Shown here: in pieces, positions 1 through 32,000 of the stretch
How positions within the stretch are numbered: position 1 is the first letter of the stretch
How the letters are laid out: every line of letters begins with the position of its first letter
Assembly (NCBI GenBank): GCA_965227835.1
Contig: OZ245768.1
Location: 990,001 to 1,022,000, forward strand
Reading direction: 5' to 3'
Length of the DNA: 32,000 nucleotides
Source of the DNA: Candidatus Saccharimonadota bacterium
Lineage (GTDB): Bacteria; Patescibacteriota; Gracilibacteria; BD1-5; UBA6164
Position numbers and translations under genes: made by a program
Notes under the pieces: generated by a model
The model's database searches: none
The model's input: the letters and a program-made list of their open reading frames with translations, nothing else
Told to the model about the DNA's origin: nothing

Positions 1-1
1 C

Positions 2-481
2 TATCCTATAATTTTACAGAATATTCTTGAAAACAAATGATTTAATTATAAGGTGGTAAATGCATGAGTGAGTTGAGATACATCTAAAAATTTATTGTGA
101 AGAATACATCTTTATGAAGATAACTACGATATAGTACTTATAAATATATGAGGAAATGACTGACTTAGATGATTAAACACAAACGAACTCAAAGAAAATA
201 TTTTAGAAACAATAGACCACTTCCCTAACTCTAAAATTGTTCTTTTTTCTATAGATTTGCCTTACAATTATTGATTGAAATATAGAAATAGTATAAAAAA
301 AGTGTATGAAGATATATCAAAGCAAAGAGACCTGTATTTTTATGGTTTATTTTTTGAATGATTAGATTATAAAAAACACTTTCAAAGTGATGGTATTCAC
401 CTAAATTTAGAAGGAAACAAAGAAGTTTCCGAAAATATATTTAAATATTTATTAAAAAATAAATTAATAAAAAATGATTAA
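2..481 (+). CDS. SGNH/GDSL-family hydrolase (TesA-like esterase/lipase); 5' end lies outside the window
   Basis: Frame 2 with TGA=Gly reads ...VVNAGVSGDTS..., ...VLINIGGNDGLRG..., ...SDGIHLNLEGN..., which are the SGNH blocks. It ends at TAA 479-481 and overlaps the next ATG by 8 nt. Confidence 0.8.
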
Positions 482-1139
482 AATAGAAAAATTATATAAA
501 AAATATTGAGATACAAATATATTTAAATGATTAAATTTGAATGTATGAGTTTGAGAAATCTCTTGTATTATATGACCATCTGGATCTGGGAAATCAACCC
601 TTTTAAATTTAATATCTTGAATAGACAGAGATTTTAGCTGAATTATAAAAATAGACGATGAAGATATTTCTAAAGTAAAAAAAGAAGCAGAGATGACTAG
701 TTTTAGATGAAAAAATATATCTTTTATATTTCAAAACTTCAACTTAGTAGATAATTTAACTGTGGAAGAAAATATAGATATAGTTATAGATATAAATAAA
801 CTAAAAAGAAATTATTCCACTAAAGAAATATTAAAACTGGTTGGGCTTGAAAATAAAATTGGAGAATACCCCTATAATTTAAGTGGTTGAGAAAAACAAA
901 GGGTAGCTATTGCTAGAGCTTTTGTATGAAAATCTAAATTATTACTTGCAGATGAACCTACATGAAGTCTAGATTCTGGAAATACGGATAATATTTGCAA
1001 ATTGATAAAGAAATTAAATAAGCTGACTAAAAATACTATAATCATTATTACTCATGACCCTAAAGTTGCAAAAATAGGTGATGATATATATGTATTGAAA
1101 AATTATTGTTTAAAAAAATGAAATGATAAAGATATTTAA
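474..1139 (+). CDS. ABC transporter ATP-binding protein (YbbA/LolD/FtsE-like)
   Basis: Starts MIKIEKLYKKYG. Walker A is GPSGSGKST with its first Gly encoded by TGA 573-575. Signature motif is LSGGEKQR with TGA 888-890 as Gly. Walker B is LLLADEPTGSLD, and the H-loop is ITHD. Stop is TAA 1137-1139. Confidence 0.9.
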
Positions 1140-3477
1140 AATACTTTTTTTGTCTTCAAAAAAAAGCTTTTTTTTTATAAGTTTTATTATTTTCTCTTCT
1201 TTGTTTTCATTTATATTTACAGGAGGATTAATAAATTCGGCTCAAAAATATTTGGAAGAATCTGCAAAAGATTTTCTCTGAGCAGATATTGTAGTGAGTG
1301 ATAGAAAAGAGTTCTTCTCCGATATAGAATGATATATCTTGAATAAGTATCCTAGTGAAACTTCAAAAAAAATATCATTTGAAACCTCCATTTTTAAAGA
1401 TGATATTCCAGAGCTTTACACTGTTAACTACATAGAAAAAAACTATCCTTTTTATTGAGAGCTAAAAGAAAAAACGGTAAATAGCTCTTGAAGTTTAATT
1501 GTAAGTAAAAAGATTTATGATAATTTTAAAAATGAAGATATAGAAATACTTGGTAGGAATTACAAAATTAAATCTTATTTAGAACAAAGTTTTCTTGCTA
1601 ACTTCAATCCTTTTTGAGGAAATGATATATATATGAGTTATTATGAATTGGATAAAACTCTAGTTGATAAAATAACGAGAGTAAGGTATTCTATGCTTAT
1701 AAAAACAGATTATGTAGATGATTTAAAAAAAGATAAAAAACTAAAAGATTTCAAGCTTAATACTGAAGAAACCTCAAACAGTACCTTAAATGAAACCATA
1801 GAAAGGCTAAATATTTTCATACAAGTTTTTTACCAAATTATAATACTTTTAGCCTTTTTTATAATAAGTGTAAGTCTAAATTCTTATTTCAAAAAAATAA
1901 CTGGAAGTTTAAAAACTCTAAATATTTTATGACTTTCAAATATAAAAATAATTGTGAATCTTTTTTTCATATATTTCTTTGTTTCTCTTATTTCTTCTGC
2001 ATTATCATTTTTACTCGTATATGCTATATTTGAATTAGTTTTTAGTAGGTTTTATGATTTATCTCTAGATTTAAATCTACTATATAGCTGTATTTTTATT
2101 TCTTTTATAATAATATTTTCATGAAGTTTTTTAAATCTGATTAATCTAAAAGCTACATCTATAAATAGTTTCGTGAAAAAAGATTTTTTGAAACAATATA
2201 GGAAATCTATAATTTCATATTTTGTCTCACTTTTTTTAATACTTTTAAGTATTTCTCTTATTTCTGGAGTTAGTATATATTATTCTCTTATAAATAGTTT
2301 TTCTTTTATTTTATCTATATGTTTACTAGCTTTTGTTCTTGATAAGGTATTAAAATTTATATTTAGTTTAAGTAAAGAAAAATTAAAAAGTAGTTTTTAT
2401 ATTTTTGATTCAATTAGGTCTACTATTAAGCCATGAAATATATCGGTTATTATTATATTATCTAGTTTTATATCTTTGAGTGGTTTTTTGGTTTTTTCTA
2501 CTTTTTCAAATGGATTTATAAGTTTTTTGGAGGAAAATAGTTGATGAGATGTAGATACTTTTGTTATAAATTTAGATAAAAAGGATATAGATGTTATTTC
2601 CGATTATTTTGATGATAGTGATTATTATGAGATAATTCGTTCTCGTATATTAGAAATTAACGGGGTTGCTCTTGGAAATTATGTGAAACTGAATGGTTTT
2701 TGATCTAGATTTTCAAGAGAGTTTAACTCTACAACTAAGGATTTATCTGATTTAATAAAAAAGGGTAAGAAGCTAGATAGTTGAAAATTATGAGTGGATG
2801 AGGATTTTGCTTCTGATTTGTGAGTTGGTATTTGAGATAGTGTTAAATTCCTTATTGCTTGAATAGAGAAAGAGTTAGAGATAACTCAAATAAGAGAAGC
2901 TGTAAGAGATGGTGTTTCTCCTTATTTTTATTTTAATTTTTACGAGAAAGATTTTGAAGGGTTTTCTAGAAATTATTTTTTAGCTTATGATTCAAAAGAA
3001 AGGTCTGAAGATTTTAGTCTTTTATTGTCAAAGAGGCTGTGAAAGCAGGTTAGTTTTATAGATGTTTGAGCTATTTTGGAAGAGGTAAGAAAGATATCTT
3101 TGTATATACTTTATTTTGTATATATAATACTTGCCTATATTAGTTTTTTTTCAATAGTGAGTTTTTTGGTTTCTATAAGTTTTTTAAAGTCTTTTAAAGA
3201 TAAAAAGGTAAGAATTTATAATTTGTTTTGAGGAGAAAAAGATAAATTGGAGTTAGCTATATTTTACGAGTATTGTTATTTGATAGTAATTAGTTTTTTA
3301 GCATCTTTAGTTTTTTCTTTTTTTGTTTCTATTATTCTTTTTTCAACGAGTGAAATTTTGAAGTTTGAGGTGTCATATTTTGTAAAATCAGGTTTTTATA
3401 GTCTTGTTTTTATAGTTGTTTATATTTTTATAATTAGGGTTTTTTATTATTTGAAGAGGAGGGATTTTAAATCTTAA
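1123..3477 (+). CDS. FtsX-family ABC transporter permease (YbbP-like, 784 aa)
   Basis: A single frame is open from ATG 1123 to TAA 3475-3477 once TGA=Gly. It joins track ORFs 1633..1932, 2173..2436 and 3247..3477, which all share this frame. Hydrophobic helices alternate with large soluble loops. It overlaps the ATPase gene by 17 nt. Confidence 0.8.
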
Positions 3478-3549
3478 AAAAGTAGAATTTTTAGAAATTT
3501 TTGAAAGATTATATTTTTTATTCAAAATTGATTGAAAGCAAAGAAAATC

Positions 3550-3695
3550 AAGTTTAAAGTTGTTACATATTTCACAATTTTGTTTTGAATATCATACTAT
3601 GTATATTCTATCTTCCCTTTTTTCTAATTCTTATCTTTTGATTTCTCAGTTTTTTGTTTGATATTCAATTCATACTTCTTCCAGAGTTTTTAAAC
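3550..3695 (-). pseudogene. Terminal remnant of a toxin junction segment (third, truncated cassette)
   Basis: The minus strand reads TLEEVGIEYQTKNGEIKR*, then ...LEKREDRIYIVGYSKQNCEICNNFK.... This is homologous to 8209-8370, 13101-13262 and (at protein level) 20383-20545. It carries an in-frame TAA and loses homology near 3550. Confidence 0.5.
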
Positions 3696-3698
3696 TCT

Positions 3699-4271
3699 TT
3701 ATTTTTCAAATATAAATCTAGGATTTCTTTGTAAATCTAATAGAATTTCTTGTTGTTCTTTTGGGAGATTTTTTAATTCATTTAATGAATAAAAATTCAT
3801 TGTATCTTGTGTCAAAATTCAAAATTGTTTTAGATCTTCAAAGGTTTCGGGGGTGTTAATATACTTTTCTCAAAATATACTATAAATAGTAGGGTAGTCT
3901 TTTCATCTATGTAATTTATTATAATCAATATTAATATAGTATTCACTATACATATATATGTATATATATATCCCTTTCTCAATTATTCATCTTAATTCAA
4001 AATTAAGACATTTCCTATTATTTACATTGCAAAGAGTGTTTATCTCCCAAGTATCTCCTCAAAATACTGGTCATGATGTTTGTTTTCCTATATGATATTT
4101 TCATATTTTTGAATACAAAGTTTCTATATACATATTATTTTCTAATTCCTCATAATACATATCTTCTTGAAAAGATATATAATGATATCAAATAAAGGCC
4201 AATAGAAAAAAAGACAATATTATACCTACAAGTAATTTCTCCTTAAAATAAGTTAATCTGTTTTTATGCAT
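3699..4271 (-). CDS. Hypothetical single-pass membrane protein (190 aa), cassette A; paralog of 8974..9588
   Basis: ATG at 4271. Starts MHKNRLTYFKEKLLVGIILSFFLLAFIGYHY (N-terminal TM helix) and ends ...TPETFEDLKQFGILTQDTMNFYSLNELKNLPKEQQEILLDLQRNPRFIFEK*. Length is a multiple of 3. The C-terminus is conserved with the paralog and the N-terminus and middle are divergent. Confidence 0.55.
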
Positions 4272-4282
4272 AGATTTTTTTA

Positions 4283-4918
4283 TTAATAAATTTTATATAA
4301 AATCTTTGATTTCCAATTATATATTTTTCATAATCATTTATCTTGATAATAACTAGCCCAAGAATTAAGAATATTTACTTGAAATCATCTATCATAAGTT
4401 GGAACAAAATCATAAATATCACTTATTTCCATATATAAATAAAATCCGTCCCCATAATGAATAGTACCGAAGTTCCATTCAATTTTTCAAAAACTATACT
4501 TAAAATCTTTATTTCTTGTATCATCATTAGTATCTTTTATTATATACATGTCTTCTTTGTGTTCTTGACCATCATAATTAGAGCTTTTATCTATTTCATA
4601 TTTTCATCACATTTCTAAATTTATATATTCTTCTTTTTTTGAAATTGCTTGTTCTAATTTTTCTTGAAACCAACTAGTCTTTTTCACTTCTTCAGTTATC
4701 CAATGGTTGTTTCAATATAATTTATCAGTTCAGTCTCAATGCATAAATTCTTCTAACATATGGGAAGATATTTTGTATCATAAAAGTGGTCAATAAAGCC
4801 ATATAGCATTTAATATCAATCATACTGATGTATCTTCTACTTCTCTCCAATATTTATTTCAAGCTATTTTTATATCTCAACTATCATTAGCTAATCAAAT
4901 ATTATTATTATAAATTTT
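4283..4918 (-). CDS. Hypothetical protein, stop-to-stop open frame with no ATG near its 5' end; paralog of 9592..10206
   Basis: Reads KIYNNNIGLANDSGDIKIAGNKYWREV...HGDGTDKLYGNNHWITEEVKKTSWF...YDFVPTYDRGFQVNILNSWASYYQDKGLGKIYNWKSKILYKIY*. The first ~21 codons are identical to the paralog and the rest is divergent. The initiation codon is unresolved. Confidence 0.4.
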
Positions 4919-5178
4919 TTAGATTGTTACTATTTATCTAGCTTAAAGATATACTCAAAAATAGCTAGAATGAATATCATAAATGTAAAATAAAAGAAAT
5001 TAACATGAAATATACATATCCATAAATAATTCCCATGTAAATAATAAAAATATGATTAATTTTCTAATTTTCATTTTAAAGTAATTATTTAATTAGCTCC
5101 TTTATTTCTATAGTAAAATTATAAGTTTCTCCATCCAATTCAGTTTCATGGTAATATCACATTGAATTTAATGATTCA

Positions 5179-5796
5179 GTAAATATCTACCAGTAGAACT
5201 GGTAGCTTTAAATGGAAGCCCCTAGAAGGGGCTAAAATAGTTTTTACCAGTTTAAATCTAACTGATTTCCATCAATGGTTTTATCCTTATGTTGCTGATG
5301 TTGAACATAATTTTTTATCATATCCAAGTCAAGTCAAACTGTACTTACATAGTATCATCTACTCCAGAAATTCTTCGAGTACAGTCATTTCTTCTTACTA
5401 TGTTTGTTATGAAGTATTATTGCACTCTTTCATTTCAATCTTCACAGAATTTCTGCAACAGAGTATTTTGGAGATATCCTCAAAACGAGATGAACATGAT
5501 CTATCGTTATATTTCATTTTAATATCTCAAAATCATATCTCTTTGCAAGTTCATGAAATGTGTCTCGTATATCTTTTCTAACTGATTGAAAAAGTATTTT
5601 TTTTCGGTACTTTGGTACCACCACTATGTGGTAAGTGCAGTCCCAATTCACATGGGACTGCTTTGCGTATTTGTGGGACATATCTTTAAAAAGTTATTCC
5701 CCTCCTAGGTGCTTCCTAGAAGATTATACACAACTACCGGAACGGTAAAACCTCCACTACTCGCACCAGCAGAGCTGGTGGTTTAGTGTTGGATTA
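5179..5796 (-). mobile_element. IS200/IS605-family insertion sequence (618 bp)
   Basis: It is absent from the otherwise identical copy, where the empty site is atgattca|attatc at 10688/10689. There is no target-site duplication. Subterminal hairpins are present: agcccctagaaggggct (~5217-5233), ccagtagaactgg (~5190-5202) and caccagcagagctggtg (~5765-5781). It encodes a Y1 transposase. Confidence 0.85.
5244..5681 (-). CDS. tnpA: IS200-type Y1 (HUH) transposase TnpA, 145 aa
   Basis: Reads MSHKYAKQSHVNWDCTYHIVVVPKYRKKILFQSVRKDIRDTFHELAKRYDFEILKGNITIDHVHLVLRISPKYSVAEILGRLKGKSAIIL...FWSRGYYVSTVGLDLDMIKNYVQHQ.... It has the HxH and RGYY motifs. Four TGA codons fall on conserved Gly positions. Track ORF 5289..5522(+) is its antisense shadow. 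Confidence 0.9.
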
Positions 5797-5969
5797 ATTA
5801 TCTTTCTATAGTCTATGATGTTATTTGAATATTCAGCTTCTTTTGGAAAGTTATATAAATCTGATAATCTTAATACGCTATATAGTTTTCAGTCTTCAGA
5901 TTTATATAGATATCTTTGAACCCATATATTGTGTATTGAAAAAAACAAATCAAATTCAAATTCTGATAA

Positions 5970-6228
5970 TTAGAAACTCATACTTTCTTTGATTTTTTCT
6001 CACTTTTCATTCAACTTATAATCCGTAATATCAATCTTCTCTCCTTTTTTAATATTATAATTCTTATATTCTTCTAGTATACTATTTCTTTTATTTTCAT
6101 ATTCTTCTTTTAGATCATATAGTTCTTTTTTTATTCTTTTTCTTTTTCATCGTATTTTTTCCATTTCCGTATCAATTTGACTTGACTCAAAGATTCTGTG
6201 TATCTCGTTGAGTTTATTTGTATTGTTT
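5970..6228 (-). pseudogene. Nested remnant of a toxin linker plus a short alternative C-terminus (copy A)
   Basis: Reads NSTRYTESLSQVKLIRKWKKYDEKEKE*KKELYDLKEEYENKRNSILEEYKNYNIKKGEKIDITDYKLNEKGEKIKESMSF*. The first half is near-identical DNA to the linker inside 7101..8384 (INSTGYTEFLSQVKLIRKWKKYDEKEKELKKELYDLKEEY), with a TTA>TAA nonsense change. Confidence 0.45.
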
Positions 6229-7095
6229 ATATATATCTTCAGTCTCTTTTTCCCATTTCTCTATTCAATCTCTCCGGTCTCTTAACATCTCATAAAAATT
6301 ATCAAAATCTATCTTTATATCTTCTTTGTATAATCATATTACCCATATAAAATCTAAATGTTTCTTTGAAACTTTAAATCTTATCATACCTATATAAAAT
6401 TCAACTACATTTTTATCTCATTCTTTTACATCCTCTAATAATGAAATTATTTCTTGTATGTATAATAGGGATATGTCTTTCATATTTGTTACTATTTCAC
6501 AATAAAAACCTGTATGTGGATCCATTATATAACTGTCATTCTGCATACTATGAGATTTAAAGCCTAAATCTGGTTTTTGATTTTCATAATGAACTATTGC
6601 ATAGTCAATATGAAATATTTCAGGGGGTATCCATATATCTCCATCATATGATTCATTATATATAGATCTCTTACAAAAAGGTCATCCTTTTGTCTTTCAT
6701 GTCTCTTTTTCCCAAGCGTCTATATAGTCACTCCAATCTCTCATCATATGTAAAATATCTTCTATTTTTAAGTCTGTTACTATATAATCATCTGCATAAT
6801 TGTATGTAATAGTTACCTCAGAGTTAGGGTACTTTTCTCCATAATATCATTTTCATTTTTGATAACACCAAATTAATGTAGTTTCAAATCAAAATATAAA
6901 CTTCTCTCTCCTTCATTGACTCACTTCTTCAAGTTTACTTACTATCTCTCGAATGTCATATGATCATAGCTGGTTTAGTTCTGTATTTAATAAATAGGGA
7001 TCGTTACTTTCTTTCTCTTTTCAAATTCAATCTACCTTAATTTGAATAAATGGATTAACATTTGTTACAAAATAGTATTCAATTTTATTTAACAT
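6214..7095 (-). CDS. Putative cognate immunity protein of the EndoU-like orphan toxin (copy A, 293 aa)
   Basis: ATG at 7095, 5 nt after the toxin stop. Starts MLNKIEYYFVTNVNPFIQIKVDGIGKEK and ends ...DFDNFYEMLRDRRDGIEKWEKETEDIYKQYK*. No signal peptide. The immunity role is inferred from position only. Confidence 0.55.
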
Positions 7096-7100
7096 AATTT

Positions 7101-8384
7101 TTAATCAATAATAGGATAAAAAGTTCTTAATTCTTTTGTTCTCTCTATATATACAAACTCAATATTTATTCCATCAACTGTTGATGGTCACTTAAATATA
7201 TTTAAACCTAGTCAGGTAGCATTTGGGTCTGCTAATCCCTTATTATTTTCTATTGCATAAGTTACTTCATCTATAATCTTTTGCTTACTCCAGCTATCTG
7301 GGAAAAACGAAGAATTTCATACAGGTTTTCATCATTTTTTTGTTAAAGTATTATTATTTCCATAATCTATAACTACTTTTGCACTGTAAGGTTCATTCCA
7401 AGTATCAATTGATTTGTCTATATCTTCTAATTTAGCTACTCATTGTTGATTACTTTTGTTATAATGAGTTATTGCCTTTTGAGAATGAACTCAGTTGAAA
7501 GTTCAGTCTGACTTAAACTTAATCTCTACAATATGATCTATCTTTCATTCTACTTTCTTCCTTACATCTTTCACATATTTTACTCATTTGAATGATTTTT
7601 GTATAAGTGATTGTTCTCTTACTTTCTTCAAAAAATTCTCCAAACTCAATTTATCTTTCAATCTAACTATATCTTCTATATCGTCTAGCTTATATTCCTT
7701 AGCAACCTCTTTTGCTACTTCAAATATCTCTTCAATCTTCATTCATAGCTCTTTTCATAATTTCTCTAGAGATTTATTTAATAATTCTCTTGCTCATGAT
7801 CAACTTCATGCACCACTTGCTAATCATATTATTGTTAGAGTCTTTCAGAGTGTTCATAATTCATCACCTGTTATTGGATCTTTTCAGATAACTAGTGTTA
7901 ATATATCATATCACTCTCATACAATTGGGATTAGTGATACTATTATACTTGTTGTATTTCAATATTCTTCTTTTAGATCATATAGTTCTTTTTTTAATTC
8001 TTTTTCTTTCTCATCGTATTTTTTCCATTTCCGTATAAGTTTGACTTGACTCAAAAATTCTGTGTATCCTGTTGAGTTTATTTGTATTGTTTCTTGTTTT
8101 GTTGGTTGTTCTTTTGTTTTTGATTCAATGTTTGCTATGGATGTATTATCATATCTTGCTATTAATCTTTCTTTGTAATAGGTGATTTTGTTATTTCTTT
8201 TTATGTAGGGTTTAAAATTATTACATATTTCACAATTTTGTTTTGAATATCATACTATATATATTCCATCTTCCCTTTTTTCTAGTTTTTGTCTTTTAAT
8301 TTCTCAGTTTTTTGTTTGGTATTCAACTCACACTTCTTCCAGGGTTTCTGGGTCTGTGTTTATTTTGAATTTAAACTGGATTTT
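7101..8384 (-). CDS. Orphan toxin module A: junction segment, PT-TG-like domain and EndoU-like nuclease; no start codon
   Basis: A stop-to-stop frame of 427 codons. Junction segment: ...NTDPETLEEVGVEYQTKNGEIKRQKLEKREDGIYIVGYSKQNCEICNNFKPY.... Pre-toxin TG-like: ...SLIPIVGEGYDILTLVIGKDPITGDELGTLGKTLTIIGLASGAGSGSG.... Bacterial EndoU pattern: ...DHIVEIKFKSDGTFNGVHS...SSFFPDSWSKQKIIDEVTYAIENNKG...GPSTVDGINIEFVYIERTKELRTFYPIID*. The first in-frame ATG lies deep inside. Confidence 0.7.
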
Positions 8385-8776
8385 TTATAATCAAAATATC
8401 TTTTCATATAAAAAAATAATATTAGTGTGTGAATAATTGTTAATCAAATATAATAATAAAAATAATAATATGTTGTTGTATTTGGATGGTAGTTTAAATC
8501 AGACCAAACATCACTTATCAATAAAAAATAAAATATGTAATTAAAATATAAAGATATTTTAATTAAATATTTTTTATAAAAATATGTAATTAAAATATAA
8601 ACTATAAATACTATGGTAGTTTTTATTAATAGTGAAAATTCCATCATATCATATGATCTATAATAACTATAATCATTATCAAAATTATGCATTAACATAA
8701 GTATATAATAAATATTTAAACATAAATAACATATATATATAGAAATATTTAATATAATCTTTACAATTTTATTCAT
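8360..8776 (-). CDS. Hypothetical multi-pass membrane protein (138 aa)
   Basis: Track ORF 8444..8776 extends through TGA to TAA 8360-8362. Starts MNKIVKIILNISIYICYLCLNIYYILML and ends ...YYYIGLTIIHTLILFFYMKRYFDYKKSSLNSK*. Very hydrophobic and Tyr-rich. It occurs only between cassettes B and A. Confidence 0.5.
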
Positions 8777-8984
8777 ATATTTTATTTAATATATAATTAT
8801 AATTTTTAAAATATTTATAATATCCGCTTACTCTTTTTCAATATTTGATAGCTTTTTCGTCACATTCTCATCATTTTTTTACACAAGAAGGTCACCCATT
8901 CCAAGCTTTTCATATATTTTCTGCCGTTATTTCTTTTCACTCTTCTAATATTTTTCCCTTTATTACATTGATCCTATAATTCAT
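8769..8984 (-). CDS. Small hypothetical protein (71 aa)
   Basis: ATG at 8984. Reads MNYRINVIKGKILEEGKEITAENIGKAWNGGPSCVKKGGECDEKAIKYGKRVSGYYKYFKNYNYILNKIYE*. It overlaps both neighbours by a few nt and has no recognisable family. Confidence 0.35.
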
Positions 8985-9588
8985 TATCTTCAAATATAAA
9001 TCTAGGACTTTTTTTTAAATCTAATAGAATTTCTTGTTGTTCTTTTGGGAGATTTTTTAATTCATTTAGTGAATAAAAATTCATTATATCTTGTGTCAAA
9101 ATTCAAAATTGTTTTAGGTCTTCAAAGGTTTCGGGAGTGTTATATTTTTTTCACATAATATAATAAAATCAAGCATAGTAGATTCTTGAATTTTTAGACA
9201 TAGAAAAAAATTCTTCTCATACTGAAATTGTATTATAATCTAAATTGAAATAATATTCATCATATATATATATATATATATAATCTCCTTTATTAAAGGC
9301 TCATTTTAAATGCCAAGATAAGCACTTTCTATTTTCAGAGTTACATATAGAGTTATAACGTTCAACAGGATCAAGTCAAAATCATGGAATAATTCTTTCT
9401 CATATATGATATTTTCATATTTTTGAATATAATGTATCTATGTACATATTCTTTTCTAATTCTCGGTAATATTGTTCATCTTTATGTGATATATAATAAT
9501 ATCAAGCCAATAAAAATAAGGAAAATAAACATATTAATATTACAAATAATCTATTTAGCATTAAAGTAATTTTATTTATATCAAACAT
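8974..9588 (-). CDS. Hypothetical single-pass membrane protein (204 aa), cassette B; paralog of 3699..4271
   Basis: ATG at 9588. Starts MFDINKITLMLNRLFVILICLFSLFLLAGYYY (TM helix), continues ...GDYIYIYIYDEYYF... and ends ...TPETFEDLKQFGILTQDIMNFYSLNELKNLPKEQQEILLDLKKSPRFIFEDNEL*. Length is a multiple of 3. Confidence 0.55.
9262..9282. repeat. (AT)10 microsatellite inside a coding region
   Basis: A 21-nt perfect AT/TA run that encodes YIYIYIY in 8974..9588. The paralogous site at about 3950-3975 has an interrupted version. Confidence 0.8.
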
Positions 9589-9591
9589 ATT

Positions 9592-10206
9592 TTAATAAAT
9601 TTTTTCTAAAATTTCTAAATTCCAAAAATATGTTTTTCAATATCATATTTCTTCATAATAGCTTCACCATGAATTTAAAATATCTTTTAATAATCATTTA
9701 TATCATTGATTAGGACTATATGTAGGTATAAAATCATATTTATCTGTGATAAAAATTTTCATATAAACTCAACTATCATCAACAACTGGTTCCATAGTCC
9801 AAGTAACATGTCAAAATGAAAAATATAAGTCCCAATTTCTAGTAGAGTTTTCTGAGTCCTCAATTAAAACTCATTTTTCTATTTCATCTCAATTAAAGGA
9901 ATTATTTTTATAGAAATTTTCAAACTCTTGTTCTCTAATATTATACCAACTAGTTTTCTTAACTTCTTTTGTAATCCAGTGATAATTTCAATATTCTAAC
10001 TTACTACCATCTCAATATATGAACTTTGCAAGCATAGCTGACGATATTTTTAAATTCAATCATTTTCAAGCTATTCATACCAAATTTAACATTATGGTAG
10101 CTGAAACTTTTTTATGTGACTGGTCTAAATAATACCAATAACTATTTCAAGCTATTTTTATATCTCAACTATCATTAGCTAATCAAATATTATTATTATA
10201 AATTTT
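9592..10206 (-). CDS. Hypothetical protein, open frame with no ATG near its 5' end; paralog of 4283..4918
   Basis: Reads KIYNNNIGLANDSGDIKIAGNSYWYYLDQSHKK...YGDGSKLEYGNYHWITKEVKKTSWYN...YDFIPTYSPNQGYKGLLKDILNSWGSYYEEIGYGKTYFWNLEILEKIY*. The stop lies 3 nt before the next ATG. Confidence 0.4.
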
Positions 10207-10338
10207 TTAGATTGTTACTATTTATCTAGCTTAAAGATATACTCAAAAATAGCTAGAATGAATATCATAAATGTAAAATAAAAGAAATTAACATGAAATA
10301 TACATATCCATAAATAATTCCCATGTAAATAATAAAAA

Positions 10339-10554
10339 CTTAAATCTACCCAGTTTTTTGTATTTTATAGTTTATTTTTTACCTTTATATAAGTAAAAAC
10401 AGAGATTTTATATTGATTGAATTTTATAAAGATAAAGTTAGCTTAAATAAGTCATTTATAAAATACTAAAGATAAAACACTAAAAATAGCTTAATTTCCC
10501 TTTATTTAAAGTAAAATATAGGTATACTTTTTATAAAAAGTGGGTAGTTTTGAG
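10339..10554. mobile_element. MITE-like non-autonomous insertion (216 bp)
   Basis: It is absent from the identical copy, where the empty site is aataataaaaatatgatt at ~5041-5058. Imperfect terminal inverted repeats are cttaaatctaccca and tgggtagttttgag. It is flanked by a direct taaaaa at 10333-10338 and 10555-10560. It contains no ORF. Confidence 0.6.
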
Positions 10555-10594
10555 TAAAAATATGATTAATTTTCTAATTTTCATTTTAAAGTAA

Positions 10595-10861
10595 TTATTT
10601 AATTAGCTCCTTTATTTCTATAGTAAAATTATAAGTTTCTCCATCCAATTCAGTTTCATGGTAATATCACATTGAATTTAATGATTCAATTATCTTTCTA
10701 TAGTCTATGATGTTATTTGAATATTCAGCTTCTTTTGGAAAGTTATATAAATCTGATAATCTTAATACGCTATATAGTTTTCAGTCTTCAGATTTATATA
10801 GATATCTTTGAACCCATATATTGTGTATTGAAAAAAACAAATCAAATTCAAATTCTGATAA
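10595..10861 (-). CDS. Small open frame (about 88 codons, no ATG; possible TTG start); intact only in cassette B
   Basis: Reads ...FFSIHNIWVQRYLYKSEDGKLYSVLRLSDLYNFPKEAEYSNNIIDYRKIIESLNSMGYYHETELDGETYNFTIEIKELIK*. The cassette A copy is split by the IS200 insertion between ...RKII and ESL.... It is in frame with the upstream remnant, separated by a single TAA. Confidence 0.3.
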
Positions 10862-11120
10862 TTAGAAACTCATACTTTCTTTGATTTTTTCTCACTTTTC
10901 ATTCAACTTATAATCCGTAATATCAATCTTCTCTCCTTTTTTAATATTATAATTCTTATATTCTTCTAGTATACTATTTCTTTTATTTTCATATTCTTCT
11001 TTTAGATCATATAGTTCTTTTTTTATTCTTTTTCTTTTTCATCGTATTTTTTCCATTTCCGTATCAATTTGACTTGACTCAAAGATTCTGTGTATCTCGT
11101 TGAGTTTATTTGTATTGTTT
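10862..11120 (-). pseudogene. Nested toxin-linker remnant (copy B)
   Basis: Identical to 5970..6228 at an offset of 4892, including the same internal TAA. Confidence 0.45.
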
Positions 11121-11987
11121 ATATATATCTTCAGTCTCTTTTTCCCATTTCTCTATTCAATCTCTCCGGTCTCTTAACATCTCATAAAAATTATCAAAAT
11201 CTATCTTTATATCTTCTTTGTATAATCATATTACCCATATAAAATCTAAATGTTTCTTTGAAACTTTAAATCTTATCATACCTATATAAAATTCAACTAC
11301 ATTTTTATCTCATTCTTTTACATCCTCTAATAATGAAATTATTTCTTGTATGTATAATAGGGATATGTCTTTCATATTTGTTACTATTTCACAATAAAAA
11401 CCTGTATGTGGATCCATTATATAACTGTCATTCTGCATACTATGAGATTTAAAGCCTAAATCTGGTTTTTGATTTTCATAATGAACTATTGCATAGTCAA
11501 TATGAAATATTTCAGGGGGTATCCATATATCTCCATCATATGATTCATTATATATAGATCTCTTACAAAAAGGTCATCCTTTTGTCTTTCATGTCTCTTT
11601 TTCCCAAGCGTCTATATAGTCACTCCAATCTCTCATCATATGTAAAATATCTTCTATTTTTAAGTCTGTTACTATATAATCATCTGCATAATTGTATGTA
11701 ATAGTTACCTCAGAGTTAGGGTACTTTTCTCCATAATATCATTTTCATTTTTGATAACACCAAATTAATGTAGTTTCAAATCAAAATATAAACTTCTCTC
11801 TCCTTCATTGACTCACTTCTTCAAGTTTACTTACTATCTCTCGAATGTCATATGATCATAGCTGGTTTAGTTCTGTATTTAATAAATAGGGATCGTTACT
11901 TTCTTTCTCTTTTCAAATTCAATCTACCTTAATTTGAATAAATGGATTAACATTTGTTACAAAATAGTATTCAATTTTATTTAACAT
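11106..11987 (-). CDS. Putative cognate immunity protein of the EndoU-like orphan toxin (copy B)
   Basis: Same sequence as 6214..7095 at an offset of 4892. ATG lies 5 nt after the toxin stop. Confidence 0.55.
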
Positions 11988-11992
11988 AATTT

Positions 11993-13960
11993 TTAATCAA
12001 TAATAGGATAAAAAGTTCTTAATTCTTTTGTTCTCTCTATATATACAAACTCAATATTTATTCCATCAACTGTTGATGGTCACTTAAATATATTTAAACC
12101 TAGTCAGGTAGCATTTGGGTCTGCTAATCCCTTATTATTTTCTATTGCATAAGTTACTTCATCTATAATCTTTTGCTTACTCCAGCTATCTGGGAAAAAC
12201 GAAGAATTTCATACAGGTTTTCATCATTTTTTTGTTAAAGTATTATTATTTCCATAATCTATAACTACTTTTGCACTGTAAGGTTCATTCCAAGTATCAA
12301 TTGATTTGTCTATATTTTCTAATTTAGCTACTCATTGCTGGTTACTTTTATTATAATGAGTTATTGCCTTTTGAGAATGAACTCAGTTGAAAGTTCAGTC
12401 TGACTTAAACTTAATCTCTACAATATGATCTATCTTTCATTCTACTTTCTTCCTTACATCTTTCACATATTTTACTCATTTGAATGATTTTCGTATAAGT
12501 GATTGTTCTCGTACTTTCTTCAAAAACTTCCCCAAACTCAACTTATTCTTCATTTTCACTATATCTCCTATATCATCCAGTTTATATTCCTTAGCAATCT
12601 CTTTTGCTACTTCAAGTATCTCTTCAATCTTCATTCATAGCTCTTTTGATAATTTCTCTAGAGATTTATTTAATAATTCTCTTGCTCATAATCAGCTTCA
12701 TGCACCACTTGCTAATCATATTATTGTTAGAGTCTTTCAGAGTGTTCATAATTCATCACCTGTTATTGGATCTTTTCAGATAACTAGTGTTAATATATCA
12801 TATCACTCTCATACAATTGGGATTAGTGATACTATTATACTTGTTGTATTTCAATATTCTTCTTTTAGATCATATAGTTCTTTTTTTAATTCTTTTTCTT
12901 TCTCATCGTATTTTTTCCATTTCCGTATAAGTTTGACTTGACTCAAAAATTCTGTGTATCCTGTTGAGTTTATTTGTATTATTTCTTGTTTTGTTGGTTG
13001 TTCTTTTGTTTTTGATTCAATGTTTGCTATGGATGTATTATCATATCTTGCTATTAATCTTTCTTTGTAATAGGTGATTTTGTTATTTCTTTTTATGTAG
13101 GGTTTAAAATTATTACATATTTCACAATTTTGTTTTGAATATCATACTATATATATTCCATCTTCCCTTTTTTCTAGTTTTTGTCTTTTAATTTCTCAGT
13201 TTTTTGTTTGATATTCAACTCATACTTCTTCCAGAGTTTTTGGGTTTGTGTTTATTTTAAATTTAAATCCTCATATTATTTCATCTATTAGGTTTTCTAT
13301 GAAGTATTCTATTTCTATTAGATTTTTTTCTTCATTCGTGGTTTCTTTGGTATTTTCATTTTTTCCCTCTTCATCACTATCTTTTCAACTCTCAAGATTC
13401 TCTCATCATAACACTTTCAATAAAACACTTTCCTTATTTCATTCTCTATCTTCCATTCATATTATAACTTCTCATACTTCTATAGCCTTTATCTCAATAT
13501 AGTTTGTTTCAAAATAATTTACTGGGTTGCTACTATACTTTTTATATAATAATGCCTTATTATTAGTCTTGGTTAATTGTATGTGTCAGTTACTTTCATA
13601 TATTGGAAGTAGATATTTTTCTCAGATTTCTAGTTCTAATTCTTTATCTCTTTGAGAGATTACTAGATTTGTGTCTTTTATTTCAACTTCTATTTTTGCT
13701 TCTTGTCCGTATTTATCAAATATCTTTGCTTTGGTTTCTCATTTCTTTTTTCCTTTGATTTTTATTTCTCAGTCTTTGTCTACATCAAAATATATTATTT
13801 CTTCGTTGTATTCTCAATTTTTGTATCATCATCATCAGTCTAGTATTTTTCATTGGTATTTCTCATTTTCTTTTAATACTACTTTGTTTTTGTCTAACTT
13901 TATTTTAGGGGTTTTGTCTTTTATCTTTACTTTGAATTTAATCCGTTTCAAACATCTTTT
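11993..13960 (-). CDS. Orphan toxin module B: two Ig-like repeats, junction segment, PT-TG-like domain and EndoU-like nuclease; no start codon
   Basis: A stop-to-stop frame of 655 codons that opens directly after TAA 13961-13963. It begins ...KVKIKDKTPKIKLDKNKVVLKENEKYQGKILDGGGGYKNGEYNEEIIYFDVDKDGEIKIKGKKKGETKAKIF.... This stretch is near-identical DNA to 20820-21280 of the full-length toxin. From 13267 down it matches module A. Confidence 0.7.
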
Positions 13961-14017
13961 TTAAGTTCCAAAATTACTTAATGTTTATACCCAGCTTCTC
14001 TCACTTGTGTATCACTA

Positions 14018-14554
14018 CTATGAAAATCTCTCAAGGTTATTCATTCTTTTCAATCTCGTTTTTTTAACGATCCCAGTCATTTTCGTATAAAGTAAATAAT
14101 ACTCACAGCATTTCAAAACTCTCTCTCTAGTATCATCAAAAGAAAGCCATTCTCTCTTTATATCCTCTATAGCTTGCTTTGATTCTTCTTGTGTATATTC
14201 TTTTGATTTTACTAATTTATATTCTTTTAAATTTTCTCAATCTTTTTCTAATTCATGATATAATATTTTTATTTTCAATTTCCCATCTCTGAGTAAAGGA
14301 TAGAGATAGTCTAGGGTAAGGTCTAGTTGTTTTTCTCTATTGTATTTAATCTTTTCATACTCTTTATCTGTTATATTTTCTCACCAAAATTCATTTAATC
14401 ATACTGAATATTTATTTTCATATAAATCATAAACTACTACTGCTCTTCTTTCCTTGAATGAAAATCAGTCGCATATTCAATGTCTATCTATTATTTCATT
14501 TCAGTATCAATCTTTCGGAATTATTAGTCAATTAGTGTAAGCTTTTTTTAACAT
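14018..14554 (-). CDS. Array paralog 1 (putative immunity protein, 178 aa)
   Basis: Starts MLKKAYTNGLIIPKDGYGNEIIDRHGICDGFSFKERRAVVVYDLYENKYSVGLNEFW (N-type a). Contains ...LDLTLDYLYPLLRDGKLKIKILYHELEKDGENLKEYKLV... (short middle). (CT)5 at 14119-14128. Ends ...YYLLYTKMTGIVKKTRLKRMNNLERFS* inside the conserved box. Confidence 0.65.
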
Positions 14555-14566
14555 ATTAAAATATTT

Positions 14567-15235
14567 CTATTTAGGTAATAAAAATTTTATCTCACTAGGT
14601 CAATCTATTCATCATTCTTTCAATAAATCCATAGTAACTTCATGTCTATACCCAGCTTCTCTCACCTGCTTATCACTACTGTGAAAATCTCTCAAGGTTA
14701 TTCATTGCTTTCAGTTTCGTTTTTTTAACAATCCCATTCGTTTTCGTATAAAGTAAATAATACTCAACACATCTCAAAACTCTCTCTCTCTAGTATCTTT
14801 AATAGAAAGCCATTTTTTCTTAATATCTTCTATTACTTTTTGAGACTCTTTTTTAGTATACTCTGTATCATAAATCCAAGCTCAATCCCAATTAGAGTCC
14901 TGTAAGGAATTTTCAAAGTATTGCCTCCACCAATCATTAAGAGGGTTCTGTAATTCTTTTTTTAAATCTTTCTTAGTTTTTAAAAGTTTTTTAGTTTTTA
15001 CTTTCAACTTTCCATCTCTGAGTAAAGGATAGAGATAGTCTAGGGTAAGGTCTAGTTGTTTTTCTTCTGGTATTCTATTATATGTTCCTTTCGGCATATC
15101 ACATAACCAAAATTCATTTAATCATTTTGAATATTTATTTTCATATAAATCATATAAAAAATATTCTATTCATTCTTTATCTGTAAATCACTCTGTTATT
15201 CAATATATATCTTTTATGTCTTTTATTTTTTTCAT
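14567..15235 (-). CDS. Array paralog 2 (222 aa), frame-shifted into the toxin-tail frame
   Basis: Starts MKKIKDIKDIYGITEGFTDKEGIEYFLYDLYENKYSKGLNEFW (N-type b), with the long middle segment (track ORF 14882..15097 is part of it). (CT)6 at 14780-14791 makes the ORF continue as ...GITLRDFHSSDKQVREAGYRHEVTMDLLKEGGIDGPSEIKFLLPK*. Confidence 0.6.
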
Positions 15236-15369
15236 AATTCTATTGATTAGGAAGTAAAAACTTTATTTCAATCCCTTCTCATCTTAATTTTTGTAGTTTT
15301 CAATCTTTCCACTTCAACAAATCTATAGTAACTTCATGCTTAAACCCAGCATCATTCACTTGCTTATCA

Positions 15370-15975
15370 CTACTGTGAAAATCTCTCAAGGTTATTCACT
15401 CTTTTCAATCTCGTTTTTTTAACGATCCCATTCATTTTCATATAAAGTAAATAATACTCAAGACATCTCAAAACTCTCTCTCTAGTATCTTTAATAGAAA
15501 GCCATTTTTTCTTAATATCTTCTATTGCTTTTTGAGACTCTTTTTTAGTATACTCTGTATCATAAATCCAAGCTCAATCCCAATTAGAGTCCTGTAAGGA
15601 ATTTTCAAAGTATTGCCTCCACCAATCATTAAGAGGGTTCTGTAATTCTTTTTTTAAATCTTTCTTAGTTTTTAAAAGTTTTTTAGTTTTTACTTTCAAC
15701 TTTCCATCTCTTAATAAGGGATATAAATATACCAATGTAAGATCTAGTTGTTTTTCTCTATCATCTTTAATCTTTTCCCATTCTTCACCTGTTATATTTT
15801 CTCACCAAAATTCATTTAATCATACTGAATATTTATTTTCATATAAATCATAAACTACTACTGCTCTTCTTTCCTTGAATGAAAATCAGTCGCATATTCA
15901 ATGTCTATCTATTATTTCATTTCAGTATCAATCTTTCGGAATTATTAGTCAATTAGTGTAGGCTTTTTTTAACAT
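15370..15975 (-). CDS. Array paralog 3 (201 aa)
   Basis: N-type a (MLKKAYTNG...), long middle (...KVKTKKLLKTKKDLKKELQNPLNDWWRQYFENSLQDSNWDGAWIYDTEYTKKESQKAIEDIKKKWLSIKD). (CT)5 at 15474-15483. Ends ...NNLERFSQ*. Confidence 0.65.
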
Positions 15976-16096
15976 ATTAAAATATTTCTATTTAGGTAAT
16001 AAAAATTTTATCTCACTAGGTCAATCTATTCATCATTCTTTCAACAAATCTATAGTAACTTCATGCTTAAACCCAGCATCATTCACTTGCTTATCA

Positions 16097-16588
16097 CTAC
16101 TGTGAAAATCTCTCAAGGTTATTCATTGATTTCAGTTTCGTTTTTTTAACGATCCCATTCGTTTTCGTATAAAGTAAATAATACTCAACACATCTCAAAA
16201 CTCTCTCTATAGTATCATCAAAAGAAAGCCATTCTCTCTTTATATCCTCTATAGCTTGCTTTGATTCTTCTTGTGTATATTCTTTTGATTTTACTAATTT
16301 ATATTCTTTTAAATTTTCTCAATCTTTTTCTAATTCATGATATAATATTTTTATTTTCAATTTCCCATCTCTGAGTAAAGGATAGAGATAGTCTAAAGTT
16401 AACAATAATGCTTCTTCTTCTGATATTCTATTATATGTTCCTTTCGACATATCACATAACCAAAATTCATTTAATCATTTTGAATATTTATTTTCATATA
16501 AATCATATAAAAAATATTCTATTCATTCTTTATCTGTAAATCACTCTGTTATTCAATATATATCTTTTATGTCTTTTATTTTTTTCAT
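16097..16588 (-). CDS. Array paralog 4 (163 aa)
   Basis: N-type b (MKKIKDIKDIYG...), short middle. (CT)4AT at 16201-16210, which has the same length as (CT)5. Ends ...NNLERFSQ*. Confidence 0.65.
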
Positions 16589-16757
16589 AATTCTATTGAT
16601 TAGGAAGTAAAAACTTTATTTCAATCCCTTCTCATCTTAATTTTTGTAGTTTTCAATCTTTCCACTTCAATAAATCCATAGTAACTTCATGTCTATACCC
16701 AGCTTCTCTCACTTGTGTATCACTACTATGAAAGTCTCTCAAGGTTATTCATTGATT

Positions 16758-17315
16758 TTAGTTTCGTTTTTTAACGATCCCAGTCATTTTCGTATAAAGT
16801 AAATAATACTCAAGACATCTCAAAACTCTCTCTCTAGTATCTTTAATAGAAAGCCATTTTTTCTTAATATCTTCTATTACTTTTTGAGACTCTTTTTTAG
16901 TATACTCTGTATCATAAATCCAAGCTCAATCCCAATTAGAGTCCTGTAAGGAATTTTCAAAGTATTGCCTCCACCAATCATTAAGAGGGTTCTGTAATTC
17001 TTTTCTTAAATCTTTCTTAGTTTTTAAAAGTTTTTTAGTTTTTACTTTCAACTTTCCATCTCTTAGTAAAGGATAGAGATAGTCTAGGGTAATGTCTAGT
17101 TGTTGTTCTCTATTATCTTTTATTTTCTCCCATTCCTCTTGAGTTATGGTACTATTCATAAAATAATTTAGTCACACCGACTGTTTATTCCAATACAAAT
17201 CATAAATAGTTACAATCTTACCATTTTCCTCATCCACAGAAAATCAATCACAAATACCATAAATATCTTTGATTCTTTCTTTTTCTAAAAATTTTTTAAA
17301 GTTATTATCCTCCAT
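16758..17315 (-). CDS. Array paralog 5 (185 aa)
   Basis: Starts MEDNNFKKFLEKERIKDIYGICDGFSVDEENGKIVTIYDLYWNKQSVGLNYF (N-type d), long middle (contains track ORF 16926..17159). (CT)5 at 16826-16835. A T6 rather than T7 run gives the earlier end ...GIVKKRN*. Confidence 0.65.
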
Positions 17316-17479
17316 AACACATATTATTGTTTAGGTAATATAAATTTTACTTCTTTTACCTTTCCAAATTCTCACTTATTGTTTGTCTTCAACAAATCCA
17401 TAGTAACTTCATGTCTATACCCAGCTTCTCTCACCTGCTTATCACTACTGTGAAAATCTCTCAAGGTTATTCATTGATT

Positions 17480-18049
17480 TTAGTTTCGTTTTTTAACGAT
17501 CCCAGTCATTTTCGTATAAAGTAAATAATACTCACAGCATTTCAAAACTCTCTCTCTAGTATCTTTAATAGAAAGCCATTTTTTCTTAATATCTTCTATT
17601 ACTTTTTGAGACTCTTTTTTAGTATACTCTGTATCATAAATCCAAGCTCAATCCCAATTAGAGTCCTGTAAGGAATTTTCAAAGTATTGCCTCCACCAAT
17701 CATTAAGAGGGTTCTGTAATTCTTTTCTTAAATCTTTCTTAGTTTTTAAAAGTTTTTTAGTTTTCACTTTCAATTTCCCATCTCTGAGTAAAGGATAGAG
17801 ATAGTCTAGGGTAATGTCTAGTTGTTTTTCTCTATTATATTTAATCTTTTCATACTCTTTATCTGTTATATTTTCTCACCAAAATTCATTTAATCATACT
17901 GAATATTTATTTTCATATAAATCATAAACTACTACTGCTCTTCTTTCCTTGAATGAAAATCAGTCGCATATTCAATGTCTATCTATTATTTCATTTCAGT
18001 ATCAATCTTTCGGAATTATTAGTCAATTAGTGTAAGCTTTTTTTAACAT
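17480..18049 (-). CDS. Array paralog 6 (189 aa)
   Basis: N-type a, long middle. (CT)5 at 17548-17557. T6 run, so it ends ...GIVKKRN*. Confidence 0.65.
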
Positions 18050-18205
18050 ATTAAAATATTTCTATTTAGGTAATAAAAATTTTATCTCACTAGGTCAATC
18101 TATTCATCATTCTTTCAATAAATCCATAGTAACTTCATGTCTATACCCAGCTTCTCTCACCTGCTTATCACTACTGTGAAAATCTCTCAAGGTTATTCAT
18201 TGATT

Positions 18206-18757
18206 TTAGTTTCGTTTTTTAACGATCCCAGTCATTTTCGTATAAAGTAAATAATACTCAAGACATCTCAAAACTCTCTCTCTAGTATCTTTAATAGAAA
18301 GCCATTTTTTCTTAATATCTTCTATTACTTTTTGAGACTCTTTTTTAGTATACTCTGTATCATAAATCCAAGCTCAATCCCAATTAGAGTCCTGTAAGGA
18401 ATTTTCAAAGTATTGCCTCCACCAATCATTAAGAGGGTTCTGTAATTCTTTTCTTAAATCTTTCTTAGTTTTTAAAAGTTTTTTAGTTTTCACTTTCAAT
18501 TTCCCATCTCTGAGTAAAGGATAGAGATAGTCTAGGGTAATGTCTAGTTGTTTTTCTCTATTATATTTAATCTTTTCATACTCTTTATCTGTTATATTTT
18601 CTCACCAAAATTCATTTAATCATACTGAATATTTATTATAGTATAACCTATATACAGTAACAATGATTCTATCTTTATCTGTGAATCAAGAACATATACC
18701 ATGAAAATCTTTTATTCACTTTTTTTCTAAAAATTCATTCAATTCATTATCTATCAT
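18206..18757 (-). CDS. Array paralog 7 (183 aa)
   Basis: Starts MIDNELNEFLEKKGIKDFHGICSGFTDKDRIIVTVYRLYYNKYSVGLNEFW (N-type c), long middle. (CT)5 at 18274-18283. Ends ...GIVKKRN*. Confidence 0.65.
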
Positions 18758-18934
18758 AATTCTATTTGTTAGGAAGTAAAAATTTCACCTCCTTTTCAAT
18801 TGGTTTTAACTCTCACTTATTGTTTGTCTTCAACAAATCCATAGTAACTTCATGCTTAAACCCAGCTTCTCTCATTTGTGTATCACTACTGTGAAAATCT
18901 CTCAAGGTTATTCATTCTTTTCAGTTTCGTTTTT

Positions 18935-19411
18935 TTAACGATCCCATTCATTTTCATATAAAGTAAATAATACTCAACACATCTCAAAACTCTCTCTCTC
19001 TCTAGTATCATCAAAAGAAAGCCATTCTCTCTTTATATCCTCTATAGCTTGCTTTGATTCTTCTTGTGTATATTCTTTTGATTTTACTAATTTATATTCT
19101 TTTAAATTTTCTCAATCTTTTTCTAATTCATGATATAATATTTTTATTTTCAATTTTCCATCTCTGAGTAAAGGATAGAGATAGTCTAGGGTAATGTCTA
19201 GTTGTTGTTCTCTATTGTCTTTAATCTTTTCCCTTTCTTCATCTGTTATATTTTCTCACCAAAATTCATTAAGTCATATTGAATATTTATTATAGTATAA
19301 CCTATATACAGTAACAATGATTCTGTCTTTATCTGTGAATCAAGAACATACACCATGAAAATCTTTTATTCACTTTTTTTCTAAAAATTCATTCAATTCA
19401 TTATTTATCAT
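18935..19411 (-). CDS. Array paralog 8 (158 aa), immediately downstream of the full-length toxin
   Basis: ATG at 19411, 4 nt after the toxin stop. Starts MINNELNEFLEKKGIKDFHGVCSGF (N-type c), short middle. (CT)7 at 18990-19003 puts the 3' end in the third frame, ending ...RERESFEMCGVLFTLYENEWDR*. Confidence 0.6.
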
Positions 19412-19415
19412 AATT

Positions 19416-22400
19416 CTATTTGTTAGGAAGTAAAAATTTCACCTCCTTTTCAATTGGTTTTAACTCTCAATTATTGTTTGTCTTCAACAAATCTATAGTA
19501 ACTTCATGCTTAAACCCAGCATCTCTCACTTGTGTATCACTACTATGAAAATCTCTCAAAGTTATTCATTCTTTTCAATCTGGAGATGTATACCTATAAA
19601 CACTTCATTTATTTGATGGCTTTTTTTCTCACTTCCACCCCTTAGTTTCTAAACTTTTCATTACACCTTCAACTCCTTCCTTATCTCACAATACCTTCAC
19701 TGCTCATCATTCTAATCATTTAACCTTATCTAATCAATCGACCTTTTCTAAATCCTGAGCCACTTTTAATATATCATCAACTCAAGTTATATCCTTAAAT
19801 TTACTTGCTATAAATCAAGACCTTCATGTAGACCTTACCCTCTTCACAACCCTCTCACTACTCTTAGCTCATTTCAGTTTTCCGGGTCATACAAACATCA
19901 AACTAGAACTCACTCATACATATCATTCTATCCATTGTATATTATAGGATGTAAGATATTCTTTATAACCCTCATACTCATTATATACTTCCTCTATTTG
20001 ATTATATAATTCTCATAATCATTCTTTCGCTTTCTCCCAATCTTCTTCTGCTGTTCTTTCTCAAGTTATATATCCATATAGTATTTTTCAGCTTCATTTT
20101 AACAAATTTATTATATCTTTTGGGGTATCTTGTAATTCTTCTATCGTGTCTTTTATTGCTTCTTTACTTCAATCTATATATCATTGATTATCTGTTTTTA
20201 TTTCTCTTATCTTCTTTTTTATATTATAGAATTTTTCTTTTGTTTCTTCTACATATTCTTGTACTCAGCTTATTTCTAGGTTTTCTTCTTTGTTTTTAGT
20301 ATTTGTAGTTCTTATTCTATTATCTGCAAATGAGAGGTATGTATTGGTGTTATAGTATGTTGTAGTATTGTTTGTGTCTATGAAGTATGGTTGAAATTCG
20401 TTGTAACAGTTTATACATATTTCTTTGTCTAATCAGAGTATATATATTCAGTCTTCTTCTTTTTCTAGTTTTTCTCTTACATGATTTCAATTTTCTCATT
20501 TGTATTGTATTCATATTTCTTTTAGGGTTTCTGGGTTTCAAGTTATTTCAAAGTATAGGCTTGATAGTCAATCAATACTTGTATTTGATGAATATTGGAG
20601 GTTAGTGAATTTTGAGGTTTGAGGTTCTTCTCAGTTACTTTCATTTCACTCTTTTTCATTATCTTCTATTTCTTCTTCATTATTCTCATCTCATTTCTCC
20701 TCCTCTCCTTCTCACTTATCTTCTCATCATAACACTCTCAATAACACACTTTCCTTATTTCATTCCCTATCTTCCATTCATATTATAACTTCTCATACTT
20801 CTATAGCCTTTATCTCAATATAGTTTGTTTCAAAATAATTTACTGGATTGCTACTATACTTTTTATATAATAATGCCTTATTATTAGTCTTGGTTAATTG
20901 TATGTGTCAGTTACTTTCATATATTGGAAGTAGATATTTTTCTCAGATTTCTAGTTCTAATTCTTTATCTCTTTGAGAGATTACTAGATTTGTGTCTTTT
21001 ATTTCAACTTCTATTTTTGCTTCTTGTCCGTATTTATCAAATATCTTTGCTTTGGTTTCTCATTTCTTTTTTCCTTTGATTTTTATTTCTCAGTCTTTGT
21101 CTACATCAAAATATATTATTTCTTCGTTGTATTCTCAATTTTTGTATCATCATCATCAGTCTAGTATTTTTCATTGGTATTTCTCATTTTCTTTTAATAC
21201 TACTTTGTTTTCTTTTAATTTTATTTTGGGGGTTTTGTCTTTTATCTTTACTTTGACTATGCTTATTATATCTCAACTTTGATATATATATAGTTCTGTT
21301 TCTCATTTGGTTTTTCATATTATAGAGAATTTTTCATAATTAGTTCTTTTCCCGTTTTCCCATATTCTTTGTTTACTTATTTGTATTATTTCCGGATTTG
21401 TTGTTGAGAATGTATAGTCTTTATTTATTTCTTGTTTGAATGATTCGCATGTTATTCATATTGGTACTTCGCATTCATATGTTCTTGGGGGTTTAGGTTT
21501 TATTGTTATTTCTAGTATGTGGCTTATGTAGTCTCAATCATAGGATTTTACATATATATTTGAAGTTCAGCTTAGTTTTCATTCTAGTTTTATTTTATTT
21601 TTTGTTCAGTTTATTTCTATTATGTTGGGTCTTGAATTGTTATAATAGTATCATCTGTTTTCTATTTTAAATAAGCAACTTTTTCATACTTCTGTTTCAC
21701 ATTTGTGTATTCTTGGGTTTGGAACTGGTTTTACTTTTACATTCCATATTTTCCTTAGTCATTTTCAACTTTTGTATATCTTTATTTTTGTTGTTCAGGC
21801 TTTTTTTCAGCATATTCAGTTTATTTTTTCCGTTTCTCAAGCTACTCTTTTTTTTATTCACCATTCAACACTAGCTATACCACTATTATCTGGCTTAAAG
21901 TTATAATCATCTCTATACCATGTTTTTATACAATCTGTTTCATTTAGGGTAAAATTTTCCTCACTTGCTTTGGATATTATTTTTATTTCATATCTTGGCC
22001 ATTTCCTTCAATCTTTTTCATTTATGTATATTGTTGATTCTCAAATTTTATCAGGATCTATATACACTGTATCCTTTCATACTCTAAGTCTGTAATCAAA
22101 TAATCATAAATTATCTGATTTTATGTCATAGTTGTCTACATTTTCTGGTAATATTAATTTTTGGGTGGCTCATACCTCCATTTCTATTTTGTATTTTTTA
22201 AATGGGGGTTTAGGTATTATTGTTATTTTATAGGTCTTTTTATTTCTTCATAAGGAATCTTTTACATAAATTTCTGTTTCTCATCATACTTGTCATCTTA
22301 TGTATGTTTTTTTATCATGAGGTCTTCTTTTTATACTAGTAAAATGGTTATTACTGGTTATTTTGTGTCAAGGTGAAATATATTCTAGTATTTCATCTCA

Positions 22401-25400
22401 TTGATAAATTGTTCTTGTTTCTATTTCTGGAGGATCTGTTATTATATTTATATCTAATATGTGCCTGACTACTCAATCACCACCTGATAAGTAATATTTT
22501 ATCTTTCAAAATAGGTTTCATCTAAATTTCATTACTTTAAAATAATGATTGTATTCAAGTTTAGACATTGATTTTACACTATGTTCTCACTCAACTGAAT
22601 AGCTGTAATATGTGTTACCTATTCAATATATATTTATATATGTTCATTCTTTTATGTTTAGAGTATGGATTTTTGGTTCTGGTAAGGGTATTATTTTTAC
22701 TTTATGATTAGCAACATGATATCACCTAGTTTTCACATATAATTCTAATTCTCAATCCTTTTTTCATGTAATACAATAACCTTTTTCATATATTTCTAAT
22801 TCAGCTAATTCTTCATTATTCGTGGAATATTCAGTTTCTATTCATACTTCTATACATTTCCTCTTTGAATTATATACCTCAAATACTTTTTCTTCTATTT
22901 TTGGATGCACCATTATATCTATAGTATATAGATGTATATTTTGATCATATACTCTATATCTTACTTTTCAGGGGGTTTTTCATAAAAGTTTTATATCCCA
23001 ATTTTTTTGATGTGTTTCTATTTCTCAACCATCTAGCCTGTCATAATAAAATTTAAGATCCCTTCAATTAGTTTTAACTACTAAATCAGAGTATTCTCAT
23101 TGTTTAATATTTAAATCATATTGTATTACCTCAGGGGCTGGTTTTATTATTAGTTTAATTATATATTTATTTGATACTCTTATATATGCTGTTCATATTT
23201 CTTTTGCTCTTATTGTGAAATCGCGATATCCCTTAGATAAATCTACCAAACTATTACTCGATATAGAGTAATTTTCGCTGTAAGCTTTTTTTAGGTATCT
23301 TTTGTATGCTTGTCATTTATAAATTTCTATTTCAAATGTAGGTGGAGGAGTTATGGTAAGCTTTAATATATATTGTAAATATCAATTTTTATCTGATACT
23401 TTAATATTTACAGTTCAAACTTTTTTTGCACTTAAAATATATTGATCCTCTCTAGTTCAAATACTTATTATATCATTATTAGATACTTCATATTTATGGT
23501 TTCGAGCATTTTTTAGATTTACTATTGAATTCTTTCATTCTTGTAATGAAATATTTTTAATTTCTACAGGTTTTATGTTTAACTTTAGAGTATATATATG
23601 TATATTTTGTCTATTTTTAATTTTTACATACAAAGTTCCAACTTTTTTTGTAAGTAAATGATAATAGTCACCTCCTTTAGAAAAACTAGCTAAGCTCCTA
23701 TCCGATAATTCATATCTATATATCCAAGTAGCCGGTAATTTCTCAGAGTGTTTTTTTCAAACATTGATGCTTCTATCAAAAACAGGAATTCATTTTATAC
23801 TAAGACTGACTTTATGATCTGTATGGCTACGACGAGGATCTGTTATTTTTATAGTAACATTTCAAGCTTTTCTAGCATATATACGAAATGACCTTCTTAT
23901 TTTTTTTATTTCTACTAAACTAGGATTTGATACTTGAATTCTTTTGTATGAATGAACAAAATAATAATTTCAAACTGTTATACTTTTATATTTAGTAGGA
24001 AGGTATCTATTTATACTAATTCAATCTGTTTGCTCTTCTTGAAATGTTTCAGGTTCTATAATTAATTCCTCTCATAAATCATCGTTTTCTTCTAACATAT
24101 CTCCATTTTCTTCTTTTATTTTTTCATTTTCTTCAAACTCTTTTATGTATAATTCTTTTTCTTGATTTTTATCTTCTAGATTATCTTCTCAAAGACTGTT
24201 TATTTCTATATTTCATGTTTCATCATTTAAAAAACTATTTTTCTCTATTTCTTCTAACTCTTCTTGACTTATAATTCATGGTTTTATTTCTTCTACTTCA
24301 TTTCGTTTCATTAATTCTTCTAGCTCTTCTTCACTTAATTCTAACTCATAGTTACTCTTAGAACCATCAGAAAAATTATTTATTTCAAGTCAGCCATCCT
24401 CGTAATTTTCTATAATTTCTATTTCTTCTTTTTTTATCTCTCATATTTCTGAATTGTTATTTTTAAGATAATCTAGCATTTCTTTTTCTTCTTCACTGCT
24501 CAATTTTTCTTCGTCTTGATTATCTTTTTCATTTATTTTTTCAAATTTGAGGAACTCTATACTACTTTTTTCATCATTTCAAATATTTTCATCTAAATTA
24601 TTTATTTTTATTCAATTTTCCTCTTCTATAATCAACTCCTTATCATAAAAGTCATTTATTCTCTCTAGTTTTACTTCTTTGTTTTCTAGCTTTTCTCATA
24701 ATTCTAAACCTCATGAAAAACCATTTATAATCTCATTTGGATTATAATTTTTTACTTCTAACTCTTGGAAGTTTTCTTCTGTGTATAAACCATTATTTTC
24801 TCAAGTATTATTTATCTCTAGTCATTTTTCTGCTCAATCTATATACAATTCTTTTGTATGTTTCAATTCATCTATTTTTTCTTCTATTTCAATTTCCACA
24901 TTTTTAAATCATTCTAAACCTAGTTCTTCTTCATTTATTTCTAGTTTTTCTTCCTTTTTTCATAGCTCATATTCTTCTAAAAACAAATCTTTAAGATCTT
25001 GTTTTTGATTATTATTTATTTCTACTCATTTCTCTGCTCAATCTATATACAATTCTTGCATTTTATTTTCAAGCTCAGGAGAATTTTCTAAAAAAGTTTT
25101 TTCTTCTATTTCTTCATTCTCATAAAAATCTTGAGATATATCTTTATAGTTAAAATCCTTTCACACAGGTATTCAGTGCGTTATTTTTTCACTATTTAAT
25201 TCAGTATTTCAAATATCATTTATTTCTATATTTTTTATTTCTACATTTTCATCAAAATACCTGTCTCAAAAAATACCATCAAATTTCTTTGATTCTTCTT
25301 TTATTAGTTCTAATTTTTCTAATTCTCCATATGTAAATATAGATTTATTTTCTTTGTAATTTTGATTTATTTCTAAATTTTCCTTAGAGTTTAAAAAATT

Positions 25401-27518
25401 TAGTAAAATTGGATTTAGTTTTGTATTTTCAGATTCTTGTGTAGCTTCATTTTCTTCTATTTTTTGTTCTGTATCTTCTTTTTTTTCTTCAAGAAATTTA
25501 CTACTTTCTATTAACTCTATTTTTTCAACTATTAAAGCATCATCTTTATTTTCCTGTAAATTATCTCCTTTTCCTTCCTCTATCTTCCCTTCTTCCACTT
25601 TTTCTTCAGTCTCTTGTTCTTGCTTAATTTCATCACTAATTTCTTCCTTATCTTCTTCTTTTTTAATTTCATTTTCTTTACCTTTATTCTCCTCTAATTC
25701 ACTTTTCTTTTCTTCTATTCCATTTTCAACTGTTTCTTCACTTTCAACTTTCAACTTTTCCCTTTCAACTAAGCTTAATTCTAGTGAAGATATTATTTGA
25801 TTTAAGCTGGCAAATTTGGAAATTGGTTTATTTGACTCTGTTATAATACTTGTAGAATTTTCTTGCAATATTTGCCTAGCTTGTTTTGTTGTAAGATTTG
25901 GTTTGTAGCTTTTTATTATTGATATTAATCATACTATATGAGGAGTAGCCATGCTTGTTCAGCTTAATCTCCTATAGTTTCATTTATTTGTTGGGAATGT
26001 TGAATATATTGATACTCATGGAGCATTTATATCTACTTTGTCTCAATAATTTGAGAAACTTGCTCTGGTATTACTTTCATCTATTGCTGCTACTGATATT
26101 GTTTCCTCGCATCATCATGGAATATAGTTTCTTGTATCAGTATTTCAGTTTCAACTAGCTGATACAATTATTTTTCAGTTTCTAGTTGCTGATTTTATTC
26201 AATCACATATTGGATTACTGTTAGGATTTCATCTTCATCAAAGACTCATATTTACTATATCTATATCATTTTCTTTTATATATTCTAGTGCCTTTATTAC
26301 TGCATAATTTGGACAAAATCAATTCTTATCACATATTTTTAGTGGAATTATTTTACTGTAGGGATTTATTCAAAGTATTCATTTTCAATCTAATTTTGAT
26401 GATATTGTTCAAGCTATATGAGTTCAGTGTCATTGGTCATCCTGAGTGTCTTTTTCTGGATTTATAAAATTTTGTCATTTTAGAACCTGTCATTTTAGAT
26501 CTGGGTGATTTGAATCTATTCAAGTATCTATTATGGCTATTTTTATTTTTTTATTATTTTGTTTTTGATAAATTTCTGTTTGTTTTTCTAGTTTTAAAAG
26601 GTAGTTTATAGGATTATATTTTCTTATACCCCATGTTTTTTCCAAATTTTCCAAACCTAGTTTATTTTGAATTTCTTTATTTCTTTTTAAAAATTCTTCA
26701 TCTTTTTCTAACACTCTTCATATATCCTTCTCTCCTTTAAGGAGAGGGGCTAGGGGTGAGGTCTCCTCAGATTGAGTCGGGAGTGATGATTGTTCAGACT
26801 TGGACGAACTTTGGTTTATAGAATATATTTCTGGTTTTACTATTTTTATATTTAAAAAATTTTCTGGAATTTTTCATATTTCTATTTGTCATAATATCTC
26901 TTCTACAAATATTCAACTTTCTGGTAGTGTTATCTCATAATATTTTTGTTTTCAATTATTATAAAGGTAATTTATCTTGGTTTTTTCTTCGAATTTTTCA
27001 AAAATATTTTTTACATGATTTTTATTTTTGTTTGTTTCTACTATAAGTGTATAGTTTTTTTCTTGCTTTAGCGAATTTTTCAGTGTATCATAAGCTTGTT
27101 TTTTCTTTCTTAGACTTGGTGCTATATCCTCATCTATTCAGCTTGATAATTTAGTATCTTTACTAAGACTTGATACAGCTTTTAAAACAACTTTCTTTCT
27201 TGTATCTTGGGCTATTTTATTGATGTTTTTTGTACTTTTTTCTTTCTGTATTTGTTCTTGAGCTTCCTCTAAAGTCTCTTTTATTTCTTCTTTTTTTTCT
27301 TCTAGTTTTTCTTGCAACTCTTCATCTTTTATTACATCTTCCATTTTATCAGTTGCTTTTTCTAAGACTTTTTCTACTTTTTCTAGAAATTTTTCTGTTT
27401 TTTGCCTAGTTTGCTCTATTTGAGCTTTTTCTGATTGAACAGATGCATAAATTATTTGTATGTTGGTATTTCATAAAAGAAATACCAATAAAAGAAGTTT
27501 GCATATTGTTTTTTGCAT
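19416..27518 (-). CDS. Giant secreted polymorphic-toxin protein (2700 aa): signal peptide, S8 subtilisin-like protease, acidic repeats, about 13 Ig-like repeats, PT-TG-like linker, HicA-like C-terminal domain
   Basis: ATG at 27518 gives MQKTICKLLLLVFLLGNTNIQIIYASVQ. With TGA=Gly one frame runs to TAG 19416-19418 (8103 nt, a multiple of 3). Track ORFs 27138..27344, 26520..26714 and 25266..25868 all lie in this frame. I checked the frame at six internal anchor points. I saw no in-frame TAA or TAG during manual translation. Confidence 0.8.
19419..19668 (-). other. C-terminal toxin domain with a HicA/YcfA-like pattern
   Basis: Reads GVMKSLETKGWKGEKKPSNKGSVYRYTSPDGKEGITLRDFHSSDTQVRDAGFKHEVTIDLLKTNNNGELKPIEKEVKFLLPNK*. 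Compare the HicA pattern L..L...GW......GSH..Y.HP.G...T.P.H......GT...I...AGL. The canonical GSH His is Val here. The 19600-19900 stretch looks more G+C-rich than its surroundings. Confidence 0.35.
20830..24010 (-). repeat. About 13 tandem Ig-like (Big_2-type) repeats of about 85-95 aa within the giant CDS
   Basis: A recurring pattern of the type ...G.(T/V).(I/L)Y(V/I)K......Y.(I/L).(I/V).(I/V).P.P.... Examples are KGETELYIYQSGDIISIVKVKIKDKTP, VGTLYVKIKNRQNIHIYTLKLNIKP and GTSNIYVKSYDGDYISHILEITIKPKPP. Confidence 0.55.
24010..25800 (-). repeat. Acidic E/K-rich low-complexity region with reiterated ...G..(E/K)IN(N/S)... modules
   Basis: Examples are ELYIDGAEKGVEINNNQ, ELYIDGAEKGLEINNTGENNG, ENGIKINNLDENIGN, EDGGLEINNFSDGS, ETGNIEINSLGEDN and DIGNTELNSEK, embedded in Glu/Lys-rich spacers. 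Confidence 0.5.
25808..26591 (-). other. Peptidase S8 (subtilisin-like) domain of the giant CDS
   Basis: Catalytic triad motifs are KIAIIDTGIDSNHPDL (Asp codon 26526-26528), DDQGHGTHIAGTI (His codon 26427-26429) and LSGTSMATPHIVG (Ser codon 25953-25955). There is also VSASGNGN. Several of the motif Gly residues are TGA. Confidence 0.85.
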
Positions 27519-27525
27519 AAAAATA

Positions 27526-27557
27526 AAGGTTAGTTATAAAATTTACAAGCTAACCTT
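27526..27557. promoter_or_regulatory. Hairpin immediately upstream of the giant gene's start codon
   Basis: aaggttag-(16 nt)-ctaacctt lies 8 nt beyond ATG 27518, in the presumed 5' leader. Function unknown. Confidence 0.3.
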
Positions 27558-27741
27558 ATATTTACAATATTAACAGGACATTAATTTTTAGAATTTTTTA
27601 ATTGACGAACGCTAATTAATCATTTTTACATTACATTAAAGTACTAATAGATAATATCCTAACTATATTTTTTATAACTTTTAAATATATTTTTCAAGGT
27701 AACTCTGCAGAAAAAGTAATCTTTTTACTATTTTTCAACAG

Positions 27742-28030
27742 AAGGCTTTAGCCTTTTGCATTTTGTTCTTAAGGTTTCGAGCAAGACTAACCTTTAATCT
27801 TTTATTCTTTATTTTCCTTCAACAGAAGGCTTTAGCCTTTTGTCATTTATTTTTCGTGAACAGAAAACTTTAGCCTTTTGCATTTTATTTCTTATAGGCA
27901 GAGAACTTTAGCTCTTTGTACTTAAGGCTTCGAGCAAGACTAACCTTTAACCTTTTATTCTTTATTTCCCTTCAAAAGAAGGCTTTAGCCTTTTGCCCCT
28001 TATTTTTCATCAACAGAGAGCTTTAACCTT
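27742..28030. repeat. Intergenic array of six short palindromic (REP-like) units within a ~150-bp tandem duplication
   Basis: The core is caacagaaggctttagccttttg (stem aaggct/agcctt), found at ~27742, 27826 and 27979, with degenerate copies at ~27864, 27903 and 28017. A longer block, ttaagg(t/c)ttcgagcaagactaacctttaa(t/c)cttttattctttatt, occurs twice (~27770 and ~27922). Confidence 0.5.
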
Positions 28031-28151
28031 TTGCCTTTGTGAAAAATTCCTCTTTTTTAAAAAAGCTCCTCAGTTTAAAACAAAGATACTTTTTATTTAG
28101 TTTGTTATATAAAATAACTTGTAAATTAGTTTAATACAAAATCAAGTATTT

Positions 28152-29900
28152 CTAAATCAAATCCTTCACCATATACTCTCAAATTAACTCATATCATAAT
28201 TTTTCATAATAAGCTCTAACTCATACCCCTGCTATTACAGCCATTTTCTCAAATCAATTTTGCTTTACTATAAGTTCAGCTTCTTTTACTAACCTTTTTC
28301 AAAATCATATATGTTGTCAAAAATGCTCCCCTTTCTCTCAAATATTTAACTGTTCTCAAAAACTATGAAGCTCTCTTATAATACTACATCAATCTAATTC
28401 TGGAAAAACATCTGTAATATCTAATTGATTATTTTTTGATTTTTTAAGTTCTTTTTTAAAAGAATATTTTGAAGGTAGTCTAAGTCTTAATAAAGAAAAA
28501 ATCGTCCTGTCTTTTGGATCTTCAAAAGTCAAAAAATGTTCTTGTCAATCAGATGCATCATAACTAAAAATATTTAATATAGCTTTTTTGGGATCATTTT
28601 TTCACTCTTTTATTTCTCTGTGTCTAATATCCATTAATTTTTTTCACTTCTCTTCTATTTTTTTCTCTACAAGCTGTCTCAAATTTGCCAATTTACTTCA
28701 TTCAAGTATTTCAGAAGAAGGTATATCTCTGTATGTTCTATTAAGTCTAACATATTCTGGGATCATCATTTGTAATTCAGCCGTTAGATCTATCAATGTA
28801 TCATCATCATAAGCTTTGAATCACCCCTTTTTCCATATATCTGTAAGTTCTGATTTATCAGTAACCATCATAGGATATATTTTTATTTCATCTGGTCTAA
28901 ACTCTGAATCATCAAAGATTTTTTTAAAAGATTTTTTATCTAAGCTGGGATTAGAACCTAGCAAATTAGGCATCATATGTGCAACAACCTTGAATCAAGC
29001 ATTTTTTAACATTTTTGTTGCTTCTATACTTTCTTTATTTCAATGTCATCTCTTATTTAACTCATTTATTTCATCAATTGTAGTTTGATATCCAAGTTCT
29101 ACTCTTGTAATTCAATAATTTCTAAGTCTCTTTAACTCTTCCAAATTAACCCAATCCGGTCTAGTTTCTATTGCTATTCATACAACCCTAAGTCTTGATT
29201 TTTGATTTATATGTTTTGCTTCCTGTAAATCTTTTGATAATTTTGCCTTATATCATTCTTTAAGTTTAAATGTAGCAAATCTATCATTATCATAATTAGT
29301 TTTTTCCAAATACAGTTTCATATCATCATATGTATTAAAAGCATCATAAATTGCTTTTATAAACATTTCTTGATATTCCAAAGGATAAAAAGACCAAGTA
29401 CCTCAAATTATTCTCACATCATTTTTATCTATCTTATGACCTGTAATTTCTAAAGCTCTTAGTCTATTATGTATTTGCATAATAGGGTCAAAATTATTCA
29501 AAACTGCTCTTTGTACAGCTGGTTCATTTGGAATATATGATTTTGGTAAACCTTTGAATGTAGGACAATAAACACATTTACCAGGACATCAAAAAAATTT
29601 AGTTAAAAGAGAAATTACACTTACTCAACTAAGACTTCTGACTCATCTTTTTCTTAAAACTTTTTTAAAAAATAGGTTTTCTTCCAAACTAGAATCAGCT
29701 ATAAGCTCATCGTATCTTTCAATTAATTCTATTGATTGTAAAGGTTTTTTAATACCATATTTTTTGTAAACTTCATTTTTTAGCTTATGAAAATCTCTTT
29801 TGGAAAAGTCACTGCTATTTTTTATAGCATGAGAGACTCAAAGTTTCAAAATCTCATCAATAATTTCAGTTTTATTTTTTGTAATTAAAGGTTTTGTCAT
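28152..29900 (-). CDS. elp3: Elp3-family radical SAM / GNAT acetyltransferase (bacterial Elongator protein 3 homolog), 582 aa
   Basis: Starts MTKPLITKNK. Radical SAM cluster motif is FFGCPGKCVYCP. Also reads ...RIIGGTWSFYP..., ...VGIAIETRPDW..., ...GITRVELGYQT... and ...KVVAHMMPNLLGS.... The C-terminal GNAT motif is ELHSFGEQLNIGEKGEHFGQHIGFGKRLVKEAE. Length is a multiple of 3. Track ORFs 28588..28812(+) and 28816..29088(+) are antisense shadows. Confidence 0.85.
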
Positions 29901-30009
29901 TTCTCGTTCAATTTTAATTTTTGATATTAATAGATTATATGATAAATTGCTTTTTTTCAATTTTAGTATAGCATATTAGAAATAAAATACATTTCTAAAT
30001 TTATAAAAA

Positions 30010-31320
30010 ATGCATAAAAAATTAAATGCTTTTACATTTGTGGAGTTGATGATAGTTATAATAATTTTAACTACAATATCAATGATATGATTTTCATCCT
30101 ATACTTCTCACCTATCTTGAGTCAGAGATACAAATAGAATTTCACAACTAAGAGCTATCTCTGAATCTTTAAAAATATATTCTGTTTTCAACAGACTACC
30201 TTACCCAGATGAAAGAGTAAGCATAAAAAATGATACAGATTATATAGCATATCAAGGTTATTTATGAGAAGAATCAATAACTCAAATAAAATATAGCTGA
30301 GATTGAGTGGATCCCGAAAATTGAACTCCATTTTCATATTACTTAGATTCAAATAGGAAAAATTTTCAGCTTATGAGTTTTTTAGAAAACAATAAAGATA
30401 AAATTACTTATAAGGAAACAGTTTCAAAGACCAATGCGATTGATTATGATTCAATTTATCCTTATGTAGATTGAAAAGATTTATGAATAATGACATGAAC
30501 TTGAGATGATTTAAATAAACCAATTCAAGAACTATGAATAGATGAAATTGATATTTCTTCTGTTTCAACCCCTTATGTATCTTATATAAATAACGACCTT
30601 AAATTGGTTTGAAACTCAGAAGTTTTATATGTATTAGAATGAATAAAAGATGCTTGAGGTATATGAGCCAACTGTAAAGAACTCATAGATTCAAGACCAA
30701 GCTTGGAATGAAAAGATTGATATTATCTTATAAAACCCAGATGAGAAAAAGCTTTTATAGTACATTGTAATATGAGTCTTTATGGTTGATGATGGACTAG
30801 ATATACTGAATATAGCTCATCTATGTACTATGTAAATGAACTTTGAGATTTAGTAGAAAATTTTGATGAATTATTTTATTCATATAAAAGAAGCTGAATA
30901 AATGATAAATATGCTTTTAGATTTAAAAAACTTTGGACTAAACAATGTGGAGATGAACATTGACATAAATCTGATTTAAAACTAGCACTTAGAGATTATG
31001 TTGACCATATAGAAAATGAATCATGGTGATATTGTTGACGGAATAGCACAACTGGAGATGCAAATGATATAGAAATAGAGAAAATAATAAATTTTGAGTT
31101 TAAAAATGATGATTGTGTTACCTGAAACTTAAATAAAACAAGTGGTCGGAATTACTCTTGGTCTAGTGTTACAACATCAGATTGAAAATCTGTGGGAGAT
31201 CATGTACATCGGATTTCTAATCATACTGTACTTTTTTGACCAAGGTGAAACTGATCATCCCGGTGTGCCTGAGCAAATTCATGACCGAGTGCATCTGAAG
31301 TATATATGTATTTGAGATAG
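30010..31320 (+). CDS. Type IV pilin-like protein with a C-terminal fibrinogen-related (GGGWT) domain, 436 aa
   Basis: Starts MHKKLNAFTFVELMIVIIILTTISMIGFSSY, a class III signal / N-methylation motif with Glu at +5. The C-terminal part reads NCKELIDSRPSLEGKDGYYLIKPRGEKAFIVHCNMSLYGGGWTRYTEY, which is the fibrinogen C-domain A-subdomain pattern. Many TGA=Gly codons. Stop is TAG 31318-31320. Confidence 0.75.
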
Positions 31321-31361
31321 TTTATAATTATTTTATATGAACCAAACAAAAGTAACAAAAA

Positions 31362-31386
31362 AGAGATAAAGATTGACTTTATCTCT
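31362..31386. terminator. Hairpin between convergent genes (candidate bidirectional intrinsic terminator)
   Basis: agagataaa-gattgac-tttatctct, followed by a T-rich run and preceded by an A-rich run. It lies between the pilin stop (31320) and the minus-strand gene stop (31410). Confidence 0.5.
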
Positions 31387-31409
31387 TTTAAAATAATTTT
31401 TAAAACTTA

Positions 31410-31997
31410 TTAACTTTTAACTTTTAACTTATTTTCCTTCTCAGTATTTTTAATCTTTTTTAATTTGAAAAACAAAGAAAATATAAAATCTTTTATTTTA
31501 ACAAAAATCAAGAATATATCATATAAAAAAGGTATTTTATAGTTAAGGTTTCAAGCTTTGAGATTTCATATCGCAAAAAATAAAGGAATTAACAAAAATA
31601 ACTGGTATTTATTATCAAAAGAATAAATCAAGGCCAAAACAATAAAAGAAATACTTATTAAAAACCCATTTATTATATGATTTTTTTGTTTTGAATTTAA
31701 GTTAAACAAAGATATAAAATTTATCAAAGGAATATAAACTAAGTATTTATTGAGCTTGAAGTTTTCAAGACTTTTCAAAAATTTTAATTCAACCTGACTT
31801 CTTTTATTCTCCGCATCAGAAAAATTTTTAAAAAGAGATTCAAAATCTCTAAACTCTTTTTTTGAATTAATATAATTATAGAGATATACAAAAGATACCT
31901 TTAAATAGTTTAAAATCTCTCTAGGAAAAGGAAATTTATCAAGTTTTATATTTATAACTTCATTTCTCACAAAAATATTTATAGAACTATAAACCAT
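31410..31997 (-). CDS. Hypothetical membrane protein (at least 195 aa; may begin beyond the window)
   Basis: Track ORF 31566..31997 extends through TGA to TAA 31410-31412: ...LLIPLFFAIGNLKAGNLNYKIPFLYDIFLIFVKIKDFIFSLFFKLKKIKNTEKENKLKVKS*. It has hydrophobic segments. ATG 31997 lies 3 nt from the window edge. Confidence 0.45.
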
Positions 31998-32000
31998 AAA

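Follow-up and report, generated by a model that had tools for sequence, protein, structure and literature searches.

A ~24-kb island in the 32,000-nucleotide stretch of DNA analysed here (the window) is very probably a Sec-dependent polymorphic toxin locus of a bacterium of the Gracilibacteria/Absconditabacteria type, which uses genetic code 25. A sequence-only reading had placed a toxin island with orphan cassettes and a remnant at 3480-27518, and both its extent and this central interpretation held: profile searches support the latter, and four related loci do so more strongly. Every called gene from 3552 to 27518 lies on the minus strand. The immunity and toxicity roles discussed below are suggested by the context of the proteins within the locus.

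Genetic code

As had been proposed, TGA encodes glycine in the window, i.e. code 25. Open-frame capacity, counting ORFs of 100 aa or more on either strand, rose from 5.2 kb to 39 kb once TGA was taken as a sense codon. TGA codes for invariant glycines of the Walker A motif (GPSGSGKST) and the ABC signature (LSGGEKQR), and also for those of the subtilisin motifs DTG, HGTH and SGTSMATP. The Peptidase_S8 score was 178.6 bits with TGA read as Gly versus 100.5 bits with TGA read as Trp, and TGA accounts for 157 of the main toxin gene's 195 Gly codons. Database records of these genes read UGA as Trp or as stop. Because the database entries are translated with TGA as Trp, a homology search with the C-terminal 610 residues of the main protein gave no match; this is an annotation trap that has concealed such proteins from routine homology searching. 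A promoter and terminator scan, which found 118 elements against 127 expected and hence no enrichment, was uninformative because the DNA is AT-rich. The Rfam and tRNA scans were both empty.

Architecture of the main toxin

19416-27518, minus: main toxin gene, an ORF of 2,700 aa in code 25 (ATG at 27518, stop at 19416-19418)
25854-26552, minus: Peptidase_S8 domain, aa 323-555 (Pfam, 2.2e-52)
24009-25721, minus: acidic Glu/Lys-rich region, aa ~600-1170, with recurring short G.EINN motifs (sequence and motif scan)
20727-23984, minus: 14 tandem β-sandwich repeats of ~75-80 aa each, aa 1179-2264 (Pfam T2SS-T3SS_pil_N, 2.2e-14)
20319-20570, minus: junction domain, aa ~2317-2400, 5' boundary of the exchangeable C-terminal module
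19674-20318, minus: helical pre-toxin region, aa ~2400-2615
19419-19673, minus: terminal ~85-aa candidate toxin domain

The largest gene encodes the secreted-type protein that had been described, with a signal-peptide-like N-terminus, MQKTICKLLLLVFLLGNTNIQIIYA (read by eye). The subtilisin domain predicted there was recovered by the Pfam profile, and a motif scan found its catalytic triad motifs intact (DTG at aa 331, HGTH at aa 364 and GTSMA at aa 520), suggesting that this peptidase, carried in cis, releases or processes the toxin. The repeats had been called Ig-like; they are indeed β-sandwich repeats, but their Pfam match is to T2SS-T3SS_pil_N, not to Big_2. An iterated repeat HMM delimited 14 domains with E values from 1e-9 to 7e-24.

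The junction domain follows the pattern ..EVG.QY..G..R..LEK.EDGIYI.G..K..C..C.N.F.PY..YY and is conserved in the first orphan module, in a remnant at the island edge and in the related loci L002 and L003; the second orphan module, a 98.8% copy of the first, was left out of this alignment. The helical region behind it is homologous to the pre-toxin/PT-TG region of the orphans (27% identity, E 4e-26, tblastn). The terminal domain, conserved at 34% in the related locus L004, had no family above threshold (DUF7028 reached 23-25.5 bits against a cutoff of 27), and a PDB sequence search with it gave no match. NCBIfam added nothing for proteins without an assigned family. An earlier suggestion that this domain resembles HicA was rejected, since the Pfam model HicA_toxin (PF07927) gave no match to it at E <= 10 and its histidines are not conserved in L004. 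With the same model the L002 variant reached 13 bits (E 0.099), whereas the control, E. coli HicA, scored 30.9 bits. For a home-made profile, phmmer did not connect the HicA structures to each other.

The paralogue array

18935-19411, minus: paralogue 1, N-terminal type c, (AG)7; candidate cognate immunity protein
18206-18757, 17480-18049 and 16758-17315, minus: paralogues 2-4
16097-16588, 15370-15975, 14567-15235 and 14018-14554, minus: paralogues 5-8 (2-8 together within 14018-18757)
18765-18926, 18068-18202, 17327-17476 and 16596-16754, minus: silent toxin 3'-end copies 1-4, complete
15994-16137, 15243-15410 and 14573-14716, minus: silent toxin 3'-end copies 5-7, complete
13942-14055, minus: silent toxin 3'-end copy 8, truncated

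Eight tandem paralogues follow the main gene as described, the first ATG (19411) lying 4 nt past its stop. Their designation as an eight-gene immunity array stands for the number of paralogues but not for their condition: only paralogue 1 keeps the family-consensus C-terminus, and paralogues 2-8 are all frameshifted at an (AG)n tract, six at (AG)5 and one, which is fused to the next tail, at (AG)6. Because of this shift, seven of the eight have no family-conserved C-terminal helix and strand, so the array may have largely decayed and may not be a functional set of several immunity genes. In an AF2 model of paralogue 1 built from a deeper alignment (pLDDT 93, pTM 0.85), the family C-terminus that it alone retains is predicted to be structurally integral; an earlier model from 11 close paralogues (pLDDT 47) was discarded. 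A Foldseek search of the paralogue 1 model against the PDB gave no match (best E 0.44, TM 0.21). Because the fold resembles nothing solved, an immunity role is argued from position and co-variation only.

The array is laid out as three homology blocks and two variable regions in units of 650-730 nt, all sharing one paralogue-to-tail join. Paralogues 2-8 are mosaics of four N-terminal and two middle types. After every paralogue stands a copy of the toxin 3' end (8 copies, 13942-18926), namely of the tail formed by the last 54 codons of the terminal domain (19419-19580). All seven complete silent tails remain open over 44-51 codons, retain conserved residues and contain no stop or frameshift. 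In all 11 complete tail-to-paralogue units of two genomes (window and L002), the hypervariable loop of the toxin co-varies with the N-terminus of the next paralogue, and all 11 pairs fall into four types; these are neighbouring stretches of DNA, and linkage alone could be the cause. The paralogue family comprises 29 clusters among 1.84 billion representatives (14 at E <= 1e-10), and all 16 clusters that were retrieved and read came from TGA-recoded genomes.

Orphan modules and remnants

11993-13960, minus: orphan module 1, start-less; two β-sandwich repeats, linker, junction, PT-TG (12692-12850) and EndoU (12002-12433)
11106-11987, minus: p326, 293 aa from its ATG, which lies 5 nt past the EndoU stop; candidate EndoU immunity protein
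10595-11152, minus: p97/p89, start-less remnant; pre-toxin helix and p205-related domain, one in-frame TAA
8974-10206, minus: variable pair of p205 (9592-10206, start-less) and p206 (8974-9588, N-terminal TM segment)
8360-9014, minus: p82 (8769-9014), remnant of a third C-terminal type, and p142 (8360-8776), its multi-TM partner; homology to L003
7101-8384, minus: orphan module 2, start-less; junction, PT-TG and EndoU, further truncated upstream
6214-7095, minus: second p326 copy, same protein sequence as the first (copy A)
5179-5791, minus: IS200-type insertion with TnpA at 5244-5681 (Y1_Tnp 9.4e-35, terminal hairpins)
3699-4918, minus: p212 (4283-4918) and p198 (3699-4271), diverged alleles of p205/p206
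3552-3691, minus: junction remnant, LEKREDRIYIVGYSKQNCEICNNF, at the island edge

The module at 11993-13960 is start-less, as had been stated, with no ATG before codon 168. It repeats the β-sandwich region of the main gene (13401-13935 versus 20722-21256, 98.3% identical over 535 nt), and its junction is 73% identical to that of the main gene. The PT-TG and EndoU-like domains that had been recognised in the orphans both exceeded the Pfam gathering cutoffs (PT-TG 7e-9; EndoU_bacteria, PF14436, 9e-14, 52.3 bits against a cutoff of 25.3). The window EndoU, like that of L003, contains the two-His motif GKIDHI...GVHS, whose histidines are catalytic in EndoU enzymes generally and may be so here; a PDB sequence search with the domain gave no match.

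The claim that 7101-8384 is a further-truncated second copy of this module was borne out, because 5792-8375 is 98.8% identical to 10683-13267 over 2585 nt. Like the first, the second orphan ORF has no ATG near its beginning. The two orphan proteins share 96.7% aa identity, and all 30 differences fall inside the toxin ORF. An IS200-type element splits the second p97/p89 copy and is not present in copy A, where the p97/p89 pre-toxin helix has 69% aa identity to that of the orphan. The ~4.9-kb repeat holds the cassette pairs p205/p206, p212/p198 and p82/p142. Near-identical flanks bound the p205/p206 pair, whose members may have toxin and immunity roles and are 44% (p205 to p212) and 59% (p206 to p198) identical in aa to their alleles. 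In addition, p82 is 65% identical to the end of the L003 main protein, and p142 is 38% identical to the gene after it. We also considered a lytic transglycosylase for the L003/p82 end, on the motifs E-S, GLGQI and AWNGGP, but the resemblance stays at the level of motifs, with no Pfam or PDB support. At the island edge, the third junction fragment that had been noted next to the ABC operon was found as a 140-nt remnant, 91-94% identical to both orphan junctions, beside an ABC permease gene that ends at 3477. Such identities (91-99% over 140-2585 nt) greatly exceed what chance would give.

Related loci in other genomes

A comparison of related genomes for swapped C-termini had been suggested. 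Four independent code-25 relatives were found (L002, L003, L004 and L010), and relatives are few: GTDB representative genomes searched with the whole protein gave only a generic S8 match (Yoonia), and two scans of JGI metagenomes, using the C-terminal module in the first and a paralogue profile in the second, gave no match. L002 has the same end as the window on a scaffold merely 27-43% identical in aa, with 85-100% nt identity from the junction to the end. At the junction, nt identity jumps from <=0.45 to 0.87-1.0 and stays high through to the tail, and the GC content of L002 drops over the shared module (~0.37 to ~0.27). The toxin end that L002 expresses is a tail type that is silent in the window. 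The L003 main protein has the window junction followed by a different C-terminus, and an EndoU orphan elsewhere in that locus is followed by a p326 homologue (58% identity). L004 has the terminal domain (34% identical, 2e-24), then, after 6 nt, a 40%-identical paralogue and its own orphan. In L010, whose lineage is only ~35% identical, the order is paralogue, tail remnant, paralogue. The S8 domain lies inside the toxin protein in L002 and L004 as well.

One junction precedes at least three ends that differ from each other, namely those of the main proteins of the window and of L003 and that of the EndoU orphans. The paralogue family stands beside the toxin end in the window, L002, L004 and L010, EndoU and p326 are neighbours in the window and L003, and orphan ends lie near the main gene also in L002, L003 and L004. 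Collectively, these data show module exchange between genomes with conserved toxin-paralogue and EndoU-p326 neighbourhoods.

Possible origin and use of the array

It is rather unlikely, yet deserves serious thought, that the array is mainly evolutionary debris, in which one segment of toxin 3' end plus immunity gene was duplicated and spread by unequal crossing-over. Only the first paralogue would then work, and the silent tails and shifted paralogues would be neither donors nor extra immunity. The identical paralogue-to-tail join in all units would be explained in this way, as would the same (AG)5 shift in six copies and the (AG)6 in one, each without the family-conserved helix and strand; the IS200 insertion, the in-frame stop and the remnants indicate that decay goes on elsewhere in the island. 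However, the seven complete silent tails have stayed open with their conserved residues, and four diverged loop/N-terminus types have been kept rather than homogenised. Furthermore, L002 uses one of the silent types as its expressed toxin end, and the tail-plus-paralogue unit occurs again in the distant L010 lineage.

We suggest, tentatively and against the odds, that the array is a cassette store that re-specifies the toxin/immunity pair, much as in pilin antigenic variation, by gene conversion and (AG)n switching. Each silent unit would supply an intact hypervariable loop and the matching N-terminus of a partner gene, the flanking homology blocks would permit gene conversion into the expressed position, and the (AG)n tract would put single partner genes in or out of frame. 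If this is true, a genome-reduced epibiont could change which relatives it kills or resists without new DNA.

Proposed function of the locus

For the polymorphic toxin locus as a whole, we propose that the precursor is exported via Sec, and that the acidic region and the 14 repeats would hold the C-terminus off the cell or bind the target. The in-cis S8 domain may free or activate the toxin end, like the separately encoded S8 peptidase of the S8-PTS systems compared below. A neighbouring cell would then be poisoned by the terminal domain or, after a switch, by the EndoU RNase, with the producer and its kin protected by paralogue 1 and p326. Diversification appears to take place at three levels. 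Whole C-terminal modules change places at the junction domain, also between lineages; recombination within the 535-nt identity between orphan 1 and the main gene could put the EndoU end on the scaffold and delete about 7.3 kb; and the hypervariable loop with the N-terminus of the next paralogue is passed on as a single block between homology blocks, so that the silent tail-plus-paralogue units could donate new toxin/immunity pairs.

A surface adhesin or protease used chiefly for host attachment or feeding, with C-terminal domains that act on the host, seems an unlikely description of the giant protein. The code-25 CPR bacteria studied are epibiotic predators whose giant surface proteins have been read as adhesins (PMC8080830); the active-looking protease, the 14 adhesin-type repeats and a type IV pilin-like gene nearby would suit such a role. 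Against this view stand the small cytoplasmic partner gene directly 3' of each toxin end in four loci and the diversified partners and orphan ends, which typify competition between kin or neighbours (PMC3482391). Host-directed and competitive uses are not mutually exclusive.

That the repeats were mis-joined or duplicated in a metagenome-assembled genome is highly improbable: the region is strongly repetitive (650-730-nt units and a 4.9-kb repeat), is known from assembled sequence alone and has its indels in simple tracts, but the copies differ in a structured way (with four N-terminal and two middle types, an IS in just one of the copies, and 30 substitutions between the orphans all in one ORF) and the same architecture recurs in independent assemblies from other samples (L002, L003, L004 and L010).

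In the genome papers on the few code-25 bacteria studied, adhesin is the only role given to giant surface proteins, and polymorphic toxins are not reported. The window and the four related loci point to a scaffold for toxin delivery in such organisms that is specific to the lineage and whose ends can be exchanged. They also provide a partner family without a solved structural relative and evidence that modules have passed between lineages whose base compositions differ greatly. Two candidate pairs, the EndoU end plus p326 and the 85-aa domain plus paralogue 1, could help to decide if the targets of such bacteria are one another or their hosts.

Comparison with known systems

CDI (cdiA-CT/cdiI) and Rhs orphan arrays (Poole et al. 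2011, PMC3150448; Koskiniemi et al. 2014, PMC3967940) likewise have start-less modules of a toxin end and an immunity gene (here a candidate) 3' of the main gene, a conserved upstream piece in each module that is able to recombine with the main gene, and a conserved motif at the boundary of the variable end. Unlike them, the locus has no TPS/FHA, CdiB, RHS/YD or PAAR, and its boundary is a new ~85-aa junction instead of VENN or PxxxxDPxGL. The earlier statement that the usual delivery scaffolds are missing agrees with our Pfam searches of the 2,700-aa protein, which found no CDI family at E <= 0.1 and no match to RHS_repeat/RHS-core, LXG or WXG100; no CdiB-like gene is among the window ORFs, and PT-TG is in the orphans only. 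PT-TG is often found with LXG/WXG100 (T7SS) toxins.

The array can be compared with the esaG and tipC immunity arrays of Firmicutes, which have homology blocks and variable regions (Garrett et al. 2022, PMC9484751), and with the T6SS orphan immunity arrays of V. cholerae (Kirchberger et al. 2017, PMC5361080). Common to all are non-identical immunity-type paralogues in a row after a toxin, and homology blocks between variable regions that lead to paralogue recombination and mosaics. In contrast to those arrays, the units here also carry an intact toxin-end copy (45-50 codons) with a hypervariable loop, and a dinucleotide tract puts most of the paralogues out of frame.

The S8-PTS of Gram-positive bacteria has a separate S8 peptidase gene (Li, Tan & Zhang 2022, PMC9424270), and S8 cleavage activates the S. 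aureus S8-Ntox35 toxin (Mwangi et al. 2026, PMC13556192). An S8 subtilase tied to a secreted polymorphic toxin, with a downstream immunity gene (here a candidate), is common to that system and to ours. The S8-PTS toxin is small, with a signal peptide, BetaH and a toxin domain, whereas the S8 of the window forms residues 323-555 of the toxin protein, which has 2,700 aa and 14 β-sandwich repeats. BetaH was not identified in the main protein with profile libraries that include no BetaH model. The listed S8-PTS toxins include the RNase families BECR and HicA; EndoU is not named in the parts consulted.

The closest class is that of the Sec-type ('T2SS') polymorphic toxins, which have subtilisin among their in-built proteases (Zhang, de Souza, Anantharaman, Iyer & Aravind 2012, PMC3482391). 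Because a signal peptide with an in-built subtilisin is already found there, the window scaffold is unusual rather than unprecedented. The locus and this class have in common a signal peptide, central repeats, a pre-toxin domain, which is PT-TG in the orphans, and a C-terminal toxin that varies, together with an adjoining small partner gene and downstream start-less cassettes. The differences are that the main terminal domain and the partner family are without a Pfam family and that the host uses code 25. The combination of S8 in cis, acidic region, 14 T2SS-T3SS_pil_N-type repeats and junction was not found in the literature searched. The layout of trafficking signal, repeats and candidate toxin (with the main terminal domain unclassified), the exchanged ends and the orphan cassettes are those of a polymorphic toxin system as defined in general terms by Zhang et al. 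2012.

Genetic code and setting of the island

The window has a GC content of ~25%, and ORFs are almost absent from it under table 11. When TGA was read as a sense codon, the ORF capacity of the two strands, counting ORFs of 100 aa or more, rose from 5.2 kb to 39 kb. We found that invariant glycines of the ABC ATPase ('GPSGSGKST' and 'LSGGEKQR') are encoded by TGA, as are those of the subtilase motifs, and that the Peptidase_S8 domain scored 178.6 bits with TGA as Gly versus 100.5 bits with TGA as Trp. These two results show that the source organism uses code 25 (TGA=Gly), like Gracilibacteria and Absconditabacteria. TGA accounts for 157 of the 195 Gly codons in the big gene of the island.

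The public protein collection (entries P0001 and P0003-P0014) stores the window's own proteins, from a 1.49-Mb contig, with TGA=Trp (code 4), placing Trp at ~80% of the glycine positions of the main toxin. Every family member retrieved from this collection was also translated with Trp rather than Gly. This translation explains why the initial homology search returned no matches.

The island is flanked on one side by genes for a GDSL lipase, an ABC ATPase and an FtsX-type permease, and on the other by an Elp3-like radical-SAM/GNAT enzyme gene and a pilin-like gene. The pilin-like protein (30007-31320, plus strand) has a prepilin N-methylation motif, with a weak Pfam match below cutoff, and a Cys-rich C-terminal part in which 'YGGGWTRY' recalls domains of the fibrinogen type. 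A tandem repeat (27762-28038) occupies part of the interval from the Elp3-like gene to the main toxin gene, whose start lies ~250-520 nt downstream of it. The repeat has a 38-nt period and ~6.5 copies, and can also be described as 153 nt x 1.8 copies. It contains short hairpin-like 'AAGGCTAAAGCCTT' cores and could have a regulatory role or form a terminator cluster.

The putative main toxin protein

All elements of the island proposed in the sequence-only reading, namely the main gene, eight paralogues, two orphans and a junction remnant, were found at the coordinates given there. The main gene has the following features.

ATG 27518 to stop 19416-19418, minus strand: main gene, 2700 aa
aa 323-555 of its product: Peptidase_S8 domain (Pfam, 2e-52)
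within its product: T2SS-T3SS_pil_N-type repeats (Pfam, 2e-14)

The triad motifs of the S8 domain (DTG, HGTH and GTSMA) are all intact. With an iterated repeat profile, the β-sandwich repeats were delimited as 14 tandem copies spanning aa 1179-2264. Searching the window with itself by tblastn under code 25 revealed homology between aa 2280-2622 and the orphan junction and pre-toxin region, ending where EndoU begins (27% identity, E 4e-26), so that only the last ~85 aa are private to the main protein. We propose that the precursor would be exported via Sec, that the S8 domain may release the toxin and that the terminal domain would be the toxic part.

This terminal domain matched no family above threshold (DUF7028, 23-25.5 bits against a cutoff of 27) and nothing in a PDB sequence search. 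A suspected relationship to HicA gained no support. The HicA_toxin profile gave 30.9 bits for the control, E. coli HicA (verified as PDB 6HPB), no match for the window domain and only E 0.099 for its variant in L002, one of several independent related loci from other code-25 genomes. Furthermore, a HicA-type mechanism is unsupported because the histidines of the domain are not kept in another such locus, L004 ('RDFHSSD' in the window versus 'RNFGSSD', and 'FKHEVT' versus 'IPGATM').

An array of tail and partner units

The main gene is followed by eight paralogues, the first of which begins 4 nt past its stop, and the last 45-50 codons of the toxin recur after every one of them. This tail reads 'GITLRDFHSSD.QV..AG..HEVT.DLLK', then 5-17 hypervariable residues, then '(E)(I/V)KF(L/I)LP..*'. 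Of the nine tail copies, one belongs to the intact toxin, seven are silent and complete, free of stops and frameshifts, and one is truncated and adjoins orphan 1. Alignment of the eight units resolved three blocks of homology, between which lie two variable regions. V1 runs from the hypervariable loop through the stop codon into the next paralogue, of which it takes in the first ~50 codons, and it occurs in four types; V2 is a middle segment with a short or a long form. All complete tail-to-paralogue pairs in the window and L002 (11/11) follow the same four types. The silent units may thus act as recombination donors, and paralogue 1 would be the gene that protects.

When 1.84 billion representatives were searched exhaustively with HMMER, 29 clusters of this partner family emerged, 14 of them at E <= 1e-10, with members 85-227 aa long. 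The 16 members retrieved and inspected are all rich in Trp, which marks them as coming from TGA-recoded genomes. Every array paralogue carries an (AG)n tract downstream of 'GATACT' (window 14134-19009), with n = 7, 5, 5, 5, 5, 5, 6 and 5 in paralogues 1-8; the reading frame of paralogue 7, with (AG)6, continues into the next tail. An A6/A7 tract at the paralogue gene end is also variable. The tracts of L002, at 9748, 10409 and 11103, are n = 7, n = 6 and an interrupted 14-nt version. The family-consensus C-terminus, '..R(E/D)..FE...V.FTL.ENEW', is obtained only in the frame of the (AG)7 length. It is present in two of the three L002 paralogues, in one of them through the interrupted tract of equal length, and in the window in paralogue 1 only. 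The earlier label of an eight-gene immunity array is therefore too strong.

A model of paralogue 1, built with a deeper family alignment on Trp-for-Gly translations, reached a pLDDT of 93 and a pTM of 0.85, although these translations call for some caution. Searched with Foldseek, it had no solved relative (best E 0.44, TM 0.21). The frame shift falls at residue 139 of the model, and shifted copies are thus predicted to lack the greater part of the final helix as well as the β-strand completing the sheet. The (AG)n tract may switch the frame, and its variation could reflect slipped-strand switching, decay or assembly error.

Orphan modules and downstream cassettes

The start-less modules downstream gave the profile support anticipated for them. 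In orphan 1, an ORF without an early ATG (11993-13960), PT-TG (7e-9) and EndoU_bacteria (9e-14) both passed the Pfam cutoffs. It shares 535 nt with the main gene at 98.3% identity, falling to 73% in the junction, and the ATG of the next gene, p326, lies 5 nt beyond its stop. For orphan 2, 5792-8375 repeats 10683-13267 at 98.8% identity. Two further features belong to this part of the island.

3552-3691: junction remnant, 91-94% identical to both orphan junctions
5179-5791: IS200-type element (Y1_Tnp, 9e-35), hairpins near both ends

Comparison of the two EndoU orphans gave 30 substitutions, of which 15 are synonymous and 15 non-synonymous; every one falls inside the toxin ORF and none in p326 (12316-13259 versus 7424-8367). 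The substitutions cluster at 12492-12695 and 13211-13259, and the 1.6 kb after the copies, with p326 and the small ORF p97, is identical. This patchy divergence fits gene conversion. By its position, p326 is a candidate protective gene.

The fragment p97/p89 is start-less and interrupted by one in-frame TAA. Its first part shares 69% identity with the orphan pre-toxin helix, and its second is related to p205 over the C-terminal half of that protein (30% identity, E 5e-7 in a small search space). The IS200-type element splits its second copy and is absent from the first. The small-ORF pairs p205/p206 and p212/p198 represent diverged alleles, with amino-acid identities of 44% and 59%, that lie between flanks 95-100% identical. 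The DNA upstream of p205 is solely stop-riddled; both may be toxin/immunity pairs.

Related loci and exchange at the junction

L002 comes from a 1.0-Mb genome with a GC of ~0.37. It encodes an S8 protein of 2549 aa and has three tailed paralogues, together with a start-less orphan that opens with a copy of the last repeat and is interrupted by an IS256-type transposase. Its scaffold is only 27-43% identical to that of the window at the protein level. At the junction domain (around window 20600-20430), nucleotide identity rises from <=0.45 to 0.87-1.0. It stays at 0.73-1.0 up to the tail and falls to ~0.5 in the hypervariable loop. The loop of its expressed toxin is the one silent in window units 5 and 7, and the matching paralogue type follows. 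GC over the shared module (8206-11265) is ~0.27, compared with ~0.37 in its flanks and 0.25 in the window. The comparison suggests that a lower-GC relative passed the module to L002's lineage.

At L003 (4.6 kb, GC 0.30), the scaffold protein ends in the same junction domain (32% identity), EGF-like modules and another C-terminus, whose last 57 aa share 65% identity with window p82. After it comes a multi-TM gene 38% identical to window p142. Downstream, a start-less PT-TG and EndoU module (46% identity to the window's) directly precedes a p326 homologue (58%). The alternative C-terminus on the L003 scaffold (3-1394) includes two EGF-like Cys modules (Pfam EGF_MSP1_1, 2.5e-9), and p82 (8769-9014) is a window remnant of the L003-type C-terminus. 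That C-terminal end, with E-S, GLGQI and AWNGGP motifs, is lytic transglycosylase-like in appearance; nothing in Pfam or the PDB backs this identity.

L004, on a 20-kb contig (GC 0.32), encodes a protein of 1939 aa that has a signal peptide and an S8 domain (38% identity, 187.7 bits). Over the pre-toxin and terminal region, this protein shares 34% identity with that of the window (E 2e-24). A member of the paralogue family lies 6 nt on, followed by a start-less copy of its own pre-toxin region. L010 (GC 0.22), from a lineage just ~35% identical, has a 51-aa tail remnant between two paralogues. L003 has another end on the junction, and L002 has the same module on a divergent scaffold. Together, these alignments show module exchange at the junction domain and conserved neighbourhoods of candidate toxins and partners among the loci.

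Comparison with known systems

The anatomy and comparative data agree with the definition of a polymorphic toxin system in Zhang et al. 2012, and the earlier interpretation in these terms was essentially right. Their Sec-dependent architectures already include a signal peptide with an in-built subtilisin (PMC3482391). As had been anticipated, no defining domain of CDI, Rhs or LXG/WXG systems was matched in the main protein by Pfam, so the locus belongs to none of these. Nor is it a strict S8-PTS, since in that system (PMC9424270, PMC13556192) a gene of its own encodes the S8 peptidase and the toxin is a small BetaH protein.

Like the esaG and tipC strings (PMC9484751), the window array has homology blocks and apparent recombination-driven mosaics, and it is similar to the orphan immunity arrays of V. 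cholerae (PMC5361080). The intact toxin-tail copy in each unit and the dinucleotide-tract shifts look like additions to these known arrays. The searchable literature holds no report of polymorphic toxins in Gracilibacteria or Absconditabacteria, and notes one Rhs-type toxin in a Saccharibacterium. Collectively, the locus belongs to a known category of system rather than a new one; with few relatives, its interest lies in its lineage, its new scaffold and partner family, and its cassette-like tail/partner units.

Follow-up and report, generated by a model that had tools for sequence, protein, structure and literature searches.

Predicted orphan EndoU toxin/immunity cassettes at a polymorphic-toxin locus of a Gracilibacterium that reads TGA as glycine

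Introduction

Orphan toxin cassettes are a textbook feature of the CDI and Rhs systems of Proteobacteria. Orphan cdiA-CT/cdiI and rhs-CT/rhsI modules were described by Poole and coworkers in 2011 (PMC3150448) and by Koskiniemi and coworkers in 2014 (PMC3967940); the orphan cdiA-CT and rhs fragments have no start codons, and in Salmonella an Rhs orphan becomes active once it has recombined with the main gene (PMC3150448, PMC3967940, PMC9086364). EndoU is known as a toxin tip from CdiA-CT STECO31 (PDB 5HKQ, H187 and H204; PMC9086364) and from the MafB EndoU toxins of Neisseria (PMC4287609), and SUKH, Imm28 and SuFu are listed as EndoU immunity partners (PMC3482391). For S. aureus, Zhang et al. 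describe an S8 peptidase as an associated secreted peptidase of a polymorphic RNase toxin.

In the present study, a window of 32,000 nt was analysed computationally with respect to two start-less open reading frames (ORFs), here called orphan 1 and orphan 2, which are, as judged from sequence, genuine orphan toxin/immunity cassettes, that is, spare or displaced tips. Like the cdiA-CT and rhs-CT orphans, they are tip fragments downstream of a main gene, have neither start codon nor export signal, are homologous to that gene in its 3′ part and are followed by a predicted immunity gene of their own; the same tips occur on full-length proteins in other strains, and a crossover would arm them. Unlike in CDI and Rhs systems, there is no TPS/FHA scaffold, CdiB, YD/Rhs repeats or PAAR/T6SS, the scaffold consisting instead of a signal peptide, a subtilase and Ig-like repeats. 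The demarcation is formed by a lineage-specific pre-toxin domain and PT-TG, not by VENN or PxxxxDPxGL, and the host is a tiny, uncultured code-25 candidate phyla radiation bacterium, probably without outer membrane. Pfam searches of the main protein returned only Peptidase_S8 and Ig-like repeats, with no RHS, YD or BetaH-type match, and the ORF map held no cdiB candidate beside the toxin locus. Like the Sec-dependent S8 polymorphic toxins described by Zhang et al., the locus appears to combine signal-peptide export, an S8 peptidase and an RNase toxin with an immunity gene, and release or activation of the tip would be expected. Unlike in the S. aureus system as outlined there, the S8 peptidase is here the N-terminal part of the giant toxin protein itself, and Ig-like repeats and orphan arrays are present. 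The S8-associated system of Firmicutes is made up of a secreted S8 peptidase and a BetaH-toxin fusion, and the likeness is one of functional analogy only.

Results and Discussion

Genetic code and reading of the locus

The window has a GC content of 25% and almost no ORFs under table 11, whereas 38 long ORFs appear when TGA is read as sense. TGA codons are located on the invariant glycine of the Walker A, LSGG, DEPTG, subtilase DTG, GHGTH and SGTSMA motifs, and the main toxin gene contains 157 TGA codons vs 38 GGN codons. The code of the host is therefore code 25 (Gracilibacteria) with TGA as glycine; code 4, in which TGA is Trp, was ruled out because the invariant glycine positions carry TGA. 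Both orphan ORFs are real only with TGA as sense, since reading by table 11 abolishes them. Neither code 11 nor code 4 gives a readable locus, and its translations in public protein collections have Trp in place of Gly. ATG is the start codon in all 20 cases assigned in the window, and each is the first in-frame ATG of its own ORF behind an A/T-rich leader. No tRNA genes were found in the window, and a promoter scan was uninformative in the A/T-rich DNA (69 sites vs 75 expected).

Main toxin gene, its tip and the small-gene array

The main gene is located at 19416..27518 on the reverse strand and encodes 2700 aa from an ATG at 27518 (ORF map). Its product is composed, in this order, of a signal peptide, a Peptidase_S8 domain (Pfam E 2e-52), acidic repeats, approximately 12 Ig-like repeats, which match Pfam T2SS-T3SS_pil_N, an acidic linker, a conserved pre-toxin domain and the tip. 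The S8 domain may release the tip. A toxin on another contig (L002) has a homologous pre-toxin stretch, with an E value of 4e-8, and no Pfam match to PT-TG was obtained in the main protein. For the tip itself, DUF7028 gave 23.5 bits at a gathering score of 27, and the match to HicA was likewise sub-threshold, so that no activity was named on the basis of these matches.

Downstream of the main gene, an array of eight paralogous small genes of 158-222 aa occupies 14018..19411 on the reverse strand, as identified by translations and self-BLAST, with ATG starts at 19411, 18757, 18049, 17315, 16588, 15975, 15235 and 14554. Each array gene is followed by a copy of the last ~45 codons of the toxin (self-BLAST), and the remnant GITLRDFHSSD...KFLLP occurs 9 times. 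The array genes are presumed to be immunity genes for the current tip of the main gene. Neither they nor the small start-less ORFs gave a significant match in Pfam or NCBIfam, weak matches far below the cut-offs being obtained for one array gene.

Comparison with related loci revealed a conserved secreted scaffold with a strain-variable C-terminal tip past a conserved junction. EndoU is found on the S8 and Ig-repeat scaffold at two loci, L001 and L011, and the main gene of the window carries a different, unclassified tip. Other tips are CdiA_C on L003 and Cytotoxic on L002, both on contigs with only the 3′ end of the toxin genes.

Anatomy of the orphan modules

Both orphan modules lie on the reverse strand, orphan 1 as a 655-codon ORF at 11993..13960 and orphan 2 as a 427-codon ORF at 7101..8384. 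A first-pass annotation of the window had described them as staying open over these lengths directly after a stop codon and with no ATG for hundreds of codons. Under code 25 the ORF map confirmed this picture: a TAA stop immediately precedes each ORF, and in-frame ATG codons are absent from the first 168 codons of orphan 1 and the first 214 of orphan 2 (first ATG at codons 169 and 215). The description has to be amended in one respect, as in-frame non-ATG candidate starts exist, namely TTG at codon 4 of orphan 1 (13951) and GTG at codon 18 of orphan 2 (8333).

The presence of PT-TG and EndoU in both ORFs, which had been proposed from motifs, was borne out by profile search. PT-TG (PF14449) scored 36.0 bits in orphan 1 (aa 371-423) and 37.1 bits in orphan 2 (aa 143-205) at a gathering score of 23.5, in each case N-terminal of EndoU; EndoU_bacteria (PF14436) scored 52.3 and 53.6 bits, respectively, at a gathering score of 25.3 and covered profile positions 5-128 of 129. 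In orphan 1, a copy of scaffold repeats (13935..13401) is followed by an acidic linker, the pre-toxin domain, PT-TG (12850..12692) and EndoU (12433..12002). The first part of orphan 2 is the pre-toxin domain, and PT-TG (7958..7770) and EndoU (7541..7110) follow. The claim that the 5′ parts are DNA-level copies of the last repeats of the full-length toxin consequently applies to orphan 1 and not to orphan 2. The stretch 13935..13401 of orphan 1 is 98.3% identical over 535 bp to positions 21256..20722 of the main gene, a tract on the reverse strand (20722..21256; aa 2093-2270 in ORF numbering) that encodes the last two Ig-like repeats of the main protein, and the copy corresponds to these two repeats at the protein level as well. 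Orphan 2, which opens with the pre-toxin domain, has only weak homology to the main gene (about 75% identity over about 105 bp).

The candidate starts permit the reading that the fragments are ordinary translated genes, initiated at TTG 13951, at GTG 8333 or at internal ATG codons (codon 443 of orphan 1, 12634; codon 215 of orphan 2, 7742), with cytoplasmic or otherwise exported EndoU proteins that would pair with an antitoxin like a toxin-antitoxin module. A public gene caller did use the TTG and GTG starts (652-aa and 410-aa products), the internal ATG is located exactly between PT-TG and EndoU in both copies, and there is no terminator-like site between the fragments and the upstream genes. 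However, the 20 assigned starts of the window are ATG codons with A-rich leaders, whereas the leader of GTG 8333 has 52% GC; the products would start inside an Ig repeat or the pre-toxin domain, and inspection of the translations by eye revealed no hydrophobic, signal-peptide-like stretch at the N-termini. Moreover, in L001 this sequence is found as the C-terminal part of a 2.7-kaa protein, and ordinary gene function is considered highly improbable. The orphan-cassette reading is followed below.

In the EndoU part, His512 and His528 of orphan 1, equivalent to His284 and His300 of orphan 2, are the predicted catalytic residues. This pair is kept in 4/4 aligned full-length EndoU domains from three loci (window, L011 and L003), and a Lys and a Ser (the latter in SSFFPD) are invariant in 6/6 aligned EndoU sequences. 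As in STECO31 and MafB, a tip matching Pfam EndoU_bacteria makes up the C-terminal end of a polymorphic toxin, with a predicted immunity gene next to it downstream; the conserved His residues are 16 residues apart here and 17 in STECO31, and the invariant Lys and Ser lie downstream of them. Unlike those EndoU tips, the present one has no sequence-level match to any solved structure, a search of the PDB by sequence and then by profile having returned nothing for the EndoU part. It is predicted to be an active toxic RNase.

Partner genes

The 293-aa gene that had been reported 5 nt downstream of each module was found in both places on the reverse strand. Partner gene 1 (11106..11987) and partner gene 2 (6214..7095) start with ATG 5 nt past the stop codons of orphan 1 and orphan 2, respectively, and are identical in DNA sequence; including ~420 bp downstream, the copies show 0 differences in about 1300 bp. 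The protein gave no significant match in Pfam or NCBIfam, and partner 1 is an internal tandem of two domains of ~130 aa (internal repeat E 1e-5). Homologues adjoin EndoU genes at four independent loci (L001, L002, L003 and L011), and this unnamed family is found beside EndoU genes in other Gracilibacteria, among them CP042461. The 293-aa partner is thus a predicted EndoU immunity protein, which probably neutralises the EndoU tip; unlike the listed partners SUKH, Imm28 and SuFu, it matches no Pfam or NCBIfam family. When the window is compared with L001, the differences cluster in two places, one toxin loop flanked by the conserved His residues and residues 59-105 of the partner (11813..11673), which is the expected appearance of a cognate toxin/immunity interface.

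The EndoU end on a full-length toxin in a related strain

The first-pass annotation had suggested looking for this EndoU end on a full-length toxin, and it was found in L001, the orthologous, syntenic locus of a related strain, in which the upstream gene is 99% identical and the N-terminal region of the toxin 93.6% identical. The upstream gene appears radical-SAM-like, as read from a CxxxCxxC motif. L001 encodes a full-length S8 and Ig-repeat protein with the same linker, pre-toxin domain, PT-TG and, at its end, EndoU, followed by the partner gene 5 nt on. Positions 13405-11079 on the orphan 1 side are 94.9% identical in DNA to L001 7382-9723. Orphan 1 is accordingly a chimera, in which 13935-13401 matches the window's own scaffold (98.3%) and 13405-11079 resembles the L001 end with its partner gene. 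We regard the full-length gene in L001 as the decisive evidence for the orphan-cassette reading.

The same scaffold with an EndoU tip and a partner homologue was also found in Ca. Gracilibacteria 28_42_T64 (CP042461). In L008, from another Gracilibacteria MAG, three start-less ORFs are each followed by a small gene, and the first two of them open with copies of the last Ig repeats of the scaffold. In L004-L006 (P0009), the gene is located at the contig edge and hence has no usable context. A scan of genome contigs with orphan 1, in a collection that does not include the source genome, and a scan of JGI metagenomes with the module alignment yielded no relative, and a word-indexed protein search with scaffold and tip found only the L001 protein. 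Across these scans of contigs, metagenomes and proteins, the module family was found at only a handful of loci.

Duplication, remnants and recombination

Orphan 2 lies inside a repeat in which 5792-8375 is 98.8% identical to 10683-13267 (self-BLAST), and it has the appearance of a copy of the orphan 1 module that arose by recent duplication or gene conversion. The second repeat copy alone is joined by an IS200/IS605-type insertion on the reverse strand (5179..5791, limits by self-BLAST; hairpins at 5734-5780) with tnpA at 5681..5244 (Pfam Y1_Tnp, E 9e-35). A frameshifted module remnant at 10966..11120 on the reverse strand, with a twin at 6074..6228, adjoins the end of partner gene 1; it corresponds to the stretch just upstream of PT-TG, is about 90% identical to 12830-12984 and 7938-8092, and its translation contains a frameshift and stops. 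A further piece of the pre-toxin domain, 140 bp long (3552..3691, reverse strand), lies at the far end of the locus and is 93.6% identical to 13102-13241 and 97.9% identical to L001 7546-7685.

Copies that are 98.8-100% identical over 2.6 kb, and ORFs that vanish under table 11, could point to an artefact, that is, a mis-assembled repeat or a wrong genetic code with false ORFs. Against this, the copies have different flanks, the IS in one only and 30 clustered substitutions, code 25 is proven by the conserved glycine positions, and the same genes are present on independent contigs from other samples. An artefact can be dismissed almost with certainty.

The fragments might be pure relics of tip replacement, with only the immunity genes selected against the EndoU toxins of neighbours and no switching. 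The decaying pieces in the locus (11120..10966 and 3691..3552) and a 103-aa EndoU stub in L003 fit such decay, the partner genes are identical and have proper ATG starts, and orphan immunity genes are held to be selected in their own right (PMC9086364). The duplication is, in addition, so recent that an intact orphan 2 requires no selection; with 0 differences between the partner copies, its intactness may reflect youth only. On the other hand, orphan 1 has stayed open for 655 codons despite a DNA difference of about 5% from L001, with a dN/dS between the two of 0.19 outside the variable patch, a value not assignable to the orphan lineage alone. The 535-bp, 98.3% identical tract has been kept in the same orientation and in frame, ideal for recombination, and mosaic differences among orphan 1, orphan 2 and L001 show that the copies recombine. 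Mere relics are therefore regarded as unlikely.

Taken as a whole, the data are probably best explained by a polymorphic-toxin locus with orphan EndoU tips, in which orphan 1 is a displaced end and orphan 2 a copy. In this code-25 Gracilibacterium, the main protein would be Sec-exported and carry an exchangeable C-terminal tip, followed by immunity genes. The orphan tips, each comprising a pre-toxin domain, PT-TG and an EndoU RNase, would have neither ATG start nor export signal and be coupled to an immunity gene that can be started normally. Orphan 1 would be an earlier end of the main gene, displaced on insertion of the present tip and immunity array with 535 bp of scaffold kept, and orphan 2 a recent duplicate or gene-converted copy of the same module. 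Loss of 7.3 kb and restoration of an exported EndoU toxin would be the outcome of RecA-type recombination between the two direct copies of the 535-bp tract; a simulated crossover in this repeat fused orphan 1 in frame to the scaffold and gave an uninterrupted ORF of 2734 aa. The earlier description of both modules as reserve cassettes is thus tenable for orphan 1, through the in-frame 535-bp tract; orphan 2 cannot switch directly because it shares no long homology tract with the scaffold. The silence of the orphan fragments and the actual occurrence of tip switching are points that we infer, and no recombinant junction was observed. Protection by the immunity genes probably extends to EndoU-armed sister strains.

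Implications for Gracilibacteria

Gracilibacteria are tiny bacteria that are presumed to be host-dependent. In the literature searched, no account was found of polymorphic toxins in Gracilibacteria, whether of the loci, of the immunity genes or of orphan arrays. Subtilisin, peptidase S8 and immunity genes go unmentioned in the genome paper of CP042461, in which 'toxin' is used three times, never for the proteins considered here. Orphan cassettes as such are familiar from CDI and Rhs; the novelty lies in the scaffold, in the immunity family and in the host lineage. It is conceivable, although we put this forward tentatively and with slightly more doubt than conviction, that a lineage-wide toxin system of Gracilibacteria exists, in which a self-processing S8/Ig-repeat surface protein carries swappable RNase tips, silent orphans keep scaffold repeats as recombination handles, and a new, sometimes tandem-duplicated immunity family co-diversifies with the EndoU loop between the His residues, serving strain warfare or the killing of host cells. 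The natural toxin-immunity variants of the window and L001, which differ almost only in two short patches, provide a ready system for the study of specificity. An active system would define a new EndoU immunity family and would show that reduced, recoded bacteria invest in interbacterial weapons and switch them by recombination.

Genetic code and translation of the window

The GC content of the window is approximately 25%, and ORF calling with translation table 11 returned almost no ORFs. Reading TGA as a sense codon gave 38 long ORFs in the window, mostly on the minus strand. TGA was found on the invariant glycine of the Walker A motif (GPSGSGKST), the ABC signature (LSGG) and DEPTG as well as of the subtilase motifs DTG, GHGTH and SGTSMA, and it is the dominant glycine codon of the main gene, a giant S8-protease/Ig-repeat toxin gene (157 TGA versus 38 GGN codons). 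Due to these two facts the genome is assigned to code 25, in which TGA encodes glycine; decoding as tryptophan was ruled out because TGA sits on invariant glycine residues. All proteins of the window were translated by script with TGA as glycine. Related loci found by search carry the label Candidatus Gracilibacteria. In the public protein collection the window genes (records P0001, P0002 and P0003) are given with tryptophan at every TGA, e.g. IPIVWEWYD for IPIVGEGYD.

Anatomy and start codons of the orphan ORFs

Two start-less ORFs of 655 and 427 codons had been noted in the first-pass annotation and are present when TGA is read as sense. Orphan 1 (13960..11993, minus strand, 655 codons) and orphan 2 (8384..7101, minus strand, 427 codons) open directly after a TAA stop codon, with the first in-frame ATG at codons 169 and 215, respectively. 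The domains proposed for them were confirmed by Pfam searches, which gave 36.0 and 37.1 bits for PT-TG (gathering score 23.5) and 52.3 and 53.6 bits for EndoU_bacteria (gathering score 25.3) in orphans 1 and 2. As described initially, a 293-aa partner gene with an ATG start follows 5 nt past each orphan stop (11106..11987 and 6214..7095). The claim that both orphans open with DNA-level copies of the toxin's last repeats held for orphan 1 (535 bp, 98.3% identity), whose residues 9-186 are a copy of residues 2093-2270 of the main protein, i.e. the last two Ig-like repeats. It failed for orphan 2, which opens with the conserved pre-toxin domain and whose DNA resembles the main gene only over a stretch of about 105 bp, at about 75%.

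All 20 start codons assigned in the window are ATG, in each case the first in-frame ATG of the ORF, which makes the absence of ATG from the orphans meaningful. The assigned starts have A/T-rich leaders without Shine-Dalgarno motif, the exception being an IS transposase gene, the sole window gene with an AGGAGG-like leader. Candidate non-ATG starts are a TTG in orphan 1 (codon 4) and a GTG in orphan 2 (codon 18); these were taken by a public gene caller, resulting in products of 652 aa and 410 aa with tryptophan for glycine, for which inspection by eye revealed no signal-peptide-like hydrophobic N-terminus.

Opposite the orphans, antisense ORFs of 237 codons are located on the plus strand (7465-8178 and 12357-13070). 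Codon bias is their probable cause, and they show that the mere length of an ORF counts for little in this genome. An additional minus-strand ORF (8360-8776, 138 aa), the last 25 nt of which overlap the opening of orphan 2, was found only between two repeat units; it is very A/T-rich, encodes a Tyr/Ile-rich, apparently membrane-spanning product, and may be spurious or another immunity-type gene.

Organization of the locus

The product of the main gene (27518..19416, minus strand) opens with a signal peptide and a Peptidase_S8 domain (E 2e-52). Acidic repeats, about 12 Ig-like repeats and an acidic linker come next, and the conserved pre-toxin domain (about 65 aa) leads to the tip. Profile searches with this tip gave sub-threshold similarity to DUF7028/HicA only. 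Two intergenic direct repeats of 133 bp with 87% identity (27753-27885 and 27906-28038) lie just upstream of the main gene.

Behind the main gene, an array of eight paralogous small genes is located on the minus strand (14018-19577). Each of them is trailed by a copy of the last ~45 codons of the toxin (GITLRDFHSSD...KFLLP), which indicates that the array was built by repeated duplication of a unit of toxin end and small gene. The array gene 15235..14567 reads through into its toxin-end remnant, and the paralogues are mosaics in which N-terminal and middle segments occur in shuffled combinations.

Past the array, orphan 1 and its partner are followed by a frameshifted remnant of another module and a start-less ORF of a second type (9592-10338, minus strand, 204 codons) with its gene (8974-9588), then by orphan 2 and its partner, an IS insertion and a second copy of the second-type ORF (4283-5050, minus strand, 211 codons) with its gene (3699-4271); a 140-bp pre-toxin fragment marks the far end of the locus. 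Both second-type ORFs begin KIYNNNIGLANDSGDIKIAGN and had no match in Pfam or NCBIfam. Between the copies, identity is 99% over the 5′ 204 bp and at most 73% over the remainder and the downstream gene, and the products of the downstream genes have a hydrophobic N-terminus, apparently membrane-spanning when read by eye. By sequence comparison, these ORFs display the conserved-junction/variable-tip pattern of another toxin family, the full-length gene of which would be located outside the window. The IS200/IS605-type element (5179-5791), present in one of two repeat copies only, encodes a Y1 transposase of 145 aa with TGA-Gly codons and contains hairpins at 5734-5780.

Proposed displacement of the EndoU end

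A search with the partner protein led to a 290-aa relative on the ENA contig L001, where the locus is found as it stands in a related strain: the upstream radical-SAM-like gene, labelled from a CxxxCxxC motif in its translation only, is 99% identical and the 5′ region of the toxin 93.6%. The full-length toxin with this EndoU end that was sought is encoded here, as an S8 and Ig-repeat protein ending in the same acidic linker, pre-toxin domain, PT-TG and EndoU, with the partner gene 5 nt on. Orphan 1 matches the window's own scaffold from 13935 to 13401 and, from 13405 on, the L001 main-gene end at 94.9% identity. Judged by these alignments, orphan 1 is a precise chimera of the window scaffold and an L001-type main-gene end. 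The last repeats of L001 were too diverged from those of the window for DNA-level alignment. At ~1647 of L001, a 1-nt deletion (GG to G) breaks the EndoU-tipped gene into two ORFs (295 and 2395 codons), which is either a sequencing error in this 6.8x contig or a real inactivation.

In the simplest history, the ancestor of the window would have carried the EndoU tip on its main gene, and a new tip together with its immunity genes would have displaced the EndoU end downstream, leaving the 535-bp direct repeat behind. A simulated crossover within this repeat deleted 7,321 bp and restored an uninterrupted protein of 2734 aa with the L001 architecture. The full-length EndoU toxin of L001 and this in-frame crossover support the initial interpretation that the orphans may be reserve cassettes.

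Orphans 1 and 2 differ at 30 positions, all within the toxin ORF (15 synonymous, 15 non-synonymous), clustered and mosaic relative to L001, and the partner copies with ~420 bp downstream show no difference; this pattern points to a very recent duplication and gene conversion among alleles. The dN/dS of orphan 1 versus L001 outside the variable patch described below, 0.19, is compatible with purifying selection but is not assignable to the orphan lineage. Decayed remnants are present elsewhere in the locus, so unused pieces do rot.

The partner as predicted immunity protein

The partner adjoins EndoU genes repeatedly across loci. In the EndoU domain of orphan 2, the only residues that differ between window and L001 are 289-297 (9 substitutions and a 5-aa indel), which form the loop between the conserved histidines H284 and H300 (7494-7520 and 12386-12412; L001 8470-8515). 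In the partner, 28 of the 37 differences fall within residues 59-105 (6781-6921 and 11673-11813; L001 ~8990-9125). From position, recurrence and these matched hypervariable patches, the partner is predicted to be the EndoU immunity protein. An alignment of Gracilibacteria EndoU domains revealed conserved His, His, Lys and Ser residues, for the placement of which no solved EndoU structure was matched.

The partner is an internal tandem of two ~130-aa domains, each half ending ...MxRDxxDxIxxWEKET, and variation between strains is confined to the first of them. An exhaustive HMMER search with the partner returned 15 proteins, mostly of 115-140 aa, matching the N-terminal half; the relatives elsewhere are single-domain proteins. 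Many of them have an unusually high number of tryptophans in places where a glycine would be expected (FWFE, KWKW), resembling the code-4 artefact of P0001. Pfam searches with the 15 relatives gave no convincing family, only weak unrelated matches for two of them (E above 0.02).

Recurrence in Gracilibacteria and relation to known systems

In Gracilibacteria MAG-139 (L003/L009), a start-less EndoU ORF of 380 aa is followed 3 nt on by a partner homologue; this MAG additionally contains an EndoU stub and a toxin end whose tip is CdiA_C. The closed genome of Ca. Gracilibacteria 28_42_T64 (CP042461, L011) encodes a Peptidase_S8 and EndoU-tip protein of >1978 aa with a partner homologue directly behind. 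MAG-60 (L008) contains a main Ig-repeat protein and then three start-less orphans with a small gene behind each; the first two open with a copy of the last Ig repeats of the scaffold. The tip of the toxin end in locus L002 is of the colicin-E3-like 'Cytotoxic' type, and its pre-toxin stretch is homologous to that of the window main gene (E 4e-8) with divergence right after, which together with the other loci indicates a system polymorphic at the tip. These loci also show that orphan arrays built in this way occur repeatedly in the lineage. A small secreted EndoU-like protein is located between partner homologues of L002 (1922-2407, 161 aa); it has an apparent N-terminal signal peptide (by eye) and Tyr at both catalytic His positions, and may have lost its activity or been repurposed.

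Known orphan modules of the cdiA-CT/cdiI and rhs-CT/rhsI type lack start and export signals and are seen as displaced ancestral tips; in Salmonella, such an orphan becomes armed when it recombines with the main gene (PMC3150448, PMC3967940, PMC9086364). The arrangement of this locus would work alike, but it is no member of the CDI/Rhs families because TPS/FHA and YD repeats are missing. Among the processing proteases listed for Sec-dependent polymorphic toxins is subtilisin (PMC3482391), and S. aureus has a characterised toxin system with an associated S8 peptidase (PMC13556192); in the present locus, S8 is fused in cis. The fused S8 domain would release the tip. A literature search for such loci in Gracilibacteria found none described. 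The Trp-for-Gly public translations weaken profile matches and homology searches across the whole lineage. The principle is already known; new in this case are its scaffold, its immunity family and the lineage of the host.

Follow-up and report, generated by a model that had tools for sequence, protein, structure and literature searches.

A probable polymorphic-toxin locus with two tiers of putatively exchangeable cassettes in a code-25 member of the Patescibacteria

Architecture of the locus

The window, meaning the whole stretch of 32,000 nucleotides analysed here, is almost devoid of open reading frames when TGA is taken as a stop codon and densely coding when it is taken as sense. An ABC ATPase also has TGA codons at its invariant glycines (Walker A GPSGSGKST, signature LSGGEKQR), and TGA thus encodes glycine here (code 25, Patescibacteria), as is needed for reading the repeated box as GITLRDFHSSD in the original prediction. 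A giant gene on the minus strand (19416..27518), open only if TGA is sense, encodes 2700 amino acids (aa) arranged as signal peptide, Peptidase_S8 domain, beta-rich repeats, acidic linker and a C-terminal module of ~420 aa, which ends in a putative toxin domain of ~95 aa. The protein matches the profiles Peptidase_S8 (E=2.7e-53) and T2SS-T3SS_pil_N (E=4.6e-18), is hydrophobic only at its N-terminus, has no membrane anchor, and contains no VENN, Rhs or LPXTG motifs, Rhs/YD repeats or PxxxxDPxGL. The C-terminal domain gave no significant family or structure match, and searches of the PDB by sequence and profile returned chance matches only. Two candidates for this domain, DUF7028 (E=5.5e-5, 2e-5) and HicA (E=0.05), were rejected, as both stayed below the Pfam threshold and were absent in the relatives L003, L006 and L018; for HicA, the position of the catalytic His is taken by GSVY.

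The 3' end of the giant gene opens an array of eight head-to-tail units, all on the minus strand, each consisting of a box, a tail, a stop, a putative immunity gene and a 22-nt spacer. A pattern search of the window recovered the nine near-invariant copies of the 33-nt box that had been predicted, all on the minus strand and with 0-1 mismatches, while none of 100 shuffled sequences held a match and the chance expectation is 0. The expressed box (19568-19536) and tail type 1 (…KTNNNGELKPIEKEVKFLLPNK before the stop) form unit 1 at the 3' end of the giant gene (19416..19568), followed by array gene 1 (18935..19411; 158 aa), the putative cognate immunity gene, which is a short form of the MINNELNEF type and the only array gene with an (AG)7 tract (19003-18990) and the family-conserved C-terminus RESFEMCGVLFTLYENEWDR. 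Unit 2 (18762..18914) joins an orphan box (18914-18882) and tail type 1' (…KTNNKGELKPIEKEVKFLLPNK) to array gene 2 (18206..18757; MIDNELNEF, long form), in which (AG)5 at 18283-18274 leaves the C-terminus frameshifted. Orphan boxes also begin unit 3 (18062..18199; box 18199-18167, tail type 2, …KEGGIDGPSEIKFLLPK), which precedes array gene 3 (17480..18049; MLKKAYTN, long form, (AG)5 at 17557-17548), and unit 4 (17324..17473; box 17473-17441, tail type 3, …KTNNKGEFGKVKEVKFILPKQ), which precedes array gene 4 (16758..17315; MEDNNF, long form, (AG)5 at 16835-16826). The orphan box of unit 5 (16593..16751; box 16751-16719) carries tail type 4 (…KWKDGKLQKLRGEGIEIKFLLPNQ) and is followed by array gene 5 (16097..16588; MKKIKDIKD, short form), whose tract ATAGAGAGAG at 16210-16201 is out of the native frame. 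Tail type 2 recurs in unit 6 (15988..16125; orphan box 16125-16093) with array gene 6 (15370..15975; MLKKAYTN, long form, (AG)5 at 15483-15474), and tail type 4 in unit 7 (15240..15398; orphan box 15398-15366) with array gene 7 (14567..15235; MKKIKDIKD, long form, (AG)6 at 14791-14780). In array gene 7 the (AG)6 tract leads into the toxin frame, and the reading frame runs on through the spacer, box 8 (14704-14672) and tail type 2 (14704-14567) as a fusion of 222 aa from the ATG. Array gene 8 (14018..14554; MLKKAYTN, short form, (AG)5 at 14128-14119) comes before the last box (14043-14011), which with 10 further codons (GITLRDFHSSDTQVREAGYKH before the stop) makes up unit 9 (13978..14043), truncated at the point where it meets orphan module B.

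The family-conserved C-terminus of the array genes ends at a TAA ~22 nt upstream of the box, and box and native gene end therefore do not overlap. All seven array genes downstream of gene 1 are out of the native C-terminal frame of the family, with (AG)5 or (AG)6 in place of (AG)7. The cassettes are thus not ready for use, and a simple swap would put a C-terminally altered putative immunity gene beside the toxin. The array protein has neither a hydrophobic segment nor a signal peptide, and its structure model is confident (pLDDT 88) but without a fold match in the PDB, so that only synteny points to an immunity role.

Beyond the array lies orphan module B (11993..13960, minus strand), which repeats the pre-C-terminal region of the giant gene without an ATG and continues into a PT-TG and EndoU nuclease C-terminus (EndoU_bacteria E=1.3e-14, PT-TG E=6.3e-9). 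Positions 13401-13935 of this module are 98.3% identical over 535 nt to 20722-21256 (minus strand) of the giant gene before the two diverge, and the latter segment could serve as the upstream anchor for replacement of the whole C-terminus. The orphan is followed by an open frame of 326 codons (11106..12083, minus strand; 293 aa from the ATG), a putative EndoU immunity gene without a Pfam match, and at 5792..8375 (minus strand) the EndoU orphan and the gene after it occur once more, truncated at the 5' end and 98.8% identical to 10683-13267. These copies suggest a higher tier, overlooked by the original prediction, in which whole C-terminal modules of ~420 aa such as the EndoU orphan may also be exchangeable.

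Coding constraint and block structure of the tails

As predicted, the tails stay open in the toxin frame in all eight complete copies and the ninth is cut off, stopping after 21 codons, although the ranges needed adjustment: 34-41 rather than 35-41 codons follow the box, and 4-12 rather than 4-15 nt separate the tail stop from the next ATG. With the box included, the complete tails run for 50, 50, 45, 49, 52, 45, 52 and 45 codons to TAG or TAA. The open toxin frame is weak evidence by itself, because, with TAA and TAG as the only stops, box and tail can be read through for 30-35 codons in a second frame as well. The substitutions are more informative: pN/pS over box and tail is 0.24 in the toxin frame versus 6.2 and 1.0 in the other two, third positions account for 10 of the 16 variable sites (P=0.016), and in every pair of the whole-tail comparisons, within the window and between the window and a second genome (L001, contig OZ245922.1), it is the toxin frame that has the most synonymous change. 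Box and tail are thus constrained in this frame only. The three variable sites of the box are each synonymous third positions.

Variation along the tail is uneven. The first 18 codons after the box vary moderately, whereas the last 16-23 are hypervariable except for a terminal E-[IV]-K-F-x-x-P motif, which is kept in frame, with different codons, in the four tail types of unequal length and in relatives at six other loci. The part that is truly exchanged would be the last 16-23 residues and not the last ~40 first proposed. The expected pairing of the four end types with four N-terminal types of the following gene, MI(N/D)NELNEF, MLKKAYTN, MEDNNF and MKKIKDIKD, holds in all eight units and in three units of the second genome. 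However, a single uninterrupted stretch of diverged DNA (alignment columns 110-330) holds the distal tail, the spacer and the N-terminal ~70 codons of the gene that follows, so that the pairing reflects physical linkage in the first place and needs no selection. The view that the tails are alternative C-terminal ends of a toxin-like protein is supported, and every tail is physically tied to a downstream gene variant of its own.

The units are mosaics, grouped differently by box, proximal tail, distal tail plus N-terminus, middle, long or short insert, and 3' end. The homology common to all units spans ~100 nt, made up of the box, the ~12 nt that lead up to it and 54 nt of proximal tail, and the box is its best-conserved part. 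Since the proximal-tail variants are shuffled against the distal types, crossovers also fall after the box, which is not the special recombination site that had been proposed.

A second genome and more distant relatives

OZ245922.1, an independent assembly from a different organism (chromosome of 1.0 Mb), shares the unit structure and has four boxes. Its giant gene is 96.7% identical to that of the window in the last 300 nt ahead of the box, which is itself the same, and the proximal tail differs by one base. The expressed end is nevertheless another one, namely the KWKDGKLQ tail followed by a MKKIKDIKD gene, compared with KTNNNGELKP and MINNELNEF in the window, so that tail type 4 is expressed in L001 and orphan in the window, which expresses type 1. 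A variant in which the giant gene is joined to a different tail at the box, together with the partner gene of that tail, is thereby observed once; the exact module occurs in two genomes only, which makes this evidence for a swap a single case, and an exact-box scan of metagenome contigs gave no match. Position 9 of the box is T in the giant-gene copies of both genomes and C in 11 of 11 orphan copies. A fusion of the kind seen in array gene 7 is also present in L001 (P0001).

Measured in windows of 100 aa, identity between the two giant proteins is only 14-60% (mostly 16-33%) over aa 1-2300, compared with 79-97% over the last 400 aa, and GC falls from ~37% to 27% in the array of L001. This combination of a divergent body, a similar C-terminus and a drop in GC argues that module and array move horizontally.

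The C-terminal domain is directly followed by an array-family gene in six lineages (window, L001, L003, L006, L018, L021). The same pre-toxin sequence (MVFGPGKLKATKSVDRIVNK…) precedes this domain in L006 and a Colicin_D domain (E=8.8e-15) in L013, and in L008/9 an island that follows another C-terminal domain contains an array-family member together with a Barstar gene. The box core GITLRDF corresponds to GLTLRNF, KINLRGF and KINFRSF in relatives. Units of box, tail and putative immunity gene occur in at least two further, more distant lineages. In both L022 (KNRMNGTEKINVRK…KELKFITPK before the stop) and L008-10 (KILEKINIRDF…GEIKFVLPNE before the stop), a box-like sequence and tail immediately precede an orphan family gene, and the left boundary is the same.

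Proposed exchange of toxin ends and its alternatives

We consider it likely that this code-25 member of the Patescibacteria carries a polymorphic-toxin locus with two tiers of exchangeable cassettes encoding putative toxin and immunity parts. From the genomic context, we infer that the domain at the end of the secreted giant protein, a conserved core strand of which is encoded by the box, would be toxic and that the next gene would supply a cytoplasmic immunity protein of ~160 aa. As the expressed gene and every unit are nearly identical over ~100 nt of box and proximal tail, ordinary homologous recombination is possible, be it by unequal crossover, deletion or gene conversion, or because a unit circle that had been excised integrates again. 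Such events would bring another distal tail and the adjacent 5' half of an immunity gene to the expression site and would also shuffle blocks among units, and at the second tier the 535 nt of 98% identity upstream would allow exchange of the whole C-terminus of ~420 aa for the EndoU orphan. The hypervariable toxin tip and immunity N-terminus may face each other in the toxin-immunity interface; if so, a swap would change specificity and could be of adaptive value.

In its design the array would be a miniature form of known systems that swap toxin cassettes from arrays of orphan toxin and immunity cassettes. In the E-group DNase colicins and their Im proteins, one toxin fold carries a short hypervariable segment that sets specificity and co-diversifies with the adjacent immunity gene, and the array would work alike, although the protein families are unrelated and colicin operons are not known to contain a tandem store of alternative specificity segments. 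With Rhs and CdiA the locus has in common a large secreted protein with a constant body, a replaceable C-terminal toxin and an immunity gene directly downstream, as well as downstream ATG-less orphan modules of C-terminus and immunity gene; these keep some conserved region through which homologous recombination can bring them to the expression site, and the EndoU orphan is exactly of this kind. Orphan Rhs ends of Salmonella are expressed via recombination (PMC3967940), and a displacement model exists for Rhs, as cited in PMC5361080. In contrast to these systems, Rhs/YD repeats, PxxxxDPxGL and VENN are missing here, the body is an S8 protease and beta-repeat protein of a monoderm-like code-25 bacterium, only the last 45-52 codons of the toxin domain are repeated and not the whole domain, and the homology anchor of the array lies inside that domain. 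The T6SS arrays of Vibrio cholerae, formed by sequential effector displacement, likewise string orphan immunity genes downstream of an active effector-immunity pair, sometimes with the shifted-back 3' end of the old effector, and move between strains by recombination, but they are built from unrelated immunity families, acquired through homology-facilitated illegitimate recombination (PMC5361080), whereas a single family with the same boundaries and the same conserved box in every unit is found here. EsaG and TipC, linked to T7SS toxins, are tandem non-identical paralogues of one immunity family with conserved blocks in common, and recombination between blocks leads to gain, loss and mosaicism, which matches the block shuffling here; there the conserved blocks are internal to the immunity genes, and the repeat is not reported to include a toxin fragment (PMC9484751). 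The best-conserved block of our array is a piece of the toxin gene, so that recombination would also rewrite the toxin. Neisseria MafB has promoter-less alternative toxin 3' cassettes downstream, each with its own immunity gene, but these are whole unrelated toxin domains (PMC4287609), whereas the cassettes here vary the last ~20 residues of a single domain.

A competing explanation, unlikely though of some weight, is that orphan boxes and tails are non-functional passengers of useful extra immunity genes or of an unstable tandem duplication, which first happened to take in the last ~50 codons of the toxin, with similarity kept by recency and gene conversion and the changed expressed tail an accidental by-product of unequal crossing-over that leaves specificity unaffected. 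Units 3 and 8 are indeed identical over box and tail, and same-type copies within the genome agree by at least 93% over the diverged block, so that their intactness says little; the single contiguous block behind the tail pairing and the frameshifts in most orphan array genes fit this explanation as well. Tail remnants of no set length (8 codons in L013, ~30 in L015) and tandem family genes without tails (L021) are what displacement debris would leave, L003 and L006 have large orphan modules only, and displacement and tandem-paralogue recombination are documented in other toxin systems (PMC5361080, PMC9484751). Against it, the four tail types are many substitutions and in-frame length changes apart and yet always keep the terminal motif in frame, and therefore diverged while translated. 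Moreover, an orphan type of the window is the expressed type of L001, the unit boundary is the same in the distant lineages L022 and L008 (family proteins only ~34-37% identical), and divergence peaks exactly at the toxin tip and immunity N-terminus, with conserved DNA on either side.

It is improbable that the system is no toxin at all but a surface adhesin or protease with an antigenically or receptor-variable C-terminal tip, its array genes being tip-specific chaperones or assembly factors, in a pilE/pilS-like variation for attachment of an epibiont to its host. An episymbiotic or predatory life that depends on surface contact is assumed for Patescibacteria of this group (PMC8080830), and neither a toxin family or catalytic motif in the C-terminal domain nor a PDB match for the array fold was detected. 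The toxin reading is favoured by the bona fide toxin domains EndoU and Colicin_D, with PT-TG upstream, in the same slot of paralogues and relatives, and by the family member in the island with Barstar, and array proteins without a signal peptide next to a secreted giant protein are more easily explained as cytoplasmic antidotes than as extracellular assembly factors. Finally, we give hardly any credence to an assembly artefact that strung strain variants of one toxin-end and immunity locus into a false tandem array, with the (AG)n and A6/A7 differences as sequencing errors: the source is a metagenome-assembled genome and tract lengths of simple repeats are a classic error class, but OZ245922.1 independently has the same units, its gene 1 with (AG)7 and one fused copy with (AG)6, L022 has tandem units too, and the unit junctions are regular and identical in structure.

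Genetic code and anatomy of the box-and-tail array

With TGA called as a stop, long open reading frames were almost absent from the window (GC 25.7%), and with TGA called as sense the coding was dense. In the gene of an ABC ATPase at 471-1139, TGA codons sit at invariant glycines of Walker A (GPSGSGKST), LSGGEKQR and DEPTGSLD, and the code is therefore code 25 with TGA as glycine, as the original prediction had rightly assumed. Since the giant gene, which encodes a putative secreted toxin, is invisible to table-11 ORF calling, every translation was made with table 25; the database versions of the C-terminal sequences carry W at TGA codons, around 20 of them in a C-terminal stretch of ~190 aa, including W at 5 TGA codons in the final ~80-aa domain.

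The giant gene runs from 27518 to 19416 on the minus strand and encodes 2700 aa, the final part being GITLRDFHSSD, translated from the repeated box, plus 39 codons. The box pattern matched nine times in the window, with 0-1 mismatch and on the minus strand only, and 0 of 100 shuffled sequences matched. Every complete box after the giant gene leads into a tail of 34-41 codons that are open in the toxin frame and end in TAG or TAA, and the ninth copy is cut off after 21 codons. The tail stops lie close to the next ATG, as had been predicted, the measured gap being 4-12 nt rather than 4-15 nt, and the genes after the tails encode 158-201 aa (222 aa in fused gene 7). There are four tail end types, and each is paired with one N-terminal type of the following gene in the one-to-one manner originally described.

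Alignment of the nine units, each consisting of box, tail and, in the complete ones, the next array gene, showed that homology between giant gene and units sets in at codons G-K-E, ~12 nt ahead of the box, and block typing revealed the units to be mosaics. The box is uniform and the proximal tail (54 nt) occurs in four variants; distal tail, spacer and the first ~70 codons of the gene that follows make up a single strongly diverged block of four types, with mean identity down to 44%, and the gene middle, a long or short insertion and the 3' end each sort the units into different groups. Because distal tail and N-terminus lie in one block, the pairing is thus physical linkage, and everything that surrounds this diverged block has been shuffled by recombination. 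A promoter and terminator scan of the array gave fewer promoter-like sites than expected from shuffling and no terminators.

The original prediction regarded the tails as C-terminal micro-cassettes of the toxin and called for substitutions to be compared between the three frames. Among nine distinct sequences of box plus proximal tail from two genomes, pN/pS was 0.24 in the toxin frame versus 6.2 in frame +1 and 1.0 in frame +2, which confirms frame-specific constraint; third positions make up 10 of the 16 variable sites (P = 0.016; box plus proximal tail) and all 3 variable box sites are synonymous. Whole-tail pairwise comparisons, both between genomes and within the window, agree with constraint in the toxin frame. 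The openness of this frame is weak evidence, as another frame is also open over box and tail and same-type copies are near-identical. The distal types, which are strongly diverged in their hypervariable cores and differ by indels, are unequal in length (16-23 codons after DLLK), and all four carry a terminal motif, E-(I/V)-K-F-x-x-P, in frame. The motif is also conserved at six other loci with different codons, and since it is kept in frame across lengths and codons, the tail types have therefore diverged while being translated.

Relatives in a second genome and in the wider family

A HMMER search with P0001, a protein of a second genome in which array protein and tail are naturally fused, yielded just 24 cluster representatives in 1.84 billion proteins, and through P0001 we reached locus L001 on the chromosome of a Patescibacteria MAG (OZ245922.1). 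Besides the window, OZ245922.1 was the only hit when genome contigs were scanned for exact matches to the 33-nt box core, and the same scan of metagenome contigs found nothing. The giant protein of L001 (1722-9371) has 2549 aa and an S8 domain; its identity to the window protein, taken per 100-aa segment, is 14-60% across residues 1-2300, being mostly 16-33% and peaking in the S8 domain, and 79-97% over the last ~400 residues. GC in L001 drops from ~37% to 27% in the array, which lies ~10 points below its flanks. The C-terminal similarity and the GC drop show that C-terminal module and array have undergone horizontal exchange, and these features indicate a recent transfer of both from a low-GC donor.

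L001 and the window have 96.7% identity over the 300 nt that lead up to the box, the box of the L001 giant gene is the same as that of the window, with a T at box position 9 that occurs only in these two giant-gene copies, and the two proximal tails differ by one base. The expressed tail of L001 ends in …KWKDGKLQKLRGEGSEIKFLLPNQ and a stop, followed by an MKKIKDIKD gene, versus …KTNNNGELKPIEKEVKFLLPNK and a stop, followed by an MINNELNEF gene, in the window. The type expressed in L001 is present as an orphan type in window units 5 and 7 (95.7% identity over 417 nt with unit 7), and one crossover between window boxes 1 and 5 would yield the arrangement at the L001 expression site. Of the four boxes in L001, three belong to complete units, and all three units keep the pairing rule. 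A giant gene joined to another tail, which the original prediction expected among population variants, was thus found, in another organism and not in the same population.

More distant relatives extend the synteny, with the putative immunity gene directly after the toxin end in 6 lineages (gaps of 3-7 nt); a related-locus search from a 4-sequence alignment added only L013. The C-terminal domain, ending in a stop and directly followed by an array-family gene, reads …GKEGLTLRNFGSSD…SEIKFVFSK at L003, …GKEKINLRGFGSSD…DEIKFLFSN at L006/7, …DGKQRISYRE…KEIKFIKPK at L018 and …SEKINFRSFDSSED…SEIKFLEINE at L021. Orphan pieces consisting of a box-like sequence and a tail, each directly upstream of an orphan family gene, are located between two tandem family genes at L022 (KNRMNGTEKINVRK…KELKFITPK, stop) and, at L008-10 (KILEKINIRDF…GEIKFVLPNE, stop), within an island that has a Barstar gene downstream of another C-terminal domain, and both have the same left boundary as the window units. 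Shorter remnants occur at L015, with ~30 codons, and at L013, where 8 codons are joined to part of an EndoU sequence. Tandem family genes at L021 are without tails, and at L003 and L006 large orphan modules follow instead of tail units.

The putative toxin domain and the array proteins

Polymorphic toxin systems were reportedly defined by Zhang, Aravind and colleagues in 2012. The features of such systems that we found here are a secreted protein with N-terminal trafficking elements, a conserved pre-toxin region combined with alternative, unrelated C-terminal toxins (orphan module B; L006/L013; window/L001), and downstream cassettes of orphan toxin fragment plus putative immunity gene, with homology to the expressed gene (eight box-plus-tail units and two EndoU orphans). 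The sole hydrophobic stretch of the giant protein is an N-terminal signal-like segment, and Peptidase_S8 and beta-repeat domains are present. Orphan module B (11993-13960, minus strand), an ATG-less copy of the pre-C-terminal region of the giant gene, matches giant gene positions 20722-21256 at 13401-13935 (535 nt at 98.3%) and then continues into PT-TG and an EndoU nuclease, and L013 has pre-toxin sequence in common with L006 but then Colicin_D. With EndoU in orphan B and Colicin_D in L013, the C-terminal domain therefore stands where a polymorphic toxin has its toxin domain.

A regular-expression search of the giant protein found no VENN, Rhs/YD, PxxxxDPxGL or LPXTG motif and Pfam gave no Rhs or filamentous-haemagglutinin matches; without VENN, Rhs/YD and LPXTG motifs, the protein therefore does not belong to the CdiA or Rhs families. 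The C-terminal domain had no significant match in Pfam, NCBIfam or PDB, and PDB sequence and profile searches with it returned just chance matches, ankyrin or designed-repeat. Two candidate assignments were rejected. A HicA-like RNase (PF07927) scored 14.1 bits against a cutoff of 27, relatives are without it, and the catalytic His of the GSHH strand is absent, the equivalent strand reading KGSVYRY or KGTVTTY. DUF7028 reached 23.5-24.8 bits, likewise below its cutoff of 27, and was confined to the window and L001, being absent from L003, L006 and L018; a literature search for DUF7028 found no paper.

The AlphaFold2 model of the gene 1 product (pLDDT 88, pTM 0.82; first 20 residues of low confidence) found no match in a PDB fold search (best E=0.38), and the array protein has no hydrophobic segment and no match to any known immunity family or fold. 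An insertion of ~25 residues in mid-protein (alignment A6) is lacking in the short window genes 1, 5 and 8 and present in the long genes 2, 3, 4, 6 and 7. Distant homologues are likewise polymorphic (long, P0010, P0016, P0019, P0020 and P0033; short, P0014, P0017 and P0026), and both forms are therefore old and undergoing reassortment.

Each array gene contains an (AG)n tract on the minus strand (18990-19003, 18274-18283, 17548-17557, 16826-16835, 16201-16210, 15474-15483, 14780-14791 and 14119-14128), and (AG)7, (AG)6 and (AG)5 lead into three C-terminal reading frames, all 8 ORFs being otherwise intact. The homologues have a common C-terminal motif, RESFE..GV.FTL.ENEW, which in the window ends only gene 1, the gene adjoining the giant gene, with (AG)7. 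Six genes have a 10-nt tract ((AG)5, in one case ATAGAGAGAG) that leads into a non-native frame, and (AG)6 in one gene makes the frame continue through spacer, box and tail, giving a fusion. L001 (about 9754-9767 and 10415-10426) repeats this pattern, with (AG)7 in gene 1 and (AG)6 in gene 2, which is fused, whereas gene 3 is in its native frame, so that the toxin-adjacent array gene is in its native frame in both loci. The native TAA lies ~22 nt upstream of the box, and box and native array gene are thus without overlap.

A frame-switching tract inside an ORF whose remainder is intact is a hallmark of phase variation by simple-sequence repeats; the (AG)n tracts are in this respect phase-variation-like, and their length may set which array genes yield native protein. 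A copied frameshift may instead have left this pattern, and an assembly error is a less likely source, as an independent assembly reproduces it. A further A-tract starts in the native TAA (18945-18951 and equivalents; 22-nt spacer), with A7 in five units and A6 in three, and its length moves the ends of the frameshifted non-native ORFs to …KKRN or, inside the box, to …MNNLERFSQ.

Orphan modules, recombination and comparison with known systems

Next to the box-and-tail units, orphan module B forms a second cassette tier. The open frame after its EndoU has 326 codons (293 aa from its ATG), and the EndoU module and flank are present in a second copy (5792-8375 vs 10683-13267; 98.8% over 2.6 kb). 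Additionally, an ATG-less ORF of ~205 aa (KIYNNNIGLANDSGDIKIAGN…) occurs in two copies on the minus strand (9592-10206 and 4283-4918; 73% DNA identity), each followed on the same strand by the gene of a ~200-aa protein that has a single hydrophobic helix at its N-terminus (8974-9591 and 3699-4292). These pairs, which had no Pfam match, look like further orphan toxin-end/immunity pairs. The L001 array ends (11198-11290; 11257-12570) in a truncated box and tail, …DAGFKHEV joined to VHERENY and a stop, and then in a PT-TG-like fragment, AGSGAGARELLNTSLEKLSKELGMKIE, that resembles the PT-TG region of window orphan B. The truncation points differ between L001 and the window, and the array-end junctions are therefore independent. 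A Transposase_mut gene stands right after the L001 array.

As far as the sequences go, most of the original prediction's interpretation, by which the box would serve to exchange putative toxin tails together with their immunity genes, holds. As to how units would be exchanged, we prefer homologous recombination. Box and proximal tail provide ~100 nt of near-identity common to the expressed gene and every unit, across which recombination could delete, duplicate or convert units and thereby install a new expressed distal tail along with the 5' half of the adjacent gene. Units excised by recombination between boxes and re-inserted at boxes would give the recurring unit boundary. The peak of divergence at toxin tip and immunity N-terminus, with conserved DNA on both sides, is as expected of a co-diversifying interface. 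Site-specific recombination at the box was provisionally rejected, as no integrase was seen near the array and, by eye, the box has no obvious dyad symmetry; the sole transposase of the window, an IS200-type Y1 gene (PF01797, E=9e-35; 5244-5693, minus strand), lies between the two EndoU orphan copies and 8 kb from the array.

The closest known systems are the orphan modules of Rhs/CDI (PMC3967940), the immunity arrays of V. cholerae, in which 3' ends of displaced effectors occur (PMC5361080), EsaG/TipC paralogues in tandem, recombining via conserved blocks (PMC9484751), and MafB cassettes (PMC4287609). In Rhs, CDI, Maf and T6SS/T7SS cassettes, the whole toxin domain is exchanged or immunity genes alone recombine, whereas in the window array the repeat boundary falls within a small putative toxin domain. 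New in comparison are the location of the anchor within this domain, how little sequence is exchanged, the regular build of the units and the lineage of the host; our literature search found no paper on polymorphic toxins in connection with Gracilibacteria or Absconditabacteria.

A single crossover would give the putative toxin a new tip and at the same time replace the front half of its antidote. If it is the tip that determines specificity, the array represents a compact natural experiment in toxin-immunity co-diversification, on a scale of about 20 residues in the toxin versus about 60 in the immunity protein and with four natural allele pairs. The locus places polymorphic-toxin warfare in code-25 Patescibacteria, with horizontal exchange between lineages of 26% and 37% GC, and it is invisible to standard code-11 annotation, so comparable systems are probably under-reported.

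A joint reading of all these elements, which we offer tentatively and consider rather doubtful as a whole, is that an ultra-small code-25 bacterium maintains two-tier RecA-type cassettes with tip exchange, (AG)n gating and integrase-free re-insertion of circles. The ~100-nt anchor inside the toxin domain would then allow a swap of just the ~20-residue tip recognised by the immunity protein, bringing the matching immunity N-terminus along, and whole-toxin replacement would be the other tier. The (AG)n tract in every array gene would pick the immunity genes made with the native C-terminus, and excised unit circles could re-insert at any box, amounting to an integron-like but integrase-free cassette economy. 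If true, no polymorphic-toxin and kin-discrimination system would have been described before in organisms of the Gracilibacteria/Absconditabacteria type.

The genes flanking the locus (30007-31320, plus strand; 28152-29975, minus strand; 471-3477, plus strand) resemble ordinary housekeeping or surface genes. Among them are a prepilin-like protein, which has the motif FTFVELMIV at its N-terminus, a protein recognised by eye as radical-SAM/ELP3-like, and an ABC transporter ATPase and permease pair, and they are heavy in TGA as glycine, with 2-32 TGA codons each.

Follow-up and report, generated by a model that had tools for sequence, protein, structure and literature searches.

Organisation of the locus

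We analysed a window of 32,000 nucleotides (the whole stretch of DNA presented here) from a genome with a GC content of 25.7 %, in which genetic code 25 is used and TGA encodes glycine. Translation with table 11 recovers only 23 ORFs, whereas reading TGA as a sense codon yields long ORFs; the sequence IIGPSGSGKST, a Walker A motif, is obtained only if TGA is glycine, and TGA makes up 334 of the 442 glycine codons. Read in this code, the minus strand carries a gene for a putative secreted toxin of 2700 aa and, downstream of it, eight cassettes, in each of which a putative immunity-gene paralogue precedes a displaced duplicate of the final ~50 toxin codons (Table 1). The toxin combines a signal-peptide-like N-terminus, a subtilase domain (Pfam Peptidase_S8, E=2e-52), a long repeat region and a C-terminal putative toxin domain of ~120 aa, for which there were sub-threshold matches only (DUF7028, E=1e-5; HicA, E=0.07), and it ends in ...GITLRDFHSSDTQVRDAGFKHEVTIDLLKTNNNGELKPIEKEVKFLLPNK before the stop.

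Both the unit alignment and the frame-B translation (frame B being that of the toxin tail) identify the last 53 toxin codons as the segment repeated after each array gene. Eight such fragments alternate with the immunity paralogues, in tandem units of ~700 bp that are 83-100 % identical. At the far end of the array lies an orphan toxin module, an open frame without an upstream start of its own, which duplicates ~1 kb from the pre-toxin region of the main toxin, ends in PT-TG (E=5e-9) and EndoU nuclease (EndoU_bacteria, E=1e-14) domains and is followed by downstream genes of its own.

Table 1. Coordinates of the toxin gene, array genes, displaced toxin fragments and orphan modules, counted along the window.
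Feature	Coordinates	Strand	(CT)n tract	T run	Remarks
Putative polymorphic toxin gene	19416..27518	-			code-25 ORF, 2700 codons (TGA=Gly)
Toxin's last 53 codons	19416..19577	-			segment repeated in the array
imm1	18935..19411	-	(CT)7, 18990-19003	T7, 18930-18936	158 aa; N-terminal type a; tract AGA GAG AGA GAG AGT (RERES); native end ...SFEMCGVLFTLYENEWDR, stop 18935-18937
Toxin 3' fragment 1	18762..18923	-			tip type a; GKEGITLRDFHSSD...KTNNKGELKPIEKEVKFLLPNK, stop; imm2 begins 5 nt on
imm2	18206..18757	-	(CT)5, 18274-18283	T6, 18215-18220	type a; -4 frameshift; reads ...RERVLRCLEYYLLYTKMTGIVKKRN, stop; unused native frame intact, stop 18219-18221
Toxin 3' fragment 2	18062..18205	-			tip type b; ...KEGGIDGPSEIKFLLPK, stop; first codon TAA, TGA (Gly) elsewhere
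imm3	17480..18049	-	(CT)5, 17548-17557	T6, 17489-17494	type b; frameshifted
Toxin 3' fragment 3	17324..17479	-			tip type c; ...KTNNKGEFGKVKEVKFILPKQ, stop
imm4	16758..17315	-	(CT)5, 16826-16835	T6, 16767-16772	type c; frameshifted
Toxin 3' fragment 4	16593..16757	-			tip type d; ...KWKDGKLQKLRGEGIEIKFLLPNQ, stop
imm5	16097..16588	-	(CT)4AT, 16201-16210	T7, 16141-16147	type d; frameshifted
Toxin 3' fragment 5	15988..16134	-			tip type b
imm6	15370..15975	-	(CT)5, 15474-15483	T7, 15414-15420	type b; frameshifted; on to ...KKTRLKRVNNLERFSQ, stop
Toxin 3' fragment 6	15240..15407	-			tip type d
imm7	14567..15235	-	(CT)6, 14780-14791	T7, 14720-14726	type d; -2 frameshift
Toxin 3' fragment 7	14567-14713	-			tip type b; inside the imm7 'fusion' ORF
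imm8	14018..14554	-	(CT)5, 14119-14128	T7, 14059-14065	type b; frameshifted
Toxin 3' fragment 8	13978..14052	-			truncated; GKEGITLRDFHSSDTQVREAGYKH, stop; at junction with orphan module
Orphan toxin module	11993..13960	-			PT-TG and EndoU domains at end
Second, partial orphan-module copy	7101-8384				

Repeat number and reading frame in the array genes

We found that all eight array genes contain a simple sequence repeat inside the ORF, (AG)5-7 on the coding strand and (CT)n on the strand shown. The original prediction had listed eight such tracts, and every one was recovered with its position and length (5, 6, 5, 4 plus AT, 5, 5, 5 and 7 units); the imm5 tract has the length of a (CT)5 allele, but a single substitution leaves it with a shorter pure repeat. 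No further (CT)n or (AG)n run of at least 4 units occurs anywhere in the 32 kb window. The tract supplies the codons for Arg-Glu-Arg-Glu-Ser and lies ~18 codons upstream of the native stop. With TGA taken as sense on the minus strand, the three downstream readings described earlier are reproduced, namely ...RERVLRCLEYYLLYTKM.GIVKK with n=5 (frame A), ...REREFGDVLSIIYF...GITLRDFHSSD...FLLPK and a stop with n=6 (frame B), and ...RERESFEMCGVLFTLYENEWDR and a stop with n=7 (frame C). Relative to (CT)7, n=5 is a -4 and n=6 a -2 frameshift.

At the sequence level, repeat number sets the frame: n=7 leads to the family-conserved C-terminus, and with n=5 or 6 this C-terminus is replaced, the shifted reading continuing into out-of-frame sequence or into the displaced toxin tail between successive genes. 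The 222-aa 'fusion' ORF of imm7, for instance, consists after the tract of 27 out-of-frame codons and then toxin fragment 7. In all seven shifted copies the 18-codon native tail and its stop are still intact in the unused frame, which fits very recent inactivation or homogenisation and also a reversible switch.

The second homopolymer that had been reported is also present, as T6 in three copies and T7 in five. Its proposed effect, that it moves the stop, holds in the out-of-frame reading only; in the native frame the run overlaps the TAA stop and runs on into non-coding sequence. In each of the three T6 copies, T6 goes together with base substitutions close by, and the reading returns to the toxin-tail frame and is then stopped by a TGA-to-TAA change.

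The native frame of the family

An exhaustive profile search returned 46 homologues, some at 30-45 % identity, whose C-terminus follows the pattern RERESFE..GV.FTLPENEW.. before the stop; nearly all 46 stop 1-2 residues past the frame-C motif. Frame-A- or frame-B-like C-termini were absent among the homologues, except in frameshifted copies from the window genome and from a related genome, L001. Because the 46 homologues end with the frame-C motif, the tract length of 14 represents the native full-length form and the lengths 10 and 12 are frameshift alleles, the reverse of the original prediction, in which length 14 terminated early. The frame of (CT)7 being that of the family end, imm1, which was confirmed to lie directly after the toxin gene and has a C-terminus that fits the family consensus, is therefore the only intact copy in the array.

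Three of the five family columns conserved at at least 90 %, F142, V147 and L151, are all downstream of the tract, and these three of the five most conserved positions are lost with lengths 10 and 12. An AlphaFold2 model of pLDDT 90.8 places the tract within helix 126-136, after which comes strand 137-141 (pLDDT 96-97 there). We infer from these sequence features that lengths 10 and 12 probably lose function. The array proteins are without a Pfam match at E<0.01, and a Foldseek search of the PDB with the same model gave a best match of E=0.3 and TM <0.26. EsaG (DUF600), TipC, Barstar and other named immunity families were considered and match in neither sequence nor fold, the resemblance lying in locus organisation alone.

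Variability of the tract

We aligned 11 units, the 8 of the window and 3 of L001, and observed that in the conserved 3' block indels occur solely at the AG tract and the A/T run; the pattern is therefore repeat-specific and not general noise. Among the paralogues in this alignment, the same flanking haplotype is found with (AG)7, (AG)6 and (AG)5. Hypermutability is also evident in natural samples of a distant homologue with the same (AG)7 tract (the P0022 lineage), in which short-read contigs from different samples are otherwise identical and (AG)6, (AG)7 and (AG)8 are the sole differences over ~790 aligned columns. Additionally, a -2 frameshift arose independently at the homologous site in another lineage (L016/L017), and L021 has (AG)9 there. 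Identical flanks with different lengths, together with the P0022 lineage and L016/L017, support the prediction that slipped-strand-type length change acts on these putative immunity genes.

Codon usage would not lead one to expect RERES to be encoded by a pure (AG)7 (P about 0.005), yet pure tracts are found at the site in at least three lineages; their occurrence could mean that mutability is maintained. Some family members encode RERES in interrupted codons (AGA GAA AGA GAA), and R2 of L001 is interrupted as well.

Comparison with related loci

The last ~1.2 kb of the toxin gene is common to the window and to an otherwise unrelated carrier gene in L001, and the toxin C-terminal regions of the two are near-identical apart from the tip. 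In 11/11 units, tip type and the N-terminal type of the neighbouring immunity gene vary together, the window toxin having tip a with immunity a and the L001 toxin tip d with immunity d, a tip swap that marks cassette exchange between strains. Array copy number is 8 in the window and 3 in L001. Both have the copy next to the toxin in frame, and the downstream copies are shifted in 7/7 cases in the window and in 1/2 in L001; the two in-frame copies may have come with a single horizontally shared module and would then not be independent. At a distant locus, L002, toxin tail fragments likewise lie between immunity genes, and the neighbours of the homologues include Barstar and Colicin_D.

Relation to known systems

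The closest parallel to the tract is Helicobacter pylori oipA (PMC10564699), in which the unit number of an intragenic CT/AG dinucleotide tract sets the frame, tract length differs between otherwise identical sequences, and ON is defined by a conserved downstream peptide and not by the repeat count itself. The array tract lies ~18 codons from the 3' end, whereas that of oipA lies in the signal-peptide region, and OFF in the array swaps the C-terminus without abolishing the protein. The gene class (putative toxin immunity) and the host, a code-25 candidate-phyla-radiation (CPR) bacterium, are new.

In organisation, the locus resembles the Staphylococcus aureus esaG and streptococcal tipC arrays, which evolve by homologous recombination and for which Garrett et al. 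2022 (PMC9484751) describe non-identical immunity paralogues in tandem downstream of a polymorphic toxin, conserved blocks flanking variable blocks, mosaic units and varying copy number (8 versus 3 here). That paper also reports toxin 3' fragments inside the immunity cluster of tspA, as in the window. The array proteins are unrelated to EsaG/DUF600 and TipC in sequence or fold, the window array has a toxin 3' fragment in every unit, and a frameshift-prone repeat inside immunity genes is not described in that paper's abstract and Discussion. The CdiA, Rhs and Neisseria MafB orphan cassettes (PMC4287609 and references therein) likewise combine homology to the expressed toxin gene with a toxin end that varies and the immunity gene matching it, and there too one genome's cassette is another's expressed toxin end (here tips a and d). 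In contrast to those systems, the swapped unit is tiny, comprising the toxin's last ~17-20 codons and the immunity gene's first ~75 and not a whole toxin domain, and it is carried by a CPR bacterium's surface protein with a subtilase domain.

Interpretation and alternative explanations

Taken as a whole, the explanation that we consider probable, with appreciable room for doubt, is that this is a polymorphic-toxin locus in a CPR bacterium with TGA as glycine, that the array genes are a previously undescribed family of putative immunity proteins, and that their hypermutable coding repeat is ON in the toxin-adjacent, presumed cognate, gene and has drifted OFF in the downstream orphans. AG units would be gained and lost by replication slippage at a hypermutable simple-sequence repeat; (AG)7 is the native in-frame state, giving the conserved C-terminal half-helix and final beta-strand (FE..GV.FTL.ENEW), and (AG)6 and (AG)5 are the -2 and -4 alleles, in which other sequence takes its place. 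Selection against self-intoxication presumably holds the toxin-adjacent copy in frame, and the seven redundant orphan copies would drift to OFF lengths, which unit duplication and gene conversion would then spread. Decay, which had been raised as an option, is thus the favoured reading for those seven copies.

A clearly less probable possibility is an adaptive contingency locus, in which each immunity paralogue would be individually phase-variable by reversible AG slippage (ON with n = 4, 7 or 10, OFF with n = 5, 6, 8 or 9), so that cells of a clonal population would differ at random in the set of competitors' toxin-tip variants to which they are immune, with limited expression cost. The hypermutable tract of the P0022 lineage, the persistence of pure AG tracts of 7-9 units in several lineages against codon usage, and the established CT-dinucleotide frameshift switching of oipA (PMC10564699) all agree with it, as does the position of each OFF allele in the window one unit from an in-frame length with the native tail open. 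However, the OFF state is mostly n=5 and common to recently duplicated units, where a mixture would be expected from frequent switching; the tract is short, with 5-7 units, and sits at the gene's 3' end; and the interrupted RERES codons in relatives, R2 of L001 included, indicate that a pure tract is not required. The imm5 substitution shortened the repeat while OFF, which also counts against switching and in favour of the cognate/orphan reading. We hold it doubtful that the AG repeat is maintained as a contingency tract, making each paralogue an independent stochastic ON/OFF switch.

The idea of three useful C-termini for lengths 10, 12 and 14, including a deliberate fusion of immunity protein and toxin tail, is very unlikely. 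Past the tract, each of the three frames stays open for 18-70 codons, and an (AG)6 fusion also exists in L001 (P0007), but frame C alone is conserved in the 46 homologues, frames A and B would delete the confidently modelled helix and strand, and the TGA-to-TAA change halts the toxin-tail-frame reading in the three T6 copies. Open off-frames are expected by chance with TAA and TAG as the sole stops (estimated P about 0.16 in frame B, over the 22 codons to the tail, and about 0.07 in frame A, over 33 codons). In a code without TGA stops, off-frame readings stay open for longer, and every gene has a toxin fragment behind it; the long alternative C-termini and the apparent fusion follow from these two features, the fusion being read-through into the displaced fragment found between each gene pair.

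Tandem ~700-bp units of such high identity are hard to assemble, and sequencing or assembly error at dinucleotide and homopolymer repeats in a collapsed or mis-polished array was also weighed; we regard it as highly improbable, because the adjacent 8.1 kb toxin ORF has 47 homopolymers of at least 6 bases and no frameshift, and because T6 is tied to substitutions in all three carriers. Other long ORFs, with dozens of such homopolymers among them, are equally unshifted, the -4 state recurs among units of different flanking haplotypes, and non-native lengths appear in the independent L001 assembly and in the homologue's short-read contigs. Rescue of the shifted copies at the AG tract, whether by polymerase slippage or by programmed ribosomal frameshifting, is scarcely credible: the native tail open in the unused frame is its one support, whereas no slippery heptamer is found at the tract, the sole A7 run comes after the native stop, and the -4 and -2 alleles would need different shifts. 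To our knowledge, transcriptional slippage occurs at long homopolymers and is not known for (AG)5.

Our preferred reading remains that of an intact cognate gene with drifted orphans. If the tract were instead a maintained contingency repeat, a clonal episymbiotic CPR bacterium would possess a combinatorial, phase-variable immunity repertoire against competitors' toxin-tip variants, which, as far as literature searches show, would have no described precedent as a phase-variable immunity-gene system, nor as a simple-repeat contingency locus in code-25 bacteria.

Genetic code and organization of the locus

The window (GC content 25.7%) yields 23 ORFs of at least 60 aa under translation table 11, and 52 stop-to-stop frames of at least 100 aa, 13,050 aa in all, once TGA is treated as a sense codon. 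We found that TGA must be glycine here, not tryptophan, which corresponds to genetic code 25, the code used by Gracilibacteria and Absconditabacteria. Most glycine codons in the window are TGA (334 of 442), the Walker A motif of an ABC-ATPase reads IIGPSGSGKST only with TGA as glycine, and TGA positions match GGN-encoded glycines of other members in the family alignment, as in LLRDGKLK. All ORFs were re-translated with code 25 and the table-11 ORF list was discarded, TGA being sense; a table-11 annotation breaks up nearly every gene in the window, for example those at 471-1136 and 19416-27518.

The features that make up the finding are all on the minus strand. The subtilase domain of the putative toxin gene matches Pfam Peptidase_S8 (E=2e-52), its C-terminal region ends ...GITLRDFHSSDTQVRDAGFKHEVTIDLLKTNNNGELKPIEKEVKFLLPNK before the stop, and a row of eight paralogous genes (imm1 to imm8, putative immunity genes, imm1 adjoining the toxin) starts five bases further on. 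Beyond the eighth lies an orphan toxin module. Read from the sequence, this is the organization of a polymorphic-toxin locus. For the domain at the end of the putative toxin, single-sequence searches of Pfam and PDB, and searches with a profile of four sequences, gave sub-threshold DUF7028 and HicA_toxin hits and spurious PDB matches; a possible HicA-like resemblance is a lead only. Used as a homology query, the C-terminal 125 aa of the toxin recovered the fused protein P0007 alone, and at the homologue locus L004 the domain occurs as a stand-alone 83-aa protein followed by an immunity homologue. A promoter and terminator scan of the array found promoter-like sites not enriched and no terminator, which is compatible with one operon but uninformative. 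Elsewhere in the window, a duplicated several-kb block holds an orphan PT-TG/EndoU toxin end, a 64-aa ORF and an identical downstream gene in both copies, two more pairs of related small genes are presumably further toxin or immunity cassettes, and a 145-aa ORF between the cassette copies is, we presume, IS200/IS605-type Y1 transposase-like. A TGA-recoded genome has, at locus L018, another large Peptidase_S8 carrier with a ParB-like motif at its end (DGHHRFEAAKHLG); next in order come a gene weakly matching DUF6896 and an immunity-family member with a truncated N-terminus. Giant proteins with a subtilase domain may be toxin carriers in these bacteria generally.

Locations of the features discussed (window positions unless a locus is named)
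Feature	Location	Strand	Description
Putative toxin gene	19416..27518	minus	2700 codons; signal-peptide-like N-terminus; subtilase domain; long repeats
Toxin domain	19416-19800; L004 9718-9969; L002 1500-1851		...KGW...DGK.GITLR.F.SS......T.DL......E[IV]KF..P, then stop
Orphan module past eighth paralogue		minus	repeats ~1 kb of toxin gene; PT-TG and EndoU nuclease domains at end
Piece shared with L001	19416-20572 and 14018-19411; L001 8206-11336
Toxin tip with immunity N-terminus	19416-19470 with 19180-19411; L001 9300-9600
Native stop of imm1	18935-18937	minus	overlapped by T run 18930-18936
TAA in T6 units	18206-18208, 17480-17482, 16758-16760	minus	first codon of displaced fragment
Duplicated block	5970-8384 and 10862-13960		several kb
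Gene repeated in block	6214-7095, 11106-11987		293 aa, identical copies
Small-gene pairs	3699-4759 and 8974-10092
145-aa ORF	5244-5681	minus	MSHKYAKQSHVNWDCTYHIVVVPKYRKKILF...
P0022 variant, (AG)6	2534-nt contig, SRR32022420
P0022 variant, (AG)8	907-nt contig, SRR32022516
P0022 protein, (AG)7	seven contigs
L012 short frame	L012 ~600-812		upstream of P0012
L018 carrier	L018 1-5714		Peptidase_S8

Tract states and the native reading frame

The eight CT tracts, which are AG tracts in gene orientation, were confirmed exactly in position and in repeat number (5, 6, 5, 4 plus AT, 5, 5, 5 and 7), and no other CT or AG run of at least four units occurs in the 32 kb. The three downstream readings, which we call frames A, B and C for n=5, 6 and 7, and the T6/T7 difference were likewise reproduced. 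In the n=7 copy the tract reads AGA GAG AGA GAG AGT, encoding RERES, and continues as FEMCGVLFTLYENEWDR to the stop. A first homology search returned the paralogues of this genome, three genes of L001, a related genome with three units of the same array, and one distant gene, P0009, which ends ...RERKSFENSGVEFILPEKN... and whose neighbour at L002 ends ...RNDFEMFGVEFILPENEWEY at its stop. An exhaustive profile search gave 46 cluster representatives, nearly all of which reach the profile end and stop one or two residues later, with the consensus end ...ER..FE..GV.FTLPENEW.. before the stop. Three of the five columns conserved at 90% or above (F142, V147, L151) fall 3' of the tract. In an AlphaFold2 model of P0008, the L001 orthologue, modelled with W at its TGA positions (pLDDT 90.8, pTM 0.84), the tract residues sit within helix 126-136, immediately before the last beta-strand (137-141), with pLDDT 96-97 there. 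Taken together, the homologue C-termini, the conserved columns and the model argue that (CT)7 is the native state, and that (CT)6 and (CT)5 are -2 and -4 frameshifts predicted to remove a conserved structural element.

This reverses the polarity of the original prediction, which had taken the 14-nt tract for early termination: the (CT)7 end is the one that matches the 46-member family. The supposed (CT)6 fusion to the toxin tail amounts to read-through of 27 off-frame codons into a displaced toxin fragment. The T6/T7 run does differ between copies, but it moves the stop only in the off-frame readings; it overlaps the native TAA and runs on into the spacer. With TAA and TAG as the only stop codons, the off-frame readings are long, and we estimate their chance of being open at ~0.07-0.16. 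Among the ~8 changes in the 56 nt past the tract, counted by hand on 11 haplotypes, three are synonymous in frame C, two in A and one in B, weakly favouring frame C in numbers too few to use. Programmed frameshifting at the tract was rejected, as no slippery site is present there.

The tract as a probable slippage hot spot

The proposal of slipped-strand variation at the tract is supported by four lines of evidence, which point to the AG tract as a slippage hot spot. Across the 3' conserved block of 11 units, indels occur at the AG tract and the A-run only, and a single flanking haplotype (type-1 upstream, "gaaatgctg" downstream) carries (AG)7, (AG)6 and (AG)5 in different units. The strongest evidence is the contig variation of P0022, a distant homologue (~39% identity) with the same pure tract (tct AGAGAGAGAGAGAG ttttgaa): two variants were found that are identical up to the tract and differ in their C-termini, and across ~790 aligned columns of the gene and flanks, tract units are the sole differences. 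Under equal mutability, the probability of two changes both falling in 14 of 790 positions is ~3e-4. Finally, the homologous purine tract at L016 and L017 is one unit short, leaving the native C-terminus ...RRSYEDWGFMFTLTENEWTI and its stop stranded in the +1 frame, and L021 has (AG)9 at the same site, in frame. Other family members encode RERES as AGA GAA AGA GAA AG[TC], and in L001 unit R2 the tract is interrupted as AGAGATAGGGAGAG; under window codon usage, RERES would be expected to be written as pure (AG)7 with a probability of ~0.005. A metagenome DNA pattern scan with tract and flanks gave seven loci, all chance matches in unrelated genes, and a scan of genome contigs gave the L001 genome again (L003), one distant Peribacteria locus (L004) and no others.

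Decay of orphan copies or a maintained switch

The original prediction raised assembly error, decay and switching as readings of the length differences. An artefact is unlikely, because the 8.1 kb toxin ORF passes through 47 homopolymers of at least six bases, 15 of at least seven and four of at least eight without a frameshift, as do other long ORFs in the window, all three T6 units carry linked nearby substitutions (TGA to TAA, and "tc"), and non-native tract lengths recur in an independent assembly (L001) and in short-read contigs.

A choice among three functional C-termini is not supported. The favoured reading is of a hypermutable coding repeat whose ON state (n=7) would be held by selection only in the cognate gene, the orphans having drifted to OFF (n=5 or 6). 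The toxin-adjacent gene is in frame in the window and in L001, and downstream copies are shifted in 7/7 cases in the window and 1/2 in L001; n=5 dominates the shifted copies, three of which are consecutive units that clearly arose by recent duplication, and in imm5 a substitution shortens the repeat and the copy is still shifted. The in-frame toxin-adjacent copy, the n=5 dominance and the imm5 substitution are what favour drift, by which redundant orphans would slide to OFF lengths and OFF alleles would spread via duplication and gene conversion. An adaptive, actively maintained ON/OFF repeat is the less likely reading, with three points in its favour: the native 18-codon tail and its stop are intact in frame C in all eight copies, every OFF length is one unit off an in-frame length (4 or 7), and pure tracts last in several lineages despite codon bias.

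Mosaic units and apparent cassette transfer

We aligned the DNA of 11 units, eight from the window and three from L001. In each, a copy of the final ~50 toxin codons is followed by a 5-13 nt spacer and then an immunity-type gene. Four N-terminal types (a-d) of the immunity gene are each preceded by their own toxin-tip variant in 11/11 units; there are two central types, and several 3' haplotypes assort independently of the upstream type. The displaced fragments are best read as former toxin ends, not junk, because all four tip variants stay in frame and preserve the terminal motif E[IV]KF[LI]LP, which is also found at the end of the L002 and L004 toxins and of the fragments that lie upstream of the L012 and L013 homologues. 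The three T6 units open their displaced fragment with TAA in place of the TGA (Gly) of the other units, and this stop halts the reading at the very point where (CT)5 plus T6 would restore the toxin-tail frame. A short frame at L012, ...SSTFFPDNWSKEKIKNEEVKFVFPNNTN before its stop, joins an EndoU-like segment (compared with SSFFPDSWSKQKI of the window's orphan toxin) to an E.KF.FP toxin tip, and resembles a scar left by recombination of two toxin types.

The window and L001 have in common the toxin's last ~1.2 kb and the immunity array, which are 86-95% identical in nucleotides; elsewhere in the toxin genes, and in the flanks, there is no match. Because the match is confined to this piece, GC content differs (26% in the window versus 34-39% in L001) and the piece forms a low-GC island in L001 (27-31%), the toxin C-terminal region and immunity module apparently moved horizontally. 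Within the shared part the toxins differ solely at the tip, over the last ~17-20 codons (...TIDLLKTNNNGELKPIEKEVKFLLPNK in the window, ...TMDLLKWKDGKLQKLRGEGSEIKFLLPNQ in L001), and the difference between the adjacent immunity genes lies in the first ~75 codons, each tip being followed by its matching N-terminal type (a in the window, d in L001). In every unit the N-terminal type of the following gene can be told from the tip type, which suggests that toxin tip and immunity N-terminus form a specificity interface and are exchanged together as a single small cassette. The exact sequence of P0004 was not on record, and cluster look-ups yielded no additional assemblies of this organism.

Discussion

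The array follows the same orphan-cassette scheme as CdiA, Rhs and MafB loci (PMC4287609) and, like the recombining esaG and tipC immunity arrays, holds toxin 3' fragments among recombining paralogues (PMC9484751). Compared with these systems, the swap unit in the window is unusually small. Like the CT/AG dinucleotide contingency repeat of H. pylori oipA (PMC10564699), the tract is intragenic, frame-setting and hypervariable between otherwise identical sequences, and at the sequence level it behaves as a contingency repeat would. Within the literature covered, our search turned up neither a repeat-controlled immunity gene nor polymorphic toxin loci in these phyla.

The family of the array genes (imm1 at 18935-19411; homologues P0005-P0046), with its 46 cluster representatives mostly from TGA-recoded genomes, had no match in a Pfam search of the array proteins and no meaningful match in a Foldseek search of the P0008 model against PDB. 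It defines a new putative immunity-protein family paired with a toxin domain ending E[IV]KF..P; Barstar-like and Colicin-D-like genes adjoin some of its homologues. The locus annotation is corrected to one intact putative immunity gene, seven frameshifted orphans and eight displaced toxin 3' fragments, a layout that is wholly invisible if TGA is taken as a stop, and a very small swap unit, toxin tip plus immunity N-terminus, appears to move between genomes of different GC content. Were the tract a mere mutational hazard, the corrected annotation, the new putative family and the small swap unit would still follow. If it were actively maintained as a switch, both toxin immunity and the candidate phyla radiation would be added to the known range of simple-repeat phase variation, and the tract would offer a directly testable model of how the costs and benefits of carrying spare immunity genes are balanced.

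Follow-up and report, generated by a model that had tools for sequence, protein, structure and literature searches.

Positions 19416..27518 on the minus strand of the window, i.e., the whole stretch of 32,000 nucleotides that was analyzed, hold a TGA-rich reading frame that starts with a predicted secreted protease and ends in a putative toxin. The question is whether this is a single gene, what kind of protein it encodes, and what the protease does in such a protein. All parts of the gene and of its locus that are mapped below lie on the same strand. From the ATG at 27516-27518, the frame comprises 2700 codons, among which are 157 TGA and no TAA, and its sole TAG is the terminal codon (19416-19418). 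Hence, the single ORF described in the first-pass annotation is not split by a missed TAA or TAG, and standard-code ORF calling does shatter the region, as had been anticipated. The gene is readable with genetic code 25 alone. TGA encodes the glycines of the S8 protease motifs, i.e., Gly333 of DTG, Gly363 and Gly365 of G-H-G, and Gly520 of GTS, and the first glycine of the Walker A motif of a neighboring ABC ATPase. Because these invariant residues sit on TGA, this codon is neither a stop codon nor a tryptophan codon, and the host, an uncultured bacterium, must read it as glycine. The glycine content then amounts to 6.9%, vs. 1.7% otherwise, and tryptophan would reach 5.8% under code 4. The ORF is a genuine gene for a product of 2700 residues.

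The protein starts with a predicted signal peptide (aa 1-25; 27444..27518), MQKTICKLLLLVFLLGNTNIQIIYA, after which cleavage would occur before S. This call is based on heuristics, i.e., hydrophobicity and a conserved cleavage-type site, and not on a dedicated predictor. The segment is the sole hydrophobic one in the protein, and a VYA/IYA-type site is kept throughout the family, which is in line with the Sec signal proposed earlier. It is followed by a helical, charged region (aa 26-160; 27039..27443) with the family-conserved motifs EKxEEIxEYLEE and KKVVVLKVVSG, and by an I9-like prodomain (aa 161-245; 26784..27038), which was delineated from family conservation and a homologue model. The prodomain has the signature YTLIVET...YYEITL and the tail IKIVKPEIYSI. 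Its β-α-β-β-α-β order was seen in the homologue model (pLDDT 60-79), and a Pfam search of the main protein did not detect I9. A lineage-specific insert (aa 246-300) separates the prodomain from the S8 domain (aa 301-580; 25779..26618). Pfam assigns aa 323-555 (25854-26552) to Peptidase_S8 with E=2e-52, which argues for an intact S8 fold in the region 25808-26591. Alignment with subtilisins DY and BPN' (E=7e-49) equates D331 (26526-26528), H364 (26427-26429), N457 (26148-26150) and S522 (25953-25955) with D32, H64, the oxyanion residue N155 and S221, respectively. The triad had been numbered exactly in the first-pass annotation. The four residues are conserved in 24/24 family members, and the catalytic domain is ~40% identical to that of these two broad-specificity enzymes. 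Thus, the head of the protein is a subtilase of the prodomain type whose catalytic machinery is complete.

Downstream of the protease, an acidic region extends over aa 581-1165 (24024..25778). These 585 residues contain 31% D+E, have a net charge of -112, and carry five x-[VLI]-[EK]-I-N-[NS] ("GxEINN"-type) motifs at aa 832, 900, 970, 1044, and 1104, in good agreement with the ~600 residues of acidic INN repeats noted before. The region is probably disordered, as was predicted for a homologue. A GISIN junction at aa 1166 marks the border with a stalk of 14 Ig-like β-sandwich repeats (aa 1166-2264; 20727..24023). In a leave-one-out HMM test, 12 of these repeats outscored all 200 shuffles; the other two are divergent, with R13 being marginal and R14 indistinguishable from shuffles. 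The equivalent four repeats of the homologue P0003 were modeled with AF2 at a pLDDT of 88, and Foldseek matched this model to tandem Ig arrays with E-values down to 3e-15. The earlier count of ~13 Ig-like repeats was close; Pfam places the repeats, described there as Big_2-like, in PF13629 (E=4e-18) and not in Big_2.

The last two repeats are part of a 535-bp segment (20722..21256) that is 98.3% identical to 13401-13935, i.e., to the head of an orphan cassette elsewhere in the window, and that may serve as a recombination handle. The homology between the main gene and this cassette ends within a second acidic linker (aa 2265-2299; 20622..20726). Then follow a β domain with a CxxC...PYF signature (aa 2300-2410; 20289..20621), which leads the cassettes of about half of the family and also the orphan cassettes, and a helical pre-toxin module of a family-specific type (aa 2411-2545; 19884..20288) that ends in GYVGVSSSLMFVGPGKLKG. 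The PT-TG-like linker proposed for the ORF could not be substantiated: with a threshold as lax as E<=10, Pfam PT-TG gave no match in the main protein, and hhalign of the junction against true PT-TG segments yielded a probability of 0.5%. A genuine PT-TG domain (E=7e-9) is located outside the main ORF, in the orphan cassette. The pre-toxin module is connected by a basic junction (aa 2546-2568; 19815..19883), KLKGAKSSERVVKRVRSTGRSG, with eight K/R in 23 residues, to the candidate toxin tip (aa 2569-2700; 19419..19814). The junction is, by inference only, a candidate processing site. Among the relatives and remnants of this tip of 132 residues, the motif RDFHSSD...HEVT.DLL...KFLLP is invariant. 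Domain and fold library searches recognized no toxin family or fold in it; the best match, DUF7028, scored 24 bits, under the cut-off of 27. As the tip matches no toxin family and database searches with it retrieved one relative only, its identification as a toxin is contextual, i.e., it is read from the locus and the family.

The context is rich. A candidate for the cognate immunity protein, I1 (158 aa; 18935..19411), is encoded from an ATG 4 nt past the toxin stop codon. Downstream of it lie seven additional immunity paralogues, which are mosaic and 163-222 aa long (14018..18805), and among them remnants of toxin 3' ends (15240-15521 and the C-terminus of 14567-15262). The paralogues did not match known immunity families. 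The orphan cassette (11993..13960) consists of the R13-R14 handle, the β domain, PT-TG, and an EndoU nuclease (E=9e-14), and a candidate immunity gene for it (293 aa; 11106..11987) starts 6 nt past its stop codon. A second copy of the EndoU tip and its immunity gene is present at 5792..8375, with 98.8% identity over 2585 bp; in this copy, the tip (7101-8384) is truncated at the 5' end, and the immunity gene is located at 6214-7095. Judged from its gene content, the locus looks like a textbook polymorphic-toxin island.

About 22 giant relatives share the head and differ in their tips, which include EndoU, Colicin_E5 (E=3e-23 and 2e-25), RNase PF00545, and Amidase_2. They are given as Gracilibacteria wherever a source names them, and three are so named at NCBI. 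The S8 head is the best-conserved part, with 94-99% identity to that of P0001, whilst the remainder is a mosaic (25-89%). P0001, from another strain, bears on its near-identical head the EndoU tip that is orphaned in the window (91-100% identity). Conversely, a locus in another genome, L001, has the same tip directly followed by the same immunity gene in a setting where the scaffold shares only 27-43% identity with that of the main gene, and the GC content of this cassette is 0.286 vs. 0.36-0.38 in the surrounding host DNA. Since the same tip and small ORF occur on a divergent scaffold and a near-identical head bears the orphan EndoU tip, the C-terminal cassette, comprising the β domain, the pre-toxin module, the basic junction, and the tip, is modular. 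The claim of a polymorphic C-terminus is thereby very strongly supported, by the locus as well as by the varied tips on a conserved head. A GVEINS-type motif is enriched in the family (63 observed vs. 1.9 expected), but only 6-7 relatives have it upstream of their tip cassette, and the main protein lacks it at that place. A family-specific motif search yielded 23 species-representative loci, all with TGA-rich frames, and the family is therefore lineage-restricted; the host lineage is that of the code-25 Gracilibacteria/Absconditabacteria. Altogether, it is very likely that the main gene belongs to a polymorphic toxin with immunity locus.

For polymorphic toxins exported by Sec, the catalogued in-built processing proteases include subtilisin (Zhang, de Souza, Anantharaman, Iyer and Aravind, 2012; PMC3482391, Table 1), an example of the Sec/T2SS type being S8+RHS+Ntox32 (PMC3482391). 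To this type belong also the Firmicutes S8+RHS proteins P0038 and P0072 (the latter from Paenibacillus) and P0037, with S8, PT-HINT, and PT-TG. The main protein shares with them the signal peptide, S8, long repeats, a pre-toxin module, a variable C-terminal toxin, a downstream immunity gene, and orphan cassettes. It differs in its Ig-like array instead of RHS/YD repeats, its motif-studded acidic region of 585 aa, a pre-toxin module that is neither PT-TG nor PT-HINT, code 25, and a tip fold that is not recognized by libraries. As S8-polymorphic toxin fusions recur, the earlier label of an unusual toxin scaffold overstates the novelty, although a giant secreted scaffold was indeed hidden by TGA recoding. 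In the S8-PTS of Gram-positive bacteria (Li, Tan and Zhang, 2022; PMC9424270) and the Abp systems, toxin activity requires cleavage by S8 (PMC9424270, PMC12582261, PMC13556192), and validation of such toxins, activated by S8, followed in 2025–26 (Colautti et al., 2025, PMC12582261; Mwangi et al., 2026, PMC13556192). There, too, an S8 protease and a polymorphic toxin are linked genetically to each other and to an immunity gene, both proteins leave the cell by Sec, and identifiable sister tips are RNases. In those systems, the toxin becomes active once the protease has cut it in an exposed loop; for the main protein, we infer cleavage. However, AbpP is small and separate from its toxin, which measures ~300-400 aa and has a BetaH domain, whereas here the protease is fused N-terminally to a scaffold of 2700 aa and BetaH was not detected in the main protein. 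The analogy is, for these reasons, functional only. With CdiA, Rhs, and WapA loci, which can carry orphan modules of toxin and immunity gene, the protein has in common a conserved scaffold with a swappable tip, downstream immunity arrays, displaced tip remnants, and a homology handle that permits recombination. It lacks a TPS domain, CdiB, an RHS core, and VENN or DPxGL demarcation, and no T5, T6, or T7 secretion genes were found within the window. That the S8 domain would act as a releasing or activating peptidase for the tip is plausible and directly preceded by such cases, with chances that are about even.

Alternatively, the S8 head could be an offensive or nutritional protease like lactocepin PrtP or the C5a peptidase ScpA. 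It would then degrade surface or S-layer proteins of a target or host, feeding an auxotrophic episymbiont or opening the way for the tip, which would be delivered or released otherwise; this corresponds to the dual role considered in the first-pass annotation. The order of signal peptide, prodomain, S8, and long β-sandwich extension, shared with PrtP and ScpA, is general to secreted and cell-envelope subtilases (PMC9424270), the resemblance to broad-specificity subtilisins would suit such a role, S8 is separated from the tip by roughly 2000 residues and 14 domains, and host-derived peptides are considered a resource on which this group of CPR bacteria depends (PMC8080830). However, no LPXTG motif, PA domain, or anchor was found, and a C-terminal toxin cassette, accompanied by an immunity gene, sets the protein apart from PrtP and ScpA. 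Moreover, all classifiable relatives retrieved with this head end in variable toxin-type tips, which argues for functional coupling between head and tip, and the experimentally studied pairs of S8 and polymorphic toxins use the protease for activation (PMC12582261, PMC13556192). An offensive protease thus seems rather unlikely.

Still less probable is a protein that serves an episymbiotic or predatory CPR bacterium chiefly as a giant adhesin or fiber for host attachment, with a tip directed against the host or prey and not against relatives. Giant surface proteins of Vampirococcus have been interpreted as host-attachment factors (PMC8080830), the Foldseek matches of the stalk model include Ig-array surface proteins such as S-layer proteins and the GhpA grappling hook, and the relative P0002 terminates in a peptidoglycan amidase domain. 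Yet, the domain search found no adhesion-specific domain, and tip and immunity gene travel together between species. The tight coupling of a predicted cytoplasmic immunity-type gene to the toxin, together with the seven paralogues, the remnants, and the orphan cassettes, argues for a weapon able to hit its own kind. Finally, the notion of standard-code fragments, a pseudogene, a code-4 (TGA = Trp) gene, or an assembly chimera, to which the shattered standard-code calls and the W stored at TGA positions in many public relatives might point, is effectively refuted by 2700 codons of 26%-GC DNA without internal TAA or TAG, whereas the other frames carry 106-335 stop codons (TAA, TAG, and TGA together), by the invariant glycines at TGA, by full-length homologues in ~22 other assemblies and in 23 species-representative loci, and by the confident AF2 model of homologous repeats.

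We therefore regard as reasonably probable the reading of the gene as the main gene of a Sec-dependent polymorphic toxin system with an S8-released tip and exchangeable cassettes. The protein would be exported by Sec, the prodomain would assist the folding of the S8 protease and then be removed by it, and the stalk would present the tip. S8 may then cut its own or neighboring molecules between the stalk and the tip, in a linker that is exposed there and that most plausibly lies around the basic junction (aa 2546-2568), thus freeing or activating the toxin, comparable to the action of AbpP on AbpT. No cleavage site could be identified in the main protein, and modeling with the acidic region included gave a poor AF2 structure (pLDDT 39.6) without docking signal. 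The freed tip would enter related cells that have no matching immunity protein and act in their cytoplasm, where nuclease activity is the best guess in view of the RNase nature of those sister tips that could be identified, whilst I1 would neutralize it in kin. Recombination with the orphan cassettes would swap the weapon. In-built subtilisins were already known for polymorphic toxins; within the literature searched, the lineage and the layout are new. Thus, a known type of weapon would be extended to a new lineage and to a layout with a subtilisin head, a long stalk, an exchangeable tip, and adjacent antidote genes.

The gene for the window protein lies on the minus strand, from position 27518 to 19416. 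Its frame contains 157 TGA codons, no TAA, and one TAG, which is the final codon, so that no overlooked stop splits the ORF; the other five frames over the same stretch each contain 106 to 335 stop codons (TAA, TAG and TGA summed). The stop-to-stop frame runs from 27533 to 19416, and its first start codon, the ATG at 27516-27518, opens a reading frame of 2700 codons. TGA encodes Gly 333 of the DTG motif, Gly 363 and Gly 365 of the G-H-G around the catalytic His, and Gly 520 of the GTSMA motif in the subtilisin-like (S8) domain, as well as the leading Gly of Walker A in an adjoining ABC ATPase. In eight window ORFs, Gly codons make up 6.9% of the total when TGA is read as Gly vs. 1.7% when it is not, and Trp would reach an impossible level of 5.8% under code 4. 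Since TGA occupies these conserved glycine positions and the codon shares agree, TGA stands for glycine, and genetic code 25 is in use in the window, which has a G+C content of 25.7%. Code 25 is the code of Gracilibacteria and Absconditabacteria. No tRNA gene is present in the window, including the tRNA-Gly(UCA) that would be direct evidence for this code. A reading of the gene in code 4 or as a pseudogene is ruled out by the frame counts, the TGA codons at Gly sites and the codon shares; the gene is real, intact and well supported. The first-pass annotation described its core features accurately, and it correctly stated that the gene would be shattered by standard-code annotation, although the "dozens" of TGA codons that it mentioned were an understatement.

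The protein starts with a putative signal peptide (aa 1-25), which constitutes its sole hydrophobic segment and shows an n-h-c pattern with a predicted site between IYA and S; this VYA/IYA site is kept across the family. By these heuristics, an N-terminal trafficking signal, as expected of a polymorphic toxin, is present. The signal is followed by a charged helical region (aa 26-160), delineated by family conservation, and a prodomain-like segment (aa 161-245), which is conserved across relatives with the consensus YSIIVKT...NYFEVF, then ILPExFxGIEIVxPEVFSI. In the model of a database relative, P0002, the latter segment has the order beta-alpha-beta-beta-alpha-beta with a pLDDT of 60-79, inside a poor model (overall pLDDT 39.6). 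This is the topology of the I9 prodomains of subtilisins; Pfam I9 gave no match in the window protein at E≤10.

The S8 domain (aa 323-555) is unambiguous, with a Pfam E-value of 2e-52 and a score of 178.6 bits vs. a curated cut-off of 21.8, and its alignments with subtilisins DY and BPN' have E-values of 7e-49 and 2e-48, respectively. D331, H364, N457 and S522 align with D32, H64, N155 and S221 of BPN'; the Asp-His-Ser order and the oxyanion Asn are thus present, and all four catalytic residues are kept in 24 of the 24 family members examined. The profile search thereby bears out the intact protease and the D331/H364/S522 triad that had been called from the sequence by hand. No PA domain was detected by Pfam scan, and the window protein contains neither a second hydrophobic segment nor an LPXTG sorting motif that could provide a cell-wall anchor.

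C-terminal of the protease, an acidic region (aa 581-1165; 31% D+E, net charge -112) contains five x-[VLI]-[EK]-I-N-[NS] motifs (at aa 832, 900, 970, 1044 and 1104). Its equivalent in the P0002 model is devoid of secondary structure, with a pLDDT of 21-39. Related GVEINS-type motifs ([VIL][EQK][IV]N[SNT], often in the form DGAExGVEINS) were counted 63 times after the S8 domain in 24 family proteins, where 1.9 were expected, i.e., a 33-fold excess, and where the acidic region meets the Ig-like array, most family members have a GIQ[NS] variant. The motif was considered as the site of tip release and rejected, as it occurs 5' of the tip cassette in just six or seven relatives, is missing there in the window protein, and coincides with no confidence bump in the (poor) P0002 model.

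The stalk (aa 1166-2264) consists of 14 beta-sandwich repeats, R1-R14, of 69-90 aa each. In a leave-one-out HMM test, R1-R12 outscored all 200 shuffles, R13 was marginal and R14 could not be distinguished from them. Pfam assigns the repeats to PF13629 (E=4e-18) and finds no match to Big_2 (PF02368), the family after which they had initially been labeled. The R9-R12 block occupies a conserved position in 14 relatives, with 23-32% identity along >300 aa. When this block was modeled with AF2 for the relative P0003 (pLDDT 88.4), four all-beta domains were obtained, which match tandem Ig arrays in the PDB, among them those of pIgR, titin, S-layer proteins and GhpA, with E-values down to 3e-15. An Ig-like fold of the repeats is supported by this model.

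An acidic linker (aa 2265-2299), recognized by its composition, follows the stalk. The C-terminal, swappable part of the protein, the cassette, comprises a beta domain with a CxxC...PYF signature (aa 2300-2410), which is common to about half of the family and to the stand-alone (orphan) cassettes, a helical pre-toxin module of a family-specific type (aa 2411-2545), a basic junction (aa 2546-2568) with 8 K/R in 23 residues, and the tip (aa 2569-2700), which was assessed by library searches. The PT-TG-like linker of the first-pass annotation was not recovered, as Pfam PT-TG (PF14449) gave no match at E≤10 and hhalign against real PT-TG segments returned a probability of 0.5%; in the window, only the orphan cassette matches the PT-TG profile. 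The junction of the window type consists of a helical ...IKDYI... segment, YYxGY, a few hydrophobic residues, Pro and a patch rich in Lys, and is shared by at least eight relatives. A profile of the module found nothing outside the family at E≤1e-3.

The tip was searched against Pfam at E≤10, NCBIfam, PHROGs, PADLOC and, by sequence and by profile, the PDB. Its best match was DUF7028, with a score of 24 bits where the cut-off is 27; NCBIfam, PHROGs and PADLOC gave no match, and the one other similarity, HMA-like, is non-significant (E=0.69). One relative of the tip, P0121, was retrieved among 5.8 billion proteins. A HicA/dsRBD-like pattern noticed by eye is unsupported and is not claimed here.

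The surroundings of the main gene mark it as a very probable polymorphic toxin. The candidate cognate immunity gene, I1 (18935-19411, 158 aa), starts with an ATG 4 nt past the TAG stop of the toxin gene and is followed by seven more immunity-like paralogues, down to position 14018. Together, these eight genes (14018-19411, minus strand) combine about four types of N-terminus and two types of middle part with several C-terminal variants in mosaic fashion, and, judged by eye from sequence, they encode neither a signal peptide nor a membrane segment. Degenerate remnants of toxin 3' ends lie between them, one at 15240-15521 and another joined to the end of 14567-15262. The pattern of paralogues and remnants suggests that tips were replaced one after another while immunity genes were shuffled.

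Further downstream, the orphan cassette (11993-13960, minus strand) opens with a copy of R13-R14, followed by the beta domain, a true PT-TG match (E=7e-9) and an EndoU nuclease of bacterial type (E=9e-14), and is accompanied by its own downstream ORF of 293 aa (11106-11987, minus strand), which begins 6 nt 3' of it. Over 535 bp, positions 13401-13935 of the orphan are 98.3% identical to 20722-21256 of the main gene, which constitutes a recombination handle. A second copy of the EndoU tip-immunity pair, 98.8% identical over 2585 bp, is located at 5792-8375. A variable C-terminal tip on homologous heads, a downstream immunity-type gene paired with the tip, and orphan cassettes with a handle, by which polymorphic toxins are recognized, were all found.

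Several other elements were observed in the island and beside it. Two further tip-like ORFs on the minus strand (9592-10206 and 4283-4918) share the motif HWIT.EVKKTSW...D.YDF...YY...GK.Y.W and resemble the C-termini of five giant relatives (P0005, P0006, P0009, P0013 and P0014). Their immunity-like partners (8974-9591 and 3699-4292, minus strand) encode ~200 aa with an N-terminal membrane helix as judged by eye; the pairs gave no library match for either partner. An IS200/IS605-type Y1 transposase gene lies inside the island (5244-5693, minus strand; Pfam E=9e-35). In the intergenic region upstream of the toxin gene (27740-28040), a ~24-nt unit, GCAAAAGGCTAAAGCCTTCTGTTGA, recurs about seven times, every time with a small hairpin, AAGGC-TAAA-GCCTT, and a 133-bp direct repeat (27753-27885 and 27906-28038, 87% identical) is part of this array; Rfam gave no matches, this array included. 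The neighboring genes encode a radical-SAM protein with a GNAT domain (28152-29975, minus strand), which we take to be ELP3-like, and a 436-aa protein (30007-31320, plus strand), the N-terminus of which weakly matches a pilin-type methylation motif (Pfam N_methyl, E=0.003).

A whole-protein search retrieved ~22 giant relatives of 1553-3146 aa, three of which are named Candidatus Gracilibacteria S8 peptidases by NCBI. They have the same signal-helical-prodomain-S8 head, and most of them also contain acidic motif regions and Ig arrays. Their tips belong to EndoU (P0001 and P0016), colicin E5 RNase (Colicin_E5; P0003 and P0018, E=3e-23 and 2e-25), RNase PF00545 (P0011 and P0021) or Amidase_2 (P0002), and several match no family. 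P0001, P0004-P0010 and P0013-P0022 are among the public relatives stored in the wrong code, with TGA as Trp, resulting in up to 6.8% W. Compared with the window protein, P0001, which comes from another strain, is 94-99% identical in the S8 head and a mosaic of 25-89% identity in the remainder, while its EndoU tip is 91-100% identical to the window's orphan cassette. The reverse situation is found in L001, a locus on a 1,006,762-bp Patescibacteria chromosome (OZ245922.1). It encodes a 2549-aa S8 protein with a scaffold that is 27-43% identical, and from aa ~2300 on this protein is nearly identical to the window cassette; an I1-type gene then follows. At the DNA level, tip and immunity regions (L001:8206-11265 vs. 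window 13967-20572) are 85-95% identical. Since the shared cassette has a G+C content of 28.6% in L001 amid DNA of 36-38%, and of 27.6% in the window, these sequences point to a recent movement of the cassette between species. The L001 island, which has a Transposase_mut gene (L001:12578-13243), is not syntenic with that of the window.

At the DNA level, the family pattern LKIC...G[FY]CP.Y[AG][VI], with TGA permitted for Gly, was scanned against 185,579 species-representative genomes. It was found at 23 loci, every one of which has a long TAA/TAG-free frame rich in TGA. They are labeled Gracilibacteria, Absconditabacterales or Patescibacteria, except for two "Peribacteria", one "Saprospiraceae" and one "uncultured bacterium". 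The Peribacteria (L003 and L014) and Saprospiraceae (L023) loci carry the same type of gene, and because it contains dozens of in-frame TGA codons, these contigs are probably mis-binned or mislabeled.

Among known systems, the cell-envelope proteinases PrtP and ScpA differ from the window protein by a C-terminal LPXTG anchor and a PA insert. CdiA of the T5SS is characterized by a TPS domain, a CdiB partner and VENN, and Pfam scans that covered the ORF and the majority of the neighboring ones revealed none of these. Closer is the S8-RHS type. Subtilisin was listed among the built-in proteases of Sec-exported polymorphic toxins, with an S8+RHS+Ntox32 architecture as an example (Zhang et al., 2012; PMC3482391), and our whole-protein search also retrieved Firmicutes S8+RHS proteins and one S8+PT-HINT+PT-TG protein. 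Unlike this type, the window protein has an Ig stalk, an acidic region with motifs and a pre-toxin module of its own.

Comparable in presumed operation are the S8-PTS and Abp systems of Gram-positive bacteria. S8-PTS was defined as comprising an S8 peptidase encoded on its own, a toxin with BetaH and an immunity gene (Li et al., 2022; PMC9424270), and two groups have reported that S8 cleavage activates the toxin (PMC12582261, PMC13556192). In these systems, S8 is encoded by a separate gene beside the toxin gene, whereas in the window it lies N-terminally within the toxin ORF itself; no separate S8 gene is present among the window ORFs scanned against Pfam. BetaH is located between signal peptide and toxin in S8-PTS/Abp toxins; the pre-tip region of the window protein is predicted, by sequence pattern only, to be helical or Ig-like. 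By analogy, the window protein may work like the S8-RHS and S8-PTS types, yet it is not an S8-PTS member, since its protease is fused to the toxin.

Modular architecture, tip exchange and tight tip-immunity pairing are evident from these comparisons. As to the mechanism, the protein would be exported by Sec, after which the prodomain may be removed autocatalytically. The stalk would present the tip, and the S8 protease may cut the exposed linker between stalk and tip, as is suggested by the perfect conservation of its catalytic residues, by a head that is better conserved than any other part of the protein, and by precedent. A cut site was sought in the window protein and none was located. For BetaH toxins, a basic patch has been proposed to be where S8 cuts (PMC9424270), and the basic junction is similar to it; the site of AbpP, the separate S8 protease, was mapped by experiment to between Gln and Ala in a loop (PMC12582261). 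Our best guess for the tip is a cytoplasmic nuclease, since those sister tips that could be identified are RNases, and since no signal or membrane segment is seen by eye in the immunity paralogues.

Taken further, the window protein could unite in one self-activating polypeptide what the S8-activated antibacterial toxins divide between two proteins, an arrangement that would be restricted to TGA-recoded Gracilibacteria and Absconditabacteria; we consider this proposal tentative and rather unlikely in its entirety. According to this proposal, the fused subtilase would cut its own stalk at short linear motifs, the candidates being the GVEINS-type motifs and/or the basic junction. The cut would launch a toxin of uncatalogued fold, the one with a single detectable relative, and tip-plus-immunity cassettes would be traded between episymbiont species.

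The locus is not a categorically new system; its points of interest are the lineage, the fused-protease layout, the tip and immunity families, both of which are unclassified, and the exchange of cassettes, for which the evidence is clear. Members of this group of the candidate phyla radiation are believed to attach to other cells or to prey on them, and to our knowledge almost nothing is known about their weapons. No paper on polymorphic toxin systems of Gracilibacteria or Absconditabacteria was found in the full-text literature searched, and in a study of Vampirococcus, giant surface proteins were read solely as adhesins (PMC8080830). In the window, such an organism is seen to have a complete toxin-immunity island that is actively recombining, with a main gene that is invisible under the standard code and the public copies of which are largely mistranslated. 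Nature here provides a fusion of the two components of the recently validated S8-activated toxins, on which it could be learned whether the gating of toxin release by a protease extends beyond the Firmicutes and operates in cis. If the self-activating reading is true, such proteins would serve ultra-small bacteria as a principal weapon for fighting other strains or for killing hosts.

Follow-up and report, generated by a model that had tools for sequence, protein, structure and literature searches.

Organization and genetic code of the locus

The window, i.e., the whole stretch of 32,000 nucleotides analysed here, carries on its reverse strand a long polymorphic toxin gene, an immunity gene (imm1) following it directly, and an array of orphan toxin ends alternating with immunity paralogues (Table 1). 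Under translation table 11, the region 19419-27533(-) contains no long open reading frame, and 10 TGA 'stops' fall within the last 105 codons of the toxin gene. With TGA read as a sense codon, the same region forms a single frame of 2,705 codons. The toxin frame contains 157 TGA versus 11 TGG codons, and its subtilase motifs DTGID, HGTH and SGTSMA are intact solely if TGA encodes glycine; TGA is thus glycine and not tryptophan, and the host uses genetic code 25. A tRNA that would prove the code directly was sought within the window and none was found. The tail peptide quoted in an earlier note on this DNA, made from the sequence alone, is matched exactly at 19485-19664(-) (aa 2619-2678) in code 25 only. 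The host probably belongs to a lineage of the Patescibacteria of the Gracilibacteria/Absconditabacteria type. Pipelines using the standard code shred such loci, and the present one may serve as a caution.

Table 1 Features of the toxin locus, with positions in the window; (-) denotes the reverse strand.
Feature	Position	Strand	Remarks
Full-length polymorphic toxin gene	19419..27518	(-)	2,700 codons, code 25
Toxin stop codon TAG	19416-19418	(-)	
Peptidase_S8 domain, fused in cis	25854..26552	(-)	aa 323-555; PF00082, 178.6 bits, E 2e-52
C-terminal module shared with the toxin of MAG OZ245922.1	19490..20470	(-)	From DNA comparison
Basic linker KLKGAKSSERVVKRVRSTGRSGFIASKFKD	19791..19880	(-)	aa 2547-2576; core of the GC-rich patch
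Toxin domain proper (GLEGGAVKV...KFLLPNK)	19419..19718	(-)	aa 2601-2700
Core matched by DUF7028 and weakly by HicA_toxin	19542..19670	(-)	DUF7028 profile positions 35-74 of 83; predicted alpha1-beta1-beta2-beta3
Conserved arm GITLRDFHSSDTQVRDAGFKHEVTIDLLK	19482..19568	(-)	Present again in every orphan fragment
Variable C-terminal end, type A TNNNGELKPIEKEVKFLLPNK	19419..19481	(-)	One of four end types
Cognate immunity gene imm1	18938..19411	(-)	ATG 4 nt past the toxin stop
Alternating array of orphan tail 3' fragments and immunity paralogues (imm2-imm9)	13981..18911	(-)	
Orphan fragments, first four	18765-18911, 18065-18196, 17327-17470, 16596-16748	(-)	
Orphan fragments, last four	15991-16122, 15243-15395, 14570-14701, 13981-14040 (degenerate)	(-)	

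Architecture of the full-length toxin

The toxin begins with a signal peptide (aa 1-25) followed by a coiled coil and an S8 subtilase, and continues with acidic repeats, ~12 beta-rich repeats and the C-terminal exchangeable module. Polymorphic toxins are marked by a secretion signal, a long body of repeats and a variable toxin domain at the C-terminus, and the signal peptide, subtilase, repeats and code-25 reading frame bear out the earlier view of the tail as the C-terminal tip of a full-length toxin. The N-terminal limit of the toxin domain was placed where homology to the divergent relative P0046 of locus L004 starts. The part of the exchangeable module upstream of the tail gave no Pfam match; its ~280 aa comprise a helical region and a hydrophobic stretch, WIEGYVGVSSSLMFVGPG. 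The basic linker KLKGAKSSERVVKRVRSTGRSGFIASKFKD is a candidate cleavage site for the S8 peptidase, as it would conform to the published [R/K]-Xn-[R/K] rule (PMC9424270).

Exchange of the C-terminal module

A sliding GC calculation confirms the G/C-rich patch of the earlier note as real but modest: the GC content is 0.35 at 19600-19900 and averages 0.257 across the window (sd 0.036; z = 2.6), and only 0.8% of 300-nt windows attain the value of the patch. GC3 is raised as well (0.28 in the patch versus 0.16 for the toxin gene), and the patch is therefore not due to amino-acid composition alone. At the DNA level, the module is 88-99% identical to the toxin gene of another Patescibacteria MAG, OZ245922.1, over most of 19490-20470. 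Identity is 93-99% from 20065 to 19490, falls to 76-82% around 20110-20290, and lies under ~60% between the two toxin genes upstream of ~20600. The MAG toxin carries an identical tip on a divergent body. As near-identical 3' DNA is found on a divergent body, and both GC and GC3 are elevated, exchange of the tip region as a module is well supported, in agreement with the separate acquisition or exchange proposed in the note: GC3 is raised and the 93-99% identity is limited to the 3' module.

The immunity gene and the orphan array

Together with imm1, the array consists of eight units of an immunity gene and an orphan fragment, and each fragment copies the last ~50 codons of the tail. The conserved arm GITLRDFHSSDTQVRDAGFKHEVTIDLLK is a likely target for recombination. 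Four types of tail end pair strictly with four types of immunity N-terminus, and at 11 of 11 junctions in two genomes an end type is joined to a single N-terminal type. These eight units with matched end types and immunity N-termini are a new observation. The pairing could reflect physical adjacency and not functional specificity. An (AG)n tract is the site of a frameshift in most of the orphan immunity genes, and among the copies in the window imm1 alone has the C-terminus canonical for the family (AG tract n = 7). Besides the eight tail units, further cassettes are located downstream, two with EndoU and two others. In the EndoU orphan cassettes, PT-TG precedes EndoU_bacteria, and an EndoU tip is carried on a shared body fragment. 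Orphan tip/immunity cassettes 3' of the toxin gene are a further mark of polymorphic toxins, as is an immunity gene directly 3' of the tip, a linkage that is kept in the MAG (L001) and in a JGI contig (L004).

All 24 of the 24 immunity homologues have translations with tryptophan in place of TGA, and these proteins thus derive from TGA-recoded organisms. The immunity protein was modelled with a pLDDT of 90 and a pTM of 0.83, and the model has no structural neighbour in the PDB (best E 1.8, TM no higher than 0.22). An immunity protein of the HicB type was considered and rejected, as the immunity proteins gave no HicB match in Pfam and the model lacks a PDB neighbour.

Relatives of the tip

The tip family was found in three loci (the window, L001 and L004), and in each of them an immunity homologue comes after the tail homologue. 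In L004, the orphan retains just the 100-aa tail and the immunity gene. Searches with the tail of NCBIfam, PHROGs, PDB sequences (phmmer and HMM) and plasmids (tblastn) gave nothing, and a word-indexed homologue search returned only P0001, a protein from the MAG in which immunity and tail sequences are fused. The tail was also aligned with 98 synthetic conservative variants, which widened the 5-mer words and served as a search probe only; a search for DUF7028 members with this probe recovered only two fragments from the window's own genome. A scan of GTDB genomes found the same MAG alone. Metagenomes were scanned twice, the second time using a TGA-aware DNA pattern, and gave no genuine match. 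Relatives are hidden in databases that translate TGA as tryptophan.

Profile matches and predicted fold of the tail

The best profile for the tail is the uncharacterised Pfam family DUF7028 (PF22970), with 26.4 bits and an E-value of 7e-6, i.e., 0.6 bits below the cutoff of 27. Isolated tail fragments from the window and the MAG score 24-26.4 bits (E 7e-6 to 4e-5) in partial matches, the whole toxin 21.2 bits (E 2.8e-4), and P0046, which is 56% identical to the tail, 19.5-21.4 bits (E 2.5e-4 to 9e-4). The matches span positions 34-74 of the 83 in the profile, leaving the first ~33 unmatched, and none of 10 shuffled controls matched DUF7028. Literature on DUF7028 or PF22970 was sought and none was found. 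The AlphaFold2 model of the tail was built on the P0046 sequence with tryptophan for glycine and is of low confidence (pLDDT 57). Strands are predicted at residues 6-9, 28-33, 37-43 and 50-56 and a helix at 12-24, with a pLDDT of about 70-82 there, giving a beta-alpha-beta-beta-beta order with two more strands and without the last helix of HicA. With this low-confidence model, Foldseek returned no match with E <= 0.001. The best matches, not significant, were the N-terminal repeat domains of RnlA (E 0.11, TMq 0.50), and the BFVD list includes an RNase LS-like phage protein.

HicA toxins are ribosome-independent RNases with a dsRBD-like alpha-beta-beta-beta-alpha fold, a histidine in a G-[GS]-H motif between beta1 and beta2, and HicB as antitoxin. 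The earlier note had read the tail as HicA-like from the spacing of its motifs. The motifs are where the note placed them, and the valine of GSV aligns with the histidine of G-[GS]-H as stated, but the statistics of the likeness are borderline. The Pfam HicA_toxin family matched a 71-aa tail fragment with 12.6 bits (E 0.16; gathering cutoff 27), over profile positions 4-40 of 58, and was not reported for longer tail fragments or for P0046. Among 10 shuffled or reversed controls, one did as well as this, on an unrelated family (14.3 bits). At the position of the catalytic histidine, the window and the MAG have Val2640 and P0046 has aspartate. No histidine is conserved between the tail and P0046, its sole divergent relative, a statement that rests on one possibly non-functional sequence, since the orphan fragment P0046 may have decayed. 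His2658 (DFH) and His2671 (KHE) were considered as substitute catalytic residues and rejected, as P0046 has glycine, confirmed at the DNA level, and proline in their place.

Alternative readings of the tail

It is fairly probable that the tail is the toxic tip, with DUF7028 as its closest profile and without demonstrable membership in HicA, of a polymorphic toxin of 2,700 aa that a code-25 lineage secretes by the Sec route. The tail could instead be a true but highly divergent mRNA interferase of the dsRBD-like HicA fold in which catalysis has moved to, e.g., His2658 or a tyrosine or arginine, which we regard as conceivable but rather doubtful. The motif register fits (helix to GW, KGS, Y..PDG, I-T-L, F-H-S, RDAG), the predicted alpha-beta-beta-beta order is compatible, and HicA_toxin is the second-best Pfam family, on the same residues as DUF7028. 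BLASTP aligned the tail with the Thermus HicA TTHA1913 at 37% identity over 43 aa (pairwise E 5e-5), and hhalign with a Thermus-type HicA gave a probability of 38-44% and a P of about 3e-4, a score above all 200 column shuffles; P-values with the TTHA1913 template are optimistic, as it was picked for looking similar. An HMM of a HicA subfamily ranked the tail ahead of 998 of 1000 shuffles, but did not separate P0046 from its own shuffles, 97 of 1000 of which reached its score. Against this reading, the Pfam E-value equals the noise of the shuffled controls, HicA was absent from PDB sequence searches with the tail (phmmer and HMM, E up to 10) and from the Foldseek top 50 (PDB, BFVD), and the catalytic histidine is valine in the tail and aspartate in P0046, where the DFH histidine is not kept either. 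In addition, the C-terminal helix is ~7-8 residues short and followed by ~30 extra residues, and the immunity protein has no relationship to HicB. A HicA domain at the tip of a polymorphic toxin does have a precedent: such domains were described at the C-termini of BetaH/S8-PTS toxins and of one RHS toxin (Li, Tan and Zhang 2022, PMC9424270), and the note's premise that HicA is not known as a secreted tip of this kind was outdated. A HicA tip would thus not be new even if true. However, those published tips are ~50% identical to HicAs of toxin-antitoxin systems (PMC9424270), and this tail is not. HicA is nowhere mentioned in Zhang et al. 2012. Taken with DUF7028 as the best profile, the Pfam E-value of 0.16, the hhalign probability and the lack of HicA among the Foldseek matches of the low-confidence model, the HicA membership claimed by the note is not established and, by the test that the note itself set, fails. 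The alpha-beta-beta-beta core of the tail may still bear a distant likeness to the dsRBD/HicA fold.

Less likely still, the resemblances to HicA and DUF7028 would both be due to chance and the tail would be a domain particular to this lineage, with an unrelated fold, e.g., TBP-like as in the RnlA NTD/NRD. The Foldseek ranking of RnlA and the RNase LS-like phage protein point in this direction, and no profile match reaches its curated threshold, but none of the Foldseek E-values is significant, and the model behind them is poor. Moreover, two sequences of 56% identity both have DUF7028 as their best match in the same register, and no shuffle does. Finally, the 100-aa tail could be a plug for immunity docking or targeting, with toxicity residing in the upstream ~280 aa, where WIEGYVGVSSSLMFVGPG and the helical region are possibly membrane-active. 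This we consider very improbable. The entire ~1 kb module, beyond the tail, is common to the MAG, its upstream part is hydrophobic in places and without a Pfam match, and the tail has no conserved catalytic-looking histidine. Yet a paralogous orphan cassette ends in a bona fide nuclease, EndoU, after PT-TG, the L004 orphan lacks everything upstream of the tail, and the eight orphan fragments all bring diversity to the end of the tail, beside immunity genes.

Proposed mode of action

Under the favoured reading of the tail as a DUF7028-like toxic tip, the tip would be a small alpha+beta domain with a predicted beta-alpha-beta-beta-beta order and a C-terminal hairpin. Following export of the toxin, the in-cis S8 subtilase may free the tip at the basic KRVR linker, and the ~280 aa that precede the tip within the exchangeable module may aid entry into the target cell. 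The tip would then poison this cell. The most plausible way is that it binds or cleaves RNA by chemistry not based on histidine, for which Tyr, Arg, Asp/Glu, Ser and Lys residues, all conserved, are candidates. The producer would be protected by the downstream immunity protein of 150-190 aa, whose predicted fold has no PDB relative, and specificity may reside in the pairing of the toxin's final ~21 residues with the first ~50 of the immunity protein. Recombination between the GITLRDFHSSD arm and the eight downstream orphan copies would swap this mini-cassette. A bolder proposal, which we put forward tentatively and with some doubt, is that the tail represents a new DUF7028-related toxin family, so far confined to TGA-recoded Patescibacteria, which kills without the HicA-type histidine. 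An immunity protein of novel fold would recognise the ~21-residue C-terminal hairpin of the tail through its own N-terminus, the toxin would be re-tipped from the eight-unit library by recombination at GITLRDFHSSD, and (AG)5-7 slippage would put single orphan immunity genes into an intact, a truncated or a read-through frame.

Comparison with known systems

The tail shares with HicA (PF07927), including the HicA tips of polymorphic toxins, its small size, a predicted helix followed by three strands, and G-W, K-G-S, Y..P.G, a hydrophobic strand, F-H-S and RDAG in the same order, and like the published HicA tips it caps a secreted toxin at a locus with an S8 peptidase. It differs from HicA in remaining below every significance threshold, in lacking the catalytic histidine and a HicB-like immunity protein, in an extra predicted N-terminal strand, and in a truncated C-terminal helix replaced by a ~30-aa variable hairpin. 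DUF7028 is its best and sole reproducible profile match, over the alpha1-beta3 core, but the score falls just below the cutoff and the N-terminal ~33 profile positions have no counterpart. The NTD/NRD of RnlA, which are TBP-like and not the catalytic part of RnlA, top the structural matches of the low-confidence model (TMq about 0.5), but without significance or sequence similarity.

To our knowledge, the code-25 Patescibacteria with episymbiotic or predatory lifestyles have seen almost no experimental study, and the locus shows such a bacterium with a full polymorphic-toxin arsenal and an in-cis subtilase. With S8-PTS of Gram-positive bacteria, the locus shares the combination of S8 subtilase, polymorphic toxin and immunity, a basic patch upstream of the toxin domain as candidate cleavage site, and diverse tips, which are mostly RNases. 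In S8-PTS, a separate S8 peptidase gene accompanies a BetaH-domain toxin (Li et al. 2022, PMC9424270), whereas the subtilase here lies in cis at the N-terminus of the 2,700-aa toxin, BetaH was not recognised (no BetaH profile being available), and the host is a code-25 Patescibacterium. The locus is of value for a tip family seen in three loci only and for an immunity protein that is confidently modelled yet without a structural relative.

The array resembles those of CdiA-CT/CdiI and Rhs systems, in which the full-length gene is followed by orphan C-termini together with their cognate immunity genes and a conserved arm common to the orphans and the full-length gene permits tip switching. In contrast to these systems, the orphan units occur as eight tandem copies, with immunity genes mostly frameshifted at (AG)n, and the swapped unit is unusually small (~21 toxin-end residues and the immunity N-terminus), so that determinants of specificity would be easy to map.

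Genetic code and domains of the toxin

The window is decoded by genetic code 25, in which TGA specifies glycine. Under the standard bacterial code (table 11), the toxin region contains no long ORF, and hardly any gene in the whole window is intact. Once TGA is taken as sense, an ORF of 2,705 codons appears, with 157 in-frame TGA versus 11 TGG codons and 10 TGA triplets within the last 105 codons of the gene. Reading TGA as Trp was rejected, as it would mean 6% Trp in this ORF and the subtilase signatures demand Gly; DTGID, HGTH, and SGTSMA are legible only with TGA as Gly, and the code-25 translation scores 178.6 bits against Peptidase_S8 (Pfam). With TGA as Gly in the toxin ORF, the host thus belongs to a Gracilibacteria/Absconditabacteria-type lineage that uses code 25. 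The C-terminal peptide quoted in an earlier note matches 19485-19664 (-) (aa 2619-2678) exactly under code 25, a recoding it needed and left unstated. Public protein collections carry relatives of the window's proteins with Trp at TGA, thereby blocking word-based and profile searches.

The locus is a textbook polymorphic-toxin locus: a multidomain toxin that is secreted and whose tip can be exchanged, an immunity protein linked to it, and a library of orphans. By its position, the final domain of the complete protein is therefore the toxin tip. Besides Peptidase_S8 and repeated T2SS-T3SS_pil_N-like beta domains, the Pfam scan of the full-length toxin gave nothing significant. In this toxin, the S8 subtilase domain is part of the same polypeptide (in cis), whereas published S8-PTS systems encode the peptidase as a separate gene (PMC9424270).

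Features of the toxin locus and its surroundings (window positions unless L001 is given, a contig of a metagenome-assembled genome, MAG)
Feature	Position	Strand	Remark
Toxin ORF	19419-27533	-	code 25
Peptidase_S8	25854-26552 (aa 323-555)	-	Pfam
imm1	18938-19411	-	starts 4 nt past toxin stop
Tail/immunity array	13981-19411	-	eight tandem units
Orphan end type A			..KTNNNGELKPIEKEVKFLLPNK
Orphan end type B			..KEGGIDGPSEIKFLLPK
Orphan end type C			..KTNNKGEFGKVKEVKFILPKQ
Orphan end type D			..KWKDGKLQKLRGEGIEIKFLLPNQ
(AG)n tracts, window	about 19009, 18289, 17563, 16841, 16216, 15489, 14797, 14134	-	
(AG)n tracts, MAG	L001 9748, 10409		
PT-TG + EndoU_bacteria orphan cassettes	11996-13960; 7104-8384	-	two, near-identical; Pfam
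293-aa genes	11109-12083; 6217-7191	-	identical; after the EndoU cassettes
Orphan fragments starting KIYNNNIGLANDSGDIKIAGN	9595-10206; 4286-4918	-	two, related
~200-aa proteins	8977-9591; 3702-4292	-	N-terminal hydrophobic segment; after KIYNNNIGLANDSGDIKIAGN fragments
IS200-like Y1 transposase	5247-5693	-	PF01797, E 9e-35
436-aa protein	30007-31317	+	prepilin-type N-terminus FTFVELMIVIIIL

Exchange of the toxin end

The earlier note had described 19600-19900 as richer in G/C, which it took to fit a module acquired or exchanged separately; the enrichment is confirmed, and the exchange is well supported. At 0.35, the GC of this stretch lies above the window mean of 0.257 (sd 0.036; z = 2.6), and only 0.8% of the window's 300-nt windows are as high; GC3 is 0.28 versus 0.16 across the whole toxin gene. 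The patch codes for a basic Gly/Val/Arg-rich linker, KLKGAKSSERVVKRVRSTGRSGFIASKFKD, and the beginning of the toxin domain. Comparison with a related toxin points to a separately moving module more strongly than composition does. A 1.0-Mb MAG (OZ245922.1; L001/L002) encodes a toxin of 2,549 aa built to the same plan, and DNA identity between the two genes is 93-99% from 20065 to 19490 and 76-99% back to about 20500, dropping to poor-alignment level upstream of ~20500, so that high identity is confined to the 3' part. The extreme ends (19419-19481) are not alike, and the end type of the MAG toxin is found in the window as orphan copies.

Each unit of the array joins an immunity gene to an orphan fragment from the 3' end of the tail; directly past the canonical immunity stop, this fragment carries the toxin's last 44-51 codons from (G)ITLRDFHSSD on. 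A gene caller took one such fragment, 18765-18947, for a gene, and it is listed from the window's own 1.49-Mb contig as a 61-aa protein (P0021) with TGA as Trp. Without exception (11/11 junctions in the window and MAG), each of the four end types goes with one particular type out of four immunity N-termini, and the same end/immunity pairs occur in the MAG at L001 9376-11260; the variable cassette is thus the toxin end plus the immunity N-terminus, between conserved arms. This pairing suggests, short of proof, that these two parts are the specificity determinants, and the layout is one that recombination would produce if it gave the toxin a new tip and set the cognate immunity gene beside it.

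Every immunity gene also contains an (AG)n tract just past the ..DTRER codons. With n = 7, as in imm1 and the MAG's first immunity gene, the frame leads to the family-conserved C-terminus; with n = 5, found in six window copies (one with an A-T interruption), it shifts to VLRCLEYYLLYTKMTGIVKK; and n = 6 opens the third frame and read-through into the orphan fragment, which accounts for the apparent immunity-tail fusions (14570-15235 and P0001 of the MAG). The variation possibly reflects slippage-based switching, or mere decay of the orphans.

Relatives of the tip

Word-indexed homologue searches returned tail fragments only. With P0001 as query, an exhaustive HMMER search yielded 24 homologues of the immunity protein and a single new homologue of the tail, P0046. 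This is an orphan ORF that lacks a start codon; it sits on a JGI contig of 4.85 kb (L004), and an immunity homologue follows at once. In code-25 translation, P0046 and the window tail share 56% identity; they are homologous from GLEGGA[VI]KV onward, which places the toxin domain at aa 2601-2700 (19419-19718). No more tail copies came up in scans of GTDB representative genomes and JGI metagenomes, and the family would appear to be either very rare or concealed by mistranslation.

The earlier note read the tail as a HicA-like module with Val in place of the GSH His. The motif order is indeed present, and the Val of KGSV lines up with the His of HicA G-[GS]-H. Against a Thermus TTHA1913-type HicA, the tail shows 37% identity over 43 residues (BLASTP, pairwise E 5e-5), and the family alignments match with 38-44% probability (hhalign, P about 3e-4), P-values that are optimistic because the template was picked for its resemblance; the real hhalign score, 20.6, exceeds all 200 column shuffles (mean 10.2, max 18.0). 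In Pfam, HicA_toxin ranks second, at 12.6 bits (E 0.16), over the residues matched by DUF7028, and one of ten shuffled controls gave a 14.3-bit match to an unrelated family. DUF7028 (PF22970) fits the tail better, being the top match of every isolated window and MAG tail fragment (24-26.4 bits, E 7e-6 to 4e-5; profile positions 34-74 of 83), reaching 21.2 bits (E 2.8e-4) in the whole-toxin scan and, independently, forming the sole Pfam match of P0046 (19.5-21.4 bits). None of the ten shuffled tail controls matched it; the best score lies 0.6 bits below the curated cutoff, a literature search on DUF7028/PF22970 found nothing, and a search for members of the family retrieved none.

A HicA-subfamily HMM scored the window tail at a level reached by 2/1000 of its shuffles and did not set P0046 apart (97/1000), and HicA was missing from PDB sequence-search results up to E 10. 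P0046 has GD in place of GS-V, EPQ in place of KHE, and Gly (TGA confirmed in the DNA) in place of the DFH His; no conserved histidine was found in the tail family. Where HicA has its last helix, the tail is missing 7-8 residues, and it carries ~30 additional ones at the C-terminus. An AlphaFold model of P0046, carrying Trp rather than Gly at TGA (pLDDT 57, pTM 0.49; residues 11-56 moderately confident, about 70-82), shows strand 6-9, helix 12-24, strands 28-33, 37-43, and 50-56, later strands 71-75 and 91-94, and no C-terminal helix. With this low-confidence model, Foldseek gave no match at E <= 0.001; the best PDB matches were TBP-like N-terminal repeat domains of RnlA (E 0.11, TMq 0.50), and HicA was not among the top 50 in PDB or BFVD. 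The motif spacing stands, while two defining features, a significant profile match and the catalytic His, were looked for and not found, and HicA family membership is not shown; a distant dsRBD/HicA-like core is conceivable, if somewhat doubtful. HicA domains at polymorphic-toxin tips, unfamiliar to the earlier note, were already described in a system with S8 peptidases by Li, Tan and Zhang 2022 (PMC9424270), making the HicA tip as stated neither established nor conceptually new.

Immunity proteins

The 24 immunity homologues are 25-45% identical to the window type and share the motifs LD.TL.YL.PLLK.GKLK and a C-terminal F..V.FTLPENEW. All carry Trp at the window's TGA-Gly positions and therefore stem from recoded organisms. 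A HicB-like protein was rejected, as the immunity protein has no Pfam or NCBIfam match and its AlphaFold model with the family alignment (P0026, about 95% identical to window paralogues; pLDDT 90.1, pTM 0.83) has no PDB neighbour (best Foldseek E 1.8, TM at most 0.22); the model represents a candidate new fold for immunity proteins. The lack of HicB likeness removes one possible support for HicA. Since polymorphic-toxin immunity proteins seldom resemble toxin-antitoxin antitoxins, it is compatible with a HicA-like toxin as well. The exhaustive search also returned P0028 (815 aa), which is made up of about 10 identical 75-aa repeats and matches immunity-profile positions 80-134 in 10 places. 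Pfam has no match for the repeat unit, and P0028 may result from a repeat array that was translated out of frame or artefactually.

Proposed mechanism

The KRVR|S sequence in the basic linker conforms to the [R/K]-Xn-[R/K] rule of subtilase/kexin processing, which has also been invoked for S8-PTS, where a basic patch precedes the toxin domains (PMC9424270); for this reason the in-cis S8 domain may cut there and free the tip. The ~280 residues from the start of the shared module to the tip may serve entry. The tip, which has a lysine-rich EKKPS.KG face and conserves Tyr, Arg, Asp, and Ser residues, would most plausibly bind or cleave RNA, a function proposed solely from the weak HicA/dsRBD likeness. 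The locus is a novel form of a familiar type of system, with a rare, undescribed tip family, an immunity protein without a structural neighbour in the PDB, a subtilase in cis with a polymorphic toxin, a code-25 host, and an unusually fine-grained tip/immunity cassette library.

Neighbouring cassettes

The EndoU cassettes and 293-aa genes form a duplication of roughly 4.9 kb, and the longer cassette has the last two body repeats in common with the full-length toxin. The 293-aa candidate immunity proteins and the KIYNNNIGLANDSGDIKIAGN fragments have no Pfam match; these fragments and the ~200-aa proteins are probably further toxin/immunity cassettes. The transposase lies between the duplicated cassettes in the window's most GC-rich patch (GC up to 0.38). 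The 436-aa protein has no Pfam match and carries in its C-terminal half a YGGGWT motif, which presumably recalls fibrinogen-related domains.
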